In this document: one piece after another, positions 1 through 64,000 of the stretch
Layout: the number at the start of each line of letters is the position of its first letter
How positions within the stretch are numbered: the stretch's first letter is position 1
Origin: a virus
IMG/VR virus record: IMGVR_UViG_3300032020_000002
Direction: 5' to 3' (one strand)
Length of the DNA stretch: 64,000 nt
Translations under genes and position numbers: made by a program
Notes under the pieces: generated by a model
The model's input: only the letters and a program-made list of their open reading frames with translations
Databases searched by the model: none
What the model was told of the DNA's origin: nothing

Positions 1-54
1 CCTCCTCCTTGTTCCTTTAAACCTATTTAAGTATTTTTATATGTTTCTTATTGA

Positions 55-117
55 CTACACAACTCAACACAACACAACTCAACTCGCAACTCATAGCTCA
101 TAGTTCAATTTACGCAG
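55..117. repeat. CAACA/CAACT pentamer microsatellite block ending CATAGTTCAAT; direct-repeat copy 1
   Basis: Read directly; near-duplicate at 725-794. Confidence 0.7.
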
Positions 118-454
118 TTTCTATGTATGTTACATGGTGGGAAGAACATTTTTAAAAATTAAATTTTTGGTCAGTTTTCCCTACTATATAATAATAAAAA
201 TAAAAAATAATATAGTTAAAACTAAAAAAGCGACAATTACTCCACCTTTCCAGTCGCATTTCATGTTTATTTATCGCACTACTTTGCAACATTCATCAAA
301 GGTTTCTTTGACTTGTCATCAAGGGCAATCAGTTGACCTTACTCAACCAGAATACATGGCTTGGTAGTCAACCCCACCCTTTCACACATTTCAAATTGGG
401 ATAACTATAATTATGTTTTCTGTATTTAAATAGCTTGGTAATGCAATTTATATT

Positions 455-616
455 ATGGCTCTTAACTTTTTGTGCGTGTCCTGTGGCGAACCTCTTTCTG
501 ACGAAGATTTAAGGAAAAATCATAACAAGTGTGAAATTTGCAGGGAGAAAAAAATCACTTCGGGGGAGATGGAAGACATACAACGCTGGAAAGAAAGGGA
601 AGATGCAGGATGGTAG
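455..616 (+). CDS. small zinc-ribbon protein (CxxC...CxxC)
   Basis: ATG 455, stop 614-616; CVSCGE...CEICREKK motif. Confidence 0.45.
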   Translation: MALNFLCVSCGEPLSDEDLRKNHNKCEICREKKITSGEMEDIQRWKEREDAGW

Positions 617-724
617 TAATCATATGACAATAAAAGTTATAGTATCGCTGGCGGTGAGTCTGTTATTTGAGGTGAATAATAATCATATGATATATATCAG
701 TTAACTGTTGGACTTGTAAATTTA

Positions 725-794
725 ACACAACTCAACACAACACAACACAACTCAACTCAACACAACACAACACAACATAACACATAGTTCAATA
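725..794. repeat. CAACA/CAACT pentamer microsatellite block ending CATAGTTCAAT; direct-repeat copy 2
   Basis: Same composition and same 3' end as 55-117. Confidence 0.7.
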
Positions 795-816
795 TAATAA
801 ATATTTTTAAACAATA

Positions 817-834
817 GAAACCTTTATAAATCTT
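817..834 (+). promoter_or_regulatory. archaeal-type BRE/TATA promoter (AACCTTTATAAATCTT) ~25 bp upstream of ATG 853
   Basis: Motif recurs at 20753 and 22144 at the same distance from ATGs; implies leaderless mRNA. Confidence 0.55.
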
Positions 835-852
835 CGGTCACTTACTTTAGTA

Positions 853-1092
853 ATGGATGAAACTTCTAATTTAACCGAGGTCAAAGACCTTATTGTTACA
901 CAGCTTAAGGCAAACAGGGGGAGAAGATTTTCCGTTCTTGAACTGTATCGAATTTTGAAGGAAAAATACAACATCCAAACAACATATCAATCCCTTTTGA
1001 AATATGTTGAAATTATGGCTGTCTATGGCGACCTCAGATGCGAGGACTACCAGTCTGTAAAACTTATATGGATAGAAGAGGAAACAAAATGA
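853..1092 (+). CDS. small winged-helix-like DNA-binding protein
   Basis: ORF directly after promoter motif; basic helix-turn-helix-like segment. Confidence 0.5.
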   Translation: MDETSNLTEVKDLIVTQLKANRGRRFSVLELYRILKEKYNIQTTYQSLLKYVEIMAVYGDLRCEDYQSVKLIWIEEETK

Positions 1093-1505
1093 CAATAAAA
1101 CCTGAAATCCAAAAAATAATGGAAGAAGAGGAAAAGAGATACGAAGAAAAAACAAAAAGTGAATTAATTCAAAATTGGCACAATAAATTGTTTATAAATG
1201 GAGAAATAAAGAGGGCAATTTGGGCGATTGCATCAAAAGTAAAAAAGGAGAAAGGATTGTTTAAAGCCAATAACCTCATTGAAGCCATGCCTTCTCTAAA
1301 GAGATATGAGGCATATAACATTTTGGAAGACCTCGCTATTCATAGAATTCTTAAAAAAGAAAAACTTCACAGAAGGGAACTTCATTATCATGTGAACATT
1401 AATGAAGGCAAGGATATGCTCGAACTGGCTTTGGAAGAAATGACCAAAGATTTACTTCCAAAAGTTGTTACTGATAAAAAGCAAAAAGGAGCAGATAAAG
1501 TATGA
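1089..1505 (+). CDS. hypothetical protein
   Basis: ATGA overlap with upstream stop; start trimmed from track ORF 1038. Confidence 0.55.
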   Translation: MTIKPEIQKIMEEEEKRYEEKTKSELIQNWHNKLFINGEIKRAIWAIASKVKKEKGLFKANNLIEAMPSLKRYEAYNILEDLAIHRILKKEKLHRRELHYHVNINEGKDMLELALEEMTKDLLPKVVTDKKQKGADKV

Positions 1506-1696
1506 AAACATCAGCGAAAATAACTCAAGAACAGCTTGAAACACTGTGCTGGGCATTCCACAAATGGTGGCGTTCCGCAGATGCCAAAAACGACATAGCG
1601 ATGATAAAAGCTATAGATGGAACTGATGATAAAGAATATGGACAGGCAATGCAAGATTCTCTTGAAGAAATAGGGATAAAAGTTGTCAAGGGATGA
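1502..1696 (+). CDS. hypothetical small protein
   Basis: ATGA overlap chain. Confidence 0.5.
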   Translation: MKTSAKITQEQLETLCWAFHKWWRSADAKNDIAMIKAIDGTDDKEYGQAMQDSLEEIGIKVVKG

Positions 1697-1907
1697 AAAC
1701 ATGGAAATAAAACCTTTGGGCGATAATGCCTTTTCAGCAGATAAGGATAAGCTGGAAGTTGAAGCGATGGCATTGGAAATCAGTGATTTGGCTTTCATTT
1801 CGGGCTTTATCCACAAGAAACTTAATGAAACCGATAGGTATGAAGCAATGCTTGAAAAGTGCATCAATCAGCGATTTGACAAAATAAGGGATATTTTGAA
1901 ACTTTAA
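1683..1907 (+). CDS. hypothetical small protein
   Basis: co-directional ORF; alternative ATG at 1701. Confidence 0.45.
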   Translation: MSRDENMEIKPLGDNAFSADKDKLEVEAMALEISDLAFISGFIHKKLNETDRYEAMLEKCINQRFDKIRDILKL

Positions 1908-1910
1908 CAG

Positions 1911-2255
1911 GTGAAACAAGTGCAACTACTCGATTCAGACAGATACCCGACACAATATGCTCTGCAATTAATCAGGGATTGGGACTGCCAAAAGGATTTG
2001 CGGGGGCTTGTGGAGTTGCTTCGGGAGATATGGAATTTTGATGACTACATGATACTGAAAACTGGAAAAAACCACTTGGGGGAAAAGGTAAATATTTTGG
2101 AATTACATTGTGGCGGGTGGAGTGGTAACGAGGACATAATAGGGGCATTGGAAAAGAACGAAATGTTTTTCATGCTTTACTGGCAGAAAACCGAAAGGGG
2201 TGGGCATTATTATTTTGAGTTGCCATTTAAGGAGAAGATAAAATGTTCCAAGTAA
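1911..2255 (+). CDS. hypothetical protein
   Basis: ORF track; co-directional. Confidence 0.5.
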   Translation: MKQVQLLDSDRYPTQYALQLIRDWDCQKDLRGLVELLREIWNFDDYMILKTGKNHLGEKVNILELHCGGWSGNEDIIGALEKNEMFFMLYWQKTERGGHYYFELPFKEKIKCSK

Positions 2256-3037
2256 AAATGAAAGATGGTAGCATTTACGCCATGAGCAAAATGTGGGAGA
2301 AGGCACTTGAAATGAAATATCCCAGAAAGGAATGGAATAAAGTAAAGCAGTCTTTCATCGAAGAGACCGAAACCCATTGGAATGCAAAGACAGTCCCGAC
2401 AAAGTTCGGTGTGGAAAGCTGGGAAAGCAATGTCAGTGATGATTTATGGTTTAAGCAATACAGGAAGGCAGAAAAGTTTGAACACGAAGAAACCAAAAAA
2501 ATGCTCAACAGGAAATTCGGCAAAATGTTCGGCATGAAAGTAGAAGGATTGAGTTGCACCTGCCCCAAAGGAACAGCCTGCGAACACGCAAAGGAACAAT
2601 TATTCAAAGGGGAAAGGTTGATAAAAACCATAAGCAAGGGCGTTCATCTCATCAAAGAAGAATACAACAAAAAAGTTTACATAGTTCACGAACATGGCGA
2701 CACAATTGACAAGGAATGCGAAAAAATAAGGGACAAATGGAGAAAAATAGTCAGAAAAGCAACAGAGAAAGAAGTTAAAAAACTGGCAAAAGAGGGCAAG
2801 ATAAGTTATCAAAACCAAGCAGAACTCGGTCACGATGTCATGTATTCAGTATTAAGAGTTCCCATTATGTCGCTGGCTTTGGAAATGATGAACAAGGAGG
2901 AAAAGACCAAAAACAAAATGAAAATCATCGGTCTTGATGACGAAGGCGGAGCTTCCGTTTATGAAGGAAAAAAGGTCAAAAAGGTCAAAGATGTCCAAAA
3001 ATATTTGACAGGCGAGGCAAAACATGACGGAGATTGA
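2243..3037 (+). CDS. hypothetical protein (K/E-rich, CTCPKGTACEH motif)
   Basis: ORF track 264 aa. Confidence 0.55.
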   Translation: MFQVKMKDGSIYAMSKMWEKALEMKYPRKEWNKVKQSFIEETETHWNAKTVPTKFGVESWESNVSDDLWFKQYRKAEKFEHEETKKMLNRKFGKMFGMKVEGLSCTCPKGTACEHAKEQLFKGERLIKTISKGVHLIKEEYNKKVYIVHEHGDTIDKECEKIRDKWRKIVRKATEKEVKKLAKEGKISYQNQAELGHDVMYSVLRVPIMSLALEMMNKEEKTKNKMKIIGLDDEGGASVYEGKKVKKVKDVQKYLTGEAKHDGD

Positions 3038-3197
3038 TATAAAGCTAATGGAGAAGATTAAGCTCCTTGAAAGCGAGGACTGGGAGATAGAAAAAGTCAT
3101 AGCGGGAGAAAGGTATATGGGGACAAGGGGAGACTACCGTGCAGAAATGGAAATACGCCTTTTGCATAAACCAGAGAAGATAAAGGAGGTGAAGTAA
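3024..3197 (+). CDS. small protein ending ...EKIKEVK
   Basis: ATG 3024, stop 3195-3197 computed by hand; GGAGGTGAAGTAAGATG junction. Confidence 0.45.
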   Translation: MTEIDIKLMEKIKLLESEDWEIEKVIAGERYMGTRGDYRAEMEIRLLHKPEKIKEVK

Positions 3198-3198
3198 G

Positions 3199-3444
3199 AT
3201 GTTGGAATTAAAGAAGTTGTCGTTGACGGCGGTTGAGTTTGCAGTTGGTGACTTGGTGGTAACGAAAATGGGGGATAACGCATATTTCATCCAGAAAATC
3301 ACGAAAACGCTGTTGCATAAGCATTGTGTGTTTCATACCGTATATTTGTTTGGATGTCAGAATGATGTTAAGTTTTACGAACATGAAATTCATGGAAGAA
3401 GAACCGTTTACAGGTTTAGCCGTTGTGAAAAGGAGAAGCAATGA
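3199..3444 (+). CDS. hypothetical small protein
   Basis: ORF track; SD GGAGGTGA upstream. Confidence 0.5.
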   Translation: MLELKKLSLTAVEFAVGDLVVTKMGDNAYFIQKITKTLLHKHCVFHTVYLFGCQNDVKFYEHEIHGRRTVYRFSRCEKEKQ

Positions 3445-3584
3445 ACAAATGCAAAATATGTGGGCAGGAGATAATATCAGAAGGCATTTGCTGTGAATGT
3501 AGCAACAAAGCCTATGATTTGGGCATTCAGGAACTTTTCAGAGAAAAAGAATACAGAGATAGGATTATTAAGGGGAAAGTATGA
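3441..3584 (+). CDS. small zinc-ribbon protein (CKICGQ...CCECS)
   Basis: hand-translated; ATGA overlaps. Confidence 0.45.
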   Translation: MNKCKICGQEIISEGICCECSNKAYDLGIQELFREKEYRDRIIKGKV

Positions 3585-3742
3585 CGACAGACGCAGAGAT
3601 AAGGTTAAAAATGAAAATGTGGGATGGCGAAGAATGCCCTTACTGCGGTTCAAGAGTTATCTATCTTTGCCCTGTTCATGGTTGGTCTTGCAGACTTTGT
3701 GGCAAAATGGAGAAGGCGAAGGTATGTTAAGAGTAGTAAAGC
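3581..3742 (+). CDS. small zinc-ribbon protein (CPYCGS...CRLCGK)
   Basis: hand-translated 53 aa. Confidence 0.45.
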
Positions 3743-3915
3743 CAAAACAAAAGACGCATAGTGGTCGTTCTTTTGGCGAATGCAAGGTATGTGGAAACCA
3801 ATTCAAATTAAAGCGTAAGACAAAGCACAGCCATTTGAAGATTTTATCTGGTGTAATATGTTCCAAGTGCGGGAAGCCAAATCCATCCACCCAGAAGAAG
3901 GAGGAGAAGGTATGA
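3736..3915 (+). CDS. small zinc-ribbon protein (CKVCGN...CSKCGK)
   Basis: C-terminal half of track ORF 3493..3915 from internal ATG. Confidence 0.4.
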   Translation, partial: VKPKQKTHSGRSFGECKVCGNQFKLKRKTKHSHLKILSGVICSKCGKPNPSTQKKEEKV

Positions 3916-4034
3916 AATGCAAGAAATGTCGGACAGATATGCTGATGATTATCGAAGGAAGCGTGATACTTGGAACTGGCGACATAACAACATATTATGT
4001 CTGTCCCAAATGCGGAGAGGAGTGGAAGCCATGA
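3912..4034 (+). CDS. small zinc-ribbon protein (CKKCRT...CPKCGE)
   Basis: hand-translated 40 aa; TGA overlaps ATG 4031. Confidence 0.45.
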   Translation: MKCKKCRTDMLMIIEGSVILGTGDITTYYVCPKCGEEWKP

Positions 4035-4711
4035 ACGACCAACAGATAAGTTATTTGAAAAAGAGATTAGCTATGCTTGAAAAGTCTCTTAAGGAAAGGG
4101 AAGATGCAATTCAAAAAGCCCGCCAAGACGAAAGGGAGAAGTCAAAGAAACAACTTGATGTTGCTCATACGCTACTCGGAAAGGAAACCCTTATAAATAG
4201 AGAATTGGAAGCCGAGGTAAAATCACTCAATAAAGACTATCATTATTTACAGAATAAATGTGAAAGCCAAAGAGCCGAGAACGCAGACCTGAAAAAACAG
4301 TTGGAATATTCAAACAAGTGCTTCCAAAATACGGAGAAGGAACTGGATAAAATCAAGTCCATAATGCAGAAATCTGACAAGTTCCGTGCTTCAATGGTAG
4401 AGGAGAATATAAAACTCAAGGAACTTCTGCGAAAACAGCAGATTCTTACTGTCGAGGCTGTAGATGTGGCAAAAGAACTCGAAGCGAGATGGGGGAAGCT
4501 GGAACTTAAATTCAAATCAGAGAGTTATTATAATGGAGATAGGGTTTTGGCTATAATCAAAGAACTCTCCCCCGATGGCGAAGTCCCTAAAGGTTCACTG
4601 GAAATACTTTCTGTAAAAGAAATAAAGGATGCGAAAGACTTCGGAGATGAATTGTGGAAAAAGCCAAAGTCGAGGAATTTCAATTGGGAAGAACGGAAGG
4701 AGAAAGCATGA
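4031..4711 (+). CDS. coiled-coil protein
   Basis: heptad-like K/E/L-rich sequence; start from internal ATG of track ORF 3917. Confidence 0.5.
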   Translation: MNDQQISYLKKRLAMLEKSLKEREDAIQKARQDEREKSKKQLDVAHTLLGKETLINRELEAEVKSLNKDYHYLQNKCESQRAENADLKKQLEYSNKCFQNTEKELDKIKSIMQKSDKFRASMVEENIKLKELLRKQQILTVEAVDVAKELEARWGKLELKFKSESYYNGDRVLAIIKELSPDGEVPKGSLEILSVKEIKDAKDFGDELWKKPKSRNFNWEERKEKA

Positions 4712-4968
4712 TAATTGACAAAATCATCGAAAAGAAAGACCTGCTTGCCTATATCAACTTCAGGAAGAAGGTTCTCGGAATGGAACAATACCTGATACCA
4801 TTCCAACTCAAGCCGAAGGACAGGGAGGGGGCTATAAGGCAGGTCAAGGGAAGGGTGAAGGAACTCCGCATGATGTCAGAAGTCATACATGGTGATGTCA
4901 AAGCACACAGCAAGGAAATGTGCAGGAGATTTTATGAATTGAAAAAAAAGTCGGAGGTGAAAGTATGA
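4708..4968 (+). CDS. hypothetical small protein
   Basis: ATGA overlap. Confidence 0.5.
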   Translation: MIIDKIIEKKDLLAYINFRKKVLGMEQYLIPFQLKPKDREGAIRQVKGRVKELRMMSEVIHGDVKAHSKEMCRRFYELKKKSEVKV

Positions 4969-5255
4969 TAATTGACAAACTTTTCGACAGGGAAGGCATT
5001 ATTGACATAGTTATCAAATGCCTAAAAGCCAAAACAAAGGGGGAAAGCCTCGATATTATGAAGGAAGAGACAAAAAAATTCACAGAAAGCGAAAAAATAG
5101 AAATGGCTTATATTATTGGCGTTATACACGGGGCAGACGAGGGGGTATATAACAGAAAAGAAAGCGAAGAATTCCTGAAAAACTTGAACCTTCGCATGAA
5201 GTTGGGTGAATTAAAGGAAAGTATGAATGAAAAAAACAAATGCTGTGGAGGGTGA
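4965..5255 (+). CDS. hypothetical small protein
   Basis: ATGA overlap. Confidence 0.5.
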   Translation: MIIDKLFDREGIIDIVIKCLKAKTKGESLDIMKEETKKFTESEKIEMAYIIGVIHGADEGVYNRKESEEFLKNLNLRMKLGELKESMNEKNKCCGG

Positions 5256-5261
5256 AACAAC

Positions 5262-5360
5262 ATGAAAAAAAGAAAAACAGAAGAACGGGAAATTGTAAGG
5301 TGTGGCTTTTGCGGAACTGAACATTATATAGAGGATGATTGTCCGAGTTGCGGGTGGTAA
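5262..5360 (+). CDS. tiny zinc-ribbon protein (CGFCGT...CPSCG)
   Basis: hand-translated 32 aa. Confidence 0.35.
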   Translation: MKKRKTEEREIVRCGFCGTEHYIEDDCPSCGW

Positions 5361-5361
5361 A

Positions 5362-5577
5362 ATGAAAAAAATAAATCCCAATTGCGATTATATTGTCGCT
5401 TCCAGAGAGAATTACGGCAAATGTTTAAAGAGGAAGTGCATCTACTGTAAAAACCCAGTCTATCCTATGGATAAAACAGTTGTGTATGCAAAGAAAACAC
5501 TAAAAAATCCAAGAAGAAAAAGTTTATATGCTTTGAGTGCTTCACGCAACGCTATGACGAAAAGAAACACAAATTAA
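5362..5577 (+). CDS. small Cys-containing protein
   Basis: ATG within track ORF 5335. Confidence 0.4.
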   Translation: MKKINPNCDYIVASRENYGKCLKRKCIYCKNPVYPMDKTVVYAKKTLKNPRRKSLYALSASRNAMTKRNTN

Positions 5578-5696
5578 TGATAACACCAGAAACAGTTAAA
5601 ATGTTCGGCATATCAAAAAGCGAAATCAGGAAATTCACAAAAATATTGGTCGAAGCTGAAAAAGAAGAAAAAAAGATAATAGCAATAGCGGGATGA
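5577..5696 (+). CDS. tiny hypothetical protein
   Basis: hand-translated 39 aa. Confidence 0.3.
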   Translation: MITPETVKMFGISKSEIRKFTKILVEAEKEEKKIIAIAG

Positions 5697-5741
5697 TTAT
5701 TATCAAGGTGAGCGAGAAAACCCACAGCCTTTAGGCGTGGG

Positions 5742-6872
5742 ATGAGAGCGAACAGGTGGAATATGCAAAGAGCAATAAGATTGAAGATAGAAAATCAGGA
5801 TGTGAAGGATACGGTTGAGCAGTATTTCAAAGCATACTGCTTCTGCATAGACAAAGGAACGGAGATGCACACAGCGAACAAGAAGAAAATCCATAATGCA
5901 ACATATTTCCCGTTACGCAAGATATATCCAACCATTCCATCAGCACTCTTGCAGACCATCCGAGATGTGGCTTGCGAAAACCTCAAGGCTGTCAAACTCA
6001 AGGTTAAGCCAATTCCGAAGAACAAATTCATTCGCTATGACAGACGGACATTCTCATATAAGAACGGCATAGTGAGTCTCTCCACGATAAATGGAAGACG
6101 GAAATTCCAGATAAGTCTTCCTAAGTTCGCAGAGAGATACAACTCATGGGACAGCAAAGCGGGAACAGTCACTTTGCGAGATGGTCAGTTGTGGCTGAAT
6201 ATAATCTTCAACAAGGAAAACCAAATCAAAAGTCCAGATACATTCATAGGCATAGACAGAGGGATAAACAAGATAGCAGTCTGCTCTGATAACTCGTTCT
6301 ACAACTCGAAACAACTGAAGTCGGTCAAGGGAAGATACCAATTCCTCAAGGCAAAACTTCAGTCAAAAGGCACAAAATCTGCCAAGATACACCTGAAACA
6401 TTTGTCTGGCAGAGAGAGACGGTTCGTTAGGGATGTGAACCATGTAATCAGCAAGCAGATAGTGAAGAAGCCATATGACTGCTTCGTTCTGGAAGACCTG
6501 AAGAATATACCGAGGAACAAAGGCAGGCGGTTCAACAGAAAACTTGGTGGATGGTCGTATTTCCAACTCGGCAATTTCGTGGATTACAAATCCGAAGAAC
6601 TTGGAAAGACAACTATCAAAGAAAATCCAAGGCACACAAGCCAGATGTGTTCCAGATGCGGACATATAGAGAGGTTGAACAGAAAGGGCAGTCGGTTCAA
6701 ATGCAAAAAGTGTGGCTTTGAACTGGATGCGGATTTGAACGCATCGAGGAACATCGCCAATTTGGGTATATCCCGATTTGGCAGGCTGAATGTCATCCAG
6801 CCAATCGTGTCGGTTAACCAAAATGAATACAAGCCAGATGCAAGCCCACACTCTTCAGAGGTGGGTAGATGA
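5742..6872 (+). CDS. tnpB: TnpB (OrfB) RuvC-like RNA-guided nuclease with C-terminal zinc finger
   Basis: RuvC-I GIDRGINK, RuvC-II VLEDL, zinc finger CSRCGH...CKKCGF, RuvC-III DADLNASRNIA. Confidence 0.85.
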   Translation: MRANRWNMQRAIRLKIENQDVKDTVEQYFKAYCFCIDKGTEMHTANKKKIHNATYFPLRKIYPTIPSALLQTIRDVACENLKAVKLKVKPIPKNKFIRYDRRTFSYKNGIVSLSTINGRRKFQISLPKFAERYNSWDSKAGTVTLRDGQLWLNIIFNKENQIKSPDTFIGIDRGINKIAVCSDNSFYNSKQLKSVKGRYQFLKAKLQSKGTKSAKIHLKHLSGRERRFVRDVNHVISKQIVKKPYDCFVLEDLKNIPRNKGRRFNRKLGGWSYFQLGNFVDYKSEELGKTTIKENPRHTSQMCSRCGHIERLNRKGSRFKCKKCGFELDADLNASRNIANLGISRFGRLNVIQPIVSVNQNEYKPDASPHSSEVGR

Positions 6873-6990
6873 CAAGTGCGGAAGATTCCCCGTAATCATT
6901 ACTGATGATGGAAATGTTGCGTGGTGTGCTTTAGGCTGTGGAAAAACACTAACCAAGGGGGCTATAATATAATCGTCATCGAGGAGAAAG
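6873..6990 (+). ncRNA. putative omega-RNA / right-end element of the TnpB element
   Basis: Position immediately 3' of tnpB plus a hairpin related to the left end; inferred from family knowledge. Confidence 0.3.
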
Positions 6991-6994
6991 AACT

Positions 6995-7450
6995 ATGAGC
7001 TATTATGTGAAGGACATAGAATTTTTGAGGAAACAGGTTCGGTTACTTGCAATAGTGACGGTTGCTTTAGCCATAGCTGTCGTCATATTATATTGCGGAG
7101 TAGTTGCCAATGTCACTGTAGTTGGCGTAACGATAGGAACGAAGTCTGGTGATTGGGAAAATGGGACATGGGATTGCGACCAGTATAAGGATACGGACAC
7201 GGTGCAGTCTTGTTTCCTCACACTCAACGAGCCGAGATATAATTGTAGCATGACCTTTTATTACAATTACAAGATTTGCGAACAAATTGGAGAGCAGTTG
7301 GTAAACAAGACCGTGAGTATTGATGAATGCAAGTATTTGGTCAACAACGAAGGGGCTGTCGTGATTCATTTCAATTATAAGCAGGAATGCGTGGAGTGGA
7401 CATGGAAGAAATACAAGAACGCAGACATTAAGGTGAAAAAATGGGGATAG
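6995..7450 (+). CDS. membrane-anchored Cys-rich protein
   Basis: N-terminal TM helix; many Cys/Trp. Confidence 0.5.
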   Translation: MSYYVKDIEFLRKQVRLLAIVTVALAIAVVILYCGVVANVTVVGVTIGTKSGDWENGTWDCDQYKDTDTVQSCFLTLNEPRYNCSMTFYYNYKICEQIGEQLVNKTVSIDECKYLVNNEGAVVIHFNYKQECVEWTWKKYKNADIKVKKWG

Positions 7451-7632
7451 GATTAACTGGTGGCGTATTCAATATCGTAGGGGCTGTGATGTGCAACCTG
7501 ACGAAAGATGAAATGGCTATCAGATTTTGGATTATTATTGTCCTTTTAGGAATAATATTCATATCAATGAGTGGAGAGAAGGAGGGAAATTGTGGCACTC
7601 AAAAGGGTAAAAGTTCGTTGTCCAGTCGTTGA
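7441..7632 (+). CDS. small membrane protein
   Basis: two hydrophobic segments. Confidence 0.4.
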   Translation: MGIGLTGGVFNIVGAVMCNLTKDEMAIRFWIIIVLLGIIFISMSGEKEGNCGTQKGKSSLSSR

Positions 7633-7734
7633 CCATGCTTATCAAGATGAAAAGGGCAAAATAATAGCTTGGATTGTCACATCTGAATCTTGGAAAAGGA
7701 GACCTTTGAAAAAGTCAGAAGGGAAGGAGATAAA

Positions 7735-7911
7735 ATGATAATTGGAATGATTTGCGAGAAATGTAAAGAAAGAATGCATCAGTTTGAAATCACAAACCTC
7801 ACTCCGAGCATATTCGATGAAATGGTGCGGGAAGTGGTGTTTGGGCATGGAAGCGACCAGAAATGCAAAAACAGGGTGAAATTATGGATAGTGGAACAAA
7901 AATGGAAATAG
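7735..7911 (+). CDS. small zinc-finger protein (CEKCKERMH)
   Basis: ATG within track ORF 7690. Confidence 0.4.
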   Translation: MIIGMICEKCKERMHQFEITNLTPSIFDEMVREVVFGHGSDQKCKNRVKLWIVEQKWK

Positions 7912-8111
7912 CAACCTGTGACAACTGCGGTCATAAACAGGATGCAAGAAAGGGTTTTGAGTGCGAGAAATGCGGAGGGCAAACATTCACGGAAAAAGAA
8001 GAGAAAGAGCTTATAGCAGAAAAGCCGTCAAAGTTTGTTCCCTTAAACAAAAACGAGGATAAATGTGGCAAGAACAGACATCTCAAACAAAGAATACATG
8101 AGGGAATATAA
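7863..8111 (+). CDS. small zinc-ribbon protein (CDNCGH...CEKCGG)
   Basis: ORF track. Confidence 0.45.
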   Translation: MQKQGEIMDSGTKMEIATCDNCGHKQDARKGFECEKCGGQTFTEKEEKELIAEKPSKFVPLNKNEDKCGKNRHLKQRIHEGI

Positions 8112-8206
8112 CTCAAAACCAGAAACAAAGTCAAAGGCAAAAGAAAAGTATGGAAAGCGTAAACAACGCAAAAAGGAAATCTGGTTAAAGGTCAGGGGAT
8201 GGTAAA

Positions 8207-8512
8207 ATGCCTGAAGAAAAGCAAAGCAATCTGATAGGTGAATACCTACCGCAATATTCAAGCTATAAGGCGATAGTAGGCAAGGTGCTGAAGGAATGCC
8301 CAGAAACAAGGGGAAATGACAGCCTGCTCATCAAAAAGGTCGTGGAACACTGCTTCAAATACGAACTCAACCCGCCAAGCTATGAGACAATAACGAGGGC
8401 GAGAAGGAAATTCAACGAGGAAGGGCGATTTTTACCAGATAACCAGACAATTGAGCAAAGGAGAAAAAAGGAGCAGTTTTTCAGGGAAGCAGGCAAAGAG
8501 GGACTACTTTAA
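8207..8512 (+). CDS. hypothetical protein
   Basis: ORF track. Confidence 0.45.
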   Translation: MPEEKQSNLIGEYLPQYSSYKAIVGKVLKECPETRGNDSLLIKKVVEHCFKYELNPPSYETITRARRKFNEEGRFLPDNQTIEQRRKKEQFFREAGKEGLL

Positions 8513-8550
8513 TAGTAAGGTATTTAAACCTTTTCACTAAAATAATAGTT

Positions 8551-8937
8551 ATGTGTCCAAAAACTGCGTGTTCAGTTGTCGGATGCCAAGAAATACACTA
8601 CTCTCATGGCTATTGCAGAAAACACTGGGCAAAAAACAAATATGATACAGACCCCGTTTTCAGGGAGGCAAGAAAGAAGTCATCAAGGAAATGTTCCAAA
8701 AAATATTACTACAAGATGCTGGAAGAAGACCCCAAATGGAATACGAAGAGACAAAAGAAATACAGGAAAATGCACAAAGACAAATTCAATTACATACAGT
8801 GCAGGTATTATTTCAGAAGACTGACTTGCGAGCAAAGGCTGAAAATGATAACCGATGTGATGAAGGAGGAACACTATGGTAAAAACATCATACCAATGCC
8901 TGCTCAAAAGCAAGCAGTTGAGCAAGAGCGAGCTTGA
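8551..8937 (+). CDS. Cys/His zinc-binding protein (CSVVGCQEIHYSHGYCRKHW; HNH-associated-like motif)
   Basis: motif resembles zinc knuckle found N-terminal in phage HNH proteins. Confidence 0.4.
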   Translation: MCPKTACSVVGCQEIHYSHGYCRKHWAKNKYDTDPVFREARKKSSRKCSKKYYYKMLEEDPKWNTKRQKKYRKMHKDKFNYIQCRYYFRRLTCEQRLKMITDVMKEEHYGKNIIPMPAQKQAVEQERA

Positions 8938-9095
8938 ACTGCACCATTGCTTCAAAAGGCAAAAGGGAAGGAACAAGGGGAGAGTCTGCAAGTATTTGGT
9001 GAACATATGATTATGAATGGAAAAAACATTGTCATCTTGGCAGTCGCAAGAAAGGTAATCTACGATATGATAAAGAAGGCGGAAAGGGGGAAAAC

Positions 9096-9323
9096 ATGAA
9101 AGAGGATTTAATATTATGCGATGAATGCAGAGATAGGATATACAATGCAGAATGTCATGTATTACAGATGAGATTCATCGTCACAGAGAACATGGATGAA
9201 GGTGTCCAATATCATTTTTGTGGGGCAGAATGCCTTAAACATTTCATCGCTAAAAAAGAATTTGAATCCAGATTTTACAGATTCGGCAAGCCCAAAACAG
9301 ACAATGCGGAGGGGAAAACATGA
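9096..9323 (+). CDS. small zinc-finger protein
   Basis: CDECRD...HFCGAECLKH. Confidence 0.45.
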   Translation: MKEDLILCDECRDRIYNAECHVLQMRFIVTENMDEGVQYHFCGAECLKHFIAKKEFESRFYRFGKPKTDNAEGKT

Positions 9324-9514
9324 AAATAGGCATAGTCGGCAACAGGACAGGCTGGACATACGAAGAAGTGAAAAAGCAACTCGATACACTCGGAGTTTAC
9401 AAGACAGATATGCTCATTAGCCACAACATAAGTCTTGAATCGAAGCAGAAATACCTCGACAAGTTTTCTTCTTTGGAAAAAACATTAAGCGATATTGAGG
9501 AGAGATACAAATGA
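9320..9514 (+). CDS. hypothetical small protein
   Basis: ATGA overlap. Confidence 0.45.
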   Translation: MKIGIVGNRTGWTYEEVKKQLDTLGVYKTDMLISHNISLESKQKYLDKFSSLEKTLSDIEERYK

Positions 9515-9852
9515 TGCCCAAAATACGCTTTTCGCACAAATATTACAAAATGCCGACACAGGAAGCAATAGAAAAGGGAAAGCACACCTTAATCGGCATC
9601 CAGATACATGAAGATATTTACAAGCTCCCAGAGGAGTTCCTTCATTATGACGCATCTTTCTGGAACGGCAAGGAGACGGAAGAATACCCGATACCGCTTG
9701 GCAAAGGCATTGTGATTTTCATTTTTACTTGTTATGTAGCGGAAAATAAGGTTTGGACGAGCATCAGAAGGTGGACACCTTGGAAGGAGAAATATTATCG
9801 TGACTTGAAAGGAAAAGAAGTTGAAATCGTCATAGAGAAGGGGAAGGGATGA
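9511..9852 (+). CDS. hypothetical protein
   Basis: ATGA overlap. Confidence 0.45.
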   Translation: MMPKIRFSHKYYKMPTQEAIEKGKHTLIGIQIHEDIYKLPEEFLHYDASFWNGKETEEYPIPLGKGIVIFIFTCYVAENKVWTSIRRWTPWKEKYYRDLKGKEVEIVIEKGKG

Positions 9853-9901
9853 GCGTGTATATGGAATGTGATAGGGAATGTTATGATTGCGAAAATAGAG
9901 A

Positions 9902-10162
9902 ATGTCCATATCTGCCATTGATAATAGAAGCAGAGTTAATTACAAGAGAAATAAAGGAGAAGGCGAAGCAATGAAAATTAATACAAGCAAATTTACAGAA
10001 AAAGAAATGGATATATGGAAAAATGGAATAGATTATGGATTAGCGATGGCTTCAAATATATTTCTTTGCCAAGCACAAGATGGCTTGGAACTGATAAAAA
10101 TAAAAATGGAAGATGAAGATATATTGTGGAAATTCGTGGAATGGAAGAAGCGAAAGAAATGA
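9902..10162 (+). CDS. hypothetical small protein
   Basis: ORF track; alternative ATG ~9971. Confidence 0.4.
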   Translation: MSISAIDNRSRVNYKRNKGEGEAMKINTSKFTEKEMDIWKNGIDYGLAMASNIFLCQAQDGLELIKIKMEDEDILWKFVEWKKRKK

Positions 10163-10410
10163 AAAATAATTTAAAATTGTTCGGCAAACTCACGCTAATA
10201 CAGGCGTTAAAATCAACAGGCTATGTGTGCATCATAGTTTTCATAATCAATGTTTTGGTGGCAATGATGATTAATTGGATGAATATCAATGCACTTGGGT
10301 CAAACTTAATATCAAACATAATTTCTTGGCTGTGGTTCGGTTTATTCGCAATCTTTGAAAGCAGAAAACTGGAAAATTTGAATTCTGGAAGCGGGAGGGT
10401 AATAAGATGA
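10126..10410 (+). CDS. small membrane protein
   Basis: two TM segments. Confidence 0.4.
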   Translation: MEIRGMEEAKEMKNNLKLFGKLTLIQALKSTGYVCIIVFIINVLVAMMINWMNINALGSNLISNIISWLWFGLFAIFESRKLENLNSGSGRVIR

Positions 10411-10471
10411 AGAAAGGGAAAAGGAAGGAAAGGAGACAGAACAGACCCAATTGGAGAAAGGTTGACGGTCA

Positions 10472-11044
10472 ATGGACGAAGGTGGGGAACACATGAGCTA
10501 TATGGCAGTTTATTTGATAATTGTTGGTATAATAGGGCTTTTGTCAATTCCTATTATTGAGTGTTGCAACCCATCGTGGTTAGTCACGCTTATCGGTGTC
10601 CTTTCAACGATTGCGTTTGGTTTGGGATTATACCGATTGATAGTTATCGGAGCAAACAGAGGCGAAGGGATGAACAAGAGTGGAATAAGGCACGATTCTT
10701 ATTGTTCCAGATTCAGTAGTTCCTTCTCTTCTTGCCTATCCGATTTAAAGTGGAAGTGGTTTCTTTGGAGAACATTCAGGTCATGGGAACATCATAATAA
10801 AAGCGTGTATAAAAAATACTGCAAAAAGGGATTCCACCAGTTAAACAGAATGGTGCAAATTTTGTGGCTTCCAAACAAAAAAGAATACAAAGTCGAATAT
10901 CTGAAATGCCCCTATTGCAACTACCTGTTTTTCTCAACAGTTGAAGATAAGAGGCTATATCTTGCTTTAACTGGAACGCACAGAAAGAAGATGTTGCAAG
11001 CGTTTGATAAAATAAGGAAACAGAGGAGAGTTCGGAATGTTTGA
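10472..11044 (+). CDS. membrane-anchored zinc-finger protein
   Basis: N-terminal TM; CPYCNYLF motif. Confidence 0.45.
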   Translation: MDEGGEHMSYMAVYLIIVGIIGLLSIPIIECCNPSWLVTLIGVLSTIAFGLGLYRLIVIGANRGEGMNKSGIRHDSYCSRFSSSFSSCLSDLKWKWFLWRTFRSWEHHNKSVYKKYCKKGFHQLNRMVQILWLPNKKEYKVEYLKCPYCNYLFFSTVEDKRLYLALTGTHRKKMLQAFDKIRKQRRVRNV

Positions 11045-12101
11045 AAGAAAACTTGTCACAATCAGAAAAGTGTCAAAAATCCTGCCCATAGAAAATGCAG
11101 ATTTGATAGAACTTGCCCTGATAGACGGGTGGCAGTGCGTAGTAAAAAAGGGCGAATTCAAAACAGGGGCTTTTGGGTTGTTTTTCGAGATTGATAGCTT
11201 CCTTCCCATTGAAGAAAGATACGAATTCTTGAGAAAATCAAGCTATAAAAAGTTGCCTGACGGCTCTGAAGGTTTCAGGTTGAAAACAGTAAAATTAAAA
11301 AGAAAATTAAGTCAGGGATTGCTCCTTCCTTTAAGCCTGTTCCCCGAAATCAAAAAACCCGAAGTTGACAAGGATTACGCTGAAATATTGAAAGTAGTAA
11401 AATATGAGCCACCGTTACCTGCCAATTTGAGAGGAATCGCAAAGGGGCTGTTTCCGTCATTCATTAAAAAATCAGACCAAGAAAGGATACAGAACTTGCC
11501 CGAATTTTTTGTAATCCATAAGGACATGGAGTTTGAAATGACAGAAAAAGAGGATGGAAGCTCTGCCACCTATTACTGTCTGGATGGGGCATTCGGATAC
11601 TGCTCAAGAAACCTCGAATTGAAAGAAGAGGGAGAAAACACATACCTCAAAATAGCACAGGAACTCGGCTTAAAAGAAACCTTTTCGCAACTCACAGGAA
11701 AATTTTCGCAAAGCAAAGGAAATTTCGCAATACAGGGAGAAATAGTTGGAGAGGGAATCAACAAAAATCACTTGAAAATAAAAGGTGCGGAATTCCATGT
11801 GTTCGACATATACGACATTGACACGCAAAGATTACTATTGCCCGAAGAAAGGATGTTTTTGATTAAACACATGAACAATCCTAAAATCAAGCACATCCCA
11901 ATCCTGAAGTCAAGCGTCAAAATATTCCAGATTTGCAAAACAATGCAGGAATTACTCGATTATGCAAAAGGGAAATCATTTTTCAACCCAAGCACAGAAA
12001 GAGAGGGCTTGGTTTTCAAATCACTCAAATTTGATGATAATGGTCAGGTAATTTCCTTCAAGGTCGTCAATAATGATTACTTGCTGAAATCTGGGGAATA
12101 A
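11037..12101 (+). CDS. ATP-dependent RNA ligase-like nucleotidyltransferase
   Basis: motif I KEDGS (KxDG) in MTEKEDGSSATYY; size and layout like Rnl-family ligases. Confidence 0.6.
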   Translation: MFERKLVTIRKVSKILPIENADLIELALIDGWQCVVKKGEFKTGAFGLFFEIDSFLPIEERYEFLRKSSYKKLPDGSEGFRLKTVKLKRKLSQGLLLPLSLFPEIKKPEVDKDYAEILKVVKYEPPLPANLRGIAKGLFPSFIKKSDQERIQNLPEFFVIHKDMEFEMTEKEDGSSATYYCLDGAFGYCSRNLELKEEGENTYLKIAQELGLKETFSQLTGKFSQSKGNFAIQGEIVGEGINKNHLKIKGAEFHVFDIYDIDTQRLLLPEERMFLIKHMNNPKIKHIPILKSSVKIFQICKTMQELLDYAKGKSFFNPSTEREGLVFKSLKFDDNGQVISFKVVNNDYLLKSGE

Positions 12102-12103
12102 GC

Positions 12104-12298
12104 ATGAATAAGAAAGAAAGAAATTTGTTCTTTATGGCGAAGGGCGGTAAAGAGTTATTCAGAGTCGGCTCTATAGTGTTATTGTTATTTTCATGGATTG
12201 GTCAGGGAAAGCTCGGCGTGGCACTAATATGGCTTCTGATATGGATTTTACTTGATGAATCAGACAGGAGAAAAATATGGAAAAAAAGGAAAGCATGA
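12104..12298 (+). CDS. small membrane protein
   Basis: hydrophobic. Confidence 0.4.
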   Translation: MNKKERNLFFMAKGGKELFRVGSIVLLLFSWIGQGKLGVALIWLLIWILLDESDRRKIWKKRKA

Positions 12299-12368
12299 AA
12301 GTCGAGCAAATTTATGTAGAAATTGATGGATTATTGATACCACTCGACATGGAAAGGGTAAACAAAGA

Positions 12369-13247
12369 TTGGTTAAATACATTGGAGAAGCAACTATGTT
12401 GAATAAAGTAAAAACTGGAAGCAATATGTATGAATTTTTGAACGAAAACGGTAAAGGATATACTTGGAATATTATTAAGGGAGAATGCACAGCCCACAAC
12501 TGTAGTTATTGTTACATGAAAAAGTTTAAGGTCGGAAAATTGCGTTTTGATGAAAAAGCACTATTCGACAATCTCGGCAAAGAGAATTTTATATTTTGCG
12601 GAAGTTCGACAGATATGTGGGCTGGAAATGTCCCTGCTGAATGGATAGTGTTGGTGTTATCAAGGTGTAACGAATGCCCAGAAAACACTTACCTTTTTCA
12701 GACAAAAAACCCAAAGAGGTTTGAAGAATTCTTGCCGATTTTGCCACCTAAAACCATACTTGCTACAACTATTGAAAGCAACAGGGATTATAAAGTGTCA
12801 TCAGCCCCACCACCGCTTAAAAGGGCGGAAGATTTCATGGCTATTGACTGGAAAAGGAAAATGTGCAGTCTTGAACCCTTAATGGATTTTGACTTGGAAG
12901 CTATGACAACAATCATCAAGAACATCAAACCAGAATTCATCAGCATCGGTGCGGACAGCCAAAAACACAACTTACAAGAGCCATCACCAGAAAAGGTCAA
13001 GAAGCTGATAGATGAACTTGCAATTTTCACAAGAGTTCATGTTAAAAACAACCTGAAAAGGATAACAGATAAATATAAAATGACAGTGGGCTGTGGCAAA
13101 ATAGTCAAACATTATTACGACCCGCATCCGTGCAACGAACTACTCAATATTGGTTTTTGGAAGTGGTTAAAATGCGGTGAACAAGACCCCTGTTTGCCAA
13201 ACCACTTGGTTTTATGTAAAAAATGCAAGGGAAGTGATGTAAAATGA
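12369..13247 (+). CDS. Gp37/Gp68-like (DUF5131) three-Cys protein, radical-SAM-related
   Basis: N-terminal CTAHNCSYCY cluster followed by FCGSSTDMW; phage-associated family. Confidence 0.4.
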   Translation: MVKYIGEATMLNKVKTGSNMYEFLNENGKGYTWNIIKGECTAHNCSYCYMKKFKVGKLRFDEKALFDNLGKENFIFCGSSTDMWAGNVPAEWIVLVLSRCNECPENTYLFQTKNPKRFEEFLPILPPKTILATTIESNRDYKVSSAPPPLKRAEDFMAIDWKRKMCSLEPLMDFDLEAMTTIIKNIKPEFISIGADSQKHNLQEPSPEKVKKLIDELAIFTRVHVKNNLKRITDKYKMTVGCGKIVKHYYDPHPCNELLNIGFWKWLKCGEQDPCLPNHLVLCKKCKGSDVK

Positions 13248-13576
13248 AACTGCTACATGAAAAGACGATAAGCGAATTGGTATTGTTTTGGGCAGATGAA
13301 TATGGTGGAGATTCAGTATGTTTAGATGAACTCAAACAATGGATAATAGCAATAGTGAAGAATTGTAATATTTGTTCCAAACACAGAGGTTGCAAGCATA
13401 AATGGATTGACGACCCGAAAACTCAATTTTCACCGCCGTTATATCTCTGCGCCAAGTGCGGAAAGCGTGATATGGATGATGATTTGAAAGGATGCGAAGG
13501 GTGCAAGAGGATTATGGAAATGTTTGAAATTGCCGAGGAGGATTTGAATGCAAACGACAAAAAAGACCAAAATTAA
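13244..13576 (+). CDS. Cys-rich small protein
   Basis: multiple CxxC pairs. Confidence 0.45.
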   Translation: MKLLHEKTISELVLFWADEYGGDSVCLDELKQWIIAIVKNCNICSKHRGCKHKWIDDPKTQFSPPLYLCAKCGKRDMDDDLKGCEGCKRIMEMFEIAEEDLNANDKKDQN

Positions 13577-13708
13577 CGGAAAGGAAGAAGTCATAGTTGA
13601 ACCGCAATTAGCCAACTTGATACTGGAATTAAACAAAAAGTTGGTCGAAGCAAAGAAACTTAACCATAAAATATTGAAAATGATAAGCGAACAATGAGGG
13701 GGTGAAGC

Positions 13709-14011
13709 ATGAAATTAGTGATAGAGGTCAATGAGATACCGAAAGAAGTCATGGAAGAGTTCGCACACATAGTGACGCAGTTCGTCAACGAATACTTCGA
13801 GTTCATAAACGCCGTCAAAATAGAATACGAAGAGGAACTGCCGAGGAAACCGCTTGTAATACCTTACCAACCGTTGCCATTTGACGAATGGGTTAAAAAA
13901 CACCAGCCGATATACCAATGGCAAAGGAAATGGGATTTTGAGAAGTATTATTGCGAGAAAACAAAGAAGCCACATAAATATCTCACGACCAAATTAAGAT
14001 TAAGAAGTTAG
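13709..14011 (+). CDS. hypothetical small protein
   Basis: SD GAGGGGGTGA upstream. Confidence 0.5.
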   Translation: MKLVIEVNEIPKEVMEEFAHIVTQFVNEYFEFINAVKIEYEEELPRKPLVIPYQPLPFDEWVKKHQPIYQWQRKWDFEKYYCEKTKKPHKYLTTKLRLRS

Positions 14012-14085
14012 GTGGGACAATCGCAAAGCCAATCGAAGGGACACCAGCATTAAAGGGGAAAGAAGCAGAGGAATTTATAAAAAAC

Positions 14086-14298
14086 ATGATTAAAAGGACA
14101 GAGGGAAAGCCAACAGAAAAGGACAGGGAAATGTTCAGAAGGATAATGCGGATGGATGACGGCAGACCGAGATGCCACCATTGCGGGAGAGCCATGATTC
14201 AAGTCAGGGACAAGACTTGTGGGAAGTTCACAGGTCATAACTGGAAATGCAACTGCAAGGATTTTCCTAAACATTTAGTAATTGGAACATTAGGTTAA
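14086..14298 (+). CDS. small zinc-finger protein
   Basis: CHHCGR...CNC. Confidence 0.45.
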   Translation: MIKRTEGKPTEKDREMFRRIMRMDDGRPRCHHCGRAMIQVRDKTCGKFTGHNWKCNCKDFPKHLVIGTLG

Positions 14299-14307
14299 GG
14301 AGGAATT

Positions 14308-14601
14308 ATGGATGAAAAATTAAGCGAAAAGGACAAGAAGGAACTCTATGAGATACGGGAGGCACAGTTCAAGGAAGTCGTGGATAGCGTCATGGAAAAG
14401 GGAGAAGAGACAAAGACTGAAATTTATAACGCCATAAAGGAATTGCCACAAGACCTGATTGATGACCCAGAAAAGGACAAAGAAAGGAAGATGATACTGA
14501 AAATGCTAAAGAACATAGTGCTGTCCAACGAGAAGATAGTGGATAATGTGTCCAAAATAGTTATCAGGGGTGCTGAACAGGAGATAGAAAAAGGCTTATA
14601 G
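14308..14601 (+). CDS. acidic small protein
   Basis: SD TAAGGAGGAATT upstream. Confidence 0.5.
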   Translation: MDEKLSEKDKKELYEIREAQFKEVVDSVMEKGEETKTEIYNAIKELPQDLIDDPEKDKERKMILKMLKNIVLSNEKIVDNVSKIVIRGAEQEIEKGL

Positions 14602-14644
14602 GTAAAAGCTATAAGTTTATAGTAAAAAGCTATAAAGGAACAAT

Positions 14645-15421
14645 ATGCCTATGTTCAATTTACTCGAATTAAGCAGTTATGAATTTTTGCAGTTCCTTGC
14701 AGTCTTTTTTATCGCAATCACAGCATTTTATTTTTTAGCTTACATAAGAAACTCAAGAAAACTTGCGAAAAAAACCAAAGGAAGGACATCGGTTTCATTT
14801 ACAGTGAAAAAGCTAAAAAAGAAAGAGAGAATGCAAATTTTCAGCAATTTGGCTTTCACATTCACGCTACTTTTTGCGTTATATGCATTGCATTTCCAAT
14901 ACCAGTATTACAACAACAGGGCGAGTGTATATTCATCGCTGGTCAGTAATTATGAAAAGCTGATACAGTTGAAAAACGAGCAGACAGAAGCCATTTCCAC
15001 AGACTGCATGAACATCATCCAGAACAGCGAAATGAAAATGGAAGACATAGAAAATCTTGTTCAGGACATAAGGCTGAATTATGACAGCTTGCAGGAAAAC
15101 TATTCAGATTGCCAGCAAAAACTTGACCAAATTTCTTTTATTAAAGCCGTAGAACCATTTGCGAGTAACCACACCTACGACAGTCATTTTTTCAACTGCG
15201 TAGATTATAGCCGAGGTTGTGTTGACATATGGACAGAAATGGGTTATCAGGCTTATACTAAATCTGTCCGTGTTGACTGCTCGTCAGGCTTGTTCGGTTG
15301 CGAAAAGGGGGACAATAATCGTCACATGATTGCTATGATTGAAGTCCCAGTCGAATGCACTTCCTCATATCCGTTCATCATTCCGCCTTCGGAGTTTTAC
15401 GCATACGGACTGACGGGTTAG
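14645..15421 (+). CDS. membrane protein with Cys-rich extracytoplasmic domain
   Basis: 2 N-terminal TM helices. Confidence 0.5.
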   Translation: MPMFNLLELSSYEFLQFLAVFFIAITAFYFLAYIRNSRKLAKKTKGRTSVSFTVKKLKKKERMQIFSNLAFTFTLLFALYALHFQYQYYNNRASVYSSLVSNYEKLIQLKNEQTEAISTDCMNIIQNSEMKMEDIENLVQDIRLNYDSLQENYSDCQQKLDQISFIKAVEPFASNHTYDSHFFNCVDYSRGCVDIWTEMGYQAYTKSVRVDCSSGLFGCEKGDNNRHMIAMIEVPVECTSSYPFIIPPSEFYAYGLTG

Positions 15422-15450
15422 TTTATTAAAATATAAGAATAAGGATAATC

Positions 15451-16032
15451 ATGGCGAGAATACCAAAGCAAAGGGTGAGATATGATATTTTCTGGAAAAT
15501 CGGAATCGTCAGAATGTGGTATTCGGTAAGTCCCAAAACGGACACGCCAATCCCCTTCTGCGAAATGCGTTGCATAATTTTTGCTCGCAGGAAGCCCAGA
15601 ACTATAACGGAGAAATTGCTTCTGATTGACAAGCTCAAAAAGAAGCTGGACACACTGGTTTTACTGACAACCACAGGCTTTCAGGATGCGGAAATAGGTG
15701 GGTTCATATATGGTGATGACAGCCCATTAAGGGAAGTAGAAGTGAAGGTAAAGAAAAAGCAAATCGGCAAGCTGATGGTGGAGATAAACGGACATGAAGC
15801 AGAACCGCTTGCTGTGATAAAAGCATACAGGATGGTCAATAAAGAGCCAGTGCAGACATACATCTTCAAGACAATCCCAAGACCGATTGAGCTTTATGAG
15901 AAATACGGAACGATTTACAGGTATATGGCGTTTTTTGATAAATTTGGGTTGCTCCGTGCCGATTATGATGAACAACAAATTAGAGAAATTGAAAAAAAGG
16001 TCTTTGCGTCATTTTTAGGTGCTAAACCATGA
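15451..16032 (+). CDS. hypothetical protein; homing-endonuclease target gene (ends ...YDEQQIREIEKKVFASFLGAKP)
   Basis: C-terminal 22 aa duplicated at end of next ORF. Confidence 0.55.
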   Translation: MARIPKQRVRYDIFWKIGIVRMWYSVSPKTDTPIPFCEMRCIIFARRKPRTITEKLLLIDKLKKKLDTLVLLTTTGFQDAEIGGFIYGDDSPLREVEVKVKKKQIGKLMVEINGHEAEPLAVIKAYRMVNKEPVQTYIFKTIPRPIELYEKYGTIYRYMAFFDKFGLLRADYDEQQIREIEKKVFASFLGAKP

Positions 16033-17117
16033 AAAAGGATTCACATCATAAACCAGCCAGCATAGAAAAAATGAGAATATCTCATATAGGTAAAAGGAAG
16101 TCACCAGAATCAATTAAAAATCAATCGGAAAGTTTAAAGGAATTTTATAAAACACACCAACATTGGCAAAAAGGTGTCCCAAGACCGCAATGGGTAAGGG
16201 AAAAAATAAGTAAAACTGAAAAAGGTCGTCCAAGCCCAATGAAAGGAAGGCATCATACAGAAGAAACTAAAAGGAAAATAGGGATTGCATTTAAAGGTAA
16301 AACTGGATTTAAACATTCTGAAGAAAATAAAGAGAAAATGAGTTTATCCGCTAATAAAAAATTCCAAAATGGGTATATACATCCAATGAAAGGCAAAAAA
16401 CATACCAGAGAGAGTAAATTAAAAATGTCAATTTCACAAAAGAAATTATATGTCGAAGATAAAAGGAAAATTTCCAAAGAAACACAATTTAAAAAGGGAC
16501 AAAAAAAACTACCCCATAAAATTGATTGCCAATGCTTCTTTTGCACGGGTAAGCCTCCACCTTGGACTGGTAAAACATTAGAAGAAATTGTCGGAGTTGA
16601 AAGAGCAAAACAAATAAGATTAAAACAATCAGAACGATTAAAAAATGAATATAAAAATGGCAAAAGGATTAGCCCACTTAAAAAATTAAGAAACACACCA
16701 GAATTTTCTCAAAAAATCATAAAAGGCATTGTTAAAAAACCGAATAAATGTGAACAGAAGTTAATTAACATAATTAATGATAATAGTTTGCCATACAAAT
16801 ATGTTGGAAATGGAAATTTCATGGTAGGGAACAGATGCCCAGATTTTATCAATTCAAATGGCTCTAAAAAAATCATTGAATTATTTGGCAGAACATATCA
16901 TTCTCCTCGTCATTCGTTTTTCAAAATATCTTATAATCATACAGAAAATGGAACAAAGGAATACTACAAAAATTTTGGTTATTCATGTTTAGTAATTTGG
17001 GATTATGAATTAAAAGAAAGAGCAATCGTTATTAACAAAATAAAAGATTATGATGAATTTGAAATTCGCAAATTGGAAAAGCAGGTTTTCGCATCATTCT
17101 TGGGGGCGAAGCCATGA
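16029..17117 (+). CDS. free-standing homing endonuclease-like protein with NUMOD3 repeats and C-terminal nuclease-like domain; carries recoded copy of upstream gene's C-terminus
   Basis: tandem KxGxxHSEETKxKIS NUMOD3-like motifs; ends YDEFEIRKLEKQVFASFLGAKP. Confidence 0.6.
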   Translation: MKKDSHHKPASIEKMRISHIGKRKSPESIKNQSESLKEFYKTHQHWQKGVPRPQWVREKISKTEKGRPSPMKGRHHTEETKRKIGIAFKGKTGFKHSEENKEKMSLSANKKFQNGYIHPMKGKKHTRESKLKMSISQKKLYVEDKRKISKETQFKKGQKKLPHKIDCQCFFCTGKPPPWTGKTLEEIVGVERAKQIRLKQSERLKNEYKNGKRISPLKKLRNTPEFSQKIIKGIVKKPNKCEQKLINIINDNSLPYKYVGNGNFMVGNRCPDFINSNGSKKIIELFGRTYHSPRHSFFKISYNHTENGTKEYYKNFGYSCLVIWDYELKERAIVINKIKDYDEFEIRKLEKQVFASFLGAKP

Positions 17118-17650
17118 ACTACTTTTTGCATGATAACAGGATAACAGCCGATTACGATTTTGAAAACGAATTAAAACTATCATTCTACATACTCAAGGGC
17201 ATTCTATTGCTCAAAAAACTTCCGAGCAAAATCAGGCAGACAGAAAGGGGATACCATGTCATCTTTTCTGGAATTGACACTTCAGATGAAAAAAGGTTTA
17301 CCCGAAGATTACAGCTTGGAGATGACAAAAATAGAATAAGGTTGGATAGGTCGAGTGAGAAAAGGCAGAAGCAAGTGCTTTTTTCAGAAAAAACAGTAAC
17401 CACTTTCGGATATATGCATCCAGTTTGGTTCAAAATAGTAAAAATCGAAAGCCCATCAAAGCATTTTAATGTCTGCCCGTTCTGTCATAAAAAAATAAGC
17501 CAAGCGAAGAAAATATGGACAGACGAATTGAGGGCGATACAGGTTTTCCATAAAAACTCACAACACATATGCGAATACAAATTACGCATGAAACCTCTTC
17601 CGACAATAATAAAGCTACTTAAAAAAACAGGAACAGAGGTGGTAACATGA
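17114..17650 (+). CDS. hypothetical protein
   Basis: ATGA overlap. Confidence 0.5.
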   Translation: MNYFLHDNRITADYDFENELKLSFYILKGILLLKKLPSKIRQTERGYHVIFSGIDTSDEKRFTRRLQLGDDKNRIRLDRSSEKRQKQVLFSEKTVTTFGYMHPVWFKIVKIESPSKHFNVCPFCHKKISQAKKIWTDELRAIQVFHKNSQHICEYKLRMKPLPTIIKLLKKTGTEVVT

Positions 17651-17937
17651 TGGTAAAATGCTATTACTGCGGTCAGCAAATAGACGGCGATGCCTATAGC
17701 TTACATCTGTGGAATATACACGATAAAGACATCAGGCATTTAGCCAAGCATAAAAAAAGAGGGATTATCAAGAAAATACCACTTTTGAACCGCAAGAAAG
17801 AGAGGGATTACAGCAAGGTCAAGGATTTCTTCAAGCCACCGAGAGAAAGGAAAACCTTAAAAATGGACTTTTTCAGGGGAATCATTTTCGGCTCTTTGCT
17901 GACGCTTGCTGGAATATTAATTTATCTTGTGATATGA
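17647..17937 (+). CDS. zinc-ribbon protein with C-terminal TM anchor
   Basis: CYYCGQ; hydrophobic C-terminus. Confidence 0.45.
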   Translation: MMVKCYYCGQQIDGDAYSLHLWNIHDKDIRHLAKHKKRGIIKKIPLLNRKKERDYSKVKDFFKPPRERKTLKMDFFRGIIFGSLLTLAGILIYLVI

Positions 17938-18123
17938 ATGCAGGTAATAGACGGAAGAAGGAAGATAACCTTCACGGACAAATACACAACGAGCTACAAC
18001 AAGGCAAAGGGGACATGGGGTTGCGACTGCAAGCACGGAAGCATAAATTCGTGCAAGCTCAAGGAACATCCGTGCAGGCATATCAAAAAGGCACAGGAAT
18101 TACTTAAAATTAATTTCATATGA
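17938..18123 (+). CDS. small Cys-containing protein
   Basis: ORF track. Confidence 0.4.
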   Translation: MQVIDGRRKITFTDKYTTSYNKAKGTWGCDCKHGSINSCKLKEHPCRHIKKAQELLKINFI

Positions 18124-18269
18124 AAAGACTAAAAGCTATTTTCGGGCTATCAAAACAGGAAAAATATTATATCCTGATATGCCTTTTCATAATCATCATA
18201 TTAATCACACTCCAAATACTCAATGATAATGGCACAATCAATGTTTGAACTCATGGAACAAATGCGAAC

Positions 18270-18660
18270 AAAATGTTAATCATATGATAATTTTAAGTTA
18301 CATATGCCTATTTCCTTCTGTGGGTTTTTTGTCATTTTGTTTTCGTTTGCACTTTTAATCGTCATGTGATAAAAAATAGCACATTAACCTATTAACACAA
18401 GACAGTTAGTTGGTTAAGCCAGCCCAGCGAAAAATCATCATGTGATAATTATGGATGACCGTAAAAAGGCACAGTCCCCAATTTGTTAATCATCATGTGA
18501 TAATAAACAGCACAATAACCTATTAACAGATGTCGGTTAGTTGGTTAAGGGAACAGGGAAAATAATCATGTGATGATAAAAGCTCAAACGGCACAGTAAC
18601 CTATTAACTGGGAGGGTGGCAATCATGTGATAAATAATGATAAAACTATAATAATAGTAT
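18270..18660. repeat. tandem array (~5 units, ~60-80 bp) built on AATCAT(CAT)GTGATAAT palindrome-like core plus CACAGTAACCTATTAAC and GTTAGTTGGTTAAG boxes
   Basis: Read directly; motif copies at ~18276, 18356, 18432, 18486, 18563, 18621. Confidence 0.7.
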
Positions 18661-18705
18661 CCCTTTTTAAATCTTATTGCGAAAATAATCATAAAAGGAA
18701 AAACA

Positions 18706-18914
18706 TGGGCGATACGACAGCTTATCTGCGAACAAGGTCTCAAGTTGTGGACAGGGGAATAGACATCCGTTCTTATGCAACTGTCAGCGATTCTGATAAT
18801 GATGTTGCGCTGAAGGTCGCTGTGGCAGGCGTGGTCGGGCAGGCTTCCGAACACATAGCGGTCAGACACGCACACAACCTTAAACAGCCTTATGCTTGGG
18901 GGAAGCAGTGGTAA
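18706..18914 (+). CDS. hypothetical protein in GC-rich block
   Basis: GC ~50% vs ~35% elsewhere; ATG within track ORF 18627. Confidence 0.45.
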
Positions 18915-18916
18915 AT

Positions 18917-19123
18917 ATGCCAGTTTCAATAAGGGTAAAGGAAGGGGGCAGTTCTGGTTCAGCCGAAAGCACCCGCACTTACCAGATAGATGGGGATATA
19001 AATTATAGGCGTAGCGCAGTCCCCACTCTTGCAAGATTGTCGCAAGCCGTTGAGCATAATATGGATTTTTACAGGGAGAAGGTCGCAAGGGATAGGATTG
19101 AAGCCATGCGGGGTGTTATGTAA
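18917..19123 (+). CDS. hypothetical protein in GC-rich block
   Basis: ATG 18917 after TAA 18912-14. Confidence 0.45.
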   Translation: MPVSIRVKEGGSSGSAESTRTYQIDGDINYRRSAVPTLARLSQAVEHNMDFYREKVARDRIEAMRGVM

Positions 19124-19503
19124 TGAGCGGAGGATGGTTCGATGCTTTCAAGGGGTTTGCTTTCCAAGGCAAGGGAGTCAAGATAGCCACTAATGCAGAC
19201 GGCTCGAAGGTTTGGGTCGAGAGGGAAGGCGAGACGCATATACTATCTGCTACCGAGAGAGCCATGCTCGTTGACACTGCGAGGGATATGGGAGCAGTTC
19301 TTGTTGACCCAGATGGCGTTTACAGGGATTCGGTCAGGTTTGAAGCGCATCTTGAAAGTCAGAGTGCGGATGTTCATTATCGTGCCAATATTCATAGTGA
19401 CTTTTTCGGCGGTGCTTACAACGAGCGAACCTACAGGGAGATGCAACAGAACATCGCCGACAAGGAACGGGAAGAACTGGCTAAAGTGGGGAGGCGTGGC
19501 TAA
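19123..19503 (+). CDS. hypothetical protein in GC-rich block
   Basis: ATGA overlap. Confidence 0.5.
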   Translation: MSGGWFDAFKGFAFQGKGVKIATNADGSKVWVEREGETHILSATERAMLVDTARDMGAVLVDPDGVYRDSVRFEAHLESQSADVHYRANIHSDFFGGAYNERTYREMQQNIADKEREELAKVGRRG

Positions 19504-19737
19504 ATGACTGATGATAAGCAGGTCGAATGCTGGGTTAGCACCCATGCGTCATTGCCGAGGTATGTCAAACCAGATGAACGCTATCCTGCTGATGTGACCA
19601 CCCATGCGGTAGCGAGAGGCGATACTGCCGTTGACAGAAGTGTAGCTTCCCAAATGGCAGGGCAGATAGGTAGCGGTCACGGCATTGGGGCTTTCCAATA
19701 CCTGTCCGATATGAAAAGGCATAAGGATAATGAGTGA
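19504..19737 (+). CDS. hypothetical protein in GC-rich block
   Basis: TAAATG junction. Confidence 0.45.
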   Translation: MTDDKQVECWVSTHASLPRYVKPDERYPADVTTHAVARGDTAVDRSVASQMAGQIGSGHGIGAFQYLSDMKRHKDNE

Positions 19738-19993
19738 TATGGGCGACACGGTAACTTTCAGAAGGCATCTGCACCTCGATTCATCACCACAGGGAGAATT
19801 AGTGCCGACTTTCTGCTCGGAATATGTTTCATACGGCAGGCATCATTTCTACACGGACACCAATATGAAACCGCCAACAAATGAAGAACTGTTTTCAAGA
19901 TACCCGCTTGACTTCATTGGCTACATAGGGGCATGGGTTTCCAGCTTCACAAAGAAACTGTGGAGAAAAAGGCAAGCCACCGATGGGATTTGA
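19730..19993 (+). CDS. hypothetical protein in GC-rich block (3' end overlaps tRNA)
   Basis: ORF track; overlap with tRNA makes 3' end uncertain. Confidence 0.35.
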   Translation: MSDMGDTVTFRRHLHLDSSPQGELVPTFCSEYVSYGRHHFYTDTNMKPPTNEELFSRYPLDFIGYIGAWVSSFTKKLWRKRQATDGI

Positions 19994-20060
19994 ACCCACG
20001 ACCTTTCGCTTTCCTGAATAATATACAGGGCGATTGCTCTTTCCGTTGAGCTACGGTGGC
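19975..20060 (-). tRNA. tRNA with ~13-nt intron-like insertion in anticodon arm; isotype unresolved
   Basis: Reverse complement reads GCCACCG-TA-GCTCAACGGAAAGAGC-...-GTGGGTTCAAATCCCAT-CGGTGGC-T: perfect acceptor, D and T arms. Confidence 0.65.
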
Positions 20061-20069
20061 AGAAACAGA

Positions 20070-20195
20070 TGGCGGAGAAGGGAATCGAACCCTTTTTGGG
20101 ACTAACCCACAGATTTCTCATAAAGAGTTTGAGTTTCAACCTTAACCAGACAACAAGTCTTTAAGTCTGTCGCATCTCCAACCTGCCCCCCCGCC
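20070..20195 (-). tRNA. long (~126 nt) tRNA-like gene, probably type II (Leu/Ser class) with intron(s)
   Basis: Reverse complement has GGCGGGG...AAGGGTTCGATTCCCTT-CTCCGCC-A (acceptor and T-arm); internal structure unresolved. Confidence 0.45.
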
Positions 20196-20486
20196 TTCGG
20201 AGTAAGAACCAATGCATAGCGTTTAGCATAACGCTAAAACGCTTGTCGTGGTGGTGAGCAAGTGTGCCATTTTCATCACAATTTTGGAGAGGGGCTATTC
20301 GCCCCAACTCCTATTTCATTTAACCAAACTACGAAGCAAAGGTTAACCTTTCTATTAATTATTATTATTTTGGCAGTTAAATTTAAATATCATTGCATTA
20401 CAATTTACTTATGCGCTGTCCATTGTGCTACGGCAAAAACTCCACTATGTAGGCTCTGACGAAGGGCTGGATAGTGGGGTGATTAG

Positions 20487-20747
20487 TTGAAGAAAATAGG
20501 AATGTCGTATTCAGATGGAGAAAAGCACATACAAGCGGACAACTTCTTGCCAAAAGAAAAACTCCGTGAACTATTTCCTGACGCAGAATATGTAACCCTC
20601 TCAATAACCATGAGAAGAAGGAGATATGCGAGGAAATCAGGCGGAGACGAAGAAGGTGGCAAGAAGAGGCAAAAGAAAAAGAAAAAAAGGTCATATGGAC
20701 TGTCCAGAGAAAAAATAACAATCAAGAATAAGGCAATCCATCTATAA
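20487..20747 (+). CDS. small basic protein
   Basis: ORF track. Confidence 0.4.
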   Translation: MKKIGMSYSDGEKHIQADNFLPKEKLRELFPDAEYVTLSITMRRRRYARKSGGDEEGGKKRQKKKKKRSYGLSREKITIKNKAIHL

Positions 20748-20752
20748 AAATA

Positions 20753-20776
20753 GTAACCTTTATAAATCTTGTTGCT
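20753..20776 (+). promoter_or_regulatory. BRE/TATA promoter AGTAACCTTTATAAATCTT
   Basis: ~25 bp upstream of ATG 20789; same motif as 817 and 22144. Confidence 0.55.
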
Positions 20777-20788
20777 AAAAAAATAGTC

Positions 20789-21007
20789 ATGGCTCGAAAG
20801 AAGAAAAATGAAATCACATCATACCAGTTGTTTTTCTTCATTATTTTCGCCTTTTTTGTGGTAGGCATAGCTGTGGCTCTGATTGACAGGGCAAGAATAA
20901 TGGCGGTAATCCTTGTCATTTTATTGGCATTAAATTTTGCACTTTTTAAAATTGGAGGTAAATATGGCAACAGCAGAAGAATTCAACCCATTAAGAACCG
21001 CCGTTAA
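20789..21007 (+). CDS. small membrane protein
   Basis: two TM helices. Confidence 0.5.
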   Translation: MARKKKNEITSYQLFFFIIFAFFVVGIAVALIDRARIMAVILVILLALNFALFKIGGKYGNSRRIQPIKNRR

Positions 21008-21845
21008 AACAGTGGCTTTTCTGCTTGTTATTGGCGTTGTTGCTTCCCTTGTTTTCGGAAGCATAGCGGTGATACCAGCAGGACACAGGGGCGTATTATT
21101 GACTTGGGGTAAAGTGGAAGACAGGATACTCGGAGAAGGAATAAGCACCATTACACCATTTTTGAATCAGGCGGTGCTGATGTCTGTCCAGACAATGAAA
21201 TATTCGGCAAAGGCGAGTTCCGCTTCCGCAGACCTTCAGATAGTAACCACCGAAGTGACCCTAAACTACCACATAGACCCTGCACAAGTGAACAGAATAT
21301 ACCAGCAATTGACTGTGGCTTACGAAGACAGGGTTATATCACCCGCAATTCAGGAAGCGGTAAAAGCCTCGACAGCCGAATTTACAGCAGAGGAACTGAT
21401 AACAAAAAGACCCATGATTAAAGAGGCAATAGAAACAGCATTAAAAGAAAAGTTAGTGAATCATGGAATAATCGTGGAAAGCGTCTTTTTGACCGATTTC
21501 AAATTCAGTCCAGAGTTCGAGACGGCAATAGAGTCGAAGGTTACTGCACAACAGCTTGCACAGAAAGCAGAAAACGACCTAAAGAGAATAAAGGTCGAGG
21601 CAGAACAGGTGATAGCACAAGCAAACGGAACGGCAACTGCAAAGCTGACAATAGCCACAGCAGAGGCACAGGCAATCAAACTACAGGGTGAGGCATTAAG
21701 ATTAAACCCCGAAGTAATTCGTCTCCGTGCAGTGGAGAAATGGACGGGATTAATGCCACAATATCTCATAATGGGTAGCGGACAAGATAACGGTCTTGCT
21801 GGACTCATTTTGAATATGCCCACGCCACAAAAAGAAGGGGGGTAA
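20964..21845 (+). CDS. SPFH/band-7 (stomatin/prohibitin-like) membrane protein
   Basis: N-terminal TM then AVIPAGHRGVLLTWGKV...; SD TGGAGGTAAAT upstream of ATG 20964. Confidence 0.75.
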   Translation: MATAEEFNPLRTAVKTVAFLLVIGVVASLVFGSIAVIPAGHRGVLLTWGKVEDRILGEGISTITPFLNQAVLMSVQTMKYSAKASSASADLQIVTTEVTLNYHIDPAQVNRIYQQLTVAYEDRVISPAIQEAVKASTAEFTAEELITKRPMIKEAIETALKEKLVNHGIIVESVFLTDFKFSPEFETAIESKVTAQQLAQKAENDLKRIKVEAEQVIAQANGTATAKLTIATAEAQAIKLQGEALRLNPEVIRLRAVEKWTGLMPQYLIMGSGQDNGLAGLILNMPTPQKEGG

Positions 21846-21847
21846 AC

Positions 21848-22141
21848 ATGGACATTACCCTCCTTTTTCTTTTATTTTTTGGAATTTTTGGTTGGTTTAT
21901 GTGGAAAACTGATTTCGAGCATCCCATAGCTGGAATAACAATTTTTATCATAATTCTTACAGTGTTGACAACAATTTCCCCACAAGTTTTTGTTTTATCA
22001 TCTATTTTCAACAGCACTTGGGAAGAGAATTCCACGCAAAACCTCACGCAGAATCATACGCCGAATCCTTATTTGACCAATCTGACGCAACCAAATATAA
22101 TAGAAGCGAAAGAGCCTTGGTCAAATGACTGGCTAAAATGA
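21848..22141 (+). CDS. small membrane protein (possible SPFH partner)
   Basis: two TM helices; immediately downstream of SPFH gene. Confidence 0.45.
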   Translation: MDITLLFLLFFGIFGWFMWKTDFEHPIAGITIFIIILTVLTTISPQVFVLSSIFNSTWEENSTQNLTQNHTPNPYLTNLTQPNIIEAKEPWSNDWLK

Positions 22142-22143
22142 TA

Positions 22144-22160
22144 GTAACCTTTATAAATTT
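22144..22160 (+). promoter_or_regulatory. BRE/TATA promoter AGTAACCTTTATAAATTT
   Basis: upstream of ATG 22179. Confidence 0.55.
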
Positions 22161-22178
22161 GAAAGCTATTTTAATAGT

Positions 22179-22331
22179 ATGGAAGAAAAGAAAACCCTTT
22201 TTTTGAAGTATAAATGCCCATATTGCGGTGCGGTCAATGTCACCAAAAAGCAGAATCCTCTTCAGTGTCCGAAATGCCACACCAAATACAAAAAAAAGAA
22301 GCCTGAAGTGATAAGGACAGTGGAAGTGTGA
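22179..22331 (+). CDS. small zinc-ribbon protein (CPYCGA...CPKCH)
   Basis: hand-translated 50 aa. Confidence 0.45.
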   Translation: MEEKKTLFLKYKCPYCGAVNVTKKQNPLQCPKCHTKYKKKKPEVIRTVEV

Positions 22332-22720
22332 ATTACTTCCGAATCAAAGAAATATTGAAAGAGAAGGACATTTTGAACAATGGGCGTGATTTCAAATATG
22401 GTTATAATCGCACAAAATTTCACAGTAAGTATGAAGGAATTGGGCATTTCATATCAAAGGCAATGCTTTCATTCCTGATTTTCAGCAAGAAAGGAGACGG
22501 AGTTGTCACGGAGTGCGAAATGAGCAATGGAAGGGTCATAGATATACTCGCAATTACAAAAAGTGGGAATTTAATCGGTTACGAGCTAAACAACACAAAA
22601 CCAGACAAATTGGAAGTAAAAGGAGTGGATACCGTTGACATACCGCTTGAGGAGATGCCAAGTGAAGCTAAAATAGGTCTGCTGGCACTTAAAAAATGGC
22701 TTGAGGAATACATGGTGTGA
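22328..22720 (+). CDS. hypothetical protein, possible PD-(D/E)xK nuclease fold
   Basis: GRVIDILAITKSGNLIGYELNN segment; GTG start. Confidence 0.35.
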   Translation: MNYFRIKEILKEKDILNNGRDFKYGYNRTKFHSKYEGIGHFISKAMLSFLIFSKKGDGVVTECEMSNGRVIDILAITKSGNLIGYELNNTKPDKLEVKGVDTVDIPLEEMPSEAKIGLLALKKWLEEYMV

Positions 22721-22724
22721 TGAT

Positions 22725-23042
22725 ATGAAAATAAAGCAAATTGACTATTCCGAACTGAAAAGCATAGAAGGGACTTTCAACAATGTCAGAATAGGCATGA
22801 TAGCAGAATTGCAGAAAGGGGAAGACCCAGATGCCGTCATGGTCAACCTGAAAAATAAGGTGAGGGAGGAAATAGCCAAAGTCGTTTTCGATGGCAACTG
22901 GAAAATTCACGAATATAACCAGCAATACGATAAGCTGAAAGAGGATGTAAAATCACTCAAGGAAATCAAGGACACACTTGAGAAGGAAATCTCTGAACTA
23001 AAAGTTGTCAAAAATTACTTCAAAAATAAAGTGAAAAAATGA
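22725..23042 (+). CDS. coiled-coil small protein
   Basis: ATG within track ORF 22701. Confidence 0.45.
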   Translation: MKIKQIDYSELKSIEGTFNNVRIGMIAELQKGEDPDAVMVNLKNKVREEIAKVVFDGNWKIHEYNQQYDKLKEDVKSLKEIKDTLEKEISELKVVKNYFKNKVKK

Positions 23043-23296
23043 ACACATTTGAAAAATTTGGAATAGCCATCGGACTTTCCTTAATCATTACCTGCCTCTT
23101 TGAGATTTATTTCATTTACACGCTTTACATAAATGCGGATTATGTCAAGTGCAACTGGCTGTGGTGCGACTTCGTGACGCAAACTGGTGAAATAATCATA
23201 AACCAGACCATGACAAAGACCTGCTATCTTGATGGTGTTCAAGTGAATTGTTCAGAGCTAAAAGATGCAGGTGCTACTGATGGCTGGCGAACTTGA
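23039..23296 (+). CDS. small membrane Cys-rich protein
   Basis: N-terminal TM. Confidence 0.45.
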   Translation: MNTFEKFGIAIGLSLIITCLFEIYFIYTLYINADYVKCNWLWCDFVTQTGEIIINQTMTKTCYLDGVQVNCSELKDAGATDGWRT

Positions 23297-23380
23297 CGCT
23301 TGGGTGATGTTTTATGTTTATGCATTGCTTATAATGTCATTGTGTGCTTTAATTGCATTATATAAACTTGGGGTGATTAA

Positions 23381-23806
23381 ATGAAATTCAATAGGAGAAT
23401 GAATATCGCTAACCGATGGCAAAATGTGGAACTTTCAGACGAGGAAGTGGATAAAGCTATCGAAGAGCTTCTGGAAAAAAATTACATACAACTTAAACTA
23501 TGTATGCAAAAAGTTTCCGAGCTTGATTTAAGCGATGACCAAAAGATAGAATTGGCAACAGCGTTGTTCAACAGTTCGTCAATAGCCTGCTACACCATGC
23601 TGGGCAGTAAAATCGAAGAAAAAGCGTCAGAAATAAAAGGCGGAAAACCATACAAGCCAGTCCAGCCTGAAACCATCAAAAAGGCAGAGGAAGTCGCTGA
23701 AAAGAAACTTTCTGAAAAGCCCGAAATAGAAGAAGAGCATGAGCCATCACTGATAGATGTGGCGTTTTCGCAAATAAATGACGGAAAAATGCGAACAGGG
23801 TCTTGA
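23381..23806 (+). CDS. acidic hypothetical protein
   Basis: ORF track. Confidence 0.5.
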   Translation: MKFNRRMNIANRWQNVELSDEEVDKAIEELLEKNYIQLKLCMQKVSELDLSDDQKIELATALFNSSSIACYTMLGSKIEEKASEIKGGKPYKPVQPETIKKAEEVAEKKLSEKPEIEEEHEPSLIDVAFSQINDGKMRTGS

Positions 23807-23836
23807 GAAACTCGAAAATGATAAGAAGGGGAAGGG

Positions 23837-24076
23837 ATGCGGACAAGAGAGTTCAGTAAATCGTGCAGATTCAGGTATAACGAGTTCAGGACAGGCGATA
23901 CAAGAAAGGGGGCAGGCGAACACACCATCTATGATAGATGCCTACTGATAAAAACTGGCAACAGCAAATGCCTTTTTATGGACTGCACACATCAGGATTG
24001 CCCACTTTCAACCGAAAAGAAACACAAAGTAAAGGGAGGAACTGCAAGATTCAAAGGGAAACATAGAAATAATTAA
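23837..24076 (+). CDS. small basic Cys-containing protein
   Basis: ORF track. Confidence 0.4.
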   Translation: MRTREFSKSCRFRYNEFRTGDTRKGAGEHTIYDRCLLIKTGNSKCLFMDCTHQDCPLSTEKKHKVKGGTARFKGKHRNN

Positions 24077-24100
24077 TAATGCATTACCATCCTTTTTATA
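24070..24100 (+). promoter_or_regulatory. promoter class 2: GCATTACCA box + TTTTTATATT
   Basis: AAACGCATTACCAAC-TATA motif also at 26655, 27565, 45647, 47248, 47685. Confidence 0.45.
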
Positions 24101-24121
24101 TTCTCCGATTGAATTAATTTT

Positions 24122-26653
24122 ATGAACAAGACGATTTTTTTAGTTTTAGTTATATTTTTAGCTTTCATTCCGTTTGCAGGCGCAGTCCCAAGCCCCTATT
24201 TCGTATCCCCGACACCAAATAATATGACAACTGTTAACGGTGCTAAATATTTTTTAATAAATGTCAGCGATGCTGGAACAATCTCTTCATGCATTTTGAC
24301 CAATTCCACTGGCGGAATATCGCCAGCCAATTATTCAATGACAGTAGATGCAAGTGGAACATACTGCTACATAAATCTCACTACAATTTATTCCCCAATT
24401 GATTATCAGGTTTATGTCAATGACGGGGTGAATACAAACGCAACCGAGTATAGAACAGCTTCACCATTTTTCTGCGGTGTTGTTGATAGGGCGCATTCCA
24501 TTTGGATTCTTGACCGTGATTACAATTGCACTGGTGTTGGTTTCATTATCACCAGCTATTCAATTCTTAATGGCAGAGGTCATTATGTTGATAGCACAAG
24601 CTATACTATGCAGACAAATGGTGAATCTTGGTTCGGCGCATCAACTTGGTTCAATTCGCTTGTCTATAACATCACTCTTTATAATGGCATTGCATCTTCA
24701 AGCAATGCTTTCCCTCAAGGATATAGCCAAATAATCAATTCCACAATTTACTCTGATAGTCATGGGACTGCGAGAAGCAGGTTTGGGACTTATAGCATGA
24801 CCCCGATGTTGCAGAATGTTGTGCTTTATGGATACATTTATGATGATTTGTCTGGTAGTGATATTGTTATCAGAAATGTGACTGCCATATCCACATCGCC
24901 ATTGGGATTTCCAACATTTGAAGTTTCGGCATTAGCAAACAACGAACTTTATATTTATGATTCAACAATTTTTGGAGCTTTGAAAAGTTATGGCGCTCTT
25001 TTTGTTGATAAAGTCATATTGAATGGAATGGGTCGCAGTTGGTGTATCCAGTTTGGCTTTCAAGGATATATTGTCCAGTCGGCTACAAATTCAATAATTT
25101 TCAACTGCACTCTCGCATTTGTCGGGGGAACAGACGGTTCATGGTCAGGCAACACCATCAATTCCACTATAGGCGCTGATTTCATTGATAGCTCATTTAG
25201 TGGAATTTTTAATGACAACAAGTTCGGAACTAACAACATACTCGCAATGGGCAGTAGAAGCGATGCTGGGTGTTTTTTCGTATCGAATCCAATAAATAAC
25301 ACACAAGACGGTTTCGCCGACCCGATTATGGTAAGGACTTCAGCCCCGCTTAATTGCACCAATATCAATGGAGGAAATCCTGCACAAGTGTTGCTTTTTA
25401 CTGGCTGTCCTTACATAGGCGTGAAAAATGTCAACACGAAAACAATCCTCATCCACAGGAACAATGCCACGATAGAGAACGCCAATATGCAATATTTTTT
25501 CGACACTAACCAATACTCCTATGGGACTAACAGCCTCGTCAACAATTCCGTCATAAGCAATTACGCCAACCTTACTTATTCGAGGAACATCACATTACTC
25601 AATGTCACAGTCCCAGTCATAAATAATATAGGTAACAATTCCCAATATTACAGGAAATGGTATGTAGTTTACAGGGTCGTTGACGCTGACGGCTATCCGA
25701 TAAGCGCAGACACAATCAACATAAAAAATGTGTTCGCAACACAAGTTTACTCCTCAACCAATAAGATTACAGAAGCCACACCACAGACGCAGTATTATGA
25801 TGACAAGGGAAGCGTAACGACATACGAGCCTTACAACATATCTGGAACGAAAGCTGGCTATGTGCCGAATTATACAAGTGGAATAACTTTTTCAAGCGAT
25901 GCACACCCGATTTTACAGCTATCAAAAATACCAACAATAACCATACATTCACCGATTTCAAGAAAATATGCAAAATATGTCATTGATTTGAATGTTTCGG
26001 CGGATACGATTATCAATACTTGGTGGCATAACATCAACAACACGGCAAATGTGACTTTCACTCCCAATAGCACAATCAATCTTACGAGCATGGGCGATGG
26101 CGAATATACTGTTTATGTGTATGCCAATGGAACGACAGGAATACAGAACTATTCAAAGGTCTATTTCACAGTTGACACCACAAGACCTCTCGTTTTTATC
26201 ACTTCTCCAACTAACGGAACAGTAATTGATTTAATAGAAAGCGGAGCAAAAGATGTAAGCATAATAGGAATCGGCGAAAACATACACCTCGACAGCGTTT
26301 GGACATCCAACCCAGATTTCGGTGCGAATCTTGGCACTTCTGAAAACTGGAAATTCACATATTCAAACACACCAGACGGAAGCTATTCAATAACAATTTA
26401 TGTCAATGACACATATGGAAACATAGGCGAAGCGGAAGTCAATTTCGTGGTAAAAAGCCTTTTCGTAAGGGGAAATGCGTTATTTGGTGGAATAATTCCC
26501 CTCATAATAGCCCTCGGATTAATCTTTTCACTTATATCGTTATTCGTTTCCACCAATCTCGAAAATCCAAAAGATTATTTCGTTGAAATTGTCGGAACAA
26601 TATTATTATTGATGGTTGTCGCTTCAGCTTTAGTGGTGTATTTCACTTTCTAA
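24122..26653 (+). CDS. giant surface glycoprotein-like protein (signal peptide, N-x-S/T-rich ectodomain, C-terminal TM anchor)
   Basis: N-terminal hydrophobic leader, dozens of NxS/T sequons, C-terminal GGIIPLIIALGLIFSLISLFV. Confidence 0.7.
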   Translation: MNKTIFLVLVIFLAFIPFAGAVPSPYFVSPTPNNMTTVNGAKYFLINVSDAGTISSCILTNSTGGISPANYSMTVDASGTYCYINLTTIYSPIDYQVYVNDGVNTNATEYRTASPFFCGVVDRAHSIWILDRDYNCTGVGFIITSYSILNGRGHYVDSTSYTMQTNGESWFGASTWFNSLVYNITLYNGIASSSNAFPQGYSQIINSTIYSDSHGTARSRFGTYSMTPMLQNVVLYGYIYDDLSGSDIVIRNVTAISTSPLGFPTFEVSALANNELYIYDSTIFGALKSYGALFVDKVILNGMGRSWCIQFGFQGYIVQSATNSIIFNCTLAFVGGTDGSWSGNTINSTIGADFIDSSFSGIFNDNKFGTNNILAMGSRSDAGCFFVSNPINNTQDGFADPIMVRTSAPLNCTNINGGNPAQVLLFTGCPYIGVKNVNTKTILIHRNNATIENANMQYFFDTNQYSYGTNSLVNNSVISNYANLTYSRNITLLNVTVPVINNIGNNSQYYRKWYVVYRVVDADGYPISADTINIKNVFATQVYSSTNKITEATPQTQYYDDKGSVTTYEPYNISGTKAGYVPNYTSGITFSSDAHPILQLSKIPTITIHSPISRKYAKYVIDLNVSADTIINTWWHNINNTANVTFTPNSTINLTSMGDGEYTVYVYANGTTGIQNYSKVYFTVDTTRPLVFITSPTNGTVIDLIESGAKDVSIIGIGENIHLDSVWTSNPDFGANLGTSENWKFTYSNTPDGSYSITIYVNDTYGNIGEAEVNFVVKSLFVRGNALFGGIIPLIIALGLIFSLISLFVSTNLENPKDYFVEIVGTILLLMVVASALVVYFTF

Positions 26654-26654
26654 A

Positions 26655-26690
26655 TGCATTACCAACTTTTAAATATCATTTCAGTAATAT
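26655..26690 (+). promoter_or_regulatory. promoter class 2 (AAATGCATTACCAACTTTTAAATA)
   Basis: upstream of ATG 26698. Confidence 0.45.
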
Positions 26691-26697
26691 TAATCAC

Positions 26698-27561
26698 ATG
26701 ATTAAGATTTTCATATTGGCAATTATAGCCTGTCTTTTAATTTCTTTAGGCACGGCAAGTGCAATCCCTTATAAAGACAAGGACATACAGAAAATAGAAT
26801 TCGTTCACTATAAGGATGTCAAAAATGCCAAATCGACACCGCAAGCAGTTGAAAAGTGCTATAAAACCCTCGGATACAAATGGGGCGTTTTGCCAGTAAG
26901 TTATATGATAAATCCGATAAACCCTGATGGTTTAAGCGACAATTTCATAAAATCGGCGATTGTCAGTTCCACCGAGACTTGGGATATTGCAGTCACCAGC
27001 AACCTATTCCACGATTATCCGAGCATCAGCTATTTAGTCAGTTATGGCGTTCAGGACTTCAACAATGCAATCGTATTCGGAGATTATCCAGACAACAATG
27101 TTATAGCAGTAACAAGCCTGTGGGTCACATCAAAAAAGAAGCAGATTGTAGAATTCGACATAAAATTCAATACGAGGTTCAAATGGGGCGATGCGACAAA
27201 CCCGCCTACGAACACATCCTGCACACAGTGGGAACAGCAATGCCAGTGGTTGTATGATGAGTGCGCAAAATGGGACAATATAACTTATGAGAACGGAACA
27301 GTTGAGGAAATATGCGTTGAATGGCAACCCGTCTGTTGGGATTGGCAGGATGTCTGCGTAAACTGGCAAACTGACATAATTCCAGTAATGGATTTGCAGA
27401 ACATAGCGACACATGAACTCGGTCACGCAGTGGGTCTCGATGACATTTACACTTCAACTTGTTCAGAAGTTACCATGTATGGATACTCAACTTACATGGA
27501 AACCAAAAAGAGGACACTTGAACAGCCCGACATCAAAGGGATTTCGGGCATTTACCCATAA
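26698..27561 (+). CDS. secreted metzincin-type zinc metalloprotease
   Basis: signal peptide; HELGHAVGLDD zinc-binding motif followed by Met-turn-like TMYGY. Confidence 0.7.
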   Translation: MIKIFILAIIACLLISLGTASAIPYKDKDIQKIEFVHYKDVKNAKSTPQAVEKCYKTLGYKWGVLPVSYMINPINPDGLSDNFIKSAIVSSTETWDIAVTSNLFHDYPSISYLVSYGVQDFNNAIVFGDYPDNNVIAVTSLWVTSKKKQIVEFDIKFNTRFKWGDATNPPTNTSCTQWEQQCQWLYDECAKWDNITYENGTVEEICVEWQPVCWDWQDVCVNWQTDIIPVMDLQNIATHELGHAVGLDDIYTSTCSEVTMYGYSTYMETKKRTLEQPDIKGISGIYP

Positions 27562-27604
27562 ACGCATTACCAACTTATTTAAATAAAGGGAGCAAAAGAA
27601 TACT

Positions 27605-30271
27605 ATGAATAAATTAATCTGGTTATTCCCAATTCTATTTTTAGCCATATTTTTAATCCCCCCAGCATCGGCAACGCTTGGAATAACTTGCGATAGCGAG
27701 GAATACGGAATGCTTTCCAGTTTCGAGGTCGTGTGTCAGGTCAATACAACAGACAATGTTGATATAACTATTGAGCTTCCCTCGTTGTTAACTTCTTCAT
27801 CTGCCGAATTTTCAGTCCTTTCAGCCGTATCCGATATGGTCGCTTTTGATAATTACACTTCTGTGCTTGCGAATGAGACCTGCGCTGGAGTGTGGGAAGA
27901 TATAGGTGGAATTTACAACTGCACCGACAATGGGTCTATATATAATTGTCTGGAGCTTTATGATTCCAACACTACCTGCGAATATCCCATATATACAAAC
28001 GAAGGGACTTACGATGTGCCGAGAAGCGATTACATACAATCTGAATACAAGCCAGTTGCGTCAACAGACCTCGGAGGAAACAAGCACAAGATAACCGTGA
28101 ATTCCGATTACGCCGACACCAAATTCAAAGCAAAACTGTCAGTCCCAAGCGGTTCTATCGGCAAGTTCAGCATTTTGGCAGAGACGGCAACCGATTCTGG
28201 TGAGCTTGACCCAGTGTGGCTTTCCGATTACAATTACAGGAGACCAATCACTCTAACAGTATCGTCAGGCGCATCCCCATCAGGCTACCAAAAGGAAATC
28301 ATACTCAATGCTGGAAATGTGGGTGCTAATTACAACTGGACTAATGAATGCGTTAATTCCAATGCCACAAAGACGAGGCTGACAAATGCAAGTGCTGTGG
28401 AGCTTCCGTTCTGGGTTAAGTCCTGTTCCGTTTCTGGACAGAATATGACGGTGTGGGTGAAGGCTGACCAGCCCATAAACACGACTGGCTACACAATTTA
28501 CGCCTATTACGATTCGCCTACGGCAATTCCAATGAGAGGCAATGCTTCTCTTGTCTTCGAGTTCTTCGATGACGCTTCGACAGACCAGAGATACCTTTAC
28601 AACACAGTCGGTGTTCCTTCTGGAACTTTCACATGGGTTAACAAAACAGAATACAGGATTTGGTCAAGCACCAGCAACATAGAGGTCTTCATACTCTCCA
28701 AACAGAAGGTTAATGCAACCCAAATGCCATACAAACTCATAGCTTCCGTGTTGTTCCAACCATCGGCGAGAAATACGAGGGTCGGCGTGTCAAATACGGG
28801 TTCGAGTGGCATAATGCCTTGGTATGCTCAAGTCATATTCACTTCAAACCAGCAGAATTTCAGGGGTAGTGATGTCTTCAGCTATGTGCCACCTTCATAT
28901 CTTGCTTGCACCACTGGCAATTTGGCTGGTCATCTTGATGGTGTTTATCATACTATCAAGATAACGAGCAACAGCACTTCGACATTTTCATATGTTGACG
29001 GCTCACTTTATAAGGACTGCTACCCTCCGCAATACACACCAAATGCATTAAACAGCCTTTATGGATACACATACAAAGCAGGTCTCGCTTACGCTTCCAT
29101 CACATATATAGATTACTGGATGGTAGCCAAGCATTACAGCCCAGAGCCGACTTACACAATAGGAGCAGAGGAAATATTCGGCTATGTCATCGAGTTCACC
29201 AAATTCGCTGGTGGAAACGAAACAATCACTCTTCATGGAAACGCAACAACGAGCTTCACCGTTTCACCAGAAATCACATACACGGAATCAAAAATAAATC
29301 TGACGGGAACTCAGGCTTCCCCATATCCGCTTAATCCGAAAGTTTATGTCGGGAACACTCTCATCTTCAATTATTCTGGAAACTATTCTGGAAGCCAAAT
29401 AGTCAGTTTCAATGTCAGCATAATCAATGATTGGTTCACCGACCACCCATCAGGAGAAGTCCCAGTAATCACCCTCATGGACAACGCTGGCGGTATGCTT
29501 ATGACAGACTTGTATGTGAAGTCAATATCTCCAACGCCAGTGACTTATTGTGACGGAAGTGAGTATTACGACCCAGTTGACAAGGTGTGCAGGAAAGGAA
29601 GCACGACAATGGCTTCAACCAAAGACAAGAACTACTATGCTTTCAGGATAACCACGACATTATCGAACTGGTATTCGACTGACCCGTTCAGGTGGGAGAG
29701 GGAAAACCAATCGCTTCCAGTCTATGTGAGCGCAGATTTCCATGTCCCAGAACATACCCTTAACATTAATGAAACAAATGCAAGGAGGGTTTACATAGAT
29801 TTCAACAAGGTGTCACAATATACAAAATATGACATCTGGAATTCTCTGCTGACAAGGAAGGATTTCTACCTGAGAATAATGGGAGACGGAACGAATGATT
29901 ATTATGTCGTAGGCATACCTTCGCCGAAAGAAATATTCAAAGACAATGTGGTTTTCACCAATTGGAACTACAATTCAATTACGAAGACAATAACAATCAA
30001 TAATGTCGCAATGTCCCCGCATGAATTCACATTCGTATTCGGCGAAGCGACAGAAGTAAGGCAGGATTTCATACTTGGAGGAATATTGCCATTACTGATA
30101 GGCATCGGACTTCTGTTATTCGTAGTGACCACAGCTTTCAGCCTCGGAGAAACACAGTCATCAGACCCGAAGGAAGCACTGAAAGAAATACTGGCAAATG
30201 TAATAGGCATAGTAGTTATACTAATCGTAGTGGCAACGGCGCTCACCATGTATCTCGGTCTTCCGCTTTGA
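27605..30271 (+). CDS. giant surface glycoprotein-like protein (signal peptide, C-terminal TM anchor)
   Basis: as 24122; C-terminal ILGGILPLLIGIGLLLFVV. Confidence 0.7.
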   Translation: MNKLIWLFPILFLAIFLIPPASATLGITCDSEEYGMLSSFEVVCQVNTTDNVDITIELPSLLTSSSAEFSVLSAVSDMVAFDNYTSVLANETCAGVWEDIGGIYNCTDNGSIYNCLELYDSNTTCEYPIYTNEGTYDVPRSDYIQSEYKPVASTDLGGNKHKITVNSDYADTKFKAKLSVPSGSIGKFSILAETATDSGELDPVWLSDYNYRRPITLTVSSGASPSGYQKEIILNAGNVGANYNWTNECVNSNATKTRLTNASAVELPFWVKSCSVSGQNMTVWVKADQPINTTGYTIYAYYDSPTAIPMRGNASLVFEFFDDASTDQRYLYNTVGVPSGTFTWVNKTEYRIWSSTSNIEVFILSKQKVNATQMPYKLIASVLFQPSARNTRVGVSNTGSSGIMPWYAQVIFTSNQQNFRGSDVFSYVPPSYLACTTGNLAGHLDGVYHTIKITSNSTSTFSYVDGSLYKDCYPPQYTPNALNSLYGYTYKAGLAYASITYIDYWMVAKHYSPEPTYTIGAEEIFGYVIEFTKFAGGNETITLHGNATTSFTVSPEITYTESKINLTGTQASPYPLNPKVYVGNTLIFNYSGNYSGSQIVSFNVSIINDWFTDHPSGEVPVITLMDNAGGMLMTDLYVKSISPTPVTYCDGSEYYDPVDKVCRKGSTTMASTKDKNYYAFRITTTLSNWYSTDPFRWERENQSLPVYVSADFHVPEHTLNINETNARRVYIDFNKVSQYTKYDIWNSLLTRKDFYLRIMGDGTNDYYVVGIPSPKEIFKDNVVFTNWNYNSITKTITINNVAMSPHEFTFVFGEATEVRQDFILGGILPLLIGIGLLLFVVTTAFSLGETQSSDPKEALKEILANVIGIVVILIVVATALTMYLGLPL

Positions 30272-30285
30272 TAGTTACCATTTTC

Positions 30286-31029
30286 TTATTTCCACATAAT
30301 CTCAAGGAAAGGAACGAAAAGGAAGGCGACCAAGCTGAAAAACACCAAAAACCTGATAATTCTATCGTTCTCCAGCTTCTCCAACCCTTCCGATGATACG
30401 AAATCAAGGTAAATCGCATATATCAGCAGGGGAAGCGAGTTGGTGACATACTTGCCTGTGGGGAAAACCAGCACCGAAGCCAAAATCAGCGTTAAAATGA
30501 CAAACTGCCTTCTCTTGGCGAGAATATAATATGTCGGCAGGAGATAGCCTAAAACAAGCAAATTTGGCGTTAAATCAGCATATCCGTTGGGATTCACCAT
30601 GACAAATCCCCTATAGGCAAAATAAATGAAAACTGTGAATATCCCTACTGTTATGTGGTTAATATGAAACCTTTTAATTGGGTTATTCTTGAAATACAGT
30701 ATTATGAACATTCCAGCGAGTAGGAATATCCAGTTATCAGGTTCGGGCATCAGCAAACGGATATTGAAAAGATTCAGCAAAAAAAGAGAGCCAATAAACA
30801 ACGGATTTTGTTTCTTATCTTCCACCATAGTGAAAGAAAACAGGGTTGCATACCACACGGCAATGACAAACAGATTGGCTATGAGAGGGCTGTGATATAT
30901 CCCAAAAAGACCATTAAGATAACGGGCATCATGCCCAAAAATCCAGTTATTTGCGGTAAAAACAACAAAGTAGAAGATTGGAATAATGATTACGGAAATA
31001 AGGGCGAATCTTTTATTGTTTTTGGGCAT
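30286..31029 (-). CDS. polytopic integral membrane protein (~7 TM)
   Basis: hydrophobic throughout. Confidence 0.6.
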   Translation of the reverse strand: MPKNNKRFALISVIIIPIFYFVVFTANNWIFGHDARYLNGLFGIYHSPLIANLFVIAVWYATLFSFTMVEDKKQNPLFIGSLFLLNLFNIRLLMPEPDNWIFLLAGMFIILYFKNNPIKRFHINHITVGIFTVFIYFAYRGFVMVNPNGYADLTPNLLVLGYLLPTYYILAKRRQFVILTLILASVLVFPTGKYVTNSLPLLIYAIYLDFVSSEGLEKLENDRIIRFLVFFSLVAFLFVPFLEIMWK

Positions 31030-31079
31030 TTTTCAATTTTAACATATTAATTTATAAATTTAACTGTTATAATTATTTT

Positions 31080-31778
31080 ATGAAAAATAGATTTTCTGCA
31101 ATCGAAACCCTTAAAAATATAGTAAAAGATGAAAGCGTTCAGTTAAGTTCACTTATTCCTAAAAAGTCATATGCAAACAAGCATAAAGCAATCAGAGGCA
31201 AAAAACCACTCATTCTCAAAAGGCTGATAGACATTATGGATGGAACTGGCAATACTTGGGAAACTGGAAAAACGACAAGGGAAATAGCTATGGAACTCTA
31301 TGATAATTATGAAAAGGATATTGAGGAGGCAGGGAAACTCGGTGCTAAAGTAGGTCAGAAGGAAGAATATGAGTATTATGTCATTAATAGATATTGCATA
31401 AAAACGAGGCAACAGATAGCTTTTGCAAGGAAAAGGTTAGCTGAAAAAATGAAAGAATTAAATGCAATGCAGAAGAAGCCGTTTGTCCCCTTTTATTCTG
31501 GGAAAGCCAGTCCTAAAGTGTATTTCAGGAAAGATTTCAAAAACACCATTGGCGACAAAGTAACAGAAGTCAGGTATTTTTGGCATACCGACAACGATTC
31601 GCTTGATGCGCTTCGTGAAATGTTCAAAAAGTTAAAGGAAAAATTCGCTTACCTTGAAGATGAAGTGAAAACAGCCAAACGGCAAAACAATTTGGATGAA
31701 AATATTAAATTGGGATTGATGTCAATGAGAATTGATAACTTAAAAAATGAAAGGAAGAAAAAGGTGATTTACACATGA
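31080..31778 (+). CDS. hypothetical basic protein
   Basis: ORF track. Confidence 0.5.
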   Translation: MKNRFSAIETLKNIVKDESVQLSSLIPKKSYANKHKAIRGKKPLILKRLIDIMDGTGNTWETGKTTREIAMELYDNYEKDIEEAGKLGAKVGQKEEYEYYVINRYCIKTRQQIAFARKRLAEKMKELNAMQKKPFVPFYSGKASPKVYFRKDFKNTIGDKVTEVRYFWHTDNDSLDALREMFKKLKEKFAYLEDEVKTAKRQNNLDENIKLGLMSMRIDNLKNERKKKVIYT

Positions 31779-32866
31779 AATTAAAAGTAAAAGAGTTAAA
31801 CCCCAATCCATTCAAAAAGTTCATAAACAACGGAAAATTGGACAACGAAAGGGTAGATAAACTCAAGGAAAGCATCGAGCATGGCACACTTCCAGAAAAT
31901 TTCACAGTGAGGAAGAACGATGATGGAAAATATGAGCTTACATCTGGACATCACAGGCTTGAGGCAATAAAGCAGGTCAAAGGCAATGATTATGAAGTTC
32001 CTGTAGAAGAAGTCAATTACAACGATGAAACCATGCTCATAGACATGGTAAGGGAGAACCTGACGCAAAGGAACACGGATTTCAGGGATACCGAGGAAAG
32101 CATAGTGCTGGCAAGGGCATGGTTACAAAGTGGAGAGAGTAATTTCAAACGGTTTGAAAAAACTGCTTTCGTCTCTAAAAGAGGACGAATCGGAGAGGGC
32201 AGACCAGAAGAACCAGACACTTTATACAAGATAGCTCAATTTCTTTCAAAACAGGGGAAAACAATCAGTCACGAAACAATAAGGTCATATCTTAATATTC
32301 ACGACAAACTCGACCCAGAACTGCATGAAAAAGTCCAAAACCTTGAATCAGCTACAAAAGAAGAGAGGGAAGAAGCATTGCCTAAAAGGGTAGCTTCCGA
32401 GCTTGCCCAGATAGAGCAGGAATACCAGAAGCCAGTTTTTGAGCAAATCAAAAAAGAAAGGCTCAACAAAGAAGATTCGATTAAAGCCATAAGCGCATTC
32501 AAAAAAGCTCCAGAAGAATTGAAAGAGAAGGTCGTGGCTGGCGAAGTGCCAATAACCGATGTAGAACATGAAATGAAAATAAGGGAAATTAGTGTAAAAC
32601 TTGGTTCGCTGGCACAGGAAGAACAAGGAGAACCCAACATTTCTTTGGAAATTAGGGAATTGGTCAACTATTTCATAGACGGATTTATGAAAATAGGAAG
32701 AAAATTTGGCGACAAATCCTTTATATCCGAAGATATGATGCCAAACATCCCAATAGAAAAAGCGGAAAGTTTAATGGAAGAAATGGAACACACCATCTAT
32801 GAAGTGCTGATACCCTTCTACCAAGAACTGAAATTGCAAATAGAATTAAGGAAGGAAAAACCCTAA
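31775..32866 (+). CDS. ParB/Sulfiredoxin-fold (ParB-like nuclease domain) protein
   Basis: N-terminal LNPNPF...YELTSGHHRLEAI (GxxR box). Confidence 0.65.
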   Translation: MKLKVKELNPNPFKKFINNGKLDNERVDKLKESIEHGTLPENFTVRKNDDGKYELTSGHHRLEAIKQVKGNDYEVPVEEVNYNDETMLIDMVRENLTQRNTDFRDTEESIVLARAWLQSGESNFKRFEKTAFVSKRGRIGEGRPEEPDTLYKIAQFLSKQGKTISHETIRSYLNIHDKLDPELHEKVQNLESATKEEREEALPKRVASELAQIEQEYQKPVFEQIKKERLNKEDSIKAISAFKKAPEELKEKVVAGEVPITDVEHEMKIREISVKLGSLAQEEQGEPNISLEIRELVNYFIDGFMKIGRKFGDKSFISEDMMPNIPIEKAESLMEEMEHTIYEVLIPFYQELKLQIELRKEKP

Positions 32867-33504
32867 AATATCAATGGTTTTATCTTGTTAATATTTGCAG
32901 AGTAAAATTGGGAAGCGTGATTTTCGCAGTCCTTCCAGTCAGCAAAAAACTTCGTCTTACACTCATCGCACTCGCATAAATATCCATGCTTCCTGTTGAA
33001 GCTCTCCTGAAAGCAGGGTCTTAAAGGCTCTTTGCTCTCCTCTTCCATTTGAACTTCCTCGTCTGTATCATAAAGCGTTTGGACAAATGGGGTTTTGTAG
33101 TAAAAAGCCTTCATATAATGGCTCAATTTCTTTACATTCCCGCCCCTAAATACAAGAATCTTCGCAATCGAATTATCTATGTTCAACATAGGATAGAAGG
33201 TAAAATCAAGGACTCTCCTTACTCTTCCTTCTATGGAATCGGCAACCTGCGAAGTAAAAACATAAGTCAAATGCCTCTTCCTCGATTTCGCCAAAATGTT
33301 AGCAACGAATATGTTTTTATTTGTCCTTGACATTCTTGAGTCAGCGATTGTCCAAAGCTCGTCCATAGCGATGTAGCGCCACTGTTCATCATCACTTTTA
33401 ATGGTGTTAAGCTGGTTGATACCACTGATAAAATGATAAGGGATTTTGAACAGATGTATGTTTGAGTAAATCATCATTCCCTTGAAAAACCAGTTACGCC
33501 ACAA
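32863..33504 (-). CDS. P-loop NTPase-like protein lacking recognisable Walker A (Walker-B-like AMDEL present)
   Basis: YIAMDELW...SRKRHLTYVFTSQ; no GKS/T seen. Confidence 0.4.
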   Translation of the reverse strand: MWRNWFFKGMMIYSNIHLFKIPYHFISGINQLNTIKSDDEQWRYIAMDELWTIADSRMSRTNKNIFVANILAKSRKRHLTYVFTSQVADSIEGRVRRVLDFTFYPMLNIDNSIAKILVFRGGNVKKLSHYMKAFYYKTPFVQTLYDTDEEVQMEEESKEPLRPCFQESFNRKHGYLCECDECKTKFFADWKDCENHASQFYSANINKIKPLIF

Positions 33505-33565
33505 CTACAAGAGGTAAGTAAGAGTTCACTTTATAACTACTAATCAGTTATTATAATTTAGCGTC

Positions 33566-34057
33566 TTACCTACCCCCAGTTCGCCTACTACATTGGTTAA
33601 AGGCATTTTCATCACCTCCTCTTTTGTATGCAAGAAATTTACCTTGAAAATTCCTCTCCCGCCTTTTTGCTATTATACTATTTTTCATCGCTGTCTTGAC
33701 ATACCATTCTGGTTTAGTTACTCTTCCTGTCATCAATTTTCTCATTTTTTCTGTATATTCTTTGCTTTTCATGTAATCCTTACCATTTGGAAATTGCACT
33801 TTTTGGTGGCATTTTCTACAAAGATTTTGTAAATTTTCAAGTCTGTTATCCCAAACATTATGATTTTTATGATGTGTGTCCACTTTTCCCCCTTTCCAAA
33901 ATTTCCCACACGAAGAACACCTTTTACCAATAAGGTTTCTTCCTATTATATTAGCATATGTTTTTACAGTTGTTTCTTTATAATTTTTATTGTAAATTTT
34001 GGGTTCTGGTGTCCAATTCGGATTATAATAATAATGTCCACTTCTCATAATAATCAT
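33566..34057 (-). CDS. HNH endonuclease (free-standing homing-type)
   Basis: CSSCG...DTHHKNHNVWDNRLENLQNLCRKCH. Confidence 0.7.
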   Translation of the reverse strand: MIIMRSGHYYYNPNWTPEPKIYNKNYKETTVKTYANIIGRNLIGKRCSSCGKFWKGGKVDTHHKNHNVWDNRLENLQNLCRKCHQKVQFPNGKDYMKSKEYTEKMRKLMTGRVTKPEWYVKTAMKNSIIAKRRERNFQGKFLAYKRGGDENAFNQCSRRTGGR

Positions 34058-34434
34058 TTCTTAATATCCTCATCACCCCAACTTACAAATTTTACCTTTA
34101 CCTTTTCACAGCCAGCGTCCTTGAATATCTGCTCGAATGTCTTCGTAAGTTTGCGCTTCAGCAGGAATCTGACCATGCTTGGCACGAACACTGGAATATT
34201 GAGCAACACAGCTTTGTCGCCCTGCTTCTCGTAAACTATGGCAAAAGAGCCAAAAATATCGTCATAGTTCATACCGCCAGTCATCGAAGCCGATAGGTTT
34301 GCTATCGTTTTTGCTGATTTCTGTTTAAGCCCAGATTTCACTATTGCGTCTTTCTCCGTTTCCTTTATTCTGGTTATCTCTTGGCAGACCGCTATAATTT
34401 TCTCTTGATTGTCTCCCTCTACGAGTAATTTCAT
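34054..34434 (-). CDS. hypothetical protein
   Basis: ATGA overlap. Confidence 0.5.
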   Translation of the reverse strand: MKLLVEGDNQEKIIAVCQEITRIKETEKDAIVKSGLKQKSAKTIANLSASMTGGMNYDDIFGSFAIVYEKQGDKAVLLNIPVFVPSMVRFLLKRKLTKTFEQIFKDAGCEKVKVKFVSWGDEDIKK

Positions 34435-34440
34435 ATACCT

Positions 34441-34659
34441 TTACCTGCCCAGTATGTTTTTAAGTGCTGGCTTTTGTTTCTGCTTCCTGTGTTCCATGTA
34501 TGCGTCAAATAGCTGTGAAAGCTCGCCCTTATCTTCCTCTTCCTTTGGCTCTTCTTTATCCGCTTCTCCGTAATACATCTCGTCAACCATAGCCTTCCTC
34601 TTGTCTGCTTCCTTATCAGCCATTGACTTGTTCAGTCCGAAATCCGTTGTCATACTCAC
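34441..34659 (-). CDS. acidic small protein
   Basis: ORF track. Confidence 0.45.
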   Translation of the reverse strand: MSMTTDFGLNKSMADKEADKRKAMVDEMYYGEADKEEPKEEEDKGELSQLFDAYMEHRKQKQKPALKNILGR

Positions 34660-34778
34660 ACCTCCAATTTTAAACTCCGTAAACTTTGTTCAATACCATC
34701 AAAGATATTATGATGGCTAAAAAAGATAACGCTATCAATCCATCCTTGTTGGAAGTTGTCAGGAAAAGCCTCATTTTA

Positions 34779-37299
34779 TTACCTTCTTACCTCTATTTTA
34801 AAACCTCTTTCTGTTATAGCGAAAAAGCGTTTACCATAAGATTCGTATTCTTTTTCTGTTATCAAAATAATATGCTCCCCTTTCTTTTCTCCATGAAAAA
34901 GCCTTCCCATCCTCTGTCCTTCCTGCCTGCGACTCCCAAAAAGGAAATCAATTTCAATGACCCTTTCTATATCTGGAAGGCTTAACCCCTCGTCTCCCAC
35001 TCTACTCACTACGGTAACATCGCTTTTATTGATTATTTCAAGCCTGTCCTTTGTCTGTCCGTAAACGAACGGTATCTCAAATTTCTTTGATAGGCTTTTA
35101 CCTAAATTTATTTTGTCGCAGAACACTATGGTCTTCTTTTCCTGCTGTAAAAGCTCCGCAAGTTTGCTTTCTTTTGCTTTATAATCACTCAATATATACA
35201 ATATCACATCGGGGACTTCTATTATCCCTTCTTCTATCAGGCTATCCCATGATATTCCTATGGGGAATCCTGTGAGAGCAAAAATATAATTCTCCCTCTG
35301 GTCTTCCCTAAAAGGCGAGCCTGAATTATGCGTTAAAACTTTGTTTGCAAAAAAGTTATGATTGTCGGCAATTTCCAAGTCGTAAAATGTTCTATTTTCT
35401 TTTCTTACTCTTACTTTTTCAATTCCGATGACTATGCCCTTTTCAATACGCATGAACACCACTCCTATTATGACAAGAGAAACACAGTGTTGTGCCATTG
35501 TTTACATCTAATCTGAATTCGGGATATTTTGAGAATAATTTTTTATGATGAGCATGAAGGTTTTTTTTACTACCACAACTTGTGCAGGTGAAATTGTCAT
35601 GTTTGAATACATCTCTTCTCCATTTCTTGTATTCCAAAGAATTAGAATATTCCTTTCTCCAGTAAGATACTCCTCCTTGCCAGTTCGGATTAAGTTGTCC
35701 TTTCTTACCATACATTCCATTGTTTTTTCCGCTTAGACAGCCTGTAATTTTTAATGTAGCTAATCTTTTTGCCATTATTCTCTCGTCTTTCCAAAGAGTG
35801 TGTCCTTTTTTGAATTCCGTATTAGGAGAATATCTTTTTCCTTTATGTATTTTTGATAATTTATTCCGTGTTTTTCTGTCATGGGTTTTGCCAAAAAACG
35901 GATTCTTCTCTCCGACAAGTTTCCCTTTCAGTGATTTCGATATATTTTTTCTATGGTTTTCGGTAAATTCCCTTCCCTTCAATGAGTGACTTATCTTGTC
36001 TCCAGCGTATTTTGCTGGATTGTTCAAAGTGCAATGCGGGTGAACCAATATCGTAGTTTCATCTCCTTCTATTAGCTCACTTGCCTTTTTGTATTTACCT
36101 GAAACAAAGAACTCGTGGTCTGGTGAGCAGAGTATTTCTTTTATTCCAAATTTTGTTTTTATTTTAACTTTCAGTATTTCGTTAACTTCCCTCTTGTAAT
36201 AATCGAGTATAGGTTTAGCTTCTATCTGTCCTGTTCCATGATTGAAAGACAGAACCTTCACTGGCAATTTATTATCAACGATTTCACTTATTTTCATCAC
36301 ACTTCCATCTTCCAGTGTTACCGTAGTTCTTTTATGTAAACATAATCCAATCCTGTATCGTGTGTTTAAGGTCGCAAATCGTGAGAACTGGTTGGCTGGT
36401 AAGTGATGGACTTCATCAAAAATCACTAAAGCCCATTCCTTGTCCCTCACCTTATCAAAAGAGTGATATGTAACGATAGATGTTTCCCCTTCCCTCAAAT
36501 CGGTATATTCTTTTATTCTTTCTGTCCATTGCTCTACAAGCGTCACTGTCGGGACAACTATGAGCTTATTGCCCTTTATTGAGGATAGTGCCTTCAGACC
36601 AAAAAATGTTTTGCCTGCGCTGAATGCCCAAAAAACTCCAGTCGCACCAGTCTCAAGGAATTTATCCCACGCCTCTTTCTGATAATCCCTCAAAGTGAAT
36701 TTTACTGGTCTCTCAAGAAGGTCTTCAGTTTGGACTGGTTGTTTCATAAAAGGCAATATTCCGTTATCTATAAGCTCCGCAAGTAGCTGAAATTCATATC
36801 CCTTTTTGATTTTTATTTTGTCTGTCCCTTCCCTTCTGCTTAAAAATTTACCAAATTTATTCCAAGCATCTTCCTGATGCTCTTTTCCTGTAAGTAGCAT
36901 TCCATCGAACACCTGTAAGGGCAATTTCATTTTGCCTTTGAATTTCCCTTCCAATTCTGCTGGCAATTCACCGAGCCAGTTCATGTATTTGTTTATCTTG
37001 AAAATGTTATAGGTGTCCGTTGAGAAATCGAGCCACCCCAAATTCATTCGTATAAATTTCGGAACAGGAACATACCATTCTTCGTGTTTGCCAGTAGGTA
37101 TAAGGACATAAGGTTTGTTAAGGAAAGGCATGAAGTTGTCTTGGTCAATCTTTATCCTCATTTTGTCTGATATTTCCGATAATTTTTCCGCATTGGCTTT
37201 TTGTGATACTTCCAACTCTGTCTTCATCTCCTCTATCCTTTTGGAATAATCCTGCGATATTTGTCGCAATTCCTTCAATTTCTCTTCATTGACCATTTC
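34779..37299 (-). CDS. SF2 (DEAH-type) helicase interrupted by an intein; single frameshift inside the intein HNH domain near 35445-35500
   Basis: Walker A GVFWAFSAGKT, motif II DEVHH, motif III RIGL|intein|SGSP, motif VI QRMGRLFH in downstream ORF. Confidence 0.7.
35325..36342 (-). mobile_element. intein (Hint domain + NUMOD3-like + HNH endonuclease) inserted in helicase motif III; HNH frameshifted
   Basis: starts CLHKRTTVTLEDG, block B SPDHEF, ends VLTHN|S; HNH LCFSCHN. Confidence 0.65.
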
Positions 37300-37313
37300 A
37301 TCACCATCAAAAA

Positions 37314-37670
37314 TCAAAAACCGCCAAAAAGGTCTTTGGTCGTCTTTGCCCCTCCCTTCATGGCGCTTATCTGCTGTAACCCTCCAAGTATGAGCAGGAA
37401 TTCCTTCCTTCCGAGCCTGAACCTTGACACCCTTAACAACAGGAAATGCCTCACCCACTGCCTTATGAGGTCGCTATCCAGATAATCGGCATATGATAAC
37501 ATAGCAGACATACCGAATATCTCTTCTGGTGTCAAATCAGAAACGGTGTGCAGTCTTTCATCTGCTGGCTTCATAAGCTCAAGAGACACCTTTGCAAGTG
37601 CCTCATCGAGACCTACTATTCCCATCTCTTCCGATTCCTTTTTCAATTTTTGCCTCATCTCAAGCGTCAT
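37314..37670 (-). CDS. hypothetical protein
   Basis: ORF track. Confidence 0.45.
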   Translation of the reverse strand: MTLEMRQKLKKESEEMGIVGLDEALAKVSLELMKPADERLHTVSDLTPEEIFGMSAMLSYADYLDSDLIRQWVRHFLLLRVSRFRLGRKEFLLILGGLQQISAMKGGAKTTKDLFGGF

Positions 37671-37678
37671 TCATCCAC

Positions 37679-38212
37679 CTAAAATTTCAACAGCCCCATC
37701 ACACTCGCTATGTATAATCCACCCACAGCCAACGCACCGTAAAGAAGAACCCTCGTCATCATTTTTTTATCCATTCCCACCTTTTTTGGCTCGGAATATG
37801 TTTTTAATATTTTCAGGAATCTCATTTCCCCAGTTTCCTTTTGCATTTTCGGGCTTAACATGGTCTTGTATGTTTTCAAATCAAGAGGCTCGACTGTCTT
37901 TTTAATGACTGGATAAGTAGCCACAATTTTACCACATTCGCACACAACATTGAATTTTTGGTTCTCCTCTTTTTTTACAAGAATCACTGGAAGTGCCGTG
38001 CTTTGCTTCATAAAATAAAAAGGCAGATGCTTACTTTTCGATAGTTTCCTTCGTATAAACCCTCCAGCACTGGGCATTTCAATCAAAATCGGCTTAACCC
38101 TTTCGACATCCCATTCTGAATTCTCAATTATAATCTTACCATCATCATCGCTTTCCGCATCCTGCATTTTACCAGTATATTCCGTATTGAAAACAACCAC
38201 TTTAGCCTTCAT
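37679..38212 (-). CDS. hypothetical protein with C-terminal TM anchor
   Basis: C-terminal hydrophobic helix. Confidence 0.5.
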   Translation of the reverse strand: MKAKVVVFNTEYTGKMQDAESDDDGKIIIENSEWDVERVKPILIEMPSAGGFIRRKLSKSKHLPFYFMKQSTALPVILVKKEENQKFNVVCECGKIVATYPVIKKTVEPLDLKTYKTMLSPKMQKETGEMRFLKILKTYSEPKKVGMDKKMMTRVLLYGALAVGGLYIASVMGLLKF

Positions 38213-38496
38213 TCATCCACTCCCGTTTTTTTCATAATTTCATTTATTGCCTTCAAGTGAACTGCCACTTCTTTCCCGATTGGCGACAAAAACCACTGTT
38301 TTTGGTTTCTGTCATTAAACCCATTACATTCTATCAGCTTCATATCTTTTGCCATTCCGAGATAATTGTAATAAGTAAGCGTTGTAAAAAATGGCTTGGT
38401 TGTTTTTGTCACAAACCCCTCTTTATCAATATGAAGTAATAGTTTAATCAATTTCGGTGAAAATTCAATCGTCATGTGATAAATTTTGTAATGCAA
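38209..38496 (-). CDS. hypothetical small protein
   Basis: ATGA overlap. Confidence 0.45.
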   Translation of the reverse strand: MHYKIYHMTIEFSPKLIKLLLHIDKEGFVTKTTKPFFTTLTYYNYLGMAKDMKLIECNGFNDRNQKQWFLSPIGKEVAVHLKAINEIMKKTGVDE

Positions 38497-38592
38497 TCTT
38501 AAAAAGGAATATGTTTTTTAACAGCACTCCTATATTTTTTCCATATCGCCTCTTTATTAATCATGTGATTAATTCTAATTTGGTGAAACATC

Positions 38593-38796
38593 ATGGCAGT
38601 AGCAGAAGCAGTTAAGGACAAGATAGTTTCCGTTTTGGGACTTATCGTGGTTCTTATCGCTGTAGCACAGATGCTTCCCACTTTGAAGACAGGTCTCGCC
38701 AGCATCACACCCGATGTCCCTATACTATCGTTCACGCTGATAGGGCTTCTGGTCGGTATTGGGCTGATAATCTTCGTTGTGGAAGCTGTGTTTTAA
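38593..38796 (+). CDS. small two-helix hydrophobic protein (archaeal-virus capsid-like), paralog A
   Basis: 67 aa; ~85% identical to 38888..39091. Confidence 0.6.
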   Translation: MAVAEAVKDKIVSVLGLIVVLIAVAQMLPTLKTGLASITPDVPILSFTLIGLLVGIGLIIFVVEAVF

Positions 38797-38887
38797 GCAG
38801 ATAAAGACCAGTCCAGAAATCGTTGGGTAAAACCAACATGAAACCTTTGTTTAATTTAAAATTTAAAATTTAGTAGAGAGGAAAAAC

Positions 38888-39091
38888 ATGGCAGTAGCAG
38901 AAGCAGTAAAAGATAAGATTGTGTCCGTATTGGGTCTCATCGTAGTCCTGATTGCGGTAGCACAGATGCTTCCGACCCTGAAAGATGGTTTAGCGGTAAT
39001 AACACCAGATGTCCCCATTTTGAGCTTCGGGCTGATTGGGATGCTGGTCGGTATTGGGCTAATCATCTTCGTTGTCGAAGCGGTATTCTAA
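38888..39091 (+). CDS. small two-helix hydrophobic protein, paralog B
   Basis: tandem duplicate; SD GAGAGGAAAAAC upstream. Confidence 0.6.
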   Translation: MAVAEAVKDKIVSVLGLIVVLIAVAQMLPTLKDGLAVITPDVPILSFGLIGMLVGIGLIIFVVEAVF

Positions 39092-39216
39092 AGCAGAATA
39101 CCACCCAATTACATTTTTTCAGTCTTTTTTCTATCTTTTTGCTCGAAGTAATTGTTATCTGTAACGCAAGTAACTGCAACGCAATAACATTTAAATATAC
39201 CAATTAAAACAAATAT

Positions 39217-41835
39217 ATGCGATATTACATTATATTAGTCACGGCTATGATTTTTAGCTTCCTATTCCTGCAAAATGCACAGGCATCATGGACATATTAT
39301 TCTGTTGGGGCAGATGTCGGTGATGCTTCGCACACAACTATCGTGCCACCAATTGCGCCATATGCTCCCATTACTTGTTCTCATACATTCACAGAATATG
39401 CCAGCATAGGAGCAAACTCATTTCCTTATACTGCGAGCTTCCAATGGTATTCACCAGACAATACTCTGCTTTTGAATTTCCCAGCCGAATACACTTCAAA
39501 TCTCTCTTGTATGCTGATAGGTAGTCAGACGACCTCAAACCGCAGGAATAATTCCTTGACATATGAATCAAAGACAACGATGACAACAAGCGCAACAACT
39601 CATGGCACATGGGTTCTTGATACATATACCTGTTCCGACCCACCGAACAACAAACTGGTTATCGCCAACAATGGTTCTATTAAGGATTACTATGGAAACT
39701 ATCTTTGGGGATACACAACAGTCTTTTCATGTGCAAACTTTGGAGGATGCAGTCTTCCCACAGAATCGTTAATGCTTAATACGGTAATAGACCGCATAAA
39801 TAAATTCTATTATGGGATGAAAAACACCCCGAAAACTTGCCCGACAGGAACATCAATAACTAATTCTTATGAAGGCTCAACAGGCGCAACATTAGGAACT
39901 GCGGGTCAAATCAAACTCGCCTCTTGGTATATTGTTCCGTTTTATAATTATTATGCAAGTCAGGTCAACATCTCTGTATTAGAAGCAACAAATTATTTTA
40001 CCAGTTTAACAGGTTGCGCCACCCCTTCTTACACCATATACGATTATGATACTGTGGCAAACACGACCACACTCCTTTCATCCACAGCCCCCTATAATGG
40101 ACAACTGACATTAAGCAGAAACAGGGAACATATGCTTTTCATAAAAAAAGAATGTTGGGGAAGCAGAGGAGATTTCGGATTCGCAATATATGGCAATTAT
40201 AGCGATTATAACATTTCTGTCAATACATATCAGCCAAACCTAAACTGCACGGCTTGGGGTGCTTGTGTAAGCAACCAGCAAACAAGATACTGCGAAGACT
40301 TAAATCATTTAATTGACCCATTCATAGACCAGAGAAGTTGTTTTAGTTATGCACAACAGTCATATTTCTTGGGATTTGACACATACACATCAACAAAGTC
40401 ATGGTATTGCACACAAGGCACAGGGCTTTTCATCCCTCCCATAACTTTCCTCGGTTGTGCAAGAGACCCGCTTTTGCGGGATAGGAAAACCCCGTCAGGA
40501 TGGTTAAGGGGAGGGCAGTTCATCACAGACACTTACGGAAATAGCGGATGGATAGAAGATTACATTGATGTTAGCGAAAGCACATATTATGCACCAGACG
40601 AAGGTGGCATCGAGACGAGCCTGAAAATGTGGTATTTGCCGAGAAAGACATATCTGCCAGTATGGAATGCCACAGGGGACAACAGGGTTTGGTGCAACGA
40701 AACAACGGAAGGACAAGTCGGTTCGGTTTACAAGGACATCAATAACACTTTCTGGATAGCAAGAAATGTAACAGCATTTAGCCCATATATGTCGTTGAGT
40801 TACAGGGTAAGAAGTTGCGATTCGGCTGAAACACAGACAACTGGTGGCTTTTCATGCTGGTCTGGTTGCCAGTGGTTCGGCACTTGCGCCAATATAGGCG
40901 TTTGCAATTACACAGGAACAGACCTATACACTTGGAACGGTTGCCCCGAAAAGCCAAAAGCATCATTAGGAATTAGGGTAAAGGATTTGGACACTGGAAT
41001 ATATCCATTGCAAATAGTCATCCCAGACGACAAAATACCAGCATTTTTTCCCACCGACCCCTTCGTTGGAACAGGGTATCAAGAACACAGAATGAACAAT
41101 TTGACATATAATCACACCTATGAAATAACATTTGCAGTCCCTCCACCCAACGGTCTTCAGGAAAAAGACGCTTACTGCGTTTATCTCGATGATGTCAACA
41201 TAAATTTCAGGAACGAACCATTCATCTGCGGTGGCTCGCAGTGCTATGACGACTATAATACAAATGGAATCAACGATTATACTTTCGTTCAAGTAACGCC
41301 GTTGTCATCAAACAGTTGCACCATCGAGACCACCTGCATGGATACGGCGTGTGTCCCCAATAAGCTGGCTACGGATGTCCAACAGATGTTGCTCGGCAGA
41401 CAGAATTATACCTGCGATGGAACTACTTACATAACGATAAACCCGACCACAAGGGAATGCTCATACCTTCAGGACAATGCAATATGCATAGCACAACAGG
41501 AACAAGAACAGGCAGGGGAGAACATGACAAATGTGAACGATTACCTATGTTCACTCATCAACTCATCTGGGTTCGATGTTTGTGATACAGCAAAAAAGGC
41601 AGGCTTCTCATTCGCTTTCAGCACAATCTTCATAGTTTTCCTGATTGACTTGGCGATAGGCAGTTTGTTGGCATTCAAAATAAAGCACTGGGAAGTGTTA
41701 CCAATCACTTTAATTGGGTTAATGCTAATAGAAACATTATTCGGCGTTTTCCCAGCATGGTTCGCAATATTGTTCGGCGTATTTTTGGCATTGTTCTTGG
41801 CTGAATTCATTGCAAGAAGATACAGGGGTGGATAG
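39217..41835 (+). CDS. giant Cys/N-glycosylation-rich surface protein with C-terminal TM helices
   Basis: signal peptide; many NxS/T; C-terminal double TM. Confidence 0.65.
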   Translation: MRYYIILVTAMIFSFLFLQNAQASWTYYSVGADVGDASHTTIVPPIAPYAPITCSHTFTEYASIGANSFPYTASFQWYSPDNTLLLNFPAEYTSNLSCMLIGSQTTSNRRNNSLTYESKTTMTTSATTHGTWVLDTYTCSDPPNNKLVIANNGSIKDYYGNYLWGYTTVFSCANFGGCSLPTESLMLNTVIDRINKFYYGMKNTPKTCPTGTSITNSYEGSTGATLGTAGQIKLASWYIVPFYNYYASQVNISVLEATNYFTSLTGCATPSYTIYDYDTVANTTTLLSSTAPYNGQLTLSRNREHMLFIKKECWGSRGDFGFAIYGNYSDYNISVNTYQPNLNCTAWGACVSNQQTRYCEDLNHLIDPFIDQRSCFSYAQQSYFLGFDTYTSTKSWYCTQGTGLFIPPITFLGCARDPLLRDRKTPSGWLRGGQFITDTYGNSGWIEDYIDVSESTYYAPDEGGIETSLKMWYLPRKTYLPVWNATGDNRVWCNETTEGQVGSVYKDINNTFWIARNVTAFSPYMSLSYRVRSCDSAETQTTGGFSCWSGCQWFGTCANIGVCNYTGTDLYTWNGCPEKPKASLGIRVKDLDTGIYPLQIVIPDDKIPAFFPTDPFVGTGYQEHRMNNLTYNHTYEITFAVPPPNGLQEKDAYCVYLDDVNINFRNEPFICGGSQCYDDYNTNGINDYTFVQVTPLSSNSCTIETTCMDTACVPNKLATDVQQMLLGRQNYTCDGTTYITINPTTRECSYLQDNAICIAQQEQEQAGENMTNVNDYLCSLINSSGFDVCDTAKKAGFSFAFSTIFIVFLIDLAIGSLLAFKIKHWEVLPITLIGLMLIETLFGVFPAWFAILFGVFLALFLAEFIARRYRGG

Positions 41836-41836
41836 A

Positions 41837-42154
41837 ATGCGTTTCAAAGGACAAGGATTGACATCAGAAGGGTTTCTCCTTTCTTATACAACTTTCATAA
41901 TGATAGTCGTTTACTTTAGCGGTCTCATAGGTCAGGCGATACTTACAGGTGTCCCAGAAAAGCCGACAGCGACAGGGGACACATTCATGGACGCTTTAAC
42001 AAATTTCATATCACCTTTCACTTATTTCATAGCACTTTTGACGACAGACGCAATTCCAGAATTCAAGTCAATAATGGCAATATTAATAACACCAGCAGTA
42101 GTGATGCTGATATTCATAATAGCAAAACATTTGCCAGTCATAGGAACTGGGTGA
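41837..42154 (+). CDS. small integral membrane protein
   Basis: three hydrophobic segments. Confidence 0.45.
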   Translation: MRFKGQGLTSEGFLLSYTTFIMIVVYFSGLIGQAILTGVPEKPTATGDTFMDALTNFISPFTYFIALLTTDAIPEFKSIMAILITPAVVMLIFIIAKHLPVIGTG

Positions 42155-42163
42155 TTATAATTG

Positions 42164-44842
42164 ATGAAAAACACAGCATTTTTGGCAATTTTGGTTTTTT
42201 CAGCAGTATTTTTAGTTTCAATTAACCTTTCATCATCTTCCTCATTTTCAACCAAAACCATTGAGGGCAACATCAAATTCATAGAATTGCCTGTCAGCGA
42301 TTTCCCGTATGAAATACCTATAAAATTCCAACCGACAGAAGGAGTCTCAAAAATACTCAATATGGAAATAGAATTGCAGGGGGATTTCCAGTTCGTATCT
42401 TCGGCAACCACATCAGTGTATGTAAAGGTCAACGGATTCGACTGCGACCCAAGAGTTTGGTCAGTTCCAGCTTTCAATGTGGCTGGATACAAGATGTATT
42501 TCGACTGCACGAACACGATGTCACCAACAACAGACATGAATATAATCCTTGTCATAAGTAGCAATGAAATCAAACAAAATATTGTAAGGAATGTCAAAGG
42601 GAAATATAGGATAACATACATAGACAACACCGATTTGCCGAGTGAAGTTGCAAGAGAAGTGTCAAAACCAGCATTGTCGTTTTTCGGGACTGAATACAAT
42701 GTAGGTGAAAACGGGACAATGTTCTTGCAATTGCTCGATACAAATTTAAATCCAATAAACAATGGCTATTGCCAAATAACGGCATATTATCCAGACAAGA
42801 CATATTACCTTAATAGTGTCCCGATGACTTTCTTGGATAGGGGAATATATTACAGGGATTTCATAGCACCATCAATAACTGGCGTATATATACTCAACGC
42901 TTACTGCTTTTATTCAGATGTCGAGTATTATTTCGATTTGCCTTATAATTTATCATATGATGGAAGCAAGCTCTTCGACAGCACAGACCAGCCAGTGAAT
43001 GTCCAGAATACCGACTGCACTTTATTCGCAACCGAAGGTGGTCGCTATCAGGAATACATTTTCAACCAGTCGGAAATAGGCAACATAAACCTTTCCGCAA
43101 TAACCGCATTGGATTTGCTCTGGGTCGGGCAGAACGACAAGACAAACAATTACTTGCAGATTTGGAATTTCACAAGCAGTAGTTGGGTGAGTGTCGGTAG
43201 CAGTTTCGACCAAGCACCAACCCTCTCAAAGTGCGAAGACAGCAGGGGTTTCACGAAAACTCTTGCATACGGCTTCAACAATGTTGTAAGCGGAAATGTG
43301 GTGAAATTCAGATTTTATGGCGGTCAGACTGAAAAAATATACACAGACCAAGCAAACATAATATTCCATAATAATGGTTCTATCGTATCGGATATAAGGG
43401 GTTCAGGAGAATTGCACATATCAGACAGATTCAGCAACCTGACTGGTGCTGTTTTCAACATAACGCAGAACATACAATACAACCAGTCAACACTCATAGA
43501 GAATATGTGGAACTTCACAAACAGGACACTGGATGAATTCAAGCTAATCTTTGTAAGCGGGACTGAATACATAAGCGGGGAAAGGGGAATCTCCTCGGCG
43601 CAGTTTTTGAAAGGCGGAGACCCAGTAATTGACGGAAGTTGCTCTGTTTCCATTTTCTACCCAAATGATACAATCTTTGTCAGATACCAGAACACCAATT
43701 ACCTTACAAATAGCAACGGAATATACAGATACAATTTCACAGTTCCAAATACCGAAGGCGTTTACGATGTAGATTTCAACTGCTCAAGAGGAGGCAATGT
43801 CGTTTACATAGCTGGAAGTTTCCATGTGGCTTCTTGGGCTAATTCAATCATTCAGATAAATACAACCATAGTCAACCTATCCGCAATAATGAACAAGCTA
43901 AACGAAATACAGGTAAATATAAGCTCAATAAATTCATCAATATATAACATCGTTTCAAGCACAAACCAGTCAATAATGAACAAATTATACATGATGCAAG
44001 GCGAACTGGCTGGAATATACAACATAAGCCTTCAGATAAACCAAACGGTATCAAATTTCAGCGTCAATTTAACGCCAGTTCTGGATTTAATCAGCGAAGT
44101 GAACATTTCCATCAACAACAGGCTAAATGACATAAACTCATCAATTTTCACCAAATTATACGCCATACAAGGAGATTTGTCGGACATAGTAAGCAGGCTC
44201 ATCAACCTCACAAGTCTTGTGGAAGGCACAAATTCAAGCATTATGAATAAGCTGTATGGGATACAGTCGGAAATAACAGGTCTCGGAAACCAAATAGATG
44301 CAGTCAATAACACAGTAATGATGAAATTATATCTGATGCAGGATGAGATAGCTTCGGTCAATAACACCGTTATCCAGTCAAACCAGAGCATTATGAACAA
44401 GCTCTACCTGATACAAGACGATTTGGAAAACCTGTTAAACAACCTAACAAACCAGCTTGCAAATGTATCGAACCTGACATTCAACATAACGACAGACCTC
44501 AAAACAGTAGCAACAGATGTCTGGGAACTGTTCTTCATAAGGGGAACGCCACCATTAGCACCTTCAACTGATTACTACTGTAAGATAGATGACCCGAACA
44601 CACTGGTGAAGAACATAACATATGATTATAGGGGGCAGGCATTTGGCGGGTATTTCACAAAAACAGAGGATGTCCATTGTTCCTATGGGTGCGTCAACGG
44701 GACAATCTTTAGCACACAGGCATACTGCGACTATGACCCGACCACAAAAATCGGGGTGGCAATTGCCGTCATCGTGGCGCTGATGGTGATAACATGGTTC
44801 GTATTAAGGTCAAAAGAAGAAGGTGGTGTTTCATATGAGTAA
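42164..44842 (+). CDS. giant surface protein with signal peptide, internal ~40-aa NKLY-x-QxE repeats and C-terminal TM anchor
   Basis: five repeats (SIMNKLYMMQGEL, TKLYAIQGDL, MNKLYGIQSEI, MMKLYLMQDEI, MNKLYLIQDDL). Confidence 0.65.
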   Translation: MKNTAFLAILVFSAVFLVSINLSSSSSFSTKTIEGNIKFIELPVSDFPYEIPIKFQPTEGVSKILNMEIELQGDFQFVSSATTSVYVKVNGFDCDPRVWSVPAFNVAGYKMYFDCTNTMSPTTDMNIILVISSNEIKQNIVRNVKGKYRITYIDNTDLPSEVAREVSKPALSFFGTEYNVGENGTMFLQLLDTNLNPINNGYCQITAYYPDKTYYLNSVPMTFLDRGIYYRDFIAPSITGVYILNAYCFYSDVEYYFDLPYNLSYDGSKLFDSTDQPVNVQNTDCTLFATEGGRYQEYIFNQSEIGNINLSAITALDLLWVGQNDKTNNYLQIWNFTSSSWVSVGSSFDQAPTLSKCEDSRGFTKTLAYGFNNVVSGNVVKFRFYGGQTEKIYTDQANIIFHNNGSIVSDIRGSGELHISDRFSNLTGAVFNITQNIQYNQSTLIENMWNFTNRTLDEFKLIFVSGTEYISGERGISSAQFLKGGDPVIDGSCSVSIFYPNDTIFVRYQNTNYLTNSNGIYRYNFTVPNTEGVYDVDFNCSRGGNVVYIAGSFHVASWANSIIQINTTIVNLSAIMNKLNEIQVNISSINSSIYNIVSSTNQSIMNKLYMMQGELAGIYNISLQINQTVSNFSVNLTPVLDLISEVNISINNRLNDINSSIFTKLYAIQGDLSDIVSRLINLTSLVEGTNSSIMNKLYGIQSEITGLGNQIDAVNNTVMMKLYLMQDEIASVNNTVIQSNQSIMNKLYLIQDDLENLLNNLTNQLANVSNLTFNITTDLKTVATDVWELFFIRGTPPLAPSTDYYCKIDDPNTLVKNITYDYRGQAFGGYFTKTEDVHCSYGCVNGTIFSTQAYCDYDPTTKIGVAIAVIVALMVITWFVLRSKEEGGVSYE

Positions 44843-45008
44843 AATTTTTTATTATCCCCTCGTCTTGGCACTTTTCATATTTTTCCTTGCCTTTGTGAAT
44901 TCACTCGTATTCCTTCAATCATCACAACTAAAAATACTCAATTTAGGCACTGTGGTAGTTTTCATCATGTGGCTCGCAATCTCGGTAATTCACTGGGGAA
45001 GAGACTGA
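44835..45008 (+). CDS. small membrane protein
   Basis: two TM helices. Confidence 0.4.
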   Translation: MSKIFYYPLVLALFIFFLAFVNSLVFLQSSQLKILNLGTVVVFIMWLAISVIHWGRD

Positions 45009-45403
45009 ACTGGTTTGCCGAATGTCTTTAGCCTTTTCTCCTGCCCGTATTTTTCATCAAACTTCTTCTGCATATCGCCATATGATAGCGATATTTCCCC
45101 CGAAATCCATCCTAAAAAAAAGTAATGTAAAATATCTATGACCATTTCCCTGACATTGCATTTGCAGTCCTTTGCCACGATTTCAAGGAAATTCTTCATC
45201 CTCTCCTCGACCACTATGAATATCACTTCATTCTTCATCGTCTTTTCCGTGTTGTTGCCTTTCAGCGTGTCAAGGTAGAAGTTCTCAATCAGCTTGGTCA
45301 TTATGTCAGTCTTGTCATAAGGCTTGTCTTTCGTGTAATCGTTCAAGAAATCGTAAAGGTATTTCTTTATCCTGAAGCTAACATTTCTCTCCTTCTTCGT
45401 CAT
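44990..45403 (-). CDS. hypothetical protein
   Basis: ORF track. Confidence 0.5.
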   Translation of the reverse strand: MTKKERNVSFRIKKYLYDFLNDYTKDKPYDKTDIMTKLIENFYLDTLKGNNTEKTMKNEVIFIVVEERMKNFLEIVAKDCKCNVREMVIDILHYFFLGWISGEISLSYGDMQKKFDEKYGQEKRLKTFGKPVQSLPQ

Positions 45404-45453
45404 ATGATTGATAAATGGGGCAAGGATTTAAAAGTGTAATGCATATTTCAATT

Positions 45454-45641
45454 AGCGGGGTATTCTCAACGGCAGAGGGTCGGTCTCATAGCCAAGCGGG
45501 TTTGGAAAGGGGAAAACATTGAAGGTAAAACTTCACGGTGGGAGACCCAGAACCCTTCCAGTAAAAGGTGTGTGAGAACCAAAGCACGATAACCTGTGGT
45601 GTGAAAACCGAAGGCTGGAAGTTCAACTCTTCCCCCCGCTA
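45454..45641 (+). tRNA. tRNA(CAU) (Met or Ile2) with 115-nt intron at canonical 37/38 position (intron 45491-45605)
   Basis: acceptor AGCGGGG/CCCCGCT, anticodon stem TCGGT/ACCGA, loop CUCAUA|intron|A, T-arm GGAAG-TTCAACT-CTTCC; CCA not encoded. Confidence 0.6.
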
Positions 45642-45689
45642 TGCCAAAACGCATTACAATTGAATAAATATCACCGATACATATTTCTT

Positions 45690-46110
45690 ATTAGGTGATT
45701 TAAAATGGCAGGAATTAGACTTCAGGAAGCAGGTAAGGCAATAGTGTATCAGTCAGTTCCTTGGTCAAAGCATCTCACCAGCTTGAAGACAGAGAGCTTC
45801 CCCAAGGGGGCAGTTCCTCCGCACCTTGTGAAGTATCTTTTCAAGGCAGGCGGTCTTCCAGCCGAGTGTGCGAAAAAGACTGAGGGTCTGAAAGGTTCTA
45901 CGAGGGTAACAGCCATGAATGCCTGCGTTTCCGCAAGGAAAAAGCTCGGCAAGGTCATGTAATTACAAGCAAGAACCTAAAGTTGACGGGACTGAACAGA
46001 GGTTGGTAGAGATACCCTGTGTATCGCCCAAATAGCCTAAAGGCGAAAGGGCGTTGCGGGGCTTTGGAGCAATGGCTCGGTCTCTTCCTGTCTGTAATGA
46101 AACCCACTCA
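45690..46110 (+). ncRNA. GC-rich island; candidate structured RNA (SRP-RNA-like CAGGAAGCAGGUAAGGCA motif), strand uncertain
   Basis: ~52% GC over 45750-45960; motif resembles conserved SRP domain IV GGAAGCAGCCAAGGCAG; overlaps track ORF 45705..45962. Confidence 0.3.
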
Positions 46111-46148
46111 ACTAAACCTTTTTAAGTTAGACTTTGTTATATTTTTTT

Positions 46149-46343
46149 ATGACGCATGAAAAATCAATTCAGGTTTCTGACGATTTGATAGCTGGAAGAG
46201 CCATAGCCGATTGTCCAGACATGAGAGAACTGGTCAGAAAAGTGAAAAAGGGCGAACTTCCAAAAGAAGACCTGATAGATGTCGTTGATATTTCTTTGGA
46301 TGAACAGGAAAAAATGGAAAAATTAAAAAAATATATCCTGTAG
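46149..46343 (+). CDS. small acidic protein (ends KLKKYIL)
   Basis: ATG within track ORF 46134. Confidence 0.45.
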   Translation: MTHEKSIQVSDDLIAGRAIADCPDMRELVRKVKKGELPKEDLIDVVDISLDEQEKMEKLKKYIL

Positions 46344-46344
46344 T

Positions 46345-46575
46345 TTACAGCGTCTTTTCGCTTAACATCTTTTTAGCCCGTTCCTCTACCCTTAAATTGT
46401 CTATCTCCTTTCTTATATCCCTTTGCTTGTCCAATAATTCTTGGGCAGTTTCACGCAGTTCTGGGTCATCTTTACTGGCTGAAACGAGGTCTTCCCCATG
46501 ATGCTCCATTCTCTGTGCGTGTTTGCTCATACATTCGAGGCAGTAAGGCTTATTCATGTAATCTTTTTCAGGCAT
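46345..46575 (-). CDS. small zinc-finger/coiled-coil protein
   Basis: internal ATG of track ORF 46345..46800; CLECMSKH. Confidence 0.45.
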   Translation of the reverse strand: MPEKDYMNKPYCLECMSKHAQRMEHHGEDLVSASKDDPELRETAQELLDKQRDIRKEIDNLRVEERAKKMLSEKTL

Positions 46576-46633
46576 CAATTCACCTCCTTTTGCATTACAA
46601 TTATATTTTAGTATCCCGACCTTTATATTAATT

Positions 46634-46795
46634 ATGACTTTCGACTTTCCAATAAAGAAGAAATTCAAGCTCACTATGGGAGGGTTGCCTATAGCTACTT
46701 TTGAAAGTAGGGACACGGCAGAACTTGGCAAACTGATATGGGGAGCTTCTAATAGGGAAATGGCAGAGCTTAAAATCAACGAAGTTGTGGGTTGA
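46634..46795 (+). CDS. array gene; ends KINEVVG
   Basis: hand-translated 53 aa; TGATG junction. Confidence 0.45.
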   Translation: MTFDFPIKKKFKLTMGGLPIATFESRDTAELGKLIWGASNREMAELKINEVVG

Positions 46796-47016
46796 TGCAA
46801 CAGACAGAATTAGCCACAGTTACAGAGTTAGGCGAGATTGGTAAAGCTGAAGCGTTCTCCGAAGAGGAACTCAAGAAAATCAAGGAAATGTTTGACCTTT
46901 TTACTTCCGCTTATGCAAAGGTGGCAGTCCCGTTTCTCGTATTCGACAGAAAAGAAGTGAAACAGAAGTTTTTAAAGTCAAAAAAACTGCTCGAAGAGGT
47001 GGTTTCCAGTGGTTAA
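46795..47016 (+). CDS. array gene; ends LLEEVVSSG
   Basis: ORF track. Confidence 0.5.
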   Translation: MQQTELATVTELGEIGKAEAFSEEELKKIKEMFDLFTSAYAKVAVPFLVFDRKEVKQKFLKSKKLLEEVVSSG

Positions 47017-47245
47017 AATCGAAGCACATTCCCTATTCGGAAAAAAGCCACTCATTCAGGAGCAGGAAGAGCTTTATTTCACATTTGGGAACTTGAGCAA
47101 AGGGATTTTATGGGCAGACCCCAGAATAGCTGAAACATACTACGCCGAAAGCCTTTTAAGGGCATTTTCGCCAAAATCAAGGAGAAAAAATGCAATTAGG
47201 CAGTTCAACAAAGCACTTTTCCTGTTCAACAGTATAGTCGGCTAA
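47009..47245 (+). CDS. array gene; ends NSIVG
   Basis: ORF track. Confidence 0.5.
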   Translation: MVKIEAHSLFGKKPLIQEQEELYFTFGNLSKGILWADPRIAETYYAESLLRAFSPKSRRKNAIRQFNKALFLFNSIVG

Positions 47246-47247
47246 AA

Positions 47248-47275
47248 CGCATTACCAACAAATATTAACTTAAAT
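47248..47275 (+). promoter_or_regulatory. promoter class 2 (AAACGCATTACCAAC...TTAAATATTAATAAA)
   Basis: upstream of ATG 47291. Confidence 0.4.
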
Positions 47276-47290
47276 ATTAATAAACTTTTC

Positions 47291-47671
47291 ATGGCGGGAT
47301 TTAAGCTACATTTTCGTGACGGCAAACTCGTAGTCCATGAGGCAAAAGTCATTGAAGAGAAGCTCGAAGGGATGTTCAAGCACATAGCCAAAATTCGCAA
47401 GGAAAACGCAGAAAAAATCAAAGAAAGGTATTACAAATATGTTCCCAAGTGGGTAAGGGACAAGATTGAGGAAGAAGCACCTTATGTTGAAGCACCAGCG
47501 CTTGCAATGCTTATGGCTTTGAATGCGCCGATGGGTGTATTCACCTGTTTTGTCCTTGGCAGTGAGATACCAGCATTCGCTTCGCATTGCGAAATAGTCG
47601 CAAAGCATAAAAAAGAGGCAGAACAGGCAAAAGCGAGAGCCGAAAGACAGTTAAAGCAGGCATTCGGCTAA
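47291..47671 (+). CDS. array gene; ends LKQAFG
   Basis: ORF track. Confidence 0.5.
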   Translation: MAGFKLHFRDGKLVVHEAKVIEEKLEGMFKHIAKIRKENAEKIKERYYKYVPKWVRDKIEEEAPYVEAPALAMLMALNAPMGVFTCFVLGSEIPAFASHCEIVAKHKKEAEQAKARAERQLKQAFG

Positions 47672-47684
47672 ATCTTCAACGAAA

Positions 47685-47712
47685 CGCATTACCTTCTTTT
47701 TTAAGGCAATTT
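47685..47712 (+). promoter_or_regulatory. promoter class 2 (AAACGCATTACCTTC-TTTTTTAAGG)
   Basis: upstream of ATG 47727. Confidence 0.4.
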
Positions 47713-47726
47713 GACCAATTCTATTC

Positions 47727-47921
47727 ATGGCAGAGGAAGTTCTATCATATCAGGCGTTGAACGATGTCGGCGACACGGAAGGGGGGCATATAATAGTGAG
47801 GACTACTGGTCTTGACGAGATTGGCGTGTTAAGCAGTGCAAAAAAGGTGGGCGTTTACTGGGGCATGGAAGATACCGACAAGGTAATCAACGCCTTAAAA
47901 AAATTAAGCAGGGTGGTGTAA
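47727..47921 (+). CDS. array gene; ends KKLSRVV
   Basis: ORF track. Confidence 0.5.
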   Translation: MAEEVLSYQALNDVGDTEGGHIIVRTTGLDEIGVLSSAKKVGVYWGMEDTDKVINALKKLSRVV

Positions 47922-47922
47922 A

Positions 47923-48066
47923 ATGGGTTTTGAATTTGGTGATATAGGTGACATAATAGAAGATGCTTCTAAAAAGTCAGGAACATTTGCACAAGGAGAC
48001 GCTTTAACAGCTATTGCGATGATGATGTTCAATTTAAATGAAAAGAAGCTCAAGGAGGTGGTGTAA
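47923..48066 (+). CDS. array gene (47 aa); ends KKLKEVV
   Basis: hand-translated; TAATGG junction. Confidence 0.45.
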   Translation: MGFEFGDIGDIIEDASKKSGTFAQGDALTAIAMMMFNLNEKKLKEVV

Positions 48067-48308
48067 TGGCAGAAAAAACGAAATTCGGCATACTGAAGCC
48101 TACTGGCGAAGAAGTAAAAACGCATGGGATTGACCTGTCAAAAATAAAGTCCCCAGACCCGATTGCTTATGCTTACGGTCTTGTTCATGGAGAGGGGGGA
48201 GAACCACTCGGCAAACCAGAAAAAGGAGAAAAGTTCGCACCCGAATTCATAAGGGGCTGGAAAGAAGGTCATAAAAAATACACTGAAAACCTCAAGGATG
48301 TGATGTAG
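48066..48308 (+). CDS. array gene; ends NLKDVM
   Basis: ORF track. Confidence 0.55.
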   Translation: MAEKTKFGILKPTGEEVKTHGIDLSKIKSPDPIAYAYGLVHGEGGEPLGKPEKGEKFAPEFIRGWKEGHKKYTENLKDVM

Positions 48309-48509
48309 ATGGCAACGAAATGGGAAGTTAAAGGATTCGTAGCTACTGGCGATTCATTGACAGCAGGAAATTTGATAATCGAATTAGGAGACAAAGCCGA
48401 TAAAAATGATGTTCTTGAAGAATTGAACAGGAGATATGGCTTCAGAAGATACGATAAAAGACCTGTTTTTGAAGCGACTTCAATAAAAAAACTCAAGGAA
48501 GTGGTTTAA
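48309..48509 (+). CDS. array gene; ends KKLKEVV
   Basis: ORF track. Confidence 0.55.
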   Translation: MATKWEVKGFVATGDSLTAGNLIIELGDKADKNDVLEELNRRYGFRRYDKRPVFEATSIKKLKEVV

Positions 48510-48694
48510 TGGCAATAAAAGAAAGAGTAGATTTGAAAAAAGGATTGTTCGTTGAAGTCAAGGAAAGCGCAGAAGAACCGCCAATGGGCTTCATAATAGA
48601 TGTCTTTCATGGTGATGAACTGGTAAATACATATCCGTATTGGTATGATGACTTTGAGGAAATTAAAAAGAAAAAATTAAAGAAGGTGGTGTAA
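48509..48694 (+). CDS. array gene; ends KKLKKVV
   Basis: ORF track. Confidence 0.55.
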   Translation: MAIKERVDLKKGLFVEVKESAEEPPMGFIIDVFHGDELVNTYPYWYDDFEEIKKKKLKKVV

Positions 48695-48835
48695 ATGGAT
48701 AAAAAAATAGCAAGCGGTAAGGAATTTTTGGTATCAGGTGACGGTTTCTATCCAATGAAAGCATCGAACATAAAGGAACTTCTGAAAGAGAAAGTGTCCG
48801 AAACGAGTGACATTAAATTGAAAAAGGTGGTATAA
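48695..48835 (+). CDS. array gene (46 aa); ends IKLKKVV
   Basis: hand-translated. Confidence 0.45.
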   Translation: MDKKIASGKEFLVSGDGFYPMKASNIKELLKEKVSETSDIKLKKVV

Positions 48836-49344
48836 TGCCTGACGGAATTGTTCGTGGATTTAGGAAAATAGGCGAATGGGAAGTGAAAGAAGCCAAAAAG
48901 GTTGGCGGGTTCATCAAAAAGGAAGCACCAAAAGTAAAGGCTTTCATAGAAAAAGAAGCACCCAAAGTGAAGGAATTCATAAAAAGGGAAGCACCCGTAG
49001 TGCAGAGGGCAATAAGGAAAGGCATACTGACTTCTGGGGAGCTTACGACACAAGGAATAGTTTATATTGAAAAAGACAAGCTGAAAAAACTTGAGGCTAT
49101 TCAGGCGAAAAGACCGCTAACAACATCGGAGACAAGGGAAGTGGAAATCACAAAAGGACGCATAGTAAAACTCGAAAAGGTCGTTTCAAAGGCGAAGGAA
49201 AAGCTGGAAAAATTCAAGGCAGAAGAAGGCGAAACGGAGGTAGAAACATATACAGAGCAACCGCCCACGATGATTCAGGAAGTCATTGTGAATTATCCTG
49301 AAATCGAGGCAAGAAGCGAAAAAAGGCTTGAGGAAGTGGTTTAA
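48835..49344 (+). CDS. array gene (K/E-rich repeats); ends RLEEVV
   Basis: ORF track. Confidence 0.55.
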   Translation: MPDGIVRGFRKIGEWEVKEAKKVGGFIKKEAPKVKAFIEKEAPKVKEFIKREAPVVQRAIRKGILTSGELTTQGIVYIEKDKLKKLEAIQAKRPLTTSETREVEITKGRIVKLEKVVSKAKEKLEKFKAEEGETEVETYTEQPPTMIQEVIVNYPEIEARSEKRLEEVV

Positions 49345-49345
49345 T

Positions 49346-49600
49346 ATGGCACACTTTTATGGAACTCTTCAGGGAGGCGGGAAACAATTAACCCAAACAG
49401 GAACGAAGAATTCAGGGATGTTGGCGACAGTAGCAAGTTGGGAGGGGGCAGTAAGATGCTTCGCATATCACGATGAAAAAACAGGAAAAGACATGGTTGA
49501 GTGCGAAAAGATAAAATGGGAAGGCGCAGGGGAAAACAAGCTCCTTCACAAAGGGTTAATCGGAAAATCAGAAGAGAAATTAAAGGAATCGGTGGGTTAA
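49346..49600 (+). CDS. array gene; ends KLKESVG
   Basis: ATG within track ORF 49328. Confidence 0.5.
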   Translation: MAHFYGTLQGGGKQLTQTGTKNSGMLATVASWEGAVRCFAYHDEKTGKDMVECEKIKWEGAGENKLLHKGLIGKSEEKLKESVG

Positions 49601-49810
49601 ATGAGAAAAGCGGGAAAATTTGAGGTCGGAGAAGCAGAAACACCGATAAAATATACGATGATGGAAGATTTGGATACTGGAAAAAATGTAGTCATGTTAA
49701 CTTTTGGTTATCCGCATGAGGAAAGGGCATGGTTTGATAAAGAGAGACTTGATGATTTCATAGACAAGCTAAAGAATGTCAGAGTCAAAATGGAAAGTGT
49801 GGTGGGTTAA
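49601..49810 (+). CDS. array gene; ends KMESVVG
   Basis: ORF track. Confidence 0.55.
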   Translation: MRKAGKFEVGEAETPIKYTMMEDLDTGKNVVMLTFGYPHEERAWFDKERLDDFIDKLKNVRVKMESVVG

Positions 49811-50011
49811 ATGGTCGTATCAAATGAACAGGAACTTCACAAGAAGACACAGGAATTAAGGAGTGCGTTCCATAATCACATGATGGAATTGAAGGAAGCC
49901 ACAAGCGATTTTGCAGAGATGCAGAGAATAGACACACAGATAAACAACAAGCTGGTCGAAGTCCTCATACTCAATGAACTGGCGCATGAAAAGCTCAAGG
50001 AAGTGATATAA
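49811..50011 (+). CDS. array gene; ends KLKEVI
   Basis: ORF track. Confidence 0.55.
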   Translation: MVVSNEQELHKKTQELRSAFHNHMMELKEATSDFAEMQRIDTQINNKLVEVLILNELAHEKLKEVI

Positions 50012-50012
50012 A

Positions 50013-50195
50013 ATGGTAAAAAAAACACCATGCAAATTTGAATTTGAAGTGCAGGGAAAATATGGTCTTGGGTGGGAATGTGTGACAAGTGAGGGAACTA
50101 AAGCTGAAGCATTAAGAAGACTGAAAGAATATAATGAAAACGAACCGATTTATCCGCATAGAGTAGTAAGAAAGACTCTCAAGGAGGTGATGTAA
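50013..50195 (+). CDS. array gene; ends TLKEVM
   Basis: ORF track. Confidence 0.55.
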   Translation: MVKKTPCKFEFEVQGKYGLGWECVTSEGTKAEALRRLKEYNENEPIYPHRVVRKTLKEVM

Positions 50196-50392
50196 TGTTA
50201 CAATGGAAAAAGGATTTGAAAGCCATGTTGGACAACCCAGATTACATAGAGGAAAAAATCGAGGCAATACAGAAAGAATTGACACATGAAAATCCAAACA
50301 CAAATTATCTCCGTGAAAAAGTCGCATCCATAAACAAATGGCTCGGCGAGATTGACTTGGCACGGAAAAGGAAACTCGAAGGGGTAATGTAA
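50195..50392 (+). CDS. array gene; ends KLEGVM
   Basis: ORF track. Confidence 0.55.
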   Translation: MLQWKKDLKAMLDNPDYIEEKIEAIQKELTHENPNTNYLREKVASINKWLGEIDLARKRKLEGVM

Positions 50393-50393
50393 A

Positions 50394-50573
50394 ATGGGAC
50401 TGCTGAAAAAAGCACAGGAAAAGGAACATTTGCAGAAGAAGCTCGATGTGATAAGGGAAATCAGGGACAAGGGCTGGAACATTAATGATTTTCAGGCAGT
50501 ATGGTATGGCATAGGCAGAATTGAAGAGGAGATTGAAAGCATTAAAAAGAAGGTGTTAGGGAAGGCGATTTAA
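50394..50573 (+). CDS. array gene (59 aa); ends KKVLGKAI
   Basis: hand-translated. Confidence 0.45.
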   Translation: MGLLKKAQEKEHLQKKLDVIREIRDKGWNINDFQAVWYGIGRIEEEIESIKKKVLGKAI

Positions 50574-50574
50574 A

Positions 50575-51033
50575 ATGGCAGATTATGAATCAGTTACAAT
50601 TCCGAAGGAAGTGAGGGAGAAGGAGTTTTGCAAAAAGCTCTTCAAGATAGAGCCAATAGTGGACTTGGCACATGATGTTACAGGATGCGGAAGGTTTGCC
50701 GAGGTCACGGAAACTTCTGATGGTTTTTTTCTTGGACGGGCAAGGAAAGACATAGGATTTAATGAATTTTTGGCGCAACCATCTCCGAGGGCATTGGAAA
50801 ACACAAAAAGGATATTTGACCAGCTTGATAGTGAAGGCAAGATTGAATTCTGCTCAAGAGTGATAGTCCAGAGGATAACACCAGAGGACATAAACATAAA
50901 CTGCGAAAGGCTCAAATCGCTTCAAGCAATAGTGATGGGTGATTCCGAAGCAGACAAAGCAGAGAGGGGAGAAGAAATGAGGCACAGCCGAGCAATGAGA
51001 ATGAATGTCGAGGAAGCAGAGGGTGGATGGTAA
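50575..51033 (+). CDS. array gene (152 aa); ends EAEGGW
   Basis: ORF track. Confidence 0.55.
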   Translation: MADYESVTIPKEVREKEFCKKLFKIEPIVDLAHDVTGCGRFAEVTETSDGFFLGRARKDIGFNEFLAQPSPRALENTKRIFDQLDSEGKIEFCSRVIVQRITPEDININCERLKSLQAIVMGDSEADKAERGEEMRHSRAMRMNVEEAEGGW

Positions 51034-51191
51034 TGTCAAATTTCATAGTCGAATCAATATGTGCAGGAGAAGTAAGTGCCAAAGACGAAGATGAAGCACT
51101 TGAAAAATTTGACAAATGGCTTAATCACAGGGAATTGCATAATATAGAATGTAGCGGTGAGGCAAGAAAGATTAAGGAGGTGTTGGGTTAA
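51033..51191 (+). CDS. array gene (52 aa); ends KIKEVLG
   Basis: hand-translated. Confidence 0.45.
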   Translation: MSNFIVESICAGEVSAKDEDEALEKFDKWLNHRELHNIECSGEARKIKEVLG

Positions 51192-51379
51192 TGGAAAAAA
51201 CAATATTGGGCGAAAGTTTATCTGGGGATAGAATTGTTGAAGTGGAATTTCTTGGTAAACCGCATTTTGTCATAATAAGAGAAAATTTCCCTGAAGAAAA
51301 AATAAAAAACGAAATAAGGCTGGACTTTGATGAAATTGATGAATTATGTAGACTTAAAAAGCTCAAGCAGGTGGTATAG
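51191..51379 (+). CDS. array gene; ends KLKQVV
   Basis: ORF track. Confidence 0.55.
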   Translation: MEKTILGESLSGDRIVEVEFLGKPHFVIIRENFPEEKIKNEIRLDFDEIDELCRLKKLKQVV

Positions 51380-51380
51380 A

Positions 51381-51632
51381 ATGGCAGGATTTGAGCATGA
51401 AAAAATCAGGGGGGCAAAAATATACTTCGGACAGGGAATAACAGAGAAGGAGAAAGAAGAAATCAGGGAATGGTTTAAAAAAGGTCATGCGGGTGCTACT
51501 GATACGCATTTTTGGAAATCAGACAGCAAAATAAGGTTTCAGCAAGTAATTGGTAAAGAATATGTCGGTTATGTGTGTGAAATTGGAAGCACAAAAGACC
51601 TCGCAGAAGGTAAACTGAAAGTGGTGATGTAA
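51381..51632 (+). CDS. array gene; ends KLKVVM
   Basis: ATG within track ORF 51327. Confidence 0.5.
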   Translation: MAGFEHEKIRGAKIYFGQGITEKEKEEIREWFKKGHAGATDTHFWKSDSKIRFQQVIGKEYVGYVCEIGSTKDLAEGKLKVVM

Positions 51633-51818
51633 ATGGCAGAAGATGTTGTTGATGCTGTAATAAATTGGGAAGAAACTGATAGAGCAGGGTATGTCGTAGT
51701 CAATCGTATTGGTTCTACGCTTTATGTCGCAGTAAGAAATTTTGAAAACCCAAAAGGAACATTGACAGCAAAAGAGTTACAAGCAATAGCCAAACTTAAA
51801 CTGGAGGGGGCGATATGA
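51633..51818 (+). CDS. array gene; ends KLKLEGAI
   Basis: ORF track. Confidence 0.55.
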   Translation: MAEDVVDAVINWEETDRAGYVVVNRIGSTLYVAVRNFENPKGTLTAKELQAIAKLKLEGAI

Positions 51819-52066
51819 TGGAAAAATATTTCAGGGTTACACACAGCACAGGTGTTTTTGGTGAAGTTGGTGGCAAACAAATCGGCTCTATACAAAAGGC
51901 AAGAGTTTCTGCTTTTAATATGGAAGAGGCGAAGGAACTGGTCGAAAAACATTTCGGAACAATCGCAATAAACATAGAGGAGATAACAGACCCCAAAGAG
52001 ATAAGGGAATTGGAAATGAAAATCAAGAAAAAGGATTATATACTTAAGAAGGAAGTGATTGGTTAA
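51815..52066 (+). CDS. array gene; ends LKKEVIG
   Basis: ORF track. Confidence 0.55.
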   Translation: MMEKYFRVTHSTGVFGEVGGKQIGSIQKARVSAFNMEEAKELVEKHFGTIAINIEEITDPKEIRELEMKIKKKDYILKKEVIG

Positions 52067-52393
52067 ATGGTCGGCGTAGAAATCTCAATGATGTTTTTTG
52101 CTGAATGGTATAAGAAAGATGTAGCTCCAAAACTCACAAAGGAACAGAAAGAAAAACTGCTGAAAAAGATTTCCGAGCTATCATTGAGAATACCTATTTT
52201 TGAGGCTGGAGTGGAAGTTGACAAAAAAGATTTCCCCGAATTAGCCCCATATGCTCACACCGACAAGATAAGCGGACTTCAGCTTTATGCCGTTATGACC
52301 GAGTTATTTGAGGAAATACATCCAAAAATGATACCGAAGCCATACCCAGAGTTTCCAACGGCAAAGAAGAAGTTAAAGGAAGTGGTGGGTTAA
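52067..52393 (+). CDS. array gene; ends KLKEVVG
   Basis: ORF track. Confidence 0.55.
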   Translation: MVGVEISMMFFAEWYKKDVAPKLTKEQKEKLLKKISELSLRIPIFEAGVEVDKKDFPELAPYAHTDKISGLQLYAVMTELFEEIHPKMIPKPYPEFPTAKKKLKEVVG

Positions 52394-52543
52394 ATGGAAA
52401 AAATAACAGAAATTTTCCCCAAAGGAACTATGATAGATGAGATAATGGATTTCCCGCATGACAATATAAAATGGGATAAATGGGAAGAACATACTGCTGA
52501 AAATGTAAAAATGACTATTGAAAAACTCAAGGAAGTGATGTAA
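52394..52543 (+). CDS. array gene (49 aa); ends KLKEVM
   Basis: hand-translated. Confidence 0.45.
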   Translation: MEKITEIFPKGTMIDEIMDFPHDNIKWDKWEEHTAENVKMTIEKLKEVM

Positions 52544-52711
52544 ATGGCAGATAAATTTAAAGCATTATTGAAGGAAGCGATTTGGCAGTTGAATGGATTC
52601 GTTGAAGAGAAAAAATCAGAGCCAGTCCTTACACCAGAAGGAGAATCCATGCTTGAGAGCGCAGAAAATTTTTTAATTAAAGCAAGAAAATCACTCAAGG
52701 GGGTAATGTAA
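52544..52711 (+). CDS. array gene (55 aa); ends SLKGVM
   Basis: hand-translated. Confidence 0.45.
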   Translation: MADKFKALLKEAIWQLNGFVEEKKSEPVLTPEGESMLESAENFLIKARKSLKGVM

Positions 52712-52939
52712 ATGGTGTTGACAGAAGATGATTTAAGAAGGATAGCATATGAGGCAGGACTGCGTAACAATTCCCTATTTGTAGCCTTTATGAAGGAAAG
52801 ATTTCCGCAAGAAGGAGACAAATATTATGCAAGGGAATGGGCAGACAGGTTCGCAAGCGGAGACCCGACAGGTTACATGGACAATCAGTCGCTTGGGGCA
52901 TACATAAATCAAATCAAAAAGTTGAGAAAGGTGATGTAA
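52712..52939 (+). CDS. array gene; ends KLRKVM
   Basis: ORF track. Confidence 0.55.
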   Translation: MVLTEDDLRRIAYEAGLRNNSLFVAFMKERFPQEGDKYYAREWADRFASGDPTGYMDNQSLGAYINQIKKLRKVM

Positions 52940-53149
52940 ATGATTTTCGACTGGCTTTGGAAAAGAGATAAGGACAAAACACCCAAAAAACTGCCAGTCG
53001 TAGCCATAGAAGGCAAAAAGTATTACCGTGATGACAGGCTTGAGGAATTCAGGGCGGTTGACAACCCGCATGACAGGATACCCTTTTCGGTGTGGGGCTT
53101 CAAGCCAAACATAGTTGAAATGAAAAAGCTCGACAATGTGGTGGGTTAA
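52940..53149 (+). CDS. array gene; ends KLDNVVG
   Basis: ORF track. Confidence 0.55.
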   Translation: MIFDWLWKRDKDKTPKKLPVVAIEGKKYYRDDRLEEFRAVDNPHDRIPFSVWGFKPNIVEMKKLDNVVG

Positions 53150-53329
53150 ATGGTGAAATTAAATATTTCCGAAAGAGAAGTTAATCTTATGTGGGAGGCA
53201 TTGGAGAATCTGAAGAGATTTTGGTCAGAGCAATCTAAAGAATTTCCTACAATGGAAGGCAAAGATATTGCAAAGAAATATGAAAGAGAAGTCGAAAATT
53301 TACTTGAAAAACTCAAGGAAGTGATGTGA
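53150..53329 (+). CDS. array gene (59 aa); ends KLKEVM
   Basis: hand-translated. Confidence 0.45.
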   Translation: MVKLNISEREVNLMWEALENLKRFWSEQSKEFPTMEGKDIAKKYEREVENLLEKLKEVM

Positions 53330-53539
53330 ATGGCAAAAGAAAAAGTCGCAAAAGGTCTTTATGTGGAAGTTGGAGCTTACAAAGGAAAAGAAATAATGGA
53401 TGGATACTACAAAGAAGCAAAACATGAGCCACATCTTTACATAGGAAGTGCTGACAAGCAAGACATGGAAAAAATGTTGAATGCGGTAAAAGAAAAGATA
53501 ACAGAGCTTAAAAAGAAAGGGTTAGACAAGGTGATTTGA
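53330..53539 (+). CDS. array gene; ends GLDKVI
   Basis: ORF track. Confidence 0.55.
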   Translation: MAKEKVAKGLYVEVGAYKGKEIMDGYYKEAKHEPHLYIGSADKQDMEKMLNAVKEKITELKKKGLDKVI

Positions 53540-53805
53540 TGGAAATAGAAAAGGGAGAAATTGCCCCGCAGACAATCAAACAAATTGAAAAATGGCTCGA
53601 TGAAGGAAATGAAATAGCAGTTTATAGGAATGTTGATTTATCAAGCCCCGAAATCGGGAAACTGGTATTTTTAAAAGTGGGCAAAACAGCCACACTCAAA
53701 GTAGCTCCAAAAACATTGCCCGACAATCCAGTAATTCCGATTGCTTGGCGTTACTACCTTCAAAGCGTGATTAAAAGCAAGGAGAAACTCAAGGAAGTGG
53801 TTTAA
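53539..53805 (+). CDS. array gene; ends KLKEVV
   Basis: ATG within track ORF 53536. Confidence 0.55.
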   Translation: MEIEKGEIAPQTIKQIEKWLDEGNEIAVYRNVDLSSPEIGKLVFLKVGKTATLKVAPKTLPDNPVIPIAWRYYLQSVIKSKEKLKEVV

Positions 53806-54026
53806 TGGCAGAAGAAAAATATTCAACTTGGAAAGAATGGGAGGAGGACAGAGACACAGTAGAAGGCATACTCGATAAAAGGGACATGAAGGGAATGATT
53901 GAGATGCTTGCCGATATATCATATTTAAAGGCTGAACATTTAAGGTCAGATTGGCAGGATGAAGTGTCGGCTAAAACATGGGAAAAGATAGCAAGCAGGC
54001 TTGAAAAGCTCAAGGAAGTGGTTTAA
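53805..54026 (+). CDS. array gene; ends KLKEVV
   Basis: ORF track. Confidence 0.55.
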   Translation: MAEEKYSTWKEWEEDRDTVEGILDKRDMKGMIEMLADISYLKAEHLRSDWQDEVSAKTWEKIASRLEKLKEVV

Positions 54027-54029
54027 ATT

Positions 54030-54206
54030 ATGAAATTGGCAATACTTACAGATGATGTCCCATTAGGTTATCATGGGCAAGTAATGAGAATACCGAAGGG
54101 AATGGAAGTAAAAATAATCAGGGAAAGACCAGAAGGTATTGATGTTGAATTAGCGGAGAAAATAATATTCACTGTCCAGAAAGACAGGCTAAAGGAAGTG
54201 GTGTAA
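54030..54206 (+). CDS. array gene (58 aa); ends RLKEVV
   Basis: hand-translated. Confidence 0.45.
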   Translation: MKLAILTDDVPLGYHGQVMRIPKGMEVKIIRERPEGIDVELAEKIIFTVQKDRLKEVV

Positions 54207-54422
54207 ATGGCGACATATTGCGAATATCTCTTCATGGGGAATCCGATTGAAATGGAAATGTCCGCAAAAGACGCAATGAAGCGTTTCAAGTCGAAAATGG
54301 AAGCCCTCGAAAAATACAAAGGAACGATTGTATATGATGGTAGTTTCGTTGGTGTGAAGGATGAAAAAGGAAAATGGCTTATCACAAATAGGGGAGAAGA
54401 AAAATTGAAGGAAGTGATATAG
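54207..54422 (+). CDS. array gene; ends KLKEVI
   Basis: ORF track. Confidence 0.55.
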   Translation: MATYCEYLFMGNPIEMEMSAKDAMKRFKSKMEALEKYKGTIVYDGSFVGVKDEKGKWLITNRGEEKLKEVI

Positions 54423-54423
54423 A

Positions 54424-54606
54424 ATGGCAAATGAAGAGGAAAAATATGCAGAAGAGTTGAGGGCAAGGGGCGTTTTTATCCAGCCCGAACAGGCAAGAGA
54501 ATTCGTTGAAAGGGGCATAATCCCCGAACACGCAATCTGCATAATGAGGGAAAGGGAAGCAGAAGAAGAAAGGTCAAGAGAAAGATTGAGAAAGAAGGTG
54601 ATGTAA
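54424..54606 (+). CDS. array gene; ends LRKKVM
   Basis: ORF track. Confidence 0.55.
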   Translation: MANEEEKYAEELRARGVFIQPEQAREFVERGIIPEHAICIMREREAEEERSRERLRKKVM

Positions 54607-54612
54607 GTGAAA

Positions 54613-54777
54613 ATGCATAGTCTCGATTGCTTTTGCGGAGAAGTAGAAACAGCGAAGGAATCGGCTTACGGAACGAAATGCAAATGCTTCGGGATAGATG
54701 ATAAAGCCAACTCGGTCATTTGTGACATCGCCATGATAGATATAGCAAAAAAAGAAAAGCTCAAGGGAGTGGTCTGA
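54613..54777 (+). CDS. array gene (54 aa, Cys-containing); ends KLKGVV
   Basis: hand-translated; possible GTG start at 54607. Confidence 0.4.
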   Translation: MHSLDCFCGEVETAKESAYGTKCKCFGIDDKANSVICDIAMIDIAKKEKLKGVV

Positions 54778-55013
54778 TGACATATTACAGAGACGGAAAA
54801 ACAGTCATTGATGCTTTGACAGAAACTCAAATAGGCGTTTTCCCGACAATAGAACAAGCAGAATTATTCATAAGAAGCGTGGTTGGATGCGAAGAATCGG
54901 CAGGGGTGTTATTTAGTAAATGTGGAAAAATCGCAAATAAAATCGCATTACTTCCAGAAACACATAAAATGTTGCCCGATGGTTCATGGATGAAGCTCAA
55001 GGAAGTGGTTTGA
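54777..55013 (+). CDS. array gene; ends KLKEVV
   Basis: ORF track. Confidence 0.55.
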   Translation: MTYYRDGKTVIDALTETQIGVFPTIEQAELFIRSVVGCEESAGVLFSKCGKIANKIALLPETHKMLPDGSWMKLKEVV

Positions 55014-55175
55014 ATGGTCTTGACGGAAAAAGAAGTAAAAGAAATAAACACGGAAGCAGAAAATAGGATAGGCGCATTAATGTATCTTGCCACATATGAG
55101 GAGAAGACAGCGTGGACTGACGGTTTCATCAGTGGATACGCCTATGCGAAAGAAAAGTTCAAAAAGGTGGTTTGA
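55014..55175 (+). CDS. array gene (53 aa); ends KFKKVV
   Basis: hand-translated. Confidence 0.45.
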   Translation: MVLTEKEVKEINTEAENRIGALMYLATYEEKTAWTDGFISGYAYAKEKFKKVV

Positions 55176-55245
55176 TGCTTTTCGAGGATGATGACGAAGA
55201 GGATTACGGAGAAATTTGGACAGAATAGCAATAATGGTGATTTAA

Positions 55246-55527
55246 ATGATGTCGGCAATACCGTTTGAAATATCAAAGGAAAATCAGGAGAAGCAGATAT
55301 TAAGGACAGGCGCAATAGCGGAGCTTGACGCAATCAGCCTTTACGAGCAGATGGCTGACAGGTCAAAAAACCCAGATGTCCAGAAGATACTGCTTGACAT
55401 AGCGAAAGAGGAGAAAACGCACATGGGAGAATTCCTCACACTCCTGTCCAATAAGGACACCGAACAAAGGAACGAGATTGAGAAAGGAAGGGCAGAAGTA
55501 ATGGAGAAACTGGGAAAGGTGATGTAA
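55246..55527 (+). CDS. array gene; possible ferritin-like/four-helix diiron motif (ExxH); ends KLGKVM
   Basis: AELDAISLYEQMAD...EEKTHMGEF. Confidence 0.5.
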   Translation: MMSAIPFEISKENQEKQILRTGAIAELDAISLYEQMADRSKNPDVQKILLDIAKEEKTHMGEFLTLLSNKDTEQRNEIEKGRAEVMEKLGKVM

Positions 55528-55797
55528 ATGGAATTTCCTCCAATGTCATTTATAAAAGAATTTAATGTGGCGATAGAAAAGACTATGAATAAAACAAGAA
55601 AACAAATAACCAATATCCGCTATGGCAAATTGGGAGAGATAAAATTCGATTTCAGGGGAAATACATATTCACTTGAAGAACCAGAAGATGTCATACTTGT
55701 CGGTTCTCCGAATATACTTGCTCAGAATTACATCGCAAGGAAGATAATCAGTGGAAAAACATCAGTTGATGTGAAAAAGCTAAAGGAGGTAGTGTAA
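55528..55797 (+). CDS. array gene; ends KLKEVV
   Basis: ORF track. Confidence 0.55.
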   Translation: MEFPPMSFIKEFNVAIEKTMNKTRKQITNIRYGKLGEIKFDFRGNTYSLEEPEDVILVGSPNILAQNYIARKIISGKTSVDVKKLKEVV

Positions 55798-55798
55798 A

Positions 55799-55981
55799 AT
55801 GGAAACACTGAAAGACATAGATGTAAGAACTGACAAAGTATGGATTCCACAAACGAAGGAAGGGAATTTAGAAATATTTTCTGATGAAAGCGGAACGGTT
55901 GTTGAATTGAAAACTCAAAATTTAGAATTGTCATTATTTTTCAATCCCAAACAAAGGAAAAAGCTCAAAGAGGTATTATAA
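55799..55981 (+). CDS. array gene; ends KLKEVL
   Basis: ORF track. Confidence 0.55.
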   Translation: METLKDIDVRTDKVWIPQTKEGNLEIFSDESGTVVELKTQNLELSLFFNPKQRKKLKEVL

Positions 55982-56172
55982 TGGCAACACAAACATGGGA
56001 CAGGGATACATTGGAATCACTCAAAAAGTTAGGAGATGACATAGAATTCATTATGACCAATTACTATGAGTATTATAGCAAAGAGCTTGACGAGAAACTT
56101 GGGGATGTAAGATATGCCCTTGAAGACGAAATAGACAGAATAAACAAGCAAAAGCTGAAGAAGGTGATGTAA
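55981..56172 (+). CDS. array gene; ends KLKKVM
   Basis: ORF track. Confidence 0.55.
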   Translation: MATQTWDRDTLESLKKLGDDIEFIMTNYYEYYSKELDEKLGDVRYALEDEIDRINKQKLKKVM

Positions 56173-56442
56173 ATGGTATTGGAGAGATATGGTGTAGTGC
56201 CAAGAAAGACTGAAGAAGAGTTCAAGGAAAAGATGAAAACAATTGACATTGAACCAAAATGGGTCAATCTTGCGCCATATTTAATCAGGCTCATAAGGGA
56301 AGGATGCCCCGAAAACAGAAAATATGCTGAAGAAGAAATAATGAACATGGCAAGGGTCATGGACTGGGTGAGGCAAGCCCAGAAAAGAGGAGTCCAAATG
56401 CTCCGAGTCCCTTCCGAAAAGAAGCTAAAAGAGGTGGTGTAA
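56173..56442 (+). CDS. array gene; ends KLKEVV
   Basis: ORF track. Confidence 0.55.
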   Translation: MVLERYGVVPRKTEEEFKEKMKTIDIEPKWVNLAPYLIRLIREGCPENRKYAEEEIMNMARVMDWVRQAQKRGVQMLRVPSEKKLKEVV

Positions 56443-56669
56443 TGACAACTGCAATAGTGCTTGGAAGCGAAACGCTAAAAGAGACAGGATTCGATGCCTA
56501 TGCCATTGAGAGAAATGCAAGAAGAATACAAATGCTGTTAGAAAAAAAAGTAATTGACGAAAATGTTGCCAATAAAATAGATAGCAATATAGCTGGAATA
56601 AAATATCACATTAACAGGCTGGCAGATTGGTCGGAGCATTGGAATAAAAGGATGAAGGAAGTGATGTAA
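56442..56669 (+). CDS. array gene; ends RMKEVM
   Basis: ORF track. Confidence 0.55.
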   Translation: MTTAIVLGSETLKETGFDAYAIERNARRIQMLLEKKVIDENVANKIDSNIAGIKYHINRLADWSEHWNKRMKEVM

Positions 56670-57080
56670 GTGGCAAAGAAAAAACCTTATTTCATTCCAG
56701 AGCCTTTTGGTTTGCCGTTTGAACTTACGCAGGCTGGAGAATTCAGAAAACTCAATATTAAAGAATGGCAGGACATAAAAGACCTTGATGCTCAAATAAG
56801 AACTATCATACCACCAAAAAAGAAAGGTGAACAATGGGAAGTCAAGATAGGACTTCAAGAAAGTTTGGGCGAACAAGGTGGCGACACATTAACTCAATTC
56901 TATGATGAAAAACCAACACTCGCCGAAATAAGAAAAGACATTATTGATAGTTACAAAGAGAAGAAAAAGGAAATAAATGAACCAATGGCTATGGGAGTCA
57001 TAGCAAAATCAGGCAGAGATGAGATGATAGAGAAAGCAATTGACATAGTATTAAAGAAAAAGCTCAAGGAAGTGGTGTAA
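56670..57080 (+). CDS. array gene (GTG start); ends KLKEVV
   Basis: ORF track. Confidence 0.5.
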   Translation: MAKKKPYFIPEPFGLPFELTQAGEFRKLNIKEWQDIKDLDAQIRTIIPPKKKGEQWEVKIGLQESLGEQGGDTLTQFYDEKPTLAEIRKDIIDSYKEKKKEINEPMAMGVIAKSGRDEMIEKAIDIVLKKKLKEVV

Positions 57081-57271
57081 TGCCAACATTCAAAGTGTTC
57101 CTGAAAAAAGTCAATGTGATAGAACCAGTAGAAATAGGCGAATTTGAAGCCAAAAACGAAGAAAAAGCAATAGAAGGGGCATCATTTGAATTAGGTCTTC
57201 ACGAACAAAGGTATTTCAATATAGAAAATCTTATGCCCGAACTTGAAGCGAAGCTGAAGAAGGTGGTCTGA
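57080..57271 (+). CDS. array gene; ends KLKKVV
   Basis: ORF track. Confidence 0.55.
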   Translation: MPTFKVFLKKVNVIEPVEIGEFEAKNEEKAIEGASFELGLHEQRYFNIENLMPELEAKLKKVV

Positions 57272-57522
57272 TGGGACATTATACAATTACAACTTTAAAG
57301 ACAAAGGCAGAATGGGTTAAGCAGGCAAAGAAAGCCATCGGAGTCATGCTGTCTAAAGGTTACAAGAACATAAATGAATTCGCCGACAAAGACAAAGAAA
57401 ACTGCCAAAAGCTCGTTCAGGCTTGGGATGCCCTCGGAATGCCTGTAGAAAAGCAACTCATCAAAAGATGTGGAATCAGAAGGCATCTTGATGAAGAGAA
57501 ATTTGAGGAAGTGACGGGATGA
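57271..57522 (+). CDS. array gene; ends KFEEVTG
   Basis: ORF track. Confidence 0.55.
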   Translation: MGHYTITTLKTKAEWVKQAKKAIGVMLSKGYKNINEFADKDKENCQKLVQAWDALGMPVEKQLIKRCGIRRHLDEEKFEEVTG

Positions 57523-57743
57523 AATGCCAAAAATGCGAAATAAAATTCAATTGTCCATTCTGGTGCAATGAATTGGCAGAGGGAAGATTATCACTCAAAA
57601 TTCATAAAGGGAAACCGACAAAGGAAGATTATCTGGAAATACAGAAAATGATTAATGAAGGTTATCATACTGGAATAGACAGCCCTCATGGAATAAATTG
57701 GGAATTGAAGAGAGTGGAGAAGCTCAAGGAAGTGACGGCATGA
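57519..57743 (+). CDS. array gene (Cys-containing); ends KLKEVTA
   Basis: ORF track. Confidence 0.55.
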   Translation: MKCQKCEIKFNCPFWCNELAEGRLSLKIHKGKPTKEDYLEIQKMINEGYHTGIDSPHGINWELKRVEKLKEVTA

Positions 57744-57976
57744 AAGGATTATCAGCGATGATTGGCGAAGTCCCGCATGACATCAGGGAATTCGTCAGCA
57801 AGGAAGCGGATGAAACAAGGGCAGTCGCCAAAGTAGAGTGTGCGGACAAATCAGGATTATCATATGATTTATGCGAGGCAAAGCTGTTCATTGAATTGAA
57901 CCCAGAAATACTCGAAGCCATTCTCATCGGGAACTGGGCAGGGGTGCTTGAAAAATTCAAAAGGGTGACTGGTTAA
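57740..57976 (+). CDS. array gene; ends KFKRVTG
   Basis: ATG within track ORF 57698. Confidence 0.5.
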   Translation: MKGLSAMIGEVPHDIREFVSKEADETRAVAKVECADKSGLSYDLCEAKLFIELNPEILEAILIGNWAGVLEKFKRVTG

Positions 57977-58869
57977 TGGAAGAAAAAAACTGGATAATAC
58001 ACAACAGAACCTTCATTTTTGGTGGCGGGGAAGTTTGGCAACCAGACTGCAATAAAACAAGGACTGAAATACTTTCAGATTTTACTACCAAACCAGATGA
58101 ATTTTTGCCTAATGGTAAGTGTTTCGGAAGGTTAGTGGGGAAAGTTATGGGCGATGTATGCACACCATTGCTACAAGAAGGAGTGGCATTCGTTGAAAGC
58201 ATACCAGAAAACATGAAAATAGGTTTGGGTCATGGTGGAATGCTTGGCGGTTTAGACAAAGAAATGACTTGGATACCCGTTGATGAGCAAAAATGCAAGG
58301 AAGCACAAAAATTGGATGAAAAAAGAAAGGAATTGGAGTCGTGGGAGTTGTCAAAGAAGATACCCGATGTCTATTTTGCGCCAAGCACTTTACAGGAAGC
58401 AGAAGAATGTAAAAAATACAAGGAAAACATTGAAAAGATTGACAAGCCCATTCTGGATGCCATAAGGAAATGCTTTCTTTTGGAAGATGGCAAATTTATC
58501 AATAAATCACCATCCGCAATTTCAGCAAAAATAACAACTGAATGCGACCTTGCGCCATTCCGAATTTCGGACAATATAACGGAACTTGTGGAAAGGGGAA
58601 TAACCAATCCAGAAACAGTAAAAAGCGAGCTTAAAAACTGGGGTAAAACCATGAGGGACATCAAAAAGGTTTACCACAATACTGAAACGCCATTTATCAT
58701 TGAAACGAAAGACGGGCAAAGATTTCTTGTTGCTCCCCGTGTCGGTCAAAAATCCGATGATTGTTATAGCGTGGAAAGCCACATAAAATATGAATTGAGA
58801 AAAAAAGCAGAAGCCATAAACAACCAGATTGAAGAGTTGGCGAGCAAAAGGCTTGAAAAGGTTTATTAA
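57976..58869 (+). CDS. last array gene (297 aa); ends RLEKVY
   Basis: ORF track. Confidence 0.55.
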   Translation: MEEKNWIIHNRTFIFGGGEVWQPDCNKTRTEILSDFTTKPDEFLPNGKCFGRLVGKVMGDVCTPLLQEGVAFVESIPENMKIGLGHGGMLGGLDKEMTWIPVDEQKCKEAQKLDEKRKELESWELSKKIPDVYFAPSTLQEAEECKKYKENIEKIDKPILDAIRKCFLLEDGKFINKSPSAISAKITTECDLAPFRISDNITELVERGITNPETVKSELKNWGKTMRDIKKVYHNTETPFIIETKDGQRFLVAPRVGQKSDDCYSVESHIKYELRKKAEAINNQIEELASKRLEKVY

Positions 58870-58890
58870 TCATATGATTATAGTGATAGT

Positions 58891-59085
58891 ATGACAGGTG
58901 AACTCGGTGTATGGGGAGGACTTCTTGGCACGGTATTAGGGGCAGGATTAGTCCTTATAGCTATGGATGTCCTTTTCAACAAAACGACTGGCAAATACTA
59001 CCAGAAGTCAACTGGCAAGGAAATCAGCAAGGAAGAAGCTGAACAGAAGATGAAAAGTCAAGAGAAACTCACGCACATATTTTGA
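58891..59085 (+). CDS. small membrane protein
   Basis: N-terminal TM. Confidence 0.45.
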   Translation: MTGELGVWGGLLGTVLGAGLVLIAMDVLFNKTTGKYYQKSTGKEISKEEAEQKMKSQEKLTHIF

Positions 59086-59272
59086 TGCATTTTCTCATTT
59101 CATCTATCCTGTCCAGAACTTTTTCCATGTTGTCGTCATCAAGAGAGTTGAACCATTCTACGAATTCTTTGACTCTTGACGCTATCGCCAAATCCTTTTC
59201 GCTATCTTTTTTAGACATATTACCCTCCTTATTTATCATATGATAATTATTGGGAGGCATCAAAGCAGGCAA
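59069..59272 (-). CDS. hypothetical small protein
   Basis: ORF track. Confidence 0.4.
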   Translation of the reverse strand: MPALMPPNNYHMINKEGNMSKKDSEKDLAIASRVKEFVEWFNSLDDDNMEKVLDRIDEMRKCIKICA

Positions 59273-59321
59273 AGTGAAGACGGATTCCCTTTACTTCAAC
59301 CCACTCGAACCTTTTCCCAAT

Positions 59322-61436
59322 TTACACCTTCTTCAACACATTCGGTGTCGGGTTGAAAAGTATCCCCATGCCTTTCAACTGATTCACCCTTTGCTCCGCA
59401 TTGCTTACTCCTATGAATTTCAATTTATTAATAAGGTCATTTTCAAGTATCTCCCCGCCGTTCTCGCCCAGTTTTTCAATCATATTGAGTATTTCCTCGT
59501 TTTGGCTCTTCTTTTCGGGCTTTTTCAGTATATTCACTGCTTCCGTCAGCGTGATGCCCACCTTGCCAGCAACCGTTCTGACATCATTAACGAGTATTTT
59601 TACCATAAGCCCAGAGCTATGCTTTTTCCTTTCCTTGATAAGACCGAGCCTTTTCAATGCCCGACTTACCCATCTTTGGTTAAGCCACCTCTCATCATCT
59701 GGATTCCCCTCCTTTAATTTCTGCGTTATATCCTTTACCCTGTAGTAGTTATCTTCGTTCACAGTCTGAAGCAAAAGCTCAATCAGCAAGCTGTCCAGCG
59801 TTTCAGTCAGGTCTTCTTCCCTTCTTGTTTTTTCGTGCCTCACTGCATTAATGAATATCCTTAACAGGACTTCTTCACTGACAAGTGATGCAATCGTAAA
59901 AATCGGTCTCCACAACTCGAAACCCCTGCCTTTTATGAGACCATCAATAACATCCTTCAGTTCAATCTCCACTCCCCTTTCTATCTTGCCTGCTCCCTTC
60001 CATAAAGTTGCCTGTTTTTCTTCCCTTTCTTCGATTACGACCTTCTCATTAAGCTCTTCCTCAATAAAACCCCTGTTTTTAGCGTAAAAACCATCCATAA
60101 ATTCAATTATGTTCTCATTGCGGTCATTCACACCGTTGGCATAGAACATCAAATTTAGGTATAATTTATCACGAATTTCCTGCCATTTAGGATTACGCTC
60201 ATCAACTTCTTTATTCATTTTAACTTTATCCTTCCCCCTCGTTAAAATTATGACGATACAACGGTCTTCGAGAACATCTTCTATTCCAGAGATATTGGCT
60301 AACATTCGGGGAGAGTAGCAACAGTATGACGGTATCCCATAGGTTTTCATACCAGTTTGCCCCTTCTTTTCTTCGACTCTTGGAACTTCCGAGCCTTTTT
60401 TATAGCCAGCCAGCAACAAAGCCCTCAAGTCTCCCTCATCCTTCTTGTTTATTTTCTCCATTTCGTCTATCAGAAGCGTGGCTTTAGTCCCGTCAACCAG
60501 CCTGAAAAGGGATGCGGGTGTCATTGTAAGGGCGTTAAAGGCGTTAAATGCCATACAACCAGTAAGCATCAGAGCCTTACTTTTTCCCGACCTTTTGATA
60601 GCATTGAGAAATAACATCGGGAAGCTGGCAAATATCTCATGGAAATATGTTCCCATGCACCACACGGTCATAAGGTCATAATGCCAATCTTCAGTAAATT
60701 CCATGTATTCATCATACTGCCTTTTCACATCATCGAAAACTGCCTGAAAATTGACATCTTTGGGGTTAGCCATGTTCTCAAGGAACTTCCTCATCGAGTT
60801 CAAAGACCACCTGTTGTTGATTATCATAGGCATATTCTTTAGCCTCACACCATCGCATTTCATGTCCGTCATCGCCTTCTTGTCTATGGTTATCATTCCC
60901 CTTCTCAATTCGTTGCTGTATATTATGCACGGAATGTCAAAAGTCGCTGTTTGCTTAATTCCAGCCTTGTCAGAAGTCGCCACACTGATAGGCATCTTTT
61001 GTGTCAGAAAAACAGTCCCGTCAATATAGGAAAGTGCGGGGTTTATAACAGGTTCATCATCCGTGAATTGTGGTTCAATATTATCGAGGTTTGTTTTAAT
61101 GGTTATTTTCTGCGGGGTTTTAGCCTTGTAATTTATTCCCAATTCCTTTATCTTTTCTGCCAGCTTATCATCATACGGCTTGAATACACTCTCATCGCAA
61201 TTCTGTAAAATATGTTCTCCATATCCGTTAATTGAAACCACGCTGAAATCGCTTTCGACTATCCACAGGCAACCATCATTCTTATCGCCCAAACCCCAAA
61301 AGCCGACATTAAGGATAACCTTTAGAACATCCTCGGTCACATCAGAACGCCCAAGCACCTTTTTGAATTCTACTTCTCCACCCAATATTTTCAGTATTTT
61401 AAGCGTCTTGTAGAACGGGCTGTTCAGTTCGGACAT
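59322..61436 (-). CDS. putative replication protein with central P-loop NTPase (D5/SF3-helicase-like)
   Basis: Walker A IKRSGKSKA, Walker B TLLIDEME; 704 aa. Confidence 0.5.
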   Translation of the reverse strand: MSELNSPFYKTLKILKILGGEVEFKKVLGRSDVTEDVLKVILNVGFWGLGDKNDGCLWIVESDFSVVSINGYGEHILQNCDESVFKPYDDKLAEKIKELGINYKAKTPQKITIKTNLDNIEPQFTDDEPVINPALSYIDGTVFLTQKMPISVATSDKAGIKQTATFDIPCIIYSNELRRGMITIDKKAMTDMKCDGVRLKNMPMIINNRWSLNSMRKFLENMANPKDVNFQAVFDDVKRQYDEYMEFTEDWHYDLMTVWCMGTYFHEIFASFPMLFLNAIKRSGKSKALMLTGCMAFNAFNALTMTPASLFRLVDGTKATLLIDEMEKINKKDEGDLRALLLAGYKKGSEVPRVEEKKGQTGMKTYGIPSYCCYSPRMLANISGIEDVLEDRCIVIILTRGKDKVKMNKEVDERNPKWQEIRDKLYLNLMFYANGVNDRNENIIEFMDGFYAKNRGFIEEELNEKVVIEEREEKQATLWKGAGKIERGVEIELKDVIDGLIKGRGFELWRPIFTIASLVSEEVLLRIFINAVRHEKTRREEDLTETLDSLLIELLLQTVNEDNYYRVKDITQKLKEGNPDDERWLNQRWVSRALKRLGLIKERKKHSSGLMVKILVNDVRTVAGKVGITLTEAVNILKKPEKKSQNEEILNMIEKLGENGGEILENDLINKLKFIGVSNAEQRVNQLKGMGILFNPTPNVLKKV

Positions 61437-61629
61437 CCATTTCCTCCCTTTCCTTCTTTATTATTTCTTCCCTATTAGCGAGGTAATCCTTCGTGAAGTA
61501 GTGCAGAACGCCCCAATCAACACTTTTTGGGCAAAACAAATCAACTTTAACTGAACCTATTTGCTCGTTACATTCAACCAACACCGAACCACAAATAGGG
61601 CAATTGGACATACTTCTGATTTGGTTCAA
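61399..61629 (-). CDS. small zinc-ribbon protein
   Basis: CPICGS...CPKS. Confidence 0.45.
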   Translation of the reverse strand: MNQIRSMSNCPICGSVLVECNEQIGSVKVDLFCPKSVDWGVLHYFTKDYLANREEIIKKEREEMDVRTEQPVLQDA

Positions 61630-61839
61630 CCCTTTATAAAAATGTGTGTGTTCAAAACACAGAATTTTTTACCGCCTTTTCAATAGTGAAATTCCTTATC
61701 GGCATATTTGATTCATTTGTTATCACATGATAATTAGGGGAGCTTGATAACGATTTCAAGAAAGTGATTTTTTGTTAGGTAACGAAAACTGAAGAAACCA
61801 TTAATAAATAACTTCAGCGTTTTAATCATGTGATAATTA

Positions 61840-62037
61840 TCACTTTTCAGCAGGCAATCTGGTTTCCTTCCACTTTTGCAGAAGGGGAACAAAGTCCTCA
61901 AATTTTATTATGGCGAATTTGCTGTTTTTATAATTAAATTCAATCCAGCCGTAATCTTCAAGAATATTTTTCACCCTGTCAGGTATGCAGACAAACTTCT
62001 TTCCTTTGGTTTCCAAAATATAAGGTTCACTTTTCAT
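61840..62037 (-). CDS. hypothetical small protein
   Basis: ORF track. Confidence 0.4.
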   Translation of the reverse strand: MKSEPYILETKGKKFVCIPDRVKNILEDYGWIEFNYKNSKFAIIKFEDFVPLLQKWKETRLPAEK

Positions 62038-62296
62038 TTTTTATTCCCTTCCATTTTGAGTTCGCATAAGGATTTATAACCTCCGTCTTACAGTTGATTT
62101 TAGTAACCATATTGCAGTTGCCATCATAAACCATCTGTTCCAAATTCTCTTTAAGAAATTCCTCAAGAGTTTTCTTGTTATCGCCTGTTCCCCAAAAATT
62201 GTCCGTTAGCACATTATCCAGCAAGACAAACAGCTTATCATTCTTCCTTGTGAACTGCACTTCCTCGCTGGCAAGAACGATTACTATGTTGCTCAT
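62027..62296 (-). CDS. hypothetical small protein
   Basis: ORF track. Confidence 0.4.
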   Translation of the reverse strand: MSNIVIVLASEEVQFTRKNDKLFVLLDNVLTDNFWGTGDNKKTLEEFLKENLEQMVYDGNCNMVTKINCKTEVINPYANSKWKGIKNEK

Positions 62297-62392
62297 CTTC
62301 TTTTACCCCGTATGTTTTCAGGAAATCCCGTATTTTATGTTTCATGTGATTAACACCGAATCAGATGGGCTTCAGAAGCACCCGTCTAAAAA

Positions 62393-62704
62393 TCATGTGT
62401 TAACTATCTTTTTAAGTTCCTTCGTAATCGCCTTTTCGTCAAACCCGACAATCATCTTTCCGTTTATACTGATTTGAGGCAGAAGAATACTACCATTAGT
62501 TTCAACGAGATTTTGCTCTACTTCGGGCTTCTCGTCTATGCTTACTTCTTCAAAATCAACCCACAGACTTTTAAGAAAATACTTCACTTTACTGCAAAAT
62601 GGGCAATACTTTGAAGTGTAAACAACAATACTGTTTTTTCTATCCATATCTTTTCCTTCGGTAAGGTCGGGTGGGAAGGAAATGACCGTAACCCAACCAC
62701 CCAA
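62393..62704 (-). CDS. glutaredoxin/NrdH-like thiol-disulfide oxidoreductase
   Basis: VYTSKYCPFCSKVKYFL active-site CPFC in thioredoxin-fold context. Confidence 0.65.
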   Translation of the reverse strand: MGGWVTVISFPPDLTEGKDMDRKNSIVVYTSKYCPFCSKVKYFLKSLWVDFEEVSIDEKPEVEQNLVETNGSILLPQISINGKMIVGFDEKAITKELKKIVNT

Positions 62705-62732
62705 ACCTACCTTTATGGGAAAATGGTCAGAT

Positions 62733-63212
62733 TTACCTTTCTTTCAGCAGGTCGAACAGAAGTCCAGCGAGCATTTTCGTTCTCACTTTTTCATTCATCA
62801 GTTGTTCTTTCAGGCTGGCATTTTCCATTTTTATTTTCTGCGTTTCTGCGAATTTGTCGCTTCTAACCACTTTGTCCCTGTTTTCGAGTTCCCCTTTCAG
62901 GGTGTTTATTTCCGTGTTCAGCATATCTATAACCTTTTCGTTCCTTTTTTCAACCATTTCTTCATTTCCTGCATAGTTATAGAAGCTGTGTTTCGTGTCT
63001 GAATAGTGGCAACTTGTCTTTTCCAAAGTTTTGGTCGCATAGCCACTTTTTATCAGATATGTAAGCAAACTGCTCGTATCCTTTTCAGATACGCCATTCA
63101 GTTCTAATGCGACCTCATGGACACATACAGGTTTGCCTCTTTTCAGTATTTCACGGATTTTTCCCGCAACAGAGTTTTCTTTTATGTGATTGTTCATGTA
63201 TTTTACCTCCAT
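62733..63212 (-). CDS. winged-helix DNA-binding protein with C-terminal coiled coil
   Basis: N-terminal HTH-like segment. Confidence 0.5.
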   Translation of the reverse strand: MEVKYMNNHIKENSVAGKIREILKRGKPVCVHEVALELNGVSEKDTSSLLTYLIKSGYATKTLEKTSCHYSDTKHSFYNYAGNEEMVEKRNEKVIDMLNTEINTLKGELENRDKVVRSDKFAETQKIKMENASLKEQLMNEKVRTKMLAGLLFDLLKER

Positions 63213-63228
63213 AATTTATAATACTATT

Positions 63229-63996
63229 TTAGTAGTTAGACTTATAAATGTTACTATTTGGATAGTTTGCAAGCATTTCTGCCTTTATTCCATATTTTTC
63301 ATAAAGTTCTTTGCCATTAACTTCATTAAAACATTCTAAATGTTTGGCTATATCAACAGTTTGAACCTTAAATTTCCGTTTCTCAATCTCATTCCAAATA
63401 TTACTATTAGGCATCTCATAAACAATTATCCTTCTATTATTTTCATCAAATTTGCCGACAAAAACGCATTTCGCATGAATTTTTCCAGCTTCAGCACCCA
63501 TGCCATCAGAAGTAATGAAAGACACATTTTTGATTGTGTGTTTTATCCTTTTAGGCAGTAGTTCCTTCAAGGCTTTTCTTCTTTTTCCATTCGCCTTGTG
63601 TTCTATCTCTTTCCACCTTTCGGGATTTTTTGCTCTCCATTTCGCACAGCTTTTTTTCCACCCTTCCCTGAACCTTTCAGGATTTCTTTCTCTCCATCTT
63701 TTTTCTGAAATCTTGTGATAACAAATACGGCACAGACCTTTTGCATAATGGTATTTCTCCTTTCCACACTTTTCACAGATGATTATTTTACTGCTATAAC
63801 CAAGAGAATAATAACAATAATGGCACACGCCTTTGCCCTGCATTTGCCCCAATCTACCGCACTTATCACAAATTGACAATTTTTTAGTCCTGTCATAACA
63901 AGTTCTACAACGAGTATGGTTGCCTTTTATAAATAATTTCATATAGCGACCACATCTGCTACAAATTCCGAAATCAGGCAGTTTCTTTCTTCCCAC
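63229..63996 (-). CDS. multi-zinc-ribbon (8+ CxxC pairs) protein
   Basis: CSRCGR...CRTCYD...CDKCGR...CHYCYY...CEKCGK...CRICYH. Confidence 0.5.
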   Translation of the reverse strand: MGRKKLPDFGICSRCGRYMKLFIKGNHTRCRTCYDRTKKLSICDKCGRLGQMQGKGVCHYCYYSLGYSSKIIICEKCGKEKYHYAKGLCRICYHKISEKRWRERNPERFREGWKKSCAKWRAKNPERWKEIEHKANGKRRKALKELLPKRIKHTIKNVSFITSDGMGAEAGKIHAKCVFVGKFDENNRRIIVYEMPNSNIWNEIEKRKFKVQTVDIAKHLECFNEVNGKELYEKYGIKAEMLANYPNSNIYKSNY

Positions 63997-64000
63997 AATA

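Follow-up and report, generated by a model that had tools for sequence, protein, structure and literature searches.

Introduction

Split inteins are thought to arise through invasion by an endonuclease gene, and bifunctional inteins through in-frame fusion. The split inteins of cyanobacterial DnaE and Nanoarchaeum PolB have their halves encoded at distant loci and carry no endonuclease. Fractured genes, exemplified by those containing NrdJ-1, gp41-1, and IMPDH-1, were described by Dassa et al. (2009, NAR 37:2560; PMC2677866), and NrdJ-1 is a natural split intein of this kind. Across 15 of these loci, the end of the endonuclease gene and the start of the IntC gene overlap by 6–69 bp (PMC2677866). 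In the accompanying model, an invading endonuclease gene provides a stop codon and a downstream start codon, and fusion to one flank may follow (step IIIa; PMC2677866). HNH-type fracturing together with such partial fusion was predicted, but not observed, by Dassa et al. (2009; PMC2677866). The same article cites the nrdA gene of phage Aeh1, which is split by the HNH gene mobE (Friedrich/Gibb and Edgell, cited in PMC2677866).

Here, we analyse a helicase gene in the window, a 64,000-nt stretch of the IMG/VR virus record IMGVR_UViG_3300032020_000002. An earlier note on this DNA had described the gene as a helicase split by an intein with a frameshifted endonuclease, and had offered sequencing error, decay, or programmed frameshifting as explanations. 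We conclude that the locus most likely belongs with the fractured genes and encodes a natural split intein, predicted from sequence to splice in trans, in which the endonuclease has been kept on the IntN fragment.

The helicase gene and its two open reading frames

Every element of the helicase-intein locus lies on the minus strand. The upstream gene, ORF1 (35443..37296), encodes an N-precursor composed of the helicase N-half, IntN, and a NUMOD3/HNH endonuclease. Its open frame spans 35443..37458; gene callers start it at the TTG at 37317, and relatives keep the ATG at 37296 (MVNEEK). Pfam matches in ORF1 comprise ResIII, Intein_splicing/PT-HINT (N part), NUMOD3, and a complete HNH domain. The protein runs from Walker A (FSAGKTF) through motif II (FDEVHH) to RIGL/CLHKR (slashes mark splice junctions). 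The N-extein (318 aa; 36343..37296; Pfam ResIII), with its boundary taken from the alignment to the intein-free allele L005, contains motifs I, Ia, and II and ends in YRIGL, these last residues forming the first half of helicase motif III.

The downstream gene, ORF2 (34779..35453, stop codon 34781–34779), encodes a C-precursor composed of Met-IntC and the helicase C-half. Its frame, +1 relative to ORF1, reads MRIEKGIVIGIEKVRVRKENRTFYDLEIADNHNFFANKVLTHN/SGSPFRED and continues to 34779. The full open frame (34779..35498) reads NHNFFANKVLTHN/SGSPF, followed by Pfam matches to ERCC3_RAD25_C and Helicase_C; the conserved start is the ATG at 35453–35451 (MRIEKG), not the more upstream ATG at 35498. 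The C-extein (181 aa; 34782..35324; Pfam ERCC3_RAD25_C and Helicase_C), delimited with the intein-free allele, begins at Ser+1 (SGSPFRED) with the remaining half of motif III; motifs IV–VI follow.

With a ResIII/DEAD N-lobe, an ERCC3_RAD25_C/Helicase_C C-lobe (Pfam), and motifs I–VI, the exteins belong to an SF2 helicase of the XPB/Rad25-like type. Its intein-free homologues are 499 aa long and up to 98% identical. Pfam and the intein-free allele bear out the proposal that an SF2 helicase is interrupted at motif III by a NUMOD3/HNH intein. The earlier note had assigned motifs I, II, and III to the upstream ORF and motifs IV–VI to the downstream one. The C-terminal helicase domains are indeed encoded downstream, and motifs I and II upstream, but motif III is not contained in ORF1 and coincides with the splice junction (GL/SGSP).

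The intein and its endonuclease

Both splice junctions are set exactly by the intein-free allele (P0004/L005), which is 98% identical and reads RIGLSGSPF. Relative to this allele, the window carries a precise in-frame insertion, RIGL/C...HN/SGSPF, and the presumptive target site in L005 lies around GGATTGAGT/GGCTCGCC. The boundaries that had been proposed from the letters alone, RIGL/CLHKR and /SGSPF, agree with it to the residue.

IntN (109 aa; 36016..36342) begins with Cys1 (CLHKR), contains the block B His (CSPDHEF), and ends in HPHCTLNNP. IntC (43 aa; 35325..35453) runs from MRIEKG to YDLEIADNHNFFANKVLTHN, comprises blocks F and G, and terminates in His-Asn; it matches positions 122–155 of the 155 in the Pfam Intein_splicing profile and could be aligned to the IntC of NrdJ-1. 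All class 1 HINT catalytic residues are present (Cys1 in CLHKR, CSPDH, YDLEIADNHNF, and THN/S). Among inteins of solved structure, NrdJ-1 (8ubs, E 2e-14) comes closest.

The homing endonuclease module (190 aa; 35446..36015; Pfam) is in frame with IntN. No stop or start codon separates the two, and their fusion junction, NNPAK, is kept in the diverged relative L001. The module consists of a NUMOD3 domain at about 35854–35976 (Pfam E 6e-7) and a complete HNH domain at 35461–35586 (Pfam E 3.5e-6). The HNH match covers profile positions 1–44 of 47 and ORF1 residues 625–666 of 671, and displays the motif CxxC...HH...N...CxxCH.

IntN and IntC thus lie on separate ORFs with their own stop and start codons, and this separation is kept in relatives, as in naturally split inteins. 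The split has the canonical position, between blocks B and F, where the Met of ORF2 aligns with the start of the NrdJ-1 IntC. The strong opposite net charges of some split inteins are not evident between IntN and IntC. A single-sequence AlphaFold2 model of the joined IntN and IntC was of low confidence (pLDDT 57). In every respect tested, the locus has the make-up of an intein and of a natural split intein, from which splicing activity is predicted.

The junction between ORF1 and ORF2

As the earlier note had recognised, the precursor cannot be translated in a single frame: ORF1 stops at a TGA (35445–35443) and ORF2 is in the +1 frame. Start and stop overlap by 11 nt (ATGcgtatTGA; 35443..35453). 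The shift had been placed inside the HNH motif of a frameshifted endonuclease; it actually occurs five codons past the end of the complete HNH domain, and the endonuclease ORF is complete. This position corresponds to the natural C-terminus of the endonuclease family. Other relatives of the endonuclease are free-standing NUMOD3 and HNH ORFs of 200–400 aa, and these end 6–30 aa past the HNH domain.

A Shine-Dalgarno-like sequence, AGGAGtGGTG (35457..35466), is located 4–13 nt upstream of the ORF2 ATG, within the last endonuclease codons. GGAG or GAGG precedes 14 of the 71 ORFs in the window, against a background of 5%, and stop/start overlaps of 4 nt are common in this genome; the layout of the junction therefore fits the normal operon style of the genome.

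A sequencing or assembly error that added one base would be one explanation for the frame change. A run of eight A residues does occur nearby (35561–35568), but it lies upstream of the junction and the frame is open through it. The 1045-nt intein region is base-identical in the window and in two other assemblies, L002 (Logan, SRR9651192) and L003 (ENA, ERZ27247851), and the exact ORF1 protein is found on seven contigs from several samples and pipelines. The protein collection likewise contains the product of ORF2 and, from JGI, a copy of ORF1. As the sequence recurs in independent assemblies made from different samples with different pipelines, and the layout recurs in unrelated samples and lineages, an error can for practical purposes be set aside.

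Conservation of the layout in diverged lineages

The arrangement in which an ORF for the N-extein, IntN, and the endonuclease ends in a stop that overlaps the start of an ORF for Met-IntC and the C-extein recurs in at least five diverged lineages (L001 and L080–L083). The last four were found by searching with ORF2 for further Met-IntC ORFs; their C-exteins are 46–57% identical to that of the window, and all four contigs carry an upstream ORF for the helicase N-half, IntN, and an endonuclease that overlaps the Met-IntC ORF. In L001, a JGI contig, the overlap is 4 nt (ATGA) and the offset is +2. L080 and L082 have overlaps of 11 and 8 nt, respectively, both with an offset of +1 and an upstream GGAGG. 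L083 combines an 11-nt overlap and a +1 offset with an upstream AGGTGA and a TTG start codon. L081 has a 7-nt overlap, a +2 offset, and the upstream motif GGTAGGAGG, and the C-terminal domain of its endonuclease is not of the HNH type. In each relative, GGAGG, AGGAG, or GGTGA is found 5–10 nt ahead of the ORF2-type start.

This variety bears on the suggestion that programmed +1 ribosomal frameshifting, or bypassing, at 35443–35500 yields a single cis-splicing precursor. The ORFs do overlap, and the Shine-Dalgarno-like sequence ahead of the stop codon gives the site a superficial likeness to that of RF2. Among the relatives, however, some would need a +1 shift and others a +2 (or −1) shift across overlaps of 4, 7, 8, and 11 nt, and they share no slippery motif. 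In L001, a TAG lies four codons upstream of the ATG in the ORF2 frame, which leaves almost no room for a shift. UAU-UGA, the sequence at the window junction, is a poor +1 slip site. Folding of three junctions gave no significant RNA structure (z = −0.4, −0.7, and +0.5) and did not support a regulatory hairpin like those of the loci of Dassa et al. (2009). The varied offsets and overlaps, combined with the absence of any slippery site common to the relatives and of significant RNA structure, exclude a shared frameshift mechanism, and we regard programmed frameshifting in the window as very improbable.

The comparison with L001 also provides a measure of selection. Its N-extein DNA is 99.4% identical to that of the window, and its IntN, endonuclease, and IntC are 66%, 65%, and 74% identical, respectively. 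For these three parts, pN/pS values were 0.24/0.74, 0.28/0.80, and 0.16/0.69. Synonymous sites in the two inteins are thus near saturation (pS 0.69–0.80), and IntN, endonuclease, and IntC are each under purifying selection. The C-extein is also under purifying selection (omega about 0.07). Cys1, the block B His, the block F Asp, and the HN/S junction are invariant in all lineages. IntC begins with a start codon (ATG, or in L083 TTG) only at those loci that need to open an ORF there; neither the contiguous relative P0127 nor L045, in which the endonuclease is fused to IntC, has this Met.

Alleles at the insertion site

Four kinds of allele were found at the insertion site. The site is empty in L005. 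It is occupied by the split intein with an intact endonuclease in the window, L002, and L003, and by a diverged version of it in L001. A contiguous intein without the HNH domain is present in P0144 (L049/L050), where 328 nt have been deleted between AAAAG repeats, and a contiguous 155-aa mini-intein is present in P0002 (L004), where a 553-nt deletion is associated with AG microhomology. The mini-intein remains 96% identical to the window in IntN and 93% in IntC. The occurrence of empty, split, and deleted (L004, L049) alleles in syntenic contigs is the pattern of a mobile intein, and the contiguous sister alleles that have lost the endonuclease show that contiguity is also viable.

The 553-nt and 328-nt deletions are both of length 3n+1, which is the length needed to cancel the +1 offset. 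On the simplest reading, it was the split form that gave rise to the contiguous ones, through loss of the endonuclease; an unseen contiguous form differing by one base within the deleted segment could also have been their parent. No single chain with IntN, endonuclease, and IntC turned up in the relatives recovered by a search of 5.8 billion proteins.

These alleles are relevant to the possibility that a recent, real frameshift inactivated a contiguous HNH intein, ending production of the helicase C-half and leaving the locus to decay. The spacer between AGGAG and ATG is 8 nt in the window and 6 nt in L001, and 7 nt would give a contiguous intein; the window is thus exactly 1 nt over what contiguity needs, and independent frameshifts from an unseen contiguous ancestor could formally account for both spacers. 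Contiguous derivatives exist. All copies of the window allele are identical, and in view of this lack of variation its persistence is argued from the other lineages. On the other hand, both ORFs are intact, and a Shine-Dalgarno-like sequence and an ATG stand at the conserved start of IntC. Five diverged lineages have the same layout with different overlaps, purifying selection acts on the C-extein as well as on the parts of the intein, and the relatives retrieved include no full-length form that is contiguous. Two independent 3n+1 deletions that restore the frame are expected if the parent was already offset by +1. The decay that had been suggested for the endonuclease is at odds with these observations, and we consider a recent inactivating frameshift very unlikely.

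Mirror arrangement and origin of the endonuclease

A mirror layout, in which the endonuclease is fused to IntC instead of IntN, was found on four contigs (L045–L048); the helicase there is a distant one of SF2, and the intein again sits at motif III (RLGL/C...HN/SATP). There, ORF1 terminates after a 100-aa IntN, and ORF2 overlaps it by 11 nt, with GGTGA as its upstream motif. ORF2 encodes a Zn-ribbon/HNH endonuclease, 43% identical to that of the window, in frame with IntC and the helicase C-half. Together with the free-standing relatives of the endonuclease, the mirror layout is consistent with gene breaking as modelled by Dassa et al. (2009).

Two ORFs within the window were considered as local donors of the endonuclease, but neither 16029–17117 (NUMOD3) nor 33566–34057 (HNH) is a close relative. 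A scan of IMG/VR returned only distant relatives of the intein and endonuclease (≤40% identity). A metagenome scan with an IntN and endonuclease profile recovered free-standing endonucleases and unrelated inteins, with no close allele, and a BLASTN comparison of the region with 50,697 phage records yielded no hits.

Genomic context

The neighbouring genes in the window encode a ParB_N protein, an RNA ligase, a TnpB-like protein, a Band 7 protein, and large proteins without a family match; searches of these genes against PHROGs and Pfam gave almost no matches. No tRNAs were found. The relatives of the helicase at 50–60% identity come mostly from Bathyarchaeia MAGs, and others from Nitrososphaerota and Methanomethyliaceae, some of them on Mb-scale contigs. 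Judged by these helicase relatives, the element is likely an archaeal virus or integrative element.

Discussion

Our reading of the locus starts from direct observations, namely its anatomy, the intactness of its parts, the conservation of its layout, selection, and presence/absence polymorphism. The locus resembles the fractured genes of Dassa et al. (2009) in that the gene halves are adjacent and co-oriented in a viral setting, the split is at the canonical endonuclease-insertion point, and the 3′-end of the endonuclease gene overlaps the start of the IntC ORF, here by 11 nt. It differs in having two ORFs where fractured genes have three. In fractured genes, a third, free-standing ORF encodes an endonuclease of the GIY-YIG or Vsr-like type, whereas here the endonuclease is of the HNH/NUMOD3 type and fused to IntN, with no free-standing endonuclease ORF between the halves. 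The host gene is also different, being an XPB-like helicase of an archaeal-type element.

As in canonical bifunctional inteins with HNH or LAGLIDADG endonucleases, the endonuclease lies between HINT blocks B and F, and the polymorphism at the site implies homing. In contrast to them, the junction between endonuclease and IntC is out of frame and consists of a conserved stop codon, Shine-Dalgarno-like sequence, and start codon. Because this junction is not in frame, the intein must assemble from two chains. With the DnaE and PolB split inteins, the locus shares an IntN of about 100–120 aa and an IntC of about 35–45 aa on separate polypeptides, as well as the Cys1 and His-Asn chemistry. Here, unlike in those systems, the genes for the two halves overlap within a single operon, and an intact endonuclease is attached to IntN. 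In the literature searched, the coverage of which was incomplete, no split intein with an endonuclease retained on one half has been described.

In the mechanism that we propose, initiation at ORF2, trans-splicing, and endonuclease activity are predicted from conservation and from homology to NrdJ-1. Two overlapping ORFs on one mRNA would be translated separately, ORF1 giving a product with the helicase N-half, IntN, and the NUMOD3/HNH endonuclease. Translation of ORF2 would start at the embedded Shine-Dalgarno-like sequence and ATG, probably through translational coupling, to give Met-IntC with the helicase C-half. The IntN-endonuclease and IntC would then associate non-covalently into one HINT fold, and trans-splicing, with Cys1, the block B His, the His-Asn, and Ser+1, would link YRIGL to SGSPFRED. 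The spliced product would be a 499-aa helicase in which motif III (GL-SGSP) is restored. The freed two-chain intein, with its HNH endonuclease, may promote homing into intein-free alleles.

The helicase halves could instead be made separately and held together non-covalently by the intein halves, with no peptide bond formed, in the manner of NrdA in Aeh1. According to the work cited in Dassa et al. (2009; PMC2677866), the Aeh1 nrdA gene is likewise an essential DNA-metabolism gene split by an HNH endonuclease gene into co-transcribed pieces with a downstream overlap. Unspliced split genes beside HNH endonuclease genes are thus known, and the splicing chemistry of our locus is predicted from sequence. 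In that same account, Aeh1 nrdA has no intein and its halves assemble non-covalently, whereas the break considered here lies in an intein that appears able to religate the halves. Cys1, the block B His, the His-Asn, and Ser+1 do not vary between lineages whose identity is down to 46–57%. Moreover, the split falls within motif III, and an unspliced complex would leave about 340 residues interrupting the motif. An assembly of this kind therefore seems decidedly unlikely, and trans-splicing remains our preferred reading.

Looking across the lineages, we tentatively suggest, as a real possibility that falls somewhat short of the probable, that half-fused split inteins may form a stable class that has so far gone undescribed. 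A formerly free-standing HNH gene would have colonised a mini-intein and become fused to one of its halves (to IntN in the window family and to IntC in L045), keeping the cassette of stop codon, Shine-Dalgarno-like sequence, and start codon on the other side; the active homing enzyme would then be a non-covalent two-chain intein complex. The locus and its relatives present the predicted half-fused intermediate in both polarities and conserved over deep divergence.

For annotators, the locus is a caution that what looks like a frameshifted gene for an intein or endonuclease may be a working system of two genes. It also adds new candidate split inteins related to NrdJ-1 (Cys1/Ser+1), which may be of use in protein engineering. 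Empty, split, endonuclease-deleted, and mini-intein alleles coexist at one site in related syntenic contigs. If the half-fused class is real, it would document in living populations how inteins gain endonuclease domains, and also the reversal of this process, in which split inteins become contiguous mini-inteins through frame-restoring deletions.

Sequence variation at the insertion site and in the nuclease domain

The intein-free allele of the helicase gene (L005) differs from the intein-containing alleles by synonymous changes that are clustered exactly at the intein insertion site. Relative to the window, this cluster occupies the ~40 nt with which the C-extein begins, at about 35285-35324. 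The codons, given for L005 versus the intein-containing alleles, are AGT versus TCA for Ser, CGT versus AGG for Arg, CAA versus CAG, AGA versus AGG, and GAA versus GAG. Such a pattern could stem from co-conversion of a tract or mark a target that resists cleavage.

In the diverged split-intein lineage L081, the endonuclease-bearing ORF (3235-5007) retains both the NNPAK junction, where IntN and the endonuclease are fused, and the NUMOD-like repeats. The domain at the C-terminus of this endonuclease is of a type other than HNH, has no Pfam match, and contains a PD-(D/E)xK-like motif (IPDAIAI...AIELEHK), which together suggest that the nuclease domain has been swapped.

Inteins and endonucleases in other genes

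Two RNA ligase homologues (P0127 and P0135) are interrupted by a contiguous mini-intein that is related to the intein of the window, shares 41% identity with IntN, and has the junction ...DIEVADNHNFFANGVLTHN|C. The RNA ligase gene of the window (11037-12101; PHA02142 OB-fold and RNA_ligase domains) is without an intein. A related endonuclease, of the Zn-ribbon/HNH type, is found in the 537-aa protein P0126, where it reads through, without a change of frame, to the start Met of an NAD-dependent epimerase. P0126 is a stop-less endonuclease ORF joined to its downstream gene.

Four genes downstream of the helicase lies a free-standing HNH endonuclease ORF (33566-34057, minus strand; 163 aa), which showed no close kinship when compared with the intein's endonuclease. 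Its patchy distribution among syntenic contigs makes it a probable further mobile endonuclease gene: it is found in L002, which shares the window's split allele, and in L049, which has a contiguous intein lacking the HNH domain, and is missing from L005 and the mini-intein contig L004. A 362-aa NUMOD3-repeat protein (16029-17117, plus strand) has weak PHROG homing-endonuclease matches and no recognised nuclease domain was detected in it; its likeness to the intein's endonuclease is confined to the NUMOD repeats. In another diverged split lineage, L001, a free-standing 285-aa LAGLIDADG_3 ORF (5159-6016) with no counterpart in the window directly precedes the helicase gene, the start of which it overlaps.

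Other genes of the window

The TnpB/Cas12f-like ORF at 5742-6872 (plus strand; OrfB_IS605 and Cas12f1-like TNB domains) marks an IS200/IS605-type element inside the window. Two very hydrophobic 67-aa tandem paralogues (38593-38796 and 38888-39091, both plus strand) are kept beside the helicase operon in every syntenic contig. They have no match in Pfam or PHROG, and could be virion or membrane proteins.

Further intein sites in the helicase family

ORF2 of L001 (7872-9566) carries a second, contiguous intein of ~340 aa inside helicase motif VI (FLFG|CYDD...WSGN|SRRQ), in addition to the split intein in motif III. To mature, this helicase would therefore have to be spliced twice, once in trans and once in cis. 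A ~386-aa insertion at the identical residue is present in a Bathyarchaeota MAG (L070). In two further helicase homologues, P0075 and P0079 (859-863 aa), motif II is interrupted by a LAGLIDADG intein (FDE|C...THN|CHH). Inteins occupy at least three insertion sites (motifs II, III, and VI) in this helicase family.

Follow-up and report, generated by a model that had tools for sequence, protein, structure and literature searches.

A co-directional array of small genes

The window, i.e. the whole stretch of 64,000 nucleotides that was analysed, probably derives from an uncultivated archaeal virus or from another archaeal mobile element or plasmid. Between positions 46634 and 58869, it contains 50 co-directional genes on the + strand, coding for proteins of 46-297 aa (median 69). 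Among the 49 gaps between consecutive genes, 46 fall between -8 and +3 nt: -8 (1 gap), -4 (4), -1 (14), 0 (18), +1 (8) and +3 (1). The remaining three are real gaps, of 45, 55 and 70 nt. Gene bodies are unlike one another by blastp and phmmer, the sole marginal pair being g19/g46 (E=3e-4). The original prediction of some 50 dissimilar genes on one strand, with stop codons overlapping or abutting the next ATG, was thus accurate. Coding potential, which the idea of an array presupposes, was also confirmed: the pooled dN/dS over 15 orthologue pairs formed with the related locus L141 is 0.20, indicating purifying selection, so that these ORFs are real genes.

The segment had been described as one run from 46.6 to 58.9 kb. 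This holds for g05-g50, hereafter the core array, but not for g01-g04 (46634-47671), which are separate short units where the junction motif presented below is weak or absent; g02-g03 are missing from L141. The core array is probably one polycistronic unit, and sites resembling sigma-70 promoters or terminators are not enriched in it (36 vs 29.4+/-5.3, and 11 vs 10.4+/-3.3, respectively). The main features are the following:

42161..44842, + strand: gene for an 893-aa protein, upstream flank, also found upstream of the arrays of L141 and L139
46634..47245, + strand: g01-g03, short coupled unit upstream of the core array, with weak tails INEVVG, LEEVVSSG and NSIVG
47245..47255, + strand: promoter-like motif AAACGCATTAC, 46 nt before the g04 ATG
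47291..47671, + strand: g04, stand-alone gene (126 aa) with its own promoter-like motif, no Shine-Dalgarno (SD) sequence and no tail motif (C-terminus KQAFG)
47682..47692, + strand: promoter-like motif AAACGCATTAC, followed by a T/A-rich box, 45 nt before the ATG of g05, which has no SD
47727..58869, + strand: core array g05-g50, 46 tightly coupled small genes, comprising every match to the junction motif
55175..55228, + strand: micro-ORF of 17 codons, MLFEDDDEEDYGEIWTE, overlapping the g38 stop (TGATG)
57976..58869, + strand: g50, terminal gene (297 aa), C-terminus KRLEKVY (AAG GTT TAT)
58868..58879, no strand: 12-nt palindrome AATCATATGATT, overlapping the last stop codon of the array
58891..59085, + strand: conserved membrane-like gene (64 aa) just after the array, also present in L126 and L141
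59322..61436, - strand: gene for a 704-aa replication-type protein, downstream flank, conserved and convergent with the array

The micro-ORF occupies the sole long gap inside the core array, and its start region (the TGATG overlap and the first codons) is kept in L141. The promoter-like motifs that had been noticed at ~47250 and ~47690 proved to be real repeats. Exact copies of AAACGCATTAC are present at 27560, 45647, 47245 and 47682, and a copy with one mismatch at 26652, each 45-58 nt upstream of an ATG; with at most one mismatch, 8 matches are found vs 1.08 expected. The motif at 47682..47692 is likely to be the promoter of a leaderless array transcript. The palindrome announced at 58865 as delimiting the array does exist, but the 10-nt core of AATCATATGATT recurs at 59235 and at four other sites in the window, and we rejected it as a G+C-rich terminator hairpin, which it does not form.

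The arrays of L141, L139 and L144 are likewise placed between conserved flanks, and an orthologue of the 64-aa membrane-like gene ends the L144 array. Named homologues of the 704-aa protein are all archaeal, some being fused to PrimPol or DnaG-type primase domains. Together with a tRNA-His with an 11-nt intron in its anticodon loop, and with SD sequences missing in first genes and present in internal ones, this suggests a probable archaeal context.

The junction and its Shine-Dalgarno layer

The junction, first described as a near-invariant 25-nt sequence, is rather a constrained motif of ~20 nt, whose conservation begins at codon -7/-6. Allowing up to 2 mismatches, AARCTSAARGARGTGRTNTRR has 24 matches vs 0.06 expected, all on the + strand between 48.0 and 57.3 kb. 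Two sites illustrate its components:

57060..57085, + strand: canonical junction g45/g46, AAG CTC AAG GAA GTG GTG TAA overlapping ATG, which reads K-L-K-E-V-V, stop and next start
55236..55241, + strand: free-standing SD GGTGAT, 4 nt before the g39 ATG, i.e. the core of the ribosome-binding site (RBS) in a non-coding context

The last four codons, AAG GAR/AAG GTG RTN, form an in-frame SD of the AAGGAGGTGAT type for the next gene. Among non-redundant tails, the Val at -2 is encoded by GTG in 82 of 91 internal cases, vs 19% in the background, the Lys at -4 by AAG in 48/64 (background 36%), and the Lys at -3 by AAG in 38/40. Each of the three positions of codon -2 carries 1.4-2.3 bits of information. 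Genes without a downstream cistron provide a natural experiment for the SD role of codons -4 to -2: GTG at -2 is found in none of the four (g50, L139 gene 47, the gene at 45705-45962, and the L141 copy of g49). In this last case, where g50 is absent, AGG GTG ACT has become AGA ACG GTT, and the g50 tail itself is motif-like as a peptide but has lost the SD nucleotides. Codon bias and terminal genes therefore bear out the anatomy that had been proposed, of a translationally coupled operon in which protein ends are dictated by the RBS of the next gene. The same RBS precedes a minus-strand gene, as AAGGAGGTGA, and other genes of the window. At -3, GAG is not preferred for Glu (17 GAA vs 7 GAG, equal to background), and the commonest junction of the window, GAA GTG GTG, has a weaker anti-SD match than GAG GTG ATN; this comparison assumes the usual 3' end of 16S rRNA.

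Is the tail then purely an RBS by-product, the junction having no recombination role and cassette differences reflecting illegitimate recombination filtered by selection? The strong SD bias at the nucleotide level would fit, prokaryotes often have overlapping genes that are coupled and contain intragenic SDs (PMC6728339), and selection on its own would leave breakpoints between genes. However, some 70 other co-directional genes of the same genomes, mostly closely spaced or overlapping, end with varied tails (KKEEKV, SEVKV, TEVVT, KVIYT, GVDE) and have SD-like purine runs at varied positions, with no common tail. A single junction is therefore not forced by the need for an RBS alone, and the shared tail is not a genome-wide by-product of coupling. 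For this reason, and for others given below, we hold this explanation to be decidedly improbable.

An RNA-processing site cutting a long transcript into monocistronic mRNAs had also been proposed, and a conserved sequence regularly repeated at gene boundaries is the sole observation in its favour. Junction windows show no excess of structure over gene bodies: the mean MFE per 60 nt is -5.8 vs -7.0 kcal/mol, and the unpaired probability 0.48 vs 0.45. Rfam gave no match. Moreover, a cut would part the SD, upstream of the stop, from the start codon, or destroy the stop-start overlap. We abandoned this proposal, whose probability we regard as close to negligible.

The C-terminal tail and its acquisition by imported genes

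About 40 proteins had been credited with a common tail. The shared motif is real, but the count was generous: 8 of 50 proteins end exactly with KLKEVV, 18/50 fit K[LF]K[EK]V[VMI]G?, the pattern initially given, and 35/50 fit the looser [KR]-[LFIM]-x-x-V-[VMILT]. Proteins beginning with MA-, said to be the majority, are a plurality (16/50).

Selection at the amino-acid level holds Leu at -5 and Lys/Arg at -6, present in 90% and 84% of the 91 non-redundant tails, as the prediction of a peptide-level constraint upstream of the RBS had it. All six Leu codons are used, with a nearly free third codon position, and in diverged orthologue pairs a hydrophobic residue at -5 is retained in 12/12 cases, with a different codon in 8. 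Neither the RBS nor homology maintenance accounts for these residues, located upstream of the SD, and the by-product explanation leaves them aside as well. Our favoured guess is that Leu/Lys may let the hydrophobic V-V end imposed by the RBS sit on a short amphipathic C-terminal helix (i, i+3, i+4); it comes from one confident model with a low-confidence extreme end, and one unreliable model.

Array genes having homologues elsewhere were informative in this respect:

55246..55527, + strand: g39, rubrerythrin/EncFtn-like by Pfam matches, with 1,702 homologues
55528..55797, + strand: g40, member of a widespread family of ~78 aa (NIRYGxLGEIxFDFRG), the array copy being extended by ...VDVKKLKEVV

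The junction tail of g39 is EKLGKVM, and EKLGKV[MVI] occurs only in the array copies P0001-P0004; the 21 non-array homologues that were read have C-termini such as ...EEVQEITG or ...EVEELIGK. For both families, comparison with homologues outside arrays places the tail only inside arrays and shows that imported genes gain it.

As the tail gained by imported genes is complete, K-L included, the hexapeptide [KR]-L-[KR]-[KE]-V-[VIM]-COOH could also be first and foremost a protein tag read by one common partner, e.g. for packaging, sorting or turnover, the RBS overlap being secondary. Conservation of Leu and Lys/Arg as amino acids goes in this direction, as does the retention of [KR]-L-x-K-V with non-SD codons in 3 of the 4 terminal genes. 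Yet position -3 is free (E, K, G, Q, S, D or R, including charge reversal), the -1 residue depends on the array, and one orthologue that turned terminal lost the Val at -2. An extra G and the endings VTG, VTA and VVSSG are tolerated, which runs counter to a ligand needing a free C-terminus. The codon bias at -4 to -2 operates on nucleotides and is gone without a downstream gene. Finally, Pfam and PHROGs searches of the window revealed neither a PDZ domain nor a tail-specific protease, nor anything else that would obviously read the tail. Altogether, a tag seems unlikely to us, and the PDZ-ligand, degron and packaging-signal roles initially suggested find no support.

The variation at -1 follows array-specific dialects, V/M in the window, I in L139 and M in L127 (chi-square p=5e-9). 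These indicate that junctions have been partly homogenised within one genome, at odds with a mere RBS by-product.

Cassette mosaicism and the proposed role of the junction

Six related metagenomic loci share the architecture of the array, and differ by insertion, deletion, replacement or reordering of single genes. Compared with the window, to which it is 99.6% identical, L126 has two insertions of two genes each, both at gene junctions; L134 has one additional gene, and L136 an unrelated gene in place of g37. The L141 order, in window gene numbers, is 1,4,5,10,11,12,14,15,17,18,24,37,27,28,new,new,35,36,38,39,new,42,46,44,45,47,new,49. L139 has 7 of its 47 genes in common with the window, in the order 27,16,7,40,34,39,47. 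Between the window and L141, adjacent cassettes range from 73% to 96% identity (pS 0.10 to 0.50), and collinear blocks end at gene junctions, where they often overlap by 10-40 nt. Crossover points vary inside the junction: GAAGTGACGGCATGAAAGG moves with g49 behind three different upstream genes, the g42>g46 and g45>g47 crossovers are at the stop/ATG, and junction halves co-segregate with either neighbour.

A role of the junction in promoting recombination cannot be proved by breakpoint location alone, because selection would also spare boundary breakpoints produced by random illegitimate recombination. Block overlaps and the co-segregation of junction halves, however, are not what the by-product explanation predicts. 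Among the roles first suggested for the junction, a sequence letting cassettes shuffle is the one best supported by these comparisons.

Cassettes could also be moved by a site-specific system having the junction as its target, be it an integron-like attC/integrase pair, a homing endonuclease or TnpB-guided cleavage. The promoterless co-directional cassettes are integron-like, and the element encodes TnpB, several HNH/NUMOD3 endonucleases and inteins. But the junction is ~20 nt long, coding, and devoid of inverted repeat or structure, and its crossover points differ. No recombinase was found in the window, and the 20-kb flanks of relatives likewise yielded none of the tyrosine or serine type. 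We therefore judge such a system very improbable.

The prediction had mentioned no described system with this architecture. A close one exists, the PeSL 'mobile regulatory cassettes' of hyperplastic regions in T4-type phages (Arbiol et al. 2010, PMC2839356; Comeau et al. 2014, PMC4122927). Both systems have small ORFan genes grouped in a hyperplastic region and bordered by copies of a conserved expression signal. Beside these repeats, single genes are inserted, deleted or replaced from one close relative to another, and the repeat is proposed as a short-homology recombination site ensuring the expression of inserts. PeSLs are intergenic and ~100 bp long; each combines a sigma-70 promoter with a stem-loop terminator, which makes every cassette a transcription unit of its own. 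The present repeat, in contrast, is ~20 nt long and coding, without promoter or hairpin, would act in translation, dictates a common C-terminal peptide for every protein, and probably belongs to an archaeal host. PeSL-mediated modular shuffling thus appears as a clear functional analogue, while the coding, translational nature of the present repeat does look undescribed, the KLKEVV string being absent from the literature searched.

Experiments in both archaea and bacteria have established coupling by termination-reinitiation where SD motifs are intragenic (Huber et al. 2019, PMC6728339). The array shares with such coupling stops and starts that overlap or abut (ATGA, TRATG, TAAATG), an SD within the upstream gene, at its 3' end, and archaeal leaderless first genes with SDs at internal genes. 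The cases described are gene pairs or short operons with related functions, and each has a junction sequence to itself, unlike the ~45 consecutive junctions found here, of one sequence and one reading frame, between unrelated genes exchanged between genomes.

Integron arrays are also long and co-directional, with an upstream promoter and mostly promoterless, unrelated, mobile single-gene cassettes, but the present array lacks attC sites and integrase, its crossover positions vary, and its junction is coding. For lambdoid phages, 'linker sequences' were proposed early on, and Martinsohn and colleagues, in 2008, reportedly implicated conserved gene-boundary sequences and short-homology recombination in mosaicism. 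There too, gene modules are exchanged at short conserved boundary sequences, but these are sporadic, form no uniform repeat, and go with neither a common protein tail nor obligatory coupling.

We consider it probable that the array is a translationally coupled hyperplastic region of accessory genes, whose junction doubles as a short-homology recombination site. Judging from the anatomy, one promoter would drive ~46 unrelated small genes on a single leaderless polycistronic mRNA, and every cistron after the first would be translated by coupling: the ribosome would terminate at a stop overlapping or abutting the next ATG, and be held or recruited by the SD that the upstream gene carries in its last four codons, an RBS that the reading frame would convert into K-(E/K)-V-(V/M/I). 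As the same ~20 nt stretch is present at every junction, junctions may serve as short-homology recombination sites, crossovers at variable points within them allowing single genes to be inserted, deleted, replaced or reordered between genomes. A gene landing between two junctions would at once be terminated in frame, be coupled to its upstream neighbour, and supply the RBS of its downstream neighbour, making the junction a plug-and-play expression adaptor. One reusable junction would then combine a protein tail, a stop codon and the ribosome-binding site of the next gene.

Anatomy of the array and of its junction

The array is a real and coherent feature. Fifty + strand genes (g01 to g50, 46-297 aa, median 69) follow each other over 12 kb, and 46 of the 49 gaps between them measure -8 to +3 nt: -8 (1), -4 (4), -1 (14), 0 (18), +1 (8) and +3 (1), so that 40 fall in the classes -1, 0 and +1. 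True intergenic gaps are limited to three, of 45, 55 and 70 nt. Stop and start codons of co-directional genes overlap or abut, as in coupled operons. The array and the features around it are the following.

Features of the array and its surroundings
27560, 45647, 47245 and 47682 (+): exact copies of AAACGCATTAC
26652 (+): copy of AAACGCATTAC with one mismatch
42161-44842 (+): upstream flanking gene, 893-aa protein
45440-45660 and 45963-46120: G+C-rich non-coding stretches
45705-45962: isolated gene between these two stretches, ending KKLGKVM
46345-46575 (-): gene for a 76-aa protein with a CxxC motif, facing the array start and conserved in L141, a related contig
46634-58869 (+): array, g01-g50
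47727-58869 (+): tightly coupled run, g05-g50
55528-55797 (+): g40
58868-58879: 12-nt palindrome AATCATATGATT, overlapping the last stop codon of the array
59235, 682, 18279, 42952 and 57859: five more copies of the 10-nt core of this palindrome, ATCATATGAT
59322-61436 (-): downstream flanking gene, replication-type protein of 704 aa

Upstream of the tightly coupled run, g01-g03 and g04 form distinct short units in which the motif is weak or absent. The degenerate junction AARCTSAARGARGTGRTNTRR is matched 24 times at ≤2 mismatches, against 0.06 expected, always on the + strand and between 48.0 and 57.3 kb. The original prediction had described a near-invariant junction of 25 nt ending about 40 proteins in KLKEVV-type tails. 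A shared junction is indeed present, its conserved span being ~20 nt, from codon -7/-6 (counted back from the stop codon) to the stop codon itself. The tail motif is there as well, and its uniformity was overstated: KLKEVV is exact in 8 proteins, the pattern first proposed is found in 18, and a looser one in 35/50. As for the proteins said mostly to begin with MA-, 16/50 do.

The array proteins are mutually unlike, as had been noticed. With the last 8 residues trimmed, blastp and phmmer returned a single marginal similarity (g19/g46, E=3e-4), and paralogy among the array genes was ruled out by this dissimilarity. Pfam gave one convincing match among the 50 proteins, g39 (rubrerythrin/EncFtn-like), the rest being weak (E ≥ 4e-4); at most 8/50 matched PHROGs, every time a family of unknown function. 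A homologue search with g46 returned three close relatives and no others. The pooled dN/dS over 15 orthologue pairs between the window and L141 is 0.20, which indicates that the array ORFs are real genes.

The uniform junction belongs to the array and not to the genome. About 70 other co-directional genes, mostly close or overlapping, taken from the window and from the flanks of its relatives, have diverse tails (for example KKEEKV, SEVKV, TEVVT, KVIYT, GVDE and EEKI), and their purine-rich runs lie at varying distances from the stop codon. The need for a ribosome-binding site (RBS) alone therefore does not impose one junction. The end of the 704-aa protein, ...NVLKKV, was considered as a tail motif and rejected, its homologues showing that it is the conserved end of the protein's own C-terminal domain. 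The G+C-rich stretches on either side of the isolated gene have no Rfam match, and 45440-45660, the one that was folded, gave no significant fold (z = -0.8).

Upstream of the array, the copies of AAACGCATTAC are followed by a T/A-rich box and stand 45-58 nt ahead of ATGs that mostly lack a Shine-Dalgarno (SD) sequence. Eight matches with at most one mismatch are found in the window, against 1.08 expected. The element probably uses AAACGCATTAC as a promoter or operator motif of its own for transcripts without a leader. At the other end, the palindrome AATCATATGATT may be a protein-binding site; a terminator hairpin was rejected.

Two layers of selection in the protein tails

Within the array, the SD core reads G-GTG-RT and lies 4-6 nt ahead of the ATG, inside the 3' end of the upstream gene, so that, as in coupled operons, an intragenic SD stands at a functional distance. 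Read in frame, the RBS string is AAG-GAR/AAG-GTG-RTN. Codon use was counted over 91 non-redundant tails.

Codon use at RBS positions of the tails, and codons of genes lacking a downstream cistron
Val at -2 encoded by GTG: 82/91 (background 19%)
Lys at -4 encoded by AAG: 48/64 (background 36%)
Lys at -3 encoded by AAG: 38/40 (background 36%)
g50, no downstream cistron: AAG GTT TAT
Last gene of L139 (a related array), no downstream cistron: AAA GTT GCG
Isolated gene 45705-45962, no downstream cistron: AAG GTC ATG
g49 orthologue in L141, which has no g50: AGA ACG GTT (window g49: AGG GTG ACT)

This usage, with 1.4-1.7 bits of information at the third position of codon -2, indicates nucleotide-level selection at the RBS codons. 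Among the four genes without a downstream cistron, GTG at -2 is found in none. The coupled operon with an RBS-encoded tail that had been proposed is supported by both observations, and the last four tail codons are, as read from the sequence, the predicted RBS of the next gene. Similar strings are found outside coding sequence: GGTGAT stands four nt ahead of g39, the minus-strand gene facing the array start has a free-standing full SD, AAGGAGGTGA, 5 nt ahead of its ATG, and other window genes are preceded by GGAGGTGA or GGGGTGAT. All these strings are, we assume, complementary to the canonical 16S 3' end.

A second layer, apart from the RBS, was found upstream of it, where conservation of the peptide had also been claimed. 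Leu occupies position -5 in 82/91 tails and Lys or Arg position -6 in 76/91. At codon -5, positions 1 and 2 hold 1.1-2.1 bits and position 3, nearly free, 0.4-0.6, which argues for selection at the amino-acid level. All six Leu codons are used (CTC 38, TTG 13, CTA 11, TTA 10, CTG 9, CTT 1), the near absence of CTT being due to the total avoidance of AAGCTT in the genome (0 in the window, 29.8 expected). Codons for Pro, His and Gln, each one second-position change away from CTN Leu, were not found at -5 among the 91 tails. Where orthologues have diverged, position -5 remained hydrophobic in 12/12 pairs, with a changed codon in 8 of them. Over 46 orthologue comparisons, differences at codon -5 were 37% synonymous and 22% non-synonymous, versus 21% and 31% in the gene bodies. 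From -4 to -1 the peptide signal is confounded by the RBS, and -3 is variable.

The hydrophobic residues at -5, -2 and -1 are spaced as i, i+3, i+4, compatible with an amphipathic helix, and in the predicted model of g39 (mean pLDDT 90.6) the C-terminal helix runs on through the tail, the extreme end being of low confidence. No amphipathic periodicity was detected in the tails upstream of -8. An AlphaFold model of g45 made from the single sequence, without alignment, was unusable (mean pLDDT 58).

Because Leu and Lys are conserved, the idea of a protein tag (degron, PDZ ligand or cargo-loading peptide) stays alive, though it is speculative and, in our estimate, improbable. In its boldest form, which we hold to be unlikely, the junction would be a dual-purpose adaptor selected as such: besides coupling translation and allowing cassette exchange, it would give each accessory protein a functional tag at the C-terminus, [KR]-L-[KR]-x-V-Φ-COOH, as an address to one common partner. 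No candidate for a cognate reader (protease, adaptor or shell protein) was found by Pfam or PHROGs, an absence that weighs little because most window proteins have no annotation. If the tag were real, plugged-in genes would be both expressed and addressed, for example to particle loading, to a chaperone or to a timed half-life, and the virus would encode an "express-and-tag" cassette system without described counterpart.

Exchange of cassettes between related arrays

A metagenome scan with one variant of the junction gave 13 loci, six of them with arrays. Three others, L141, L139 and L144, were reached by look-ups through g39 and the 704-aa protein, and have an array at the same site between the same flanking genes. 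Differences with the window are listed below.

Gene content of related metagenomic loci compared with the window
L126: identity of 99.6%; two pairs of genes inserted, each pair at a gene junction
L134: a single additional gene, located between g16 and g17
L136: an unrelated gene of 106 aa, likewise ending KLKEVV, in place of g37
L141 (identity of about 90%): genes in the order 1,4,5,10,11,12,14,15,17,18,24,37,27,28,new,new,35,36,38,39,new,42,46,44,45,47,new,49
L139: 7 of its 47 genes in common, in the order 27,16,7,40,34,39,47
L127: homologues of g15 and g40 directly adjoin

Insertions, deletions, replacements and reordering at the junctions are thus seen in L126, L134, L136, L141 and L139, which supports cassette shuffling, the alternative role that had been put forward for the junction. 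Alignment of the window and L141 arrays gives collinear blocks that end in gene junctions, often overlapping by 10-40 nt, and neighbouring cassettes range from 73 to 96% nucleotide identity (pS 0.10-0.50). The crossover point differs from junction to junction: g49 was found behind three different genes and kept GAAGTGACGGCATGAAAGG each time, GTGGTCTGATGACATAT was kept with g37, and at the joins g42>g46 and g45>g47 the crossover lies at the stop/ATG. Such variable crossovers and mosaic pattern fit recombination at short homology and speak against a site-specific recombinase. Pfam and PHROGs gave no integrase among the window ORFs, nor did the precomputed Pfam lists of the relatives' flanks, and neither RNA nor DNA structure, nor any structure excess, was seen at the junction.

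Each array has its own dialect. At -1, window tails have V/M, those of L139 have I and those of L127 have M (chi-square p=5e-9); at -3, E in the window contrasts with K in L139 (p=9e-4). Such dialects suggest homogenisation of the junctions inside one genome. The locus L145 (ENA ERZ27248285 k141_139962) encodes a homologue of the 704-aa protein, 51% identical, and has no array with the tail motif; its small genes have ordinary ATGA overlaps and varied tails. The array is therefore limited to one sub-lineage.

Two imported genes indicate how a tail is acquired. The homologues of g39 number 1,702 and measure about 89-94 aa; 21 of those outside arrays end in ...EEVQEITG, ...EVEELIGK or similar, and among the sequences examined the end ...EVMEKLGKV[MVI] is found only in the four array copies. 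Similarly, g40 is a member of a widely distributed family of proteins about 78 aa long, which share the core NIRYGxLGEIxFDFRG and vary at the C-terminus; within this family only array copies have the extension ...VD[VI][KR]KLK[ES]V[VM]. Comparison of these sequences shows that a gene placed between two junctions gains the tail. The g40 domain also occurs as 7-9 repeats within giant proteins of 2,879-4,426 aa.

In the mechanism we propose, a single leaderless transcript would start ~45 nt downstream of the AAACGCATTAC copy at 47682, and its cistrons would be translated serially by termination-reinitiation, helped by the in-frame SD. Cassettes are exchanged at the repeated junction and a gene set between two junctions acquires the tail, as the comparison of arrays shows.

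The element, its host and known systems

The window belongs to a metagenomic contig of 73 kb (ENA ERZ27247703), and a near-identical piece is present in JGI 3300035660. Its remaining genes include an RNA ligase, TnpB, a ParB-like protein, a glutaredoxin, an SPFH protein, an intein-bearing helicase with an HNH domain, and NUMOD3 homing endonucleases. The genome looks like that of a virus or other mobile element; virus and plasmid are left undivided since no capsid or terminase gene was recognised in the window. Several of its features are located as follows.

Further features of the window
15451-16032 and 16029-17117 (+): adjacent genes identical in their last nine residues, FASFLGAKP, which precede an ATGA overlap; the downstream gene encodes a NUMOD3 homing endonuclease
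19975-20060 (-): tRNA-His(GTG) with an 11-nt anticodon-loop intron
35443-37458 (-): helicase split by an intein that carries HNH and NUMOD3 domains

The common FASFLGAKP end looks like a gene end duplicated through insertion of the homing-endonuclease gene. The 704-aa protein of L141 (12742-16248) has a LAGLIDADG intein, which is missing from the copy in the window. Many 6-bp palindromes are absent from the 64 kb, TCATGA (25.4 expected), TTCGAA (16.6), CCATGG (15.8) and GATATC (13.7), as well as ACATGT, CTCGAG, CTGCAG, GAGCTC and ATCGAT, which looks like strong restriction-site avoidance.

Several features speak for an archaeal host. Every homologue of the 704-aa protein that carries a name is archaeal (Bathyarchaeota/Bathyarchaeia, Methanomethylicaceae and Norongarragalinales), some being fused to PrimPol or DnaG-type domains, and its best isolate match in INPHARED, a weak one, is Methanobacterium virus PhiF3. 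The intron of the tRNA-His, missed by ARAGORN at default settings and found by Rfam and by ARAGORN with introns allowed, is archaeal in type and supports such a host. Genes following an intergenic region with AAACGCATTAC lack an SD and internal genes have one; archaea have leaderless first genes and SD-dependent internal genes (PMC6728339). The RNA ligase matches many bacterial phages in INPHARED and is uninformative on the host.

No relatives were found in IMG/VR, in GTDB genomes or in INPHARED. In IMG/VR, an exact 18-mer had one match, single-copy, a degenerate 17-mer gave only single-copy chance matches, and back-translated peptides of the 704-aa protein gave nothing. The junction pattern had two single chance matches in GTDB genomes, in a Methanobacteriota MAG and in Clostridium acetireducens, neither with an array, and INPHARED phage and virus records had no DNA match to 51000-58900 or to the 893-aa flanking protein.

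Integrons combine attC sites, which are imperfect inverted repeats of about 60-140 nt, with an adjacent IntI tyrosine recombinase. Unlike these, the junction is ~20 nt long, coding and unstructured; since attC sites and integrase are both absent, the array is not an integron. Its closest functional analogue is PeSL of T4-type phages, where the ORFans of hyperplastic regions are flanked by a repeated motif of promoter plus terminator, through which modules are shuffled (PMC2839356, PMC4122927). The PeSL motif is intergenic, about 100 bp long, and made of a sigma-70 early promoter and a stem-loop terminator; its criteria include excised cassette mini-circles. As in PeSL, the array has a repeated motif beside ORFan genes concentrated in a hyperplastic region, and relatives differ by gene insertion, deletion and replacement with breakpoints at the motif. 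The array nevertheless falls outside that family: it lacks an intergenic region as well as a promoter and a hairpin, shows no enrichment of promoter-like or terminator-like sites, and has a translational, coding repeat. Its anatomy fits translational coupling (PMC6728339), from which it differs in scale, uniformity, and mobile unrelated genes. KLKEVV did not occur in a full-text literature search, and one paper on Bathyarchaeia viruses has no mention of anything comparable.

The array widens the notion that regulatory repeats act as shuffling sites, from the transcription signals of T4-type phages to a translational, protein-coding signal, and from bacterial to probably archaeal viruses. The junction is a concrete sequence tag with which such hyperplastic regions can be located in metagenomes, and gives synthetic polycistronic expression a design that is ready for use. 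Through its more than 90 independent tails, the array also offers an unusually clean natural dataset on the shaping of protein ends by a coding-embedded RBS and shows how proteins accommodate an imposed C-terminus, the conserved Leu/Lys being a specific, testable anomaly. For a virus, the array is a compact means of maintaining expression of a large pool of accessory genes that turns over fast, one ~20-nt junction supplying stop codon, RBS, translational coupling and recombination handle.
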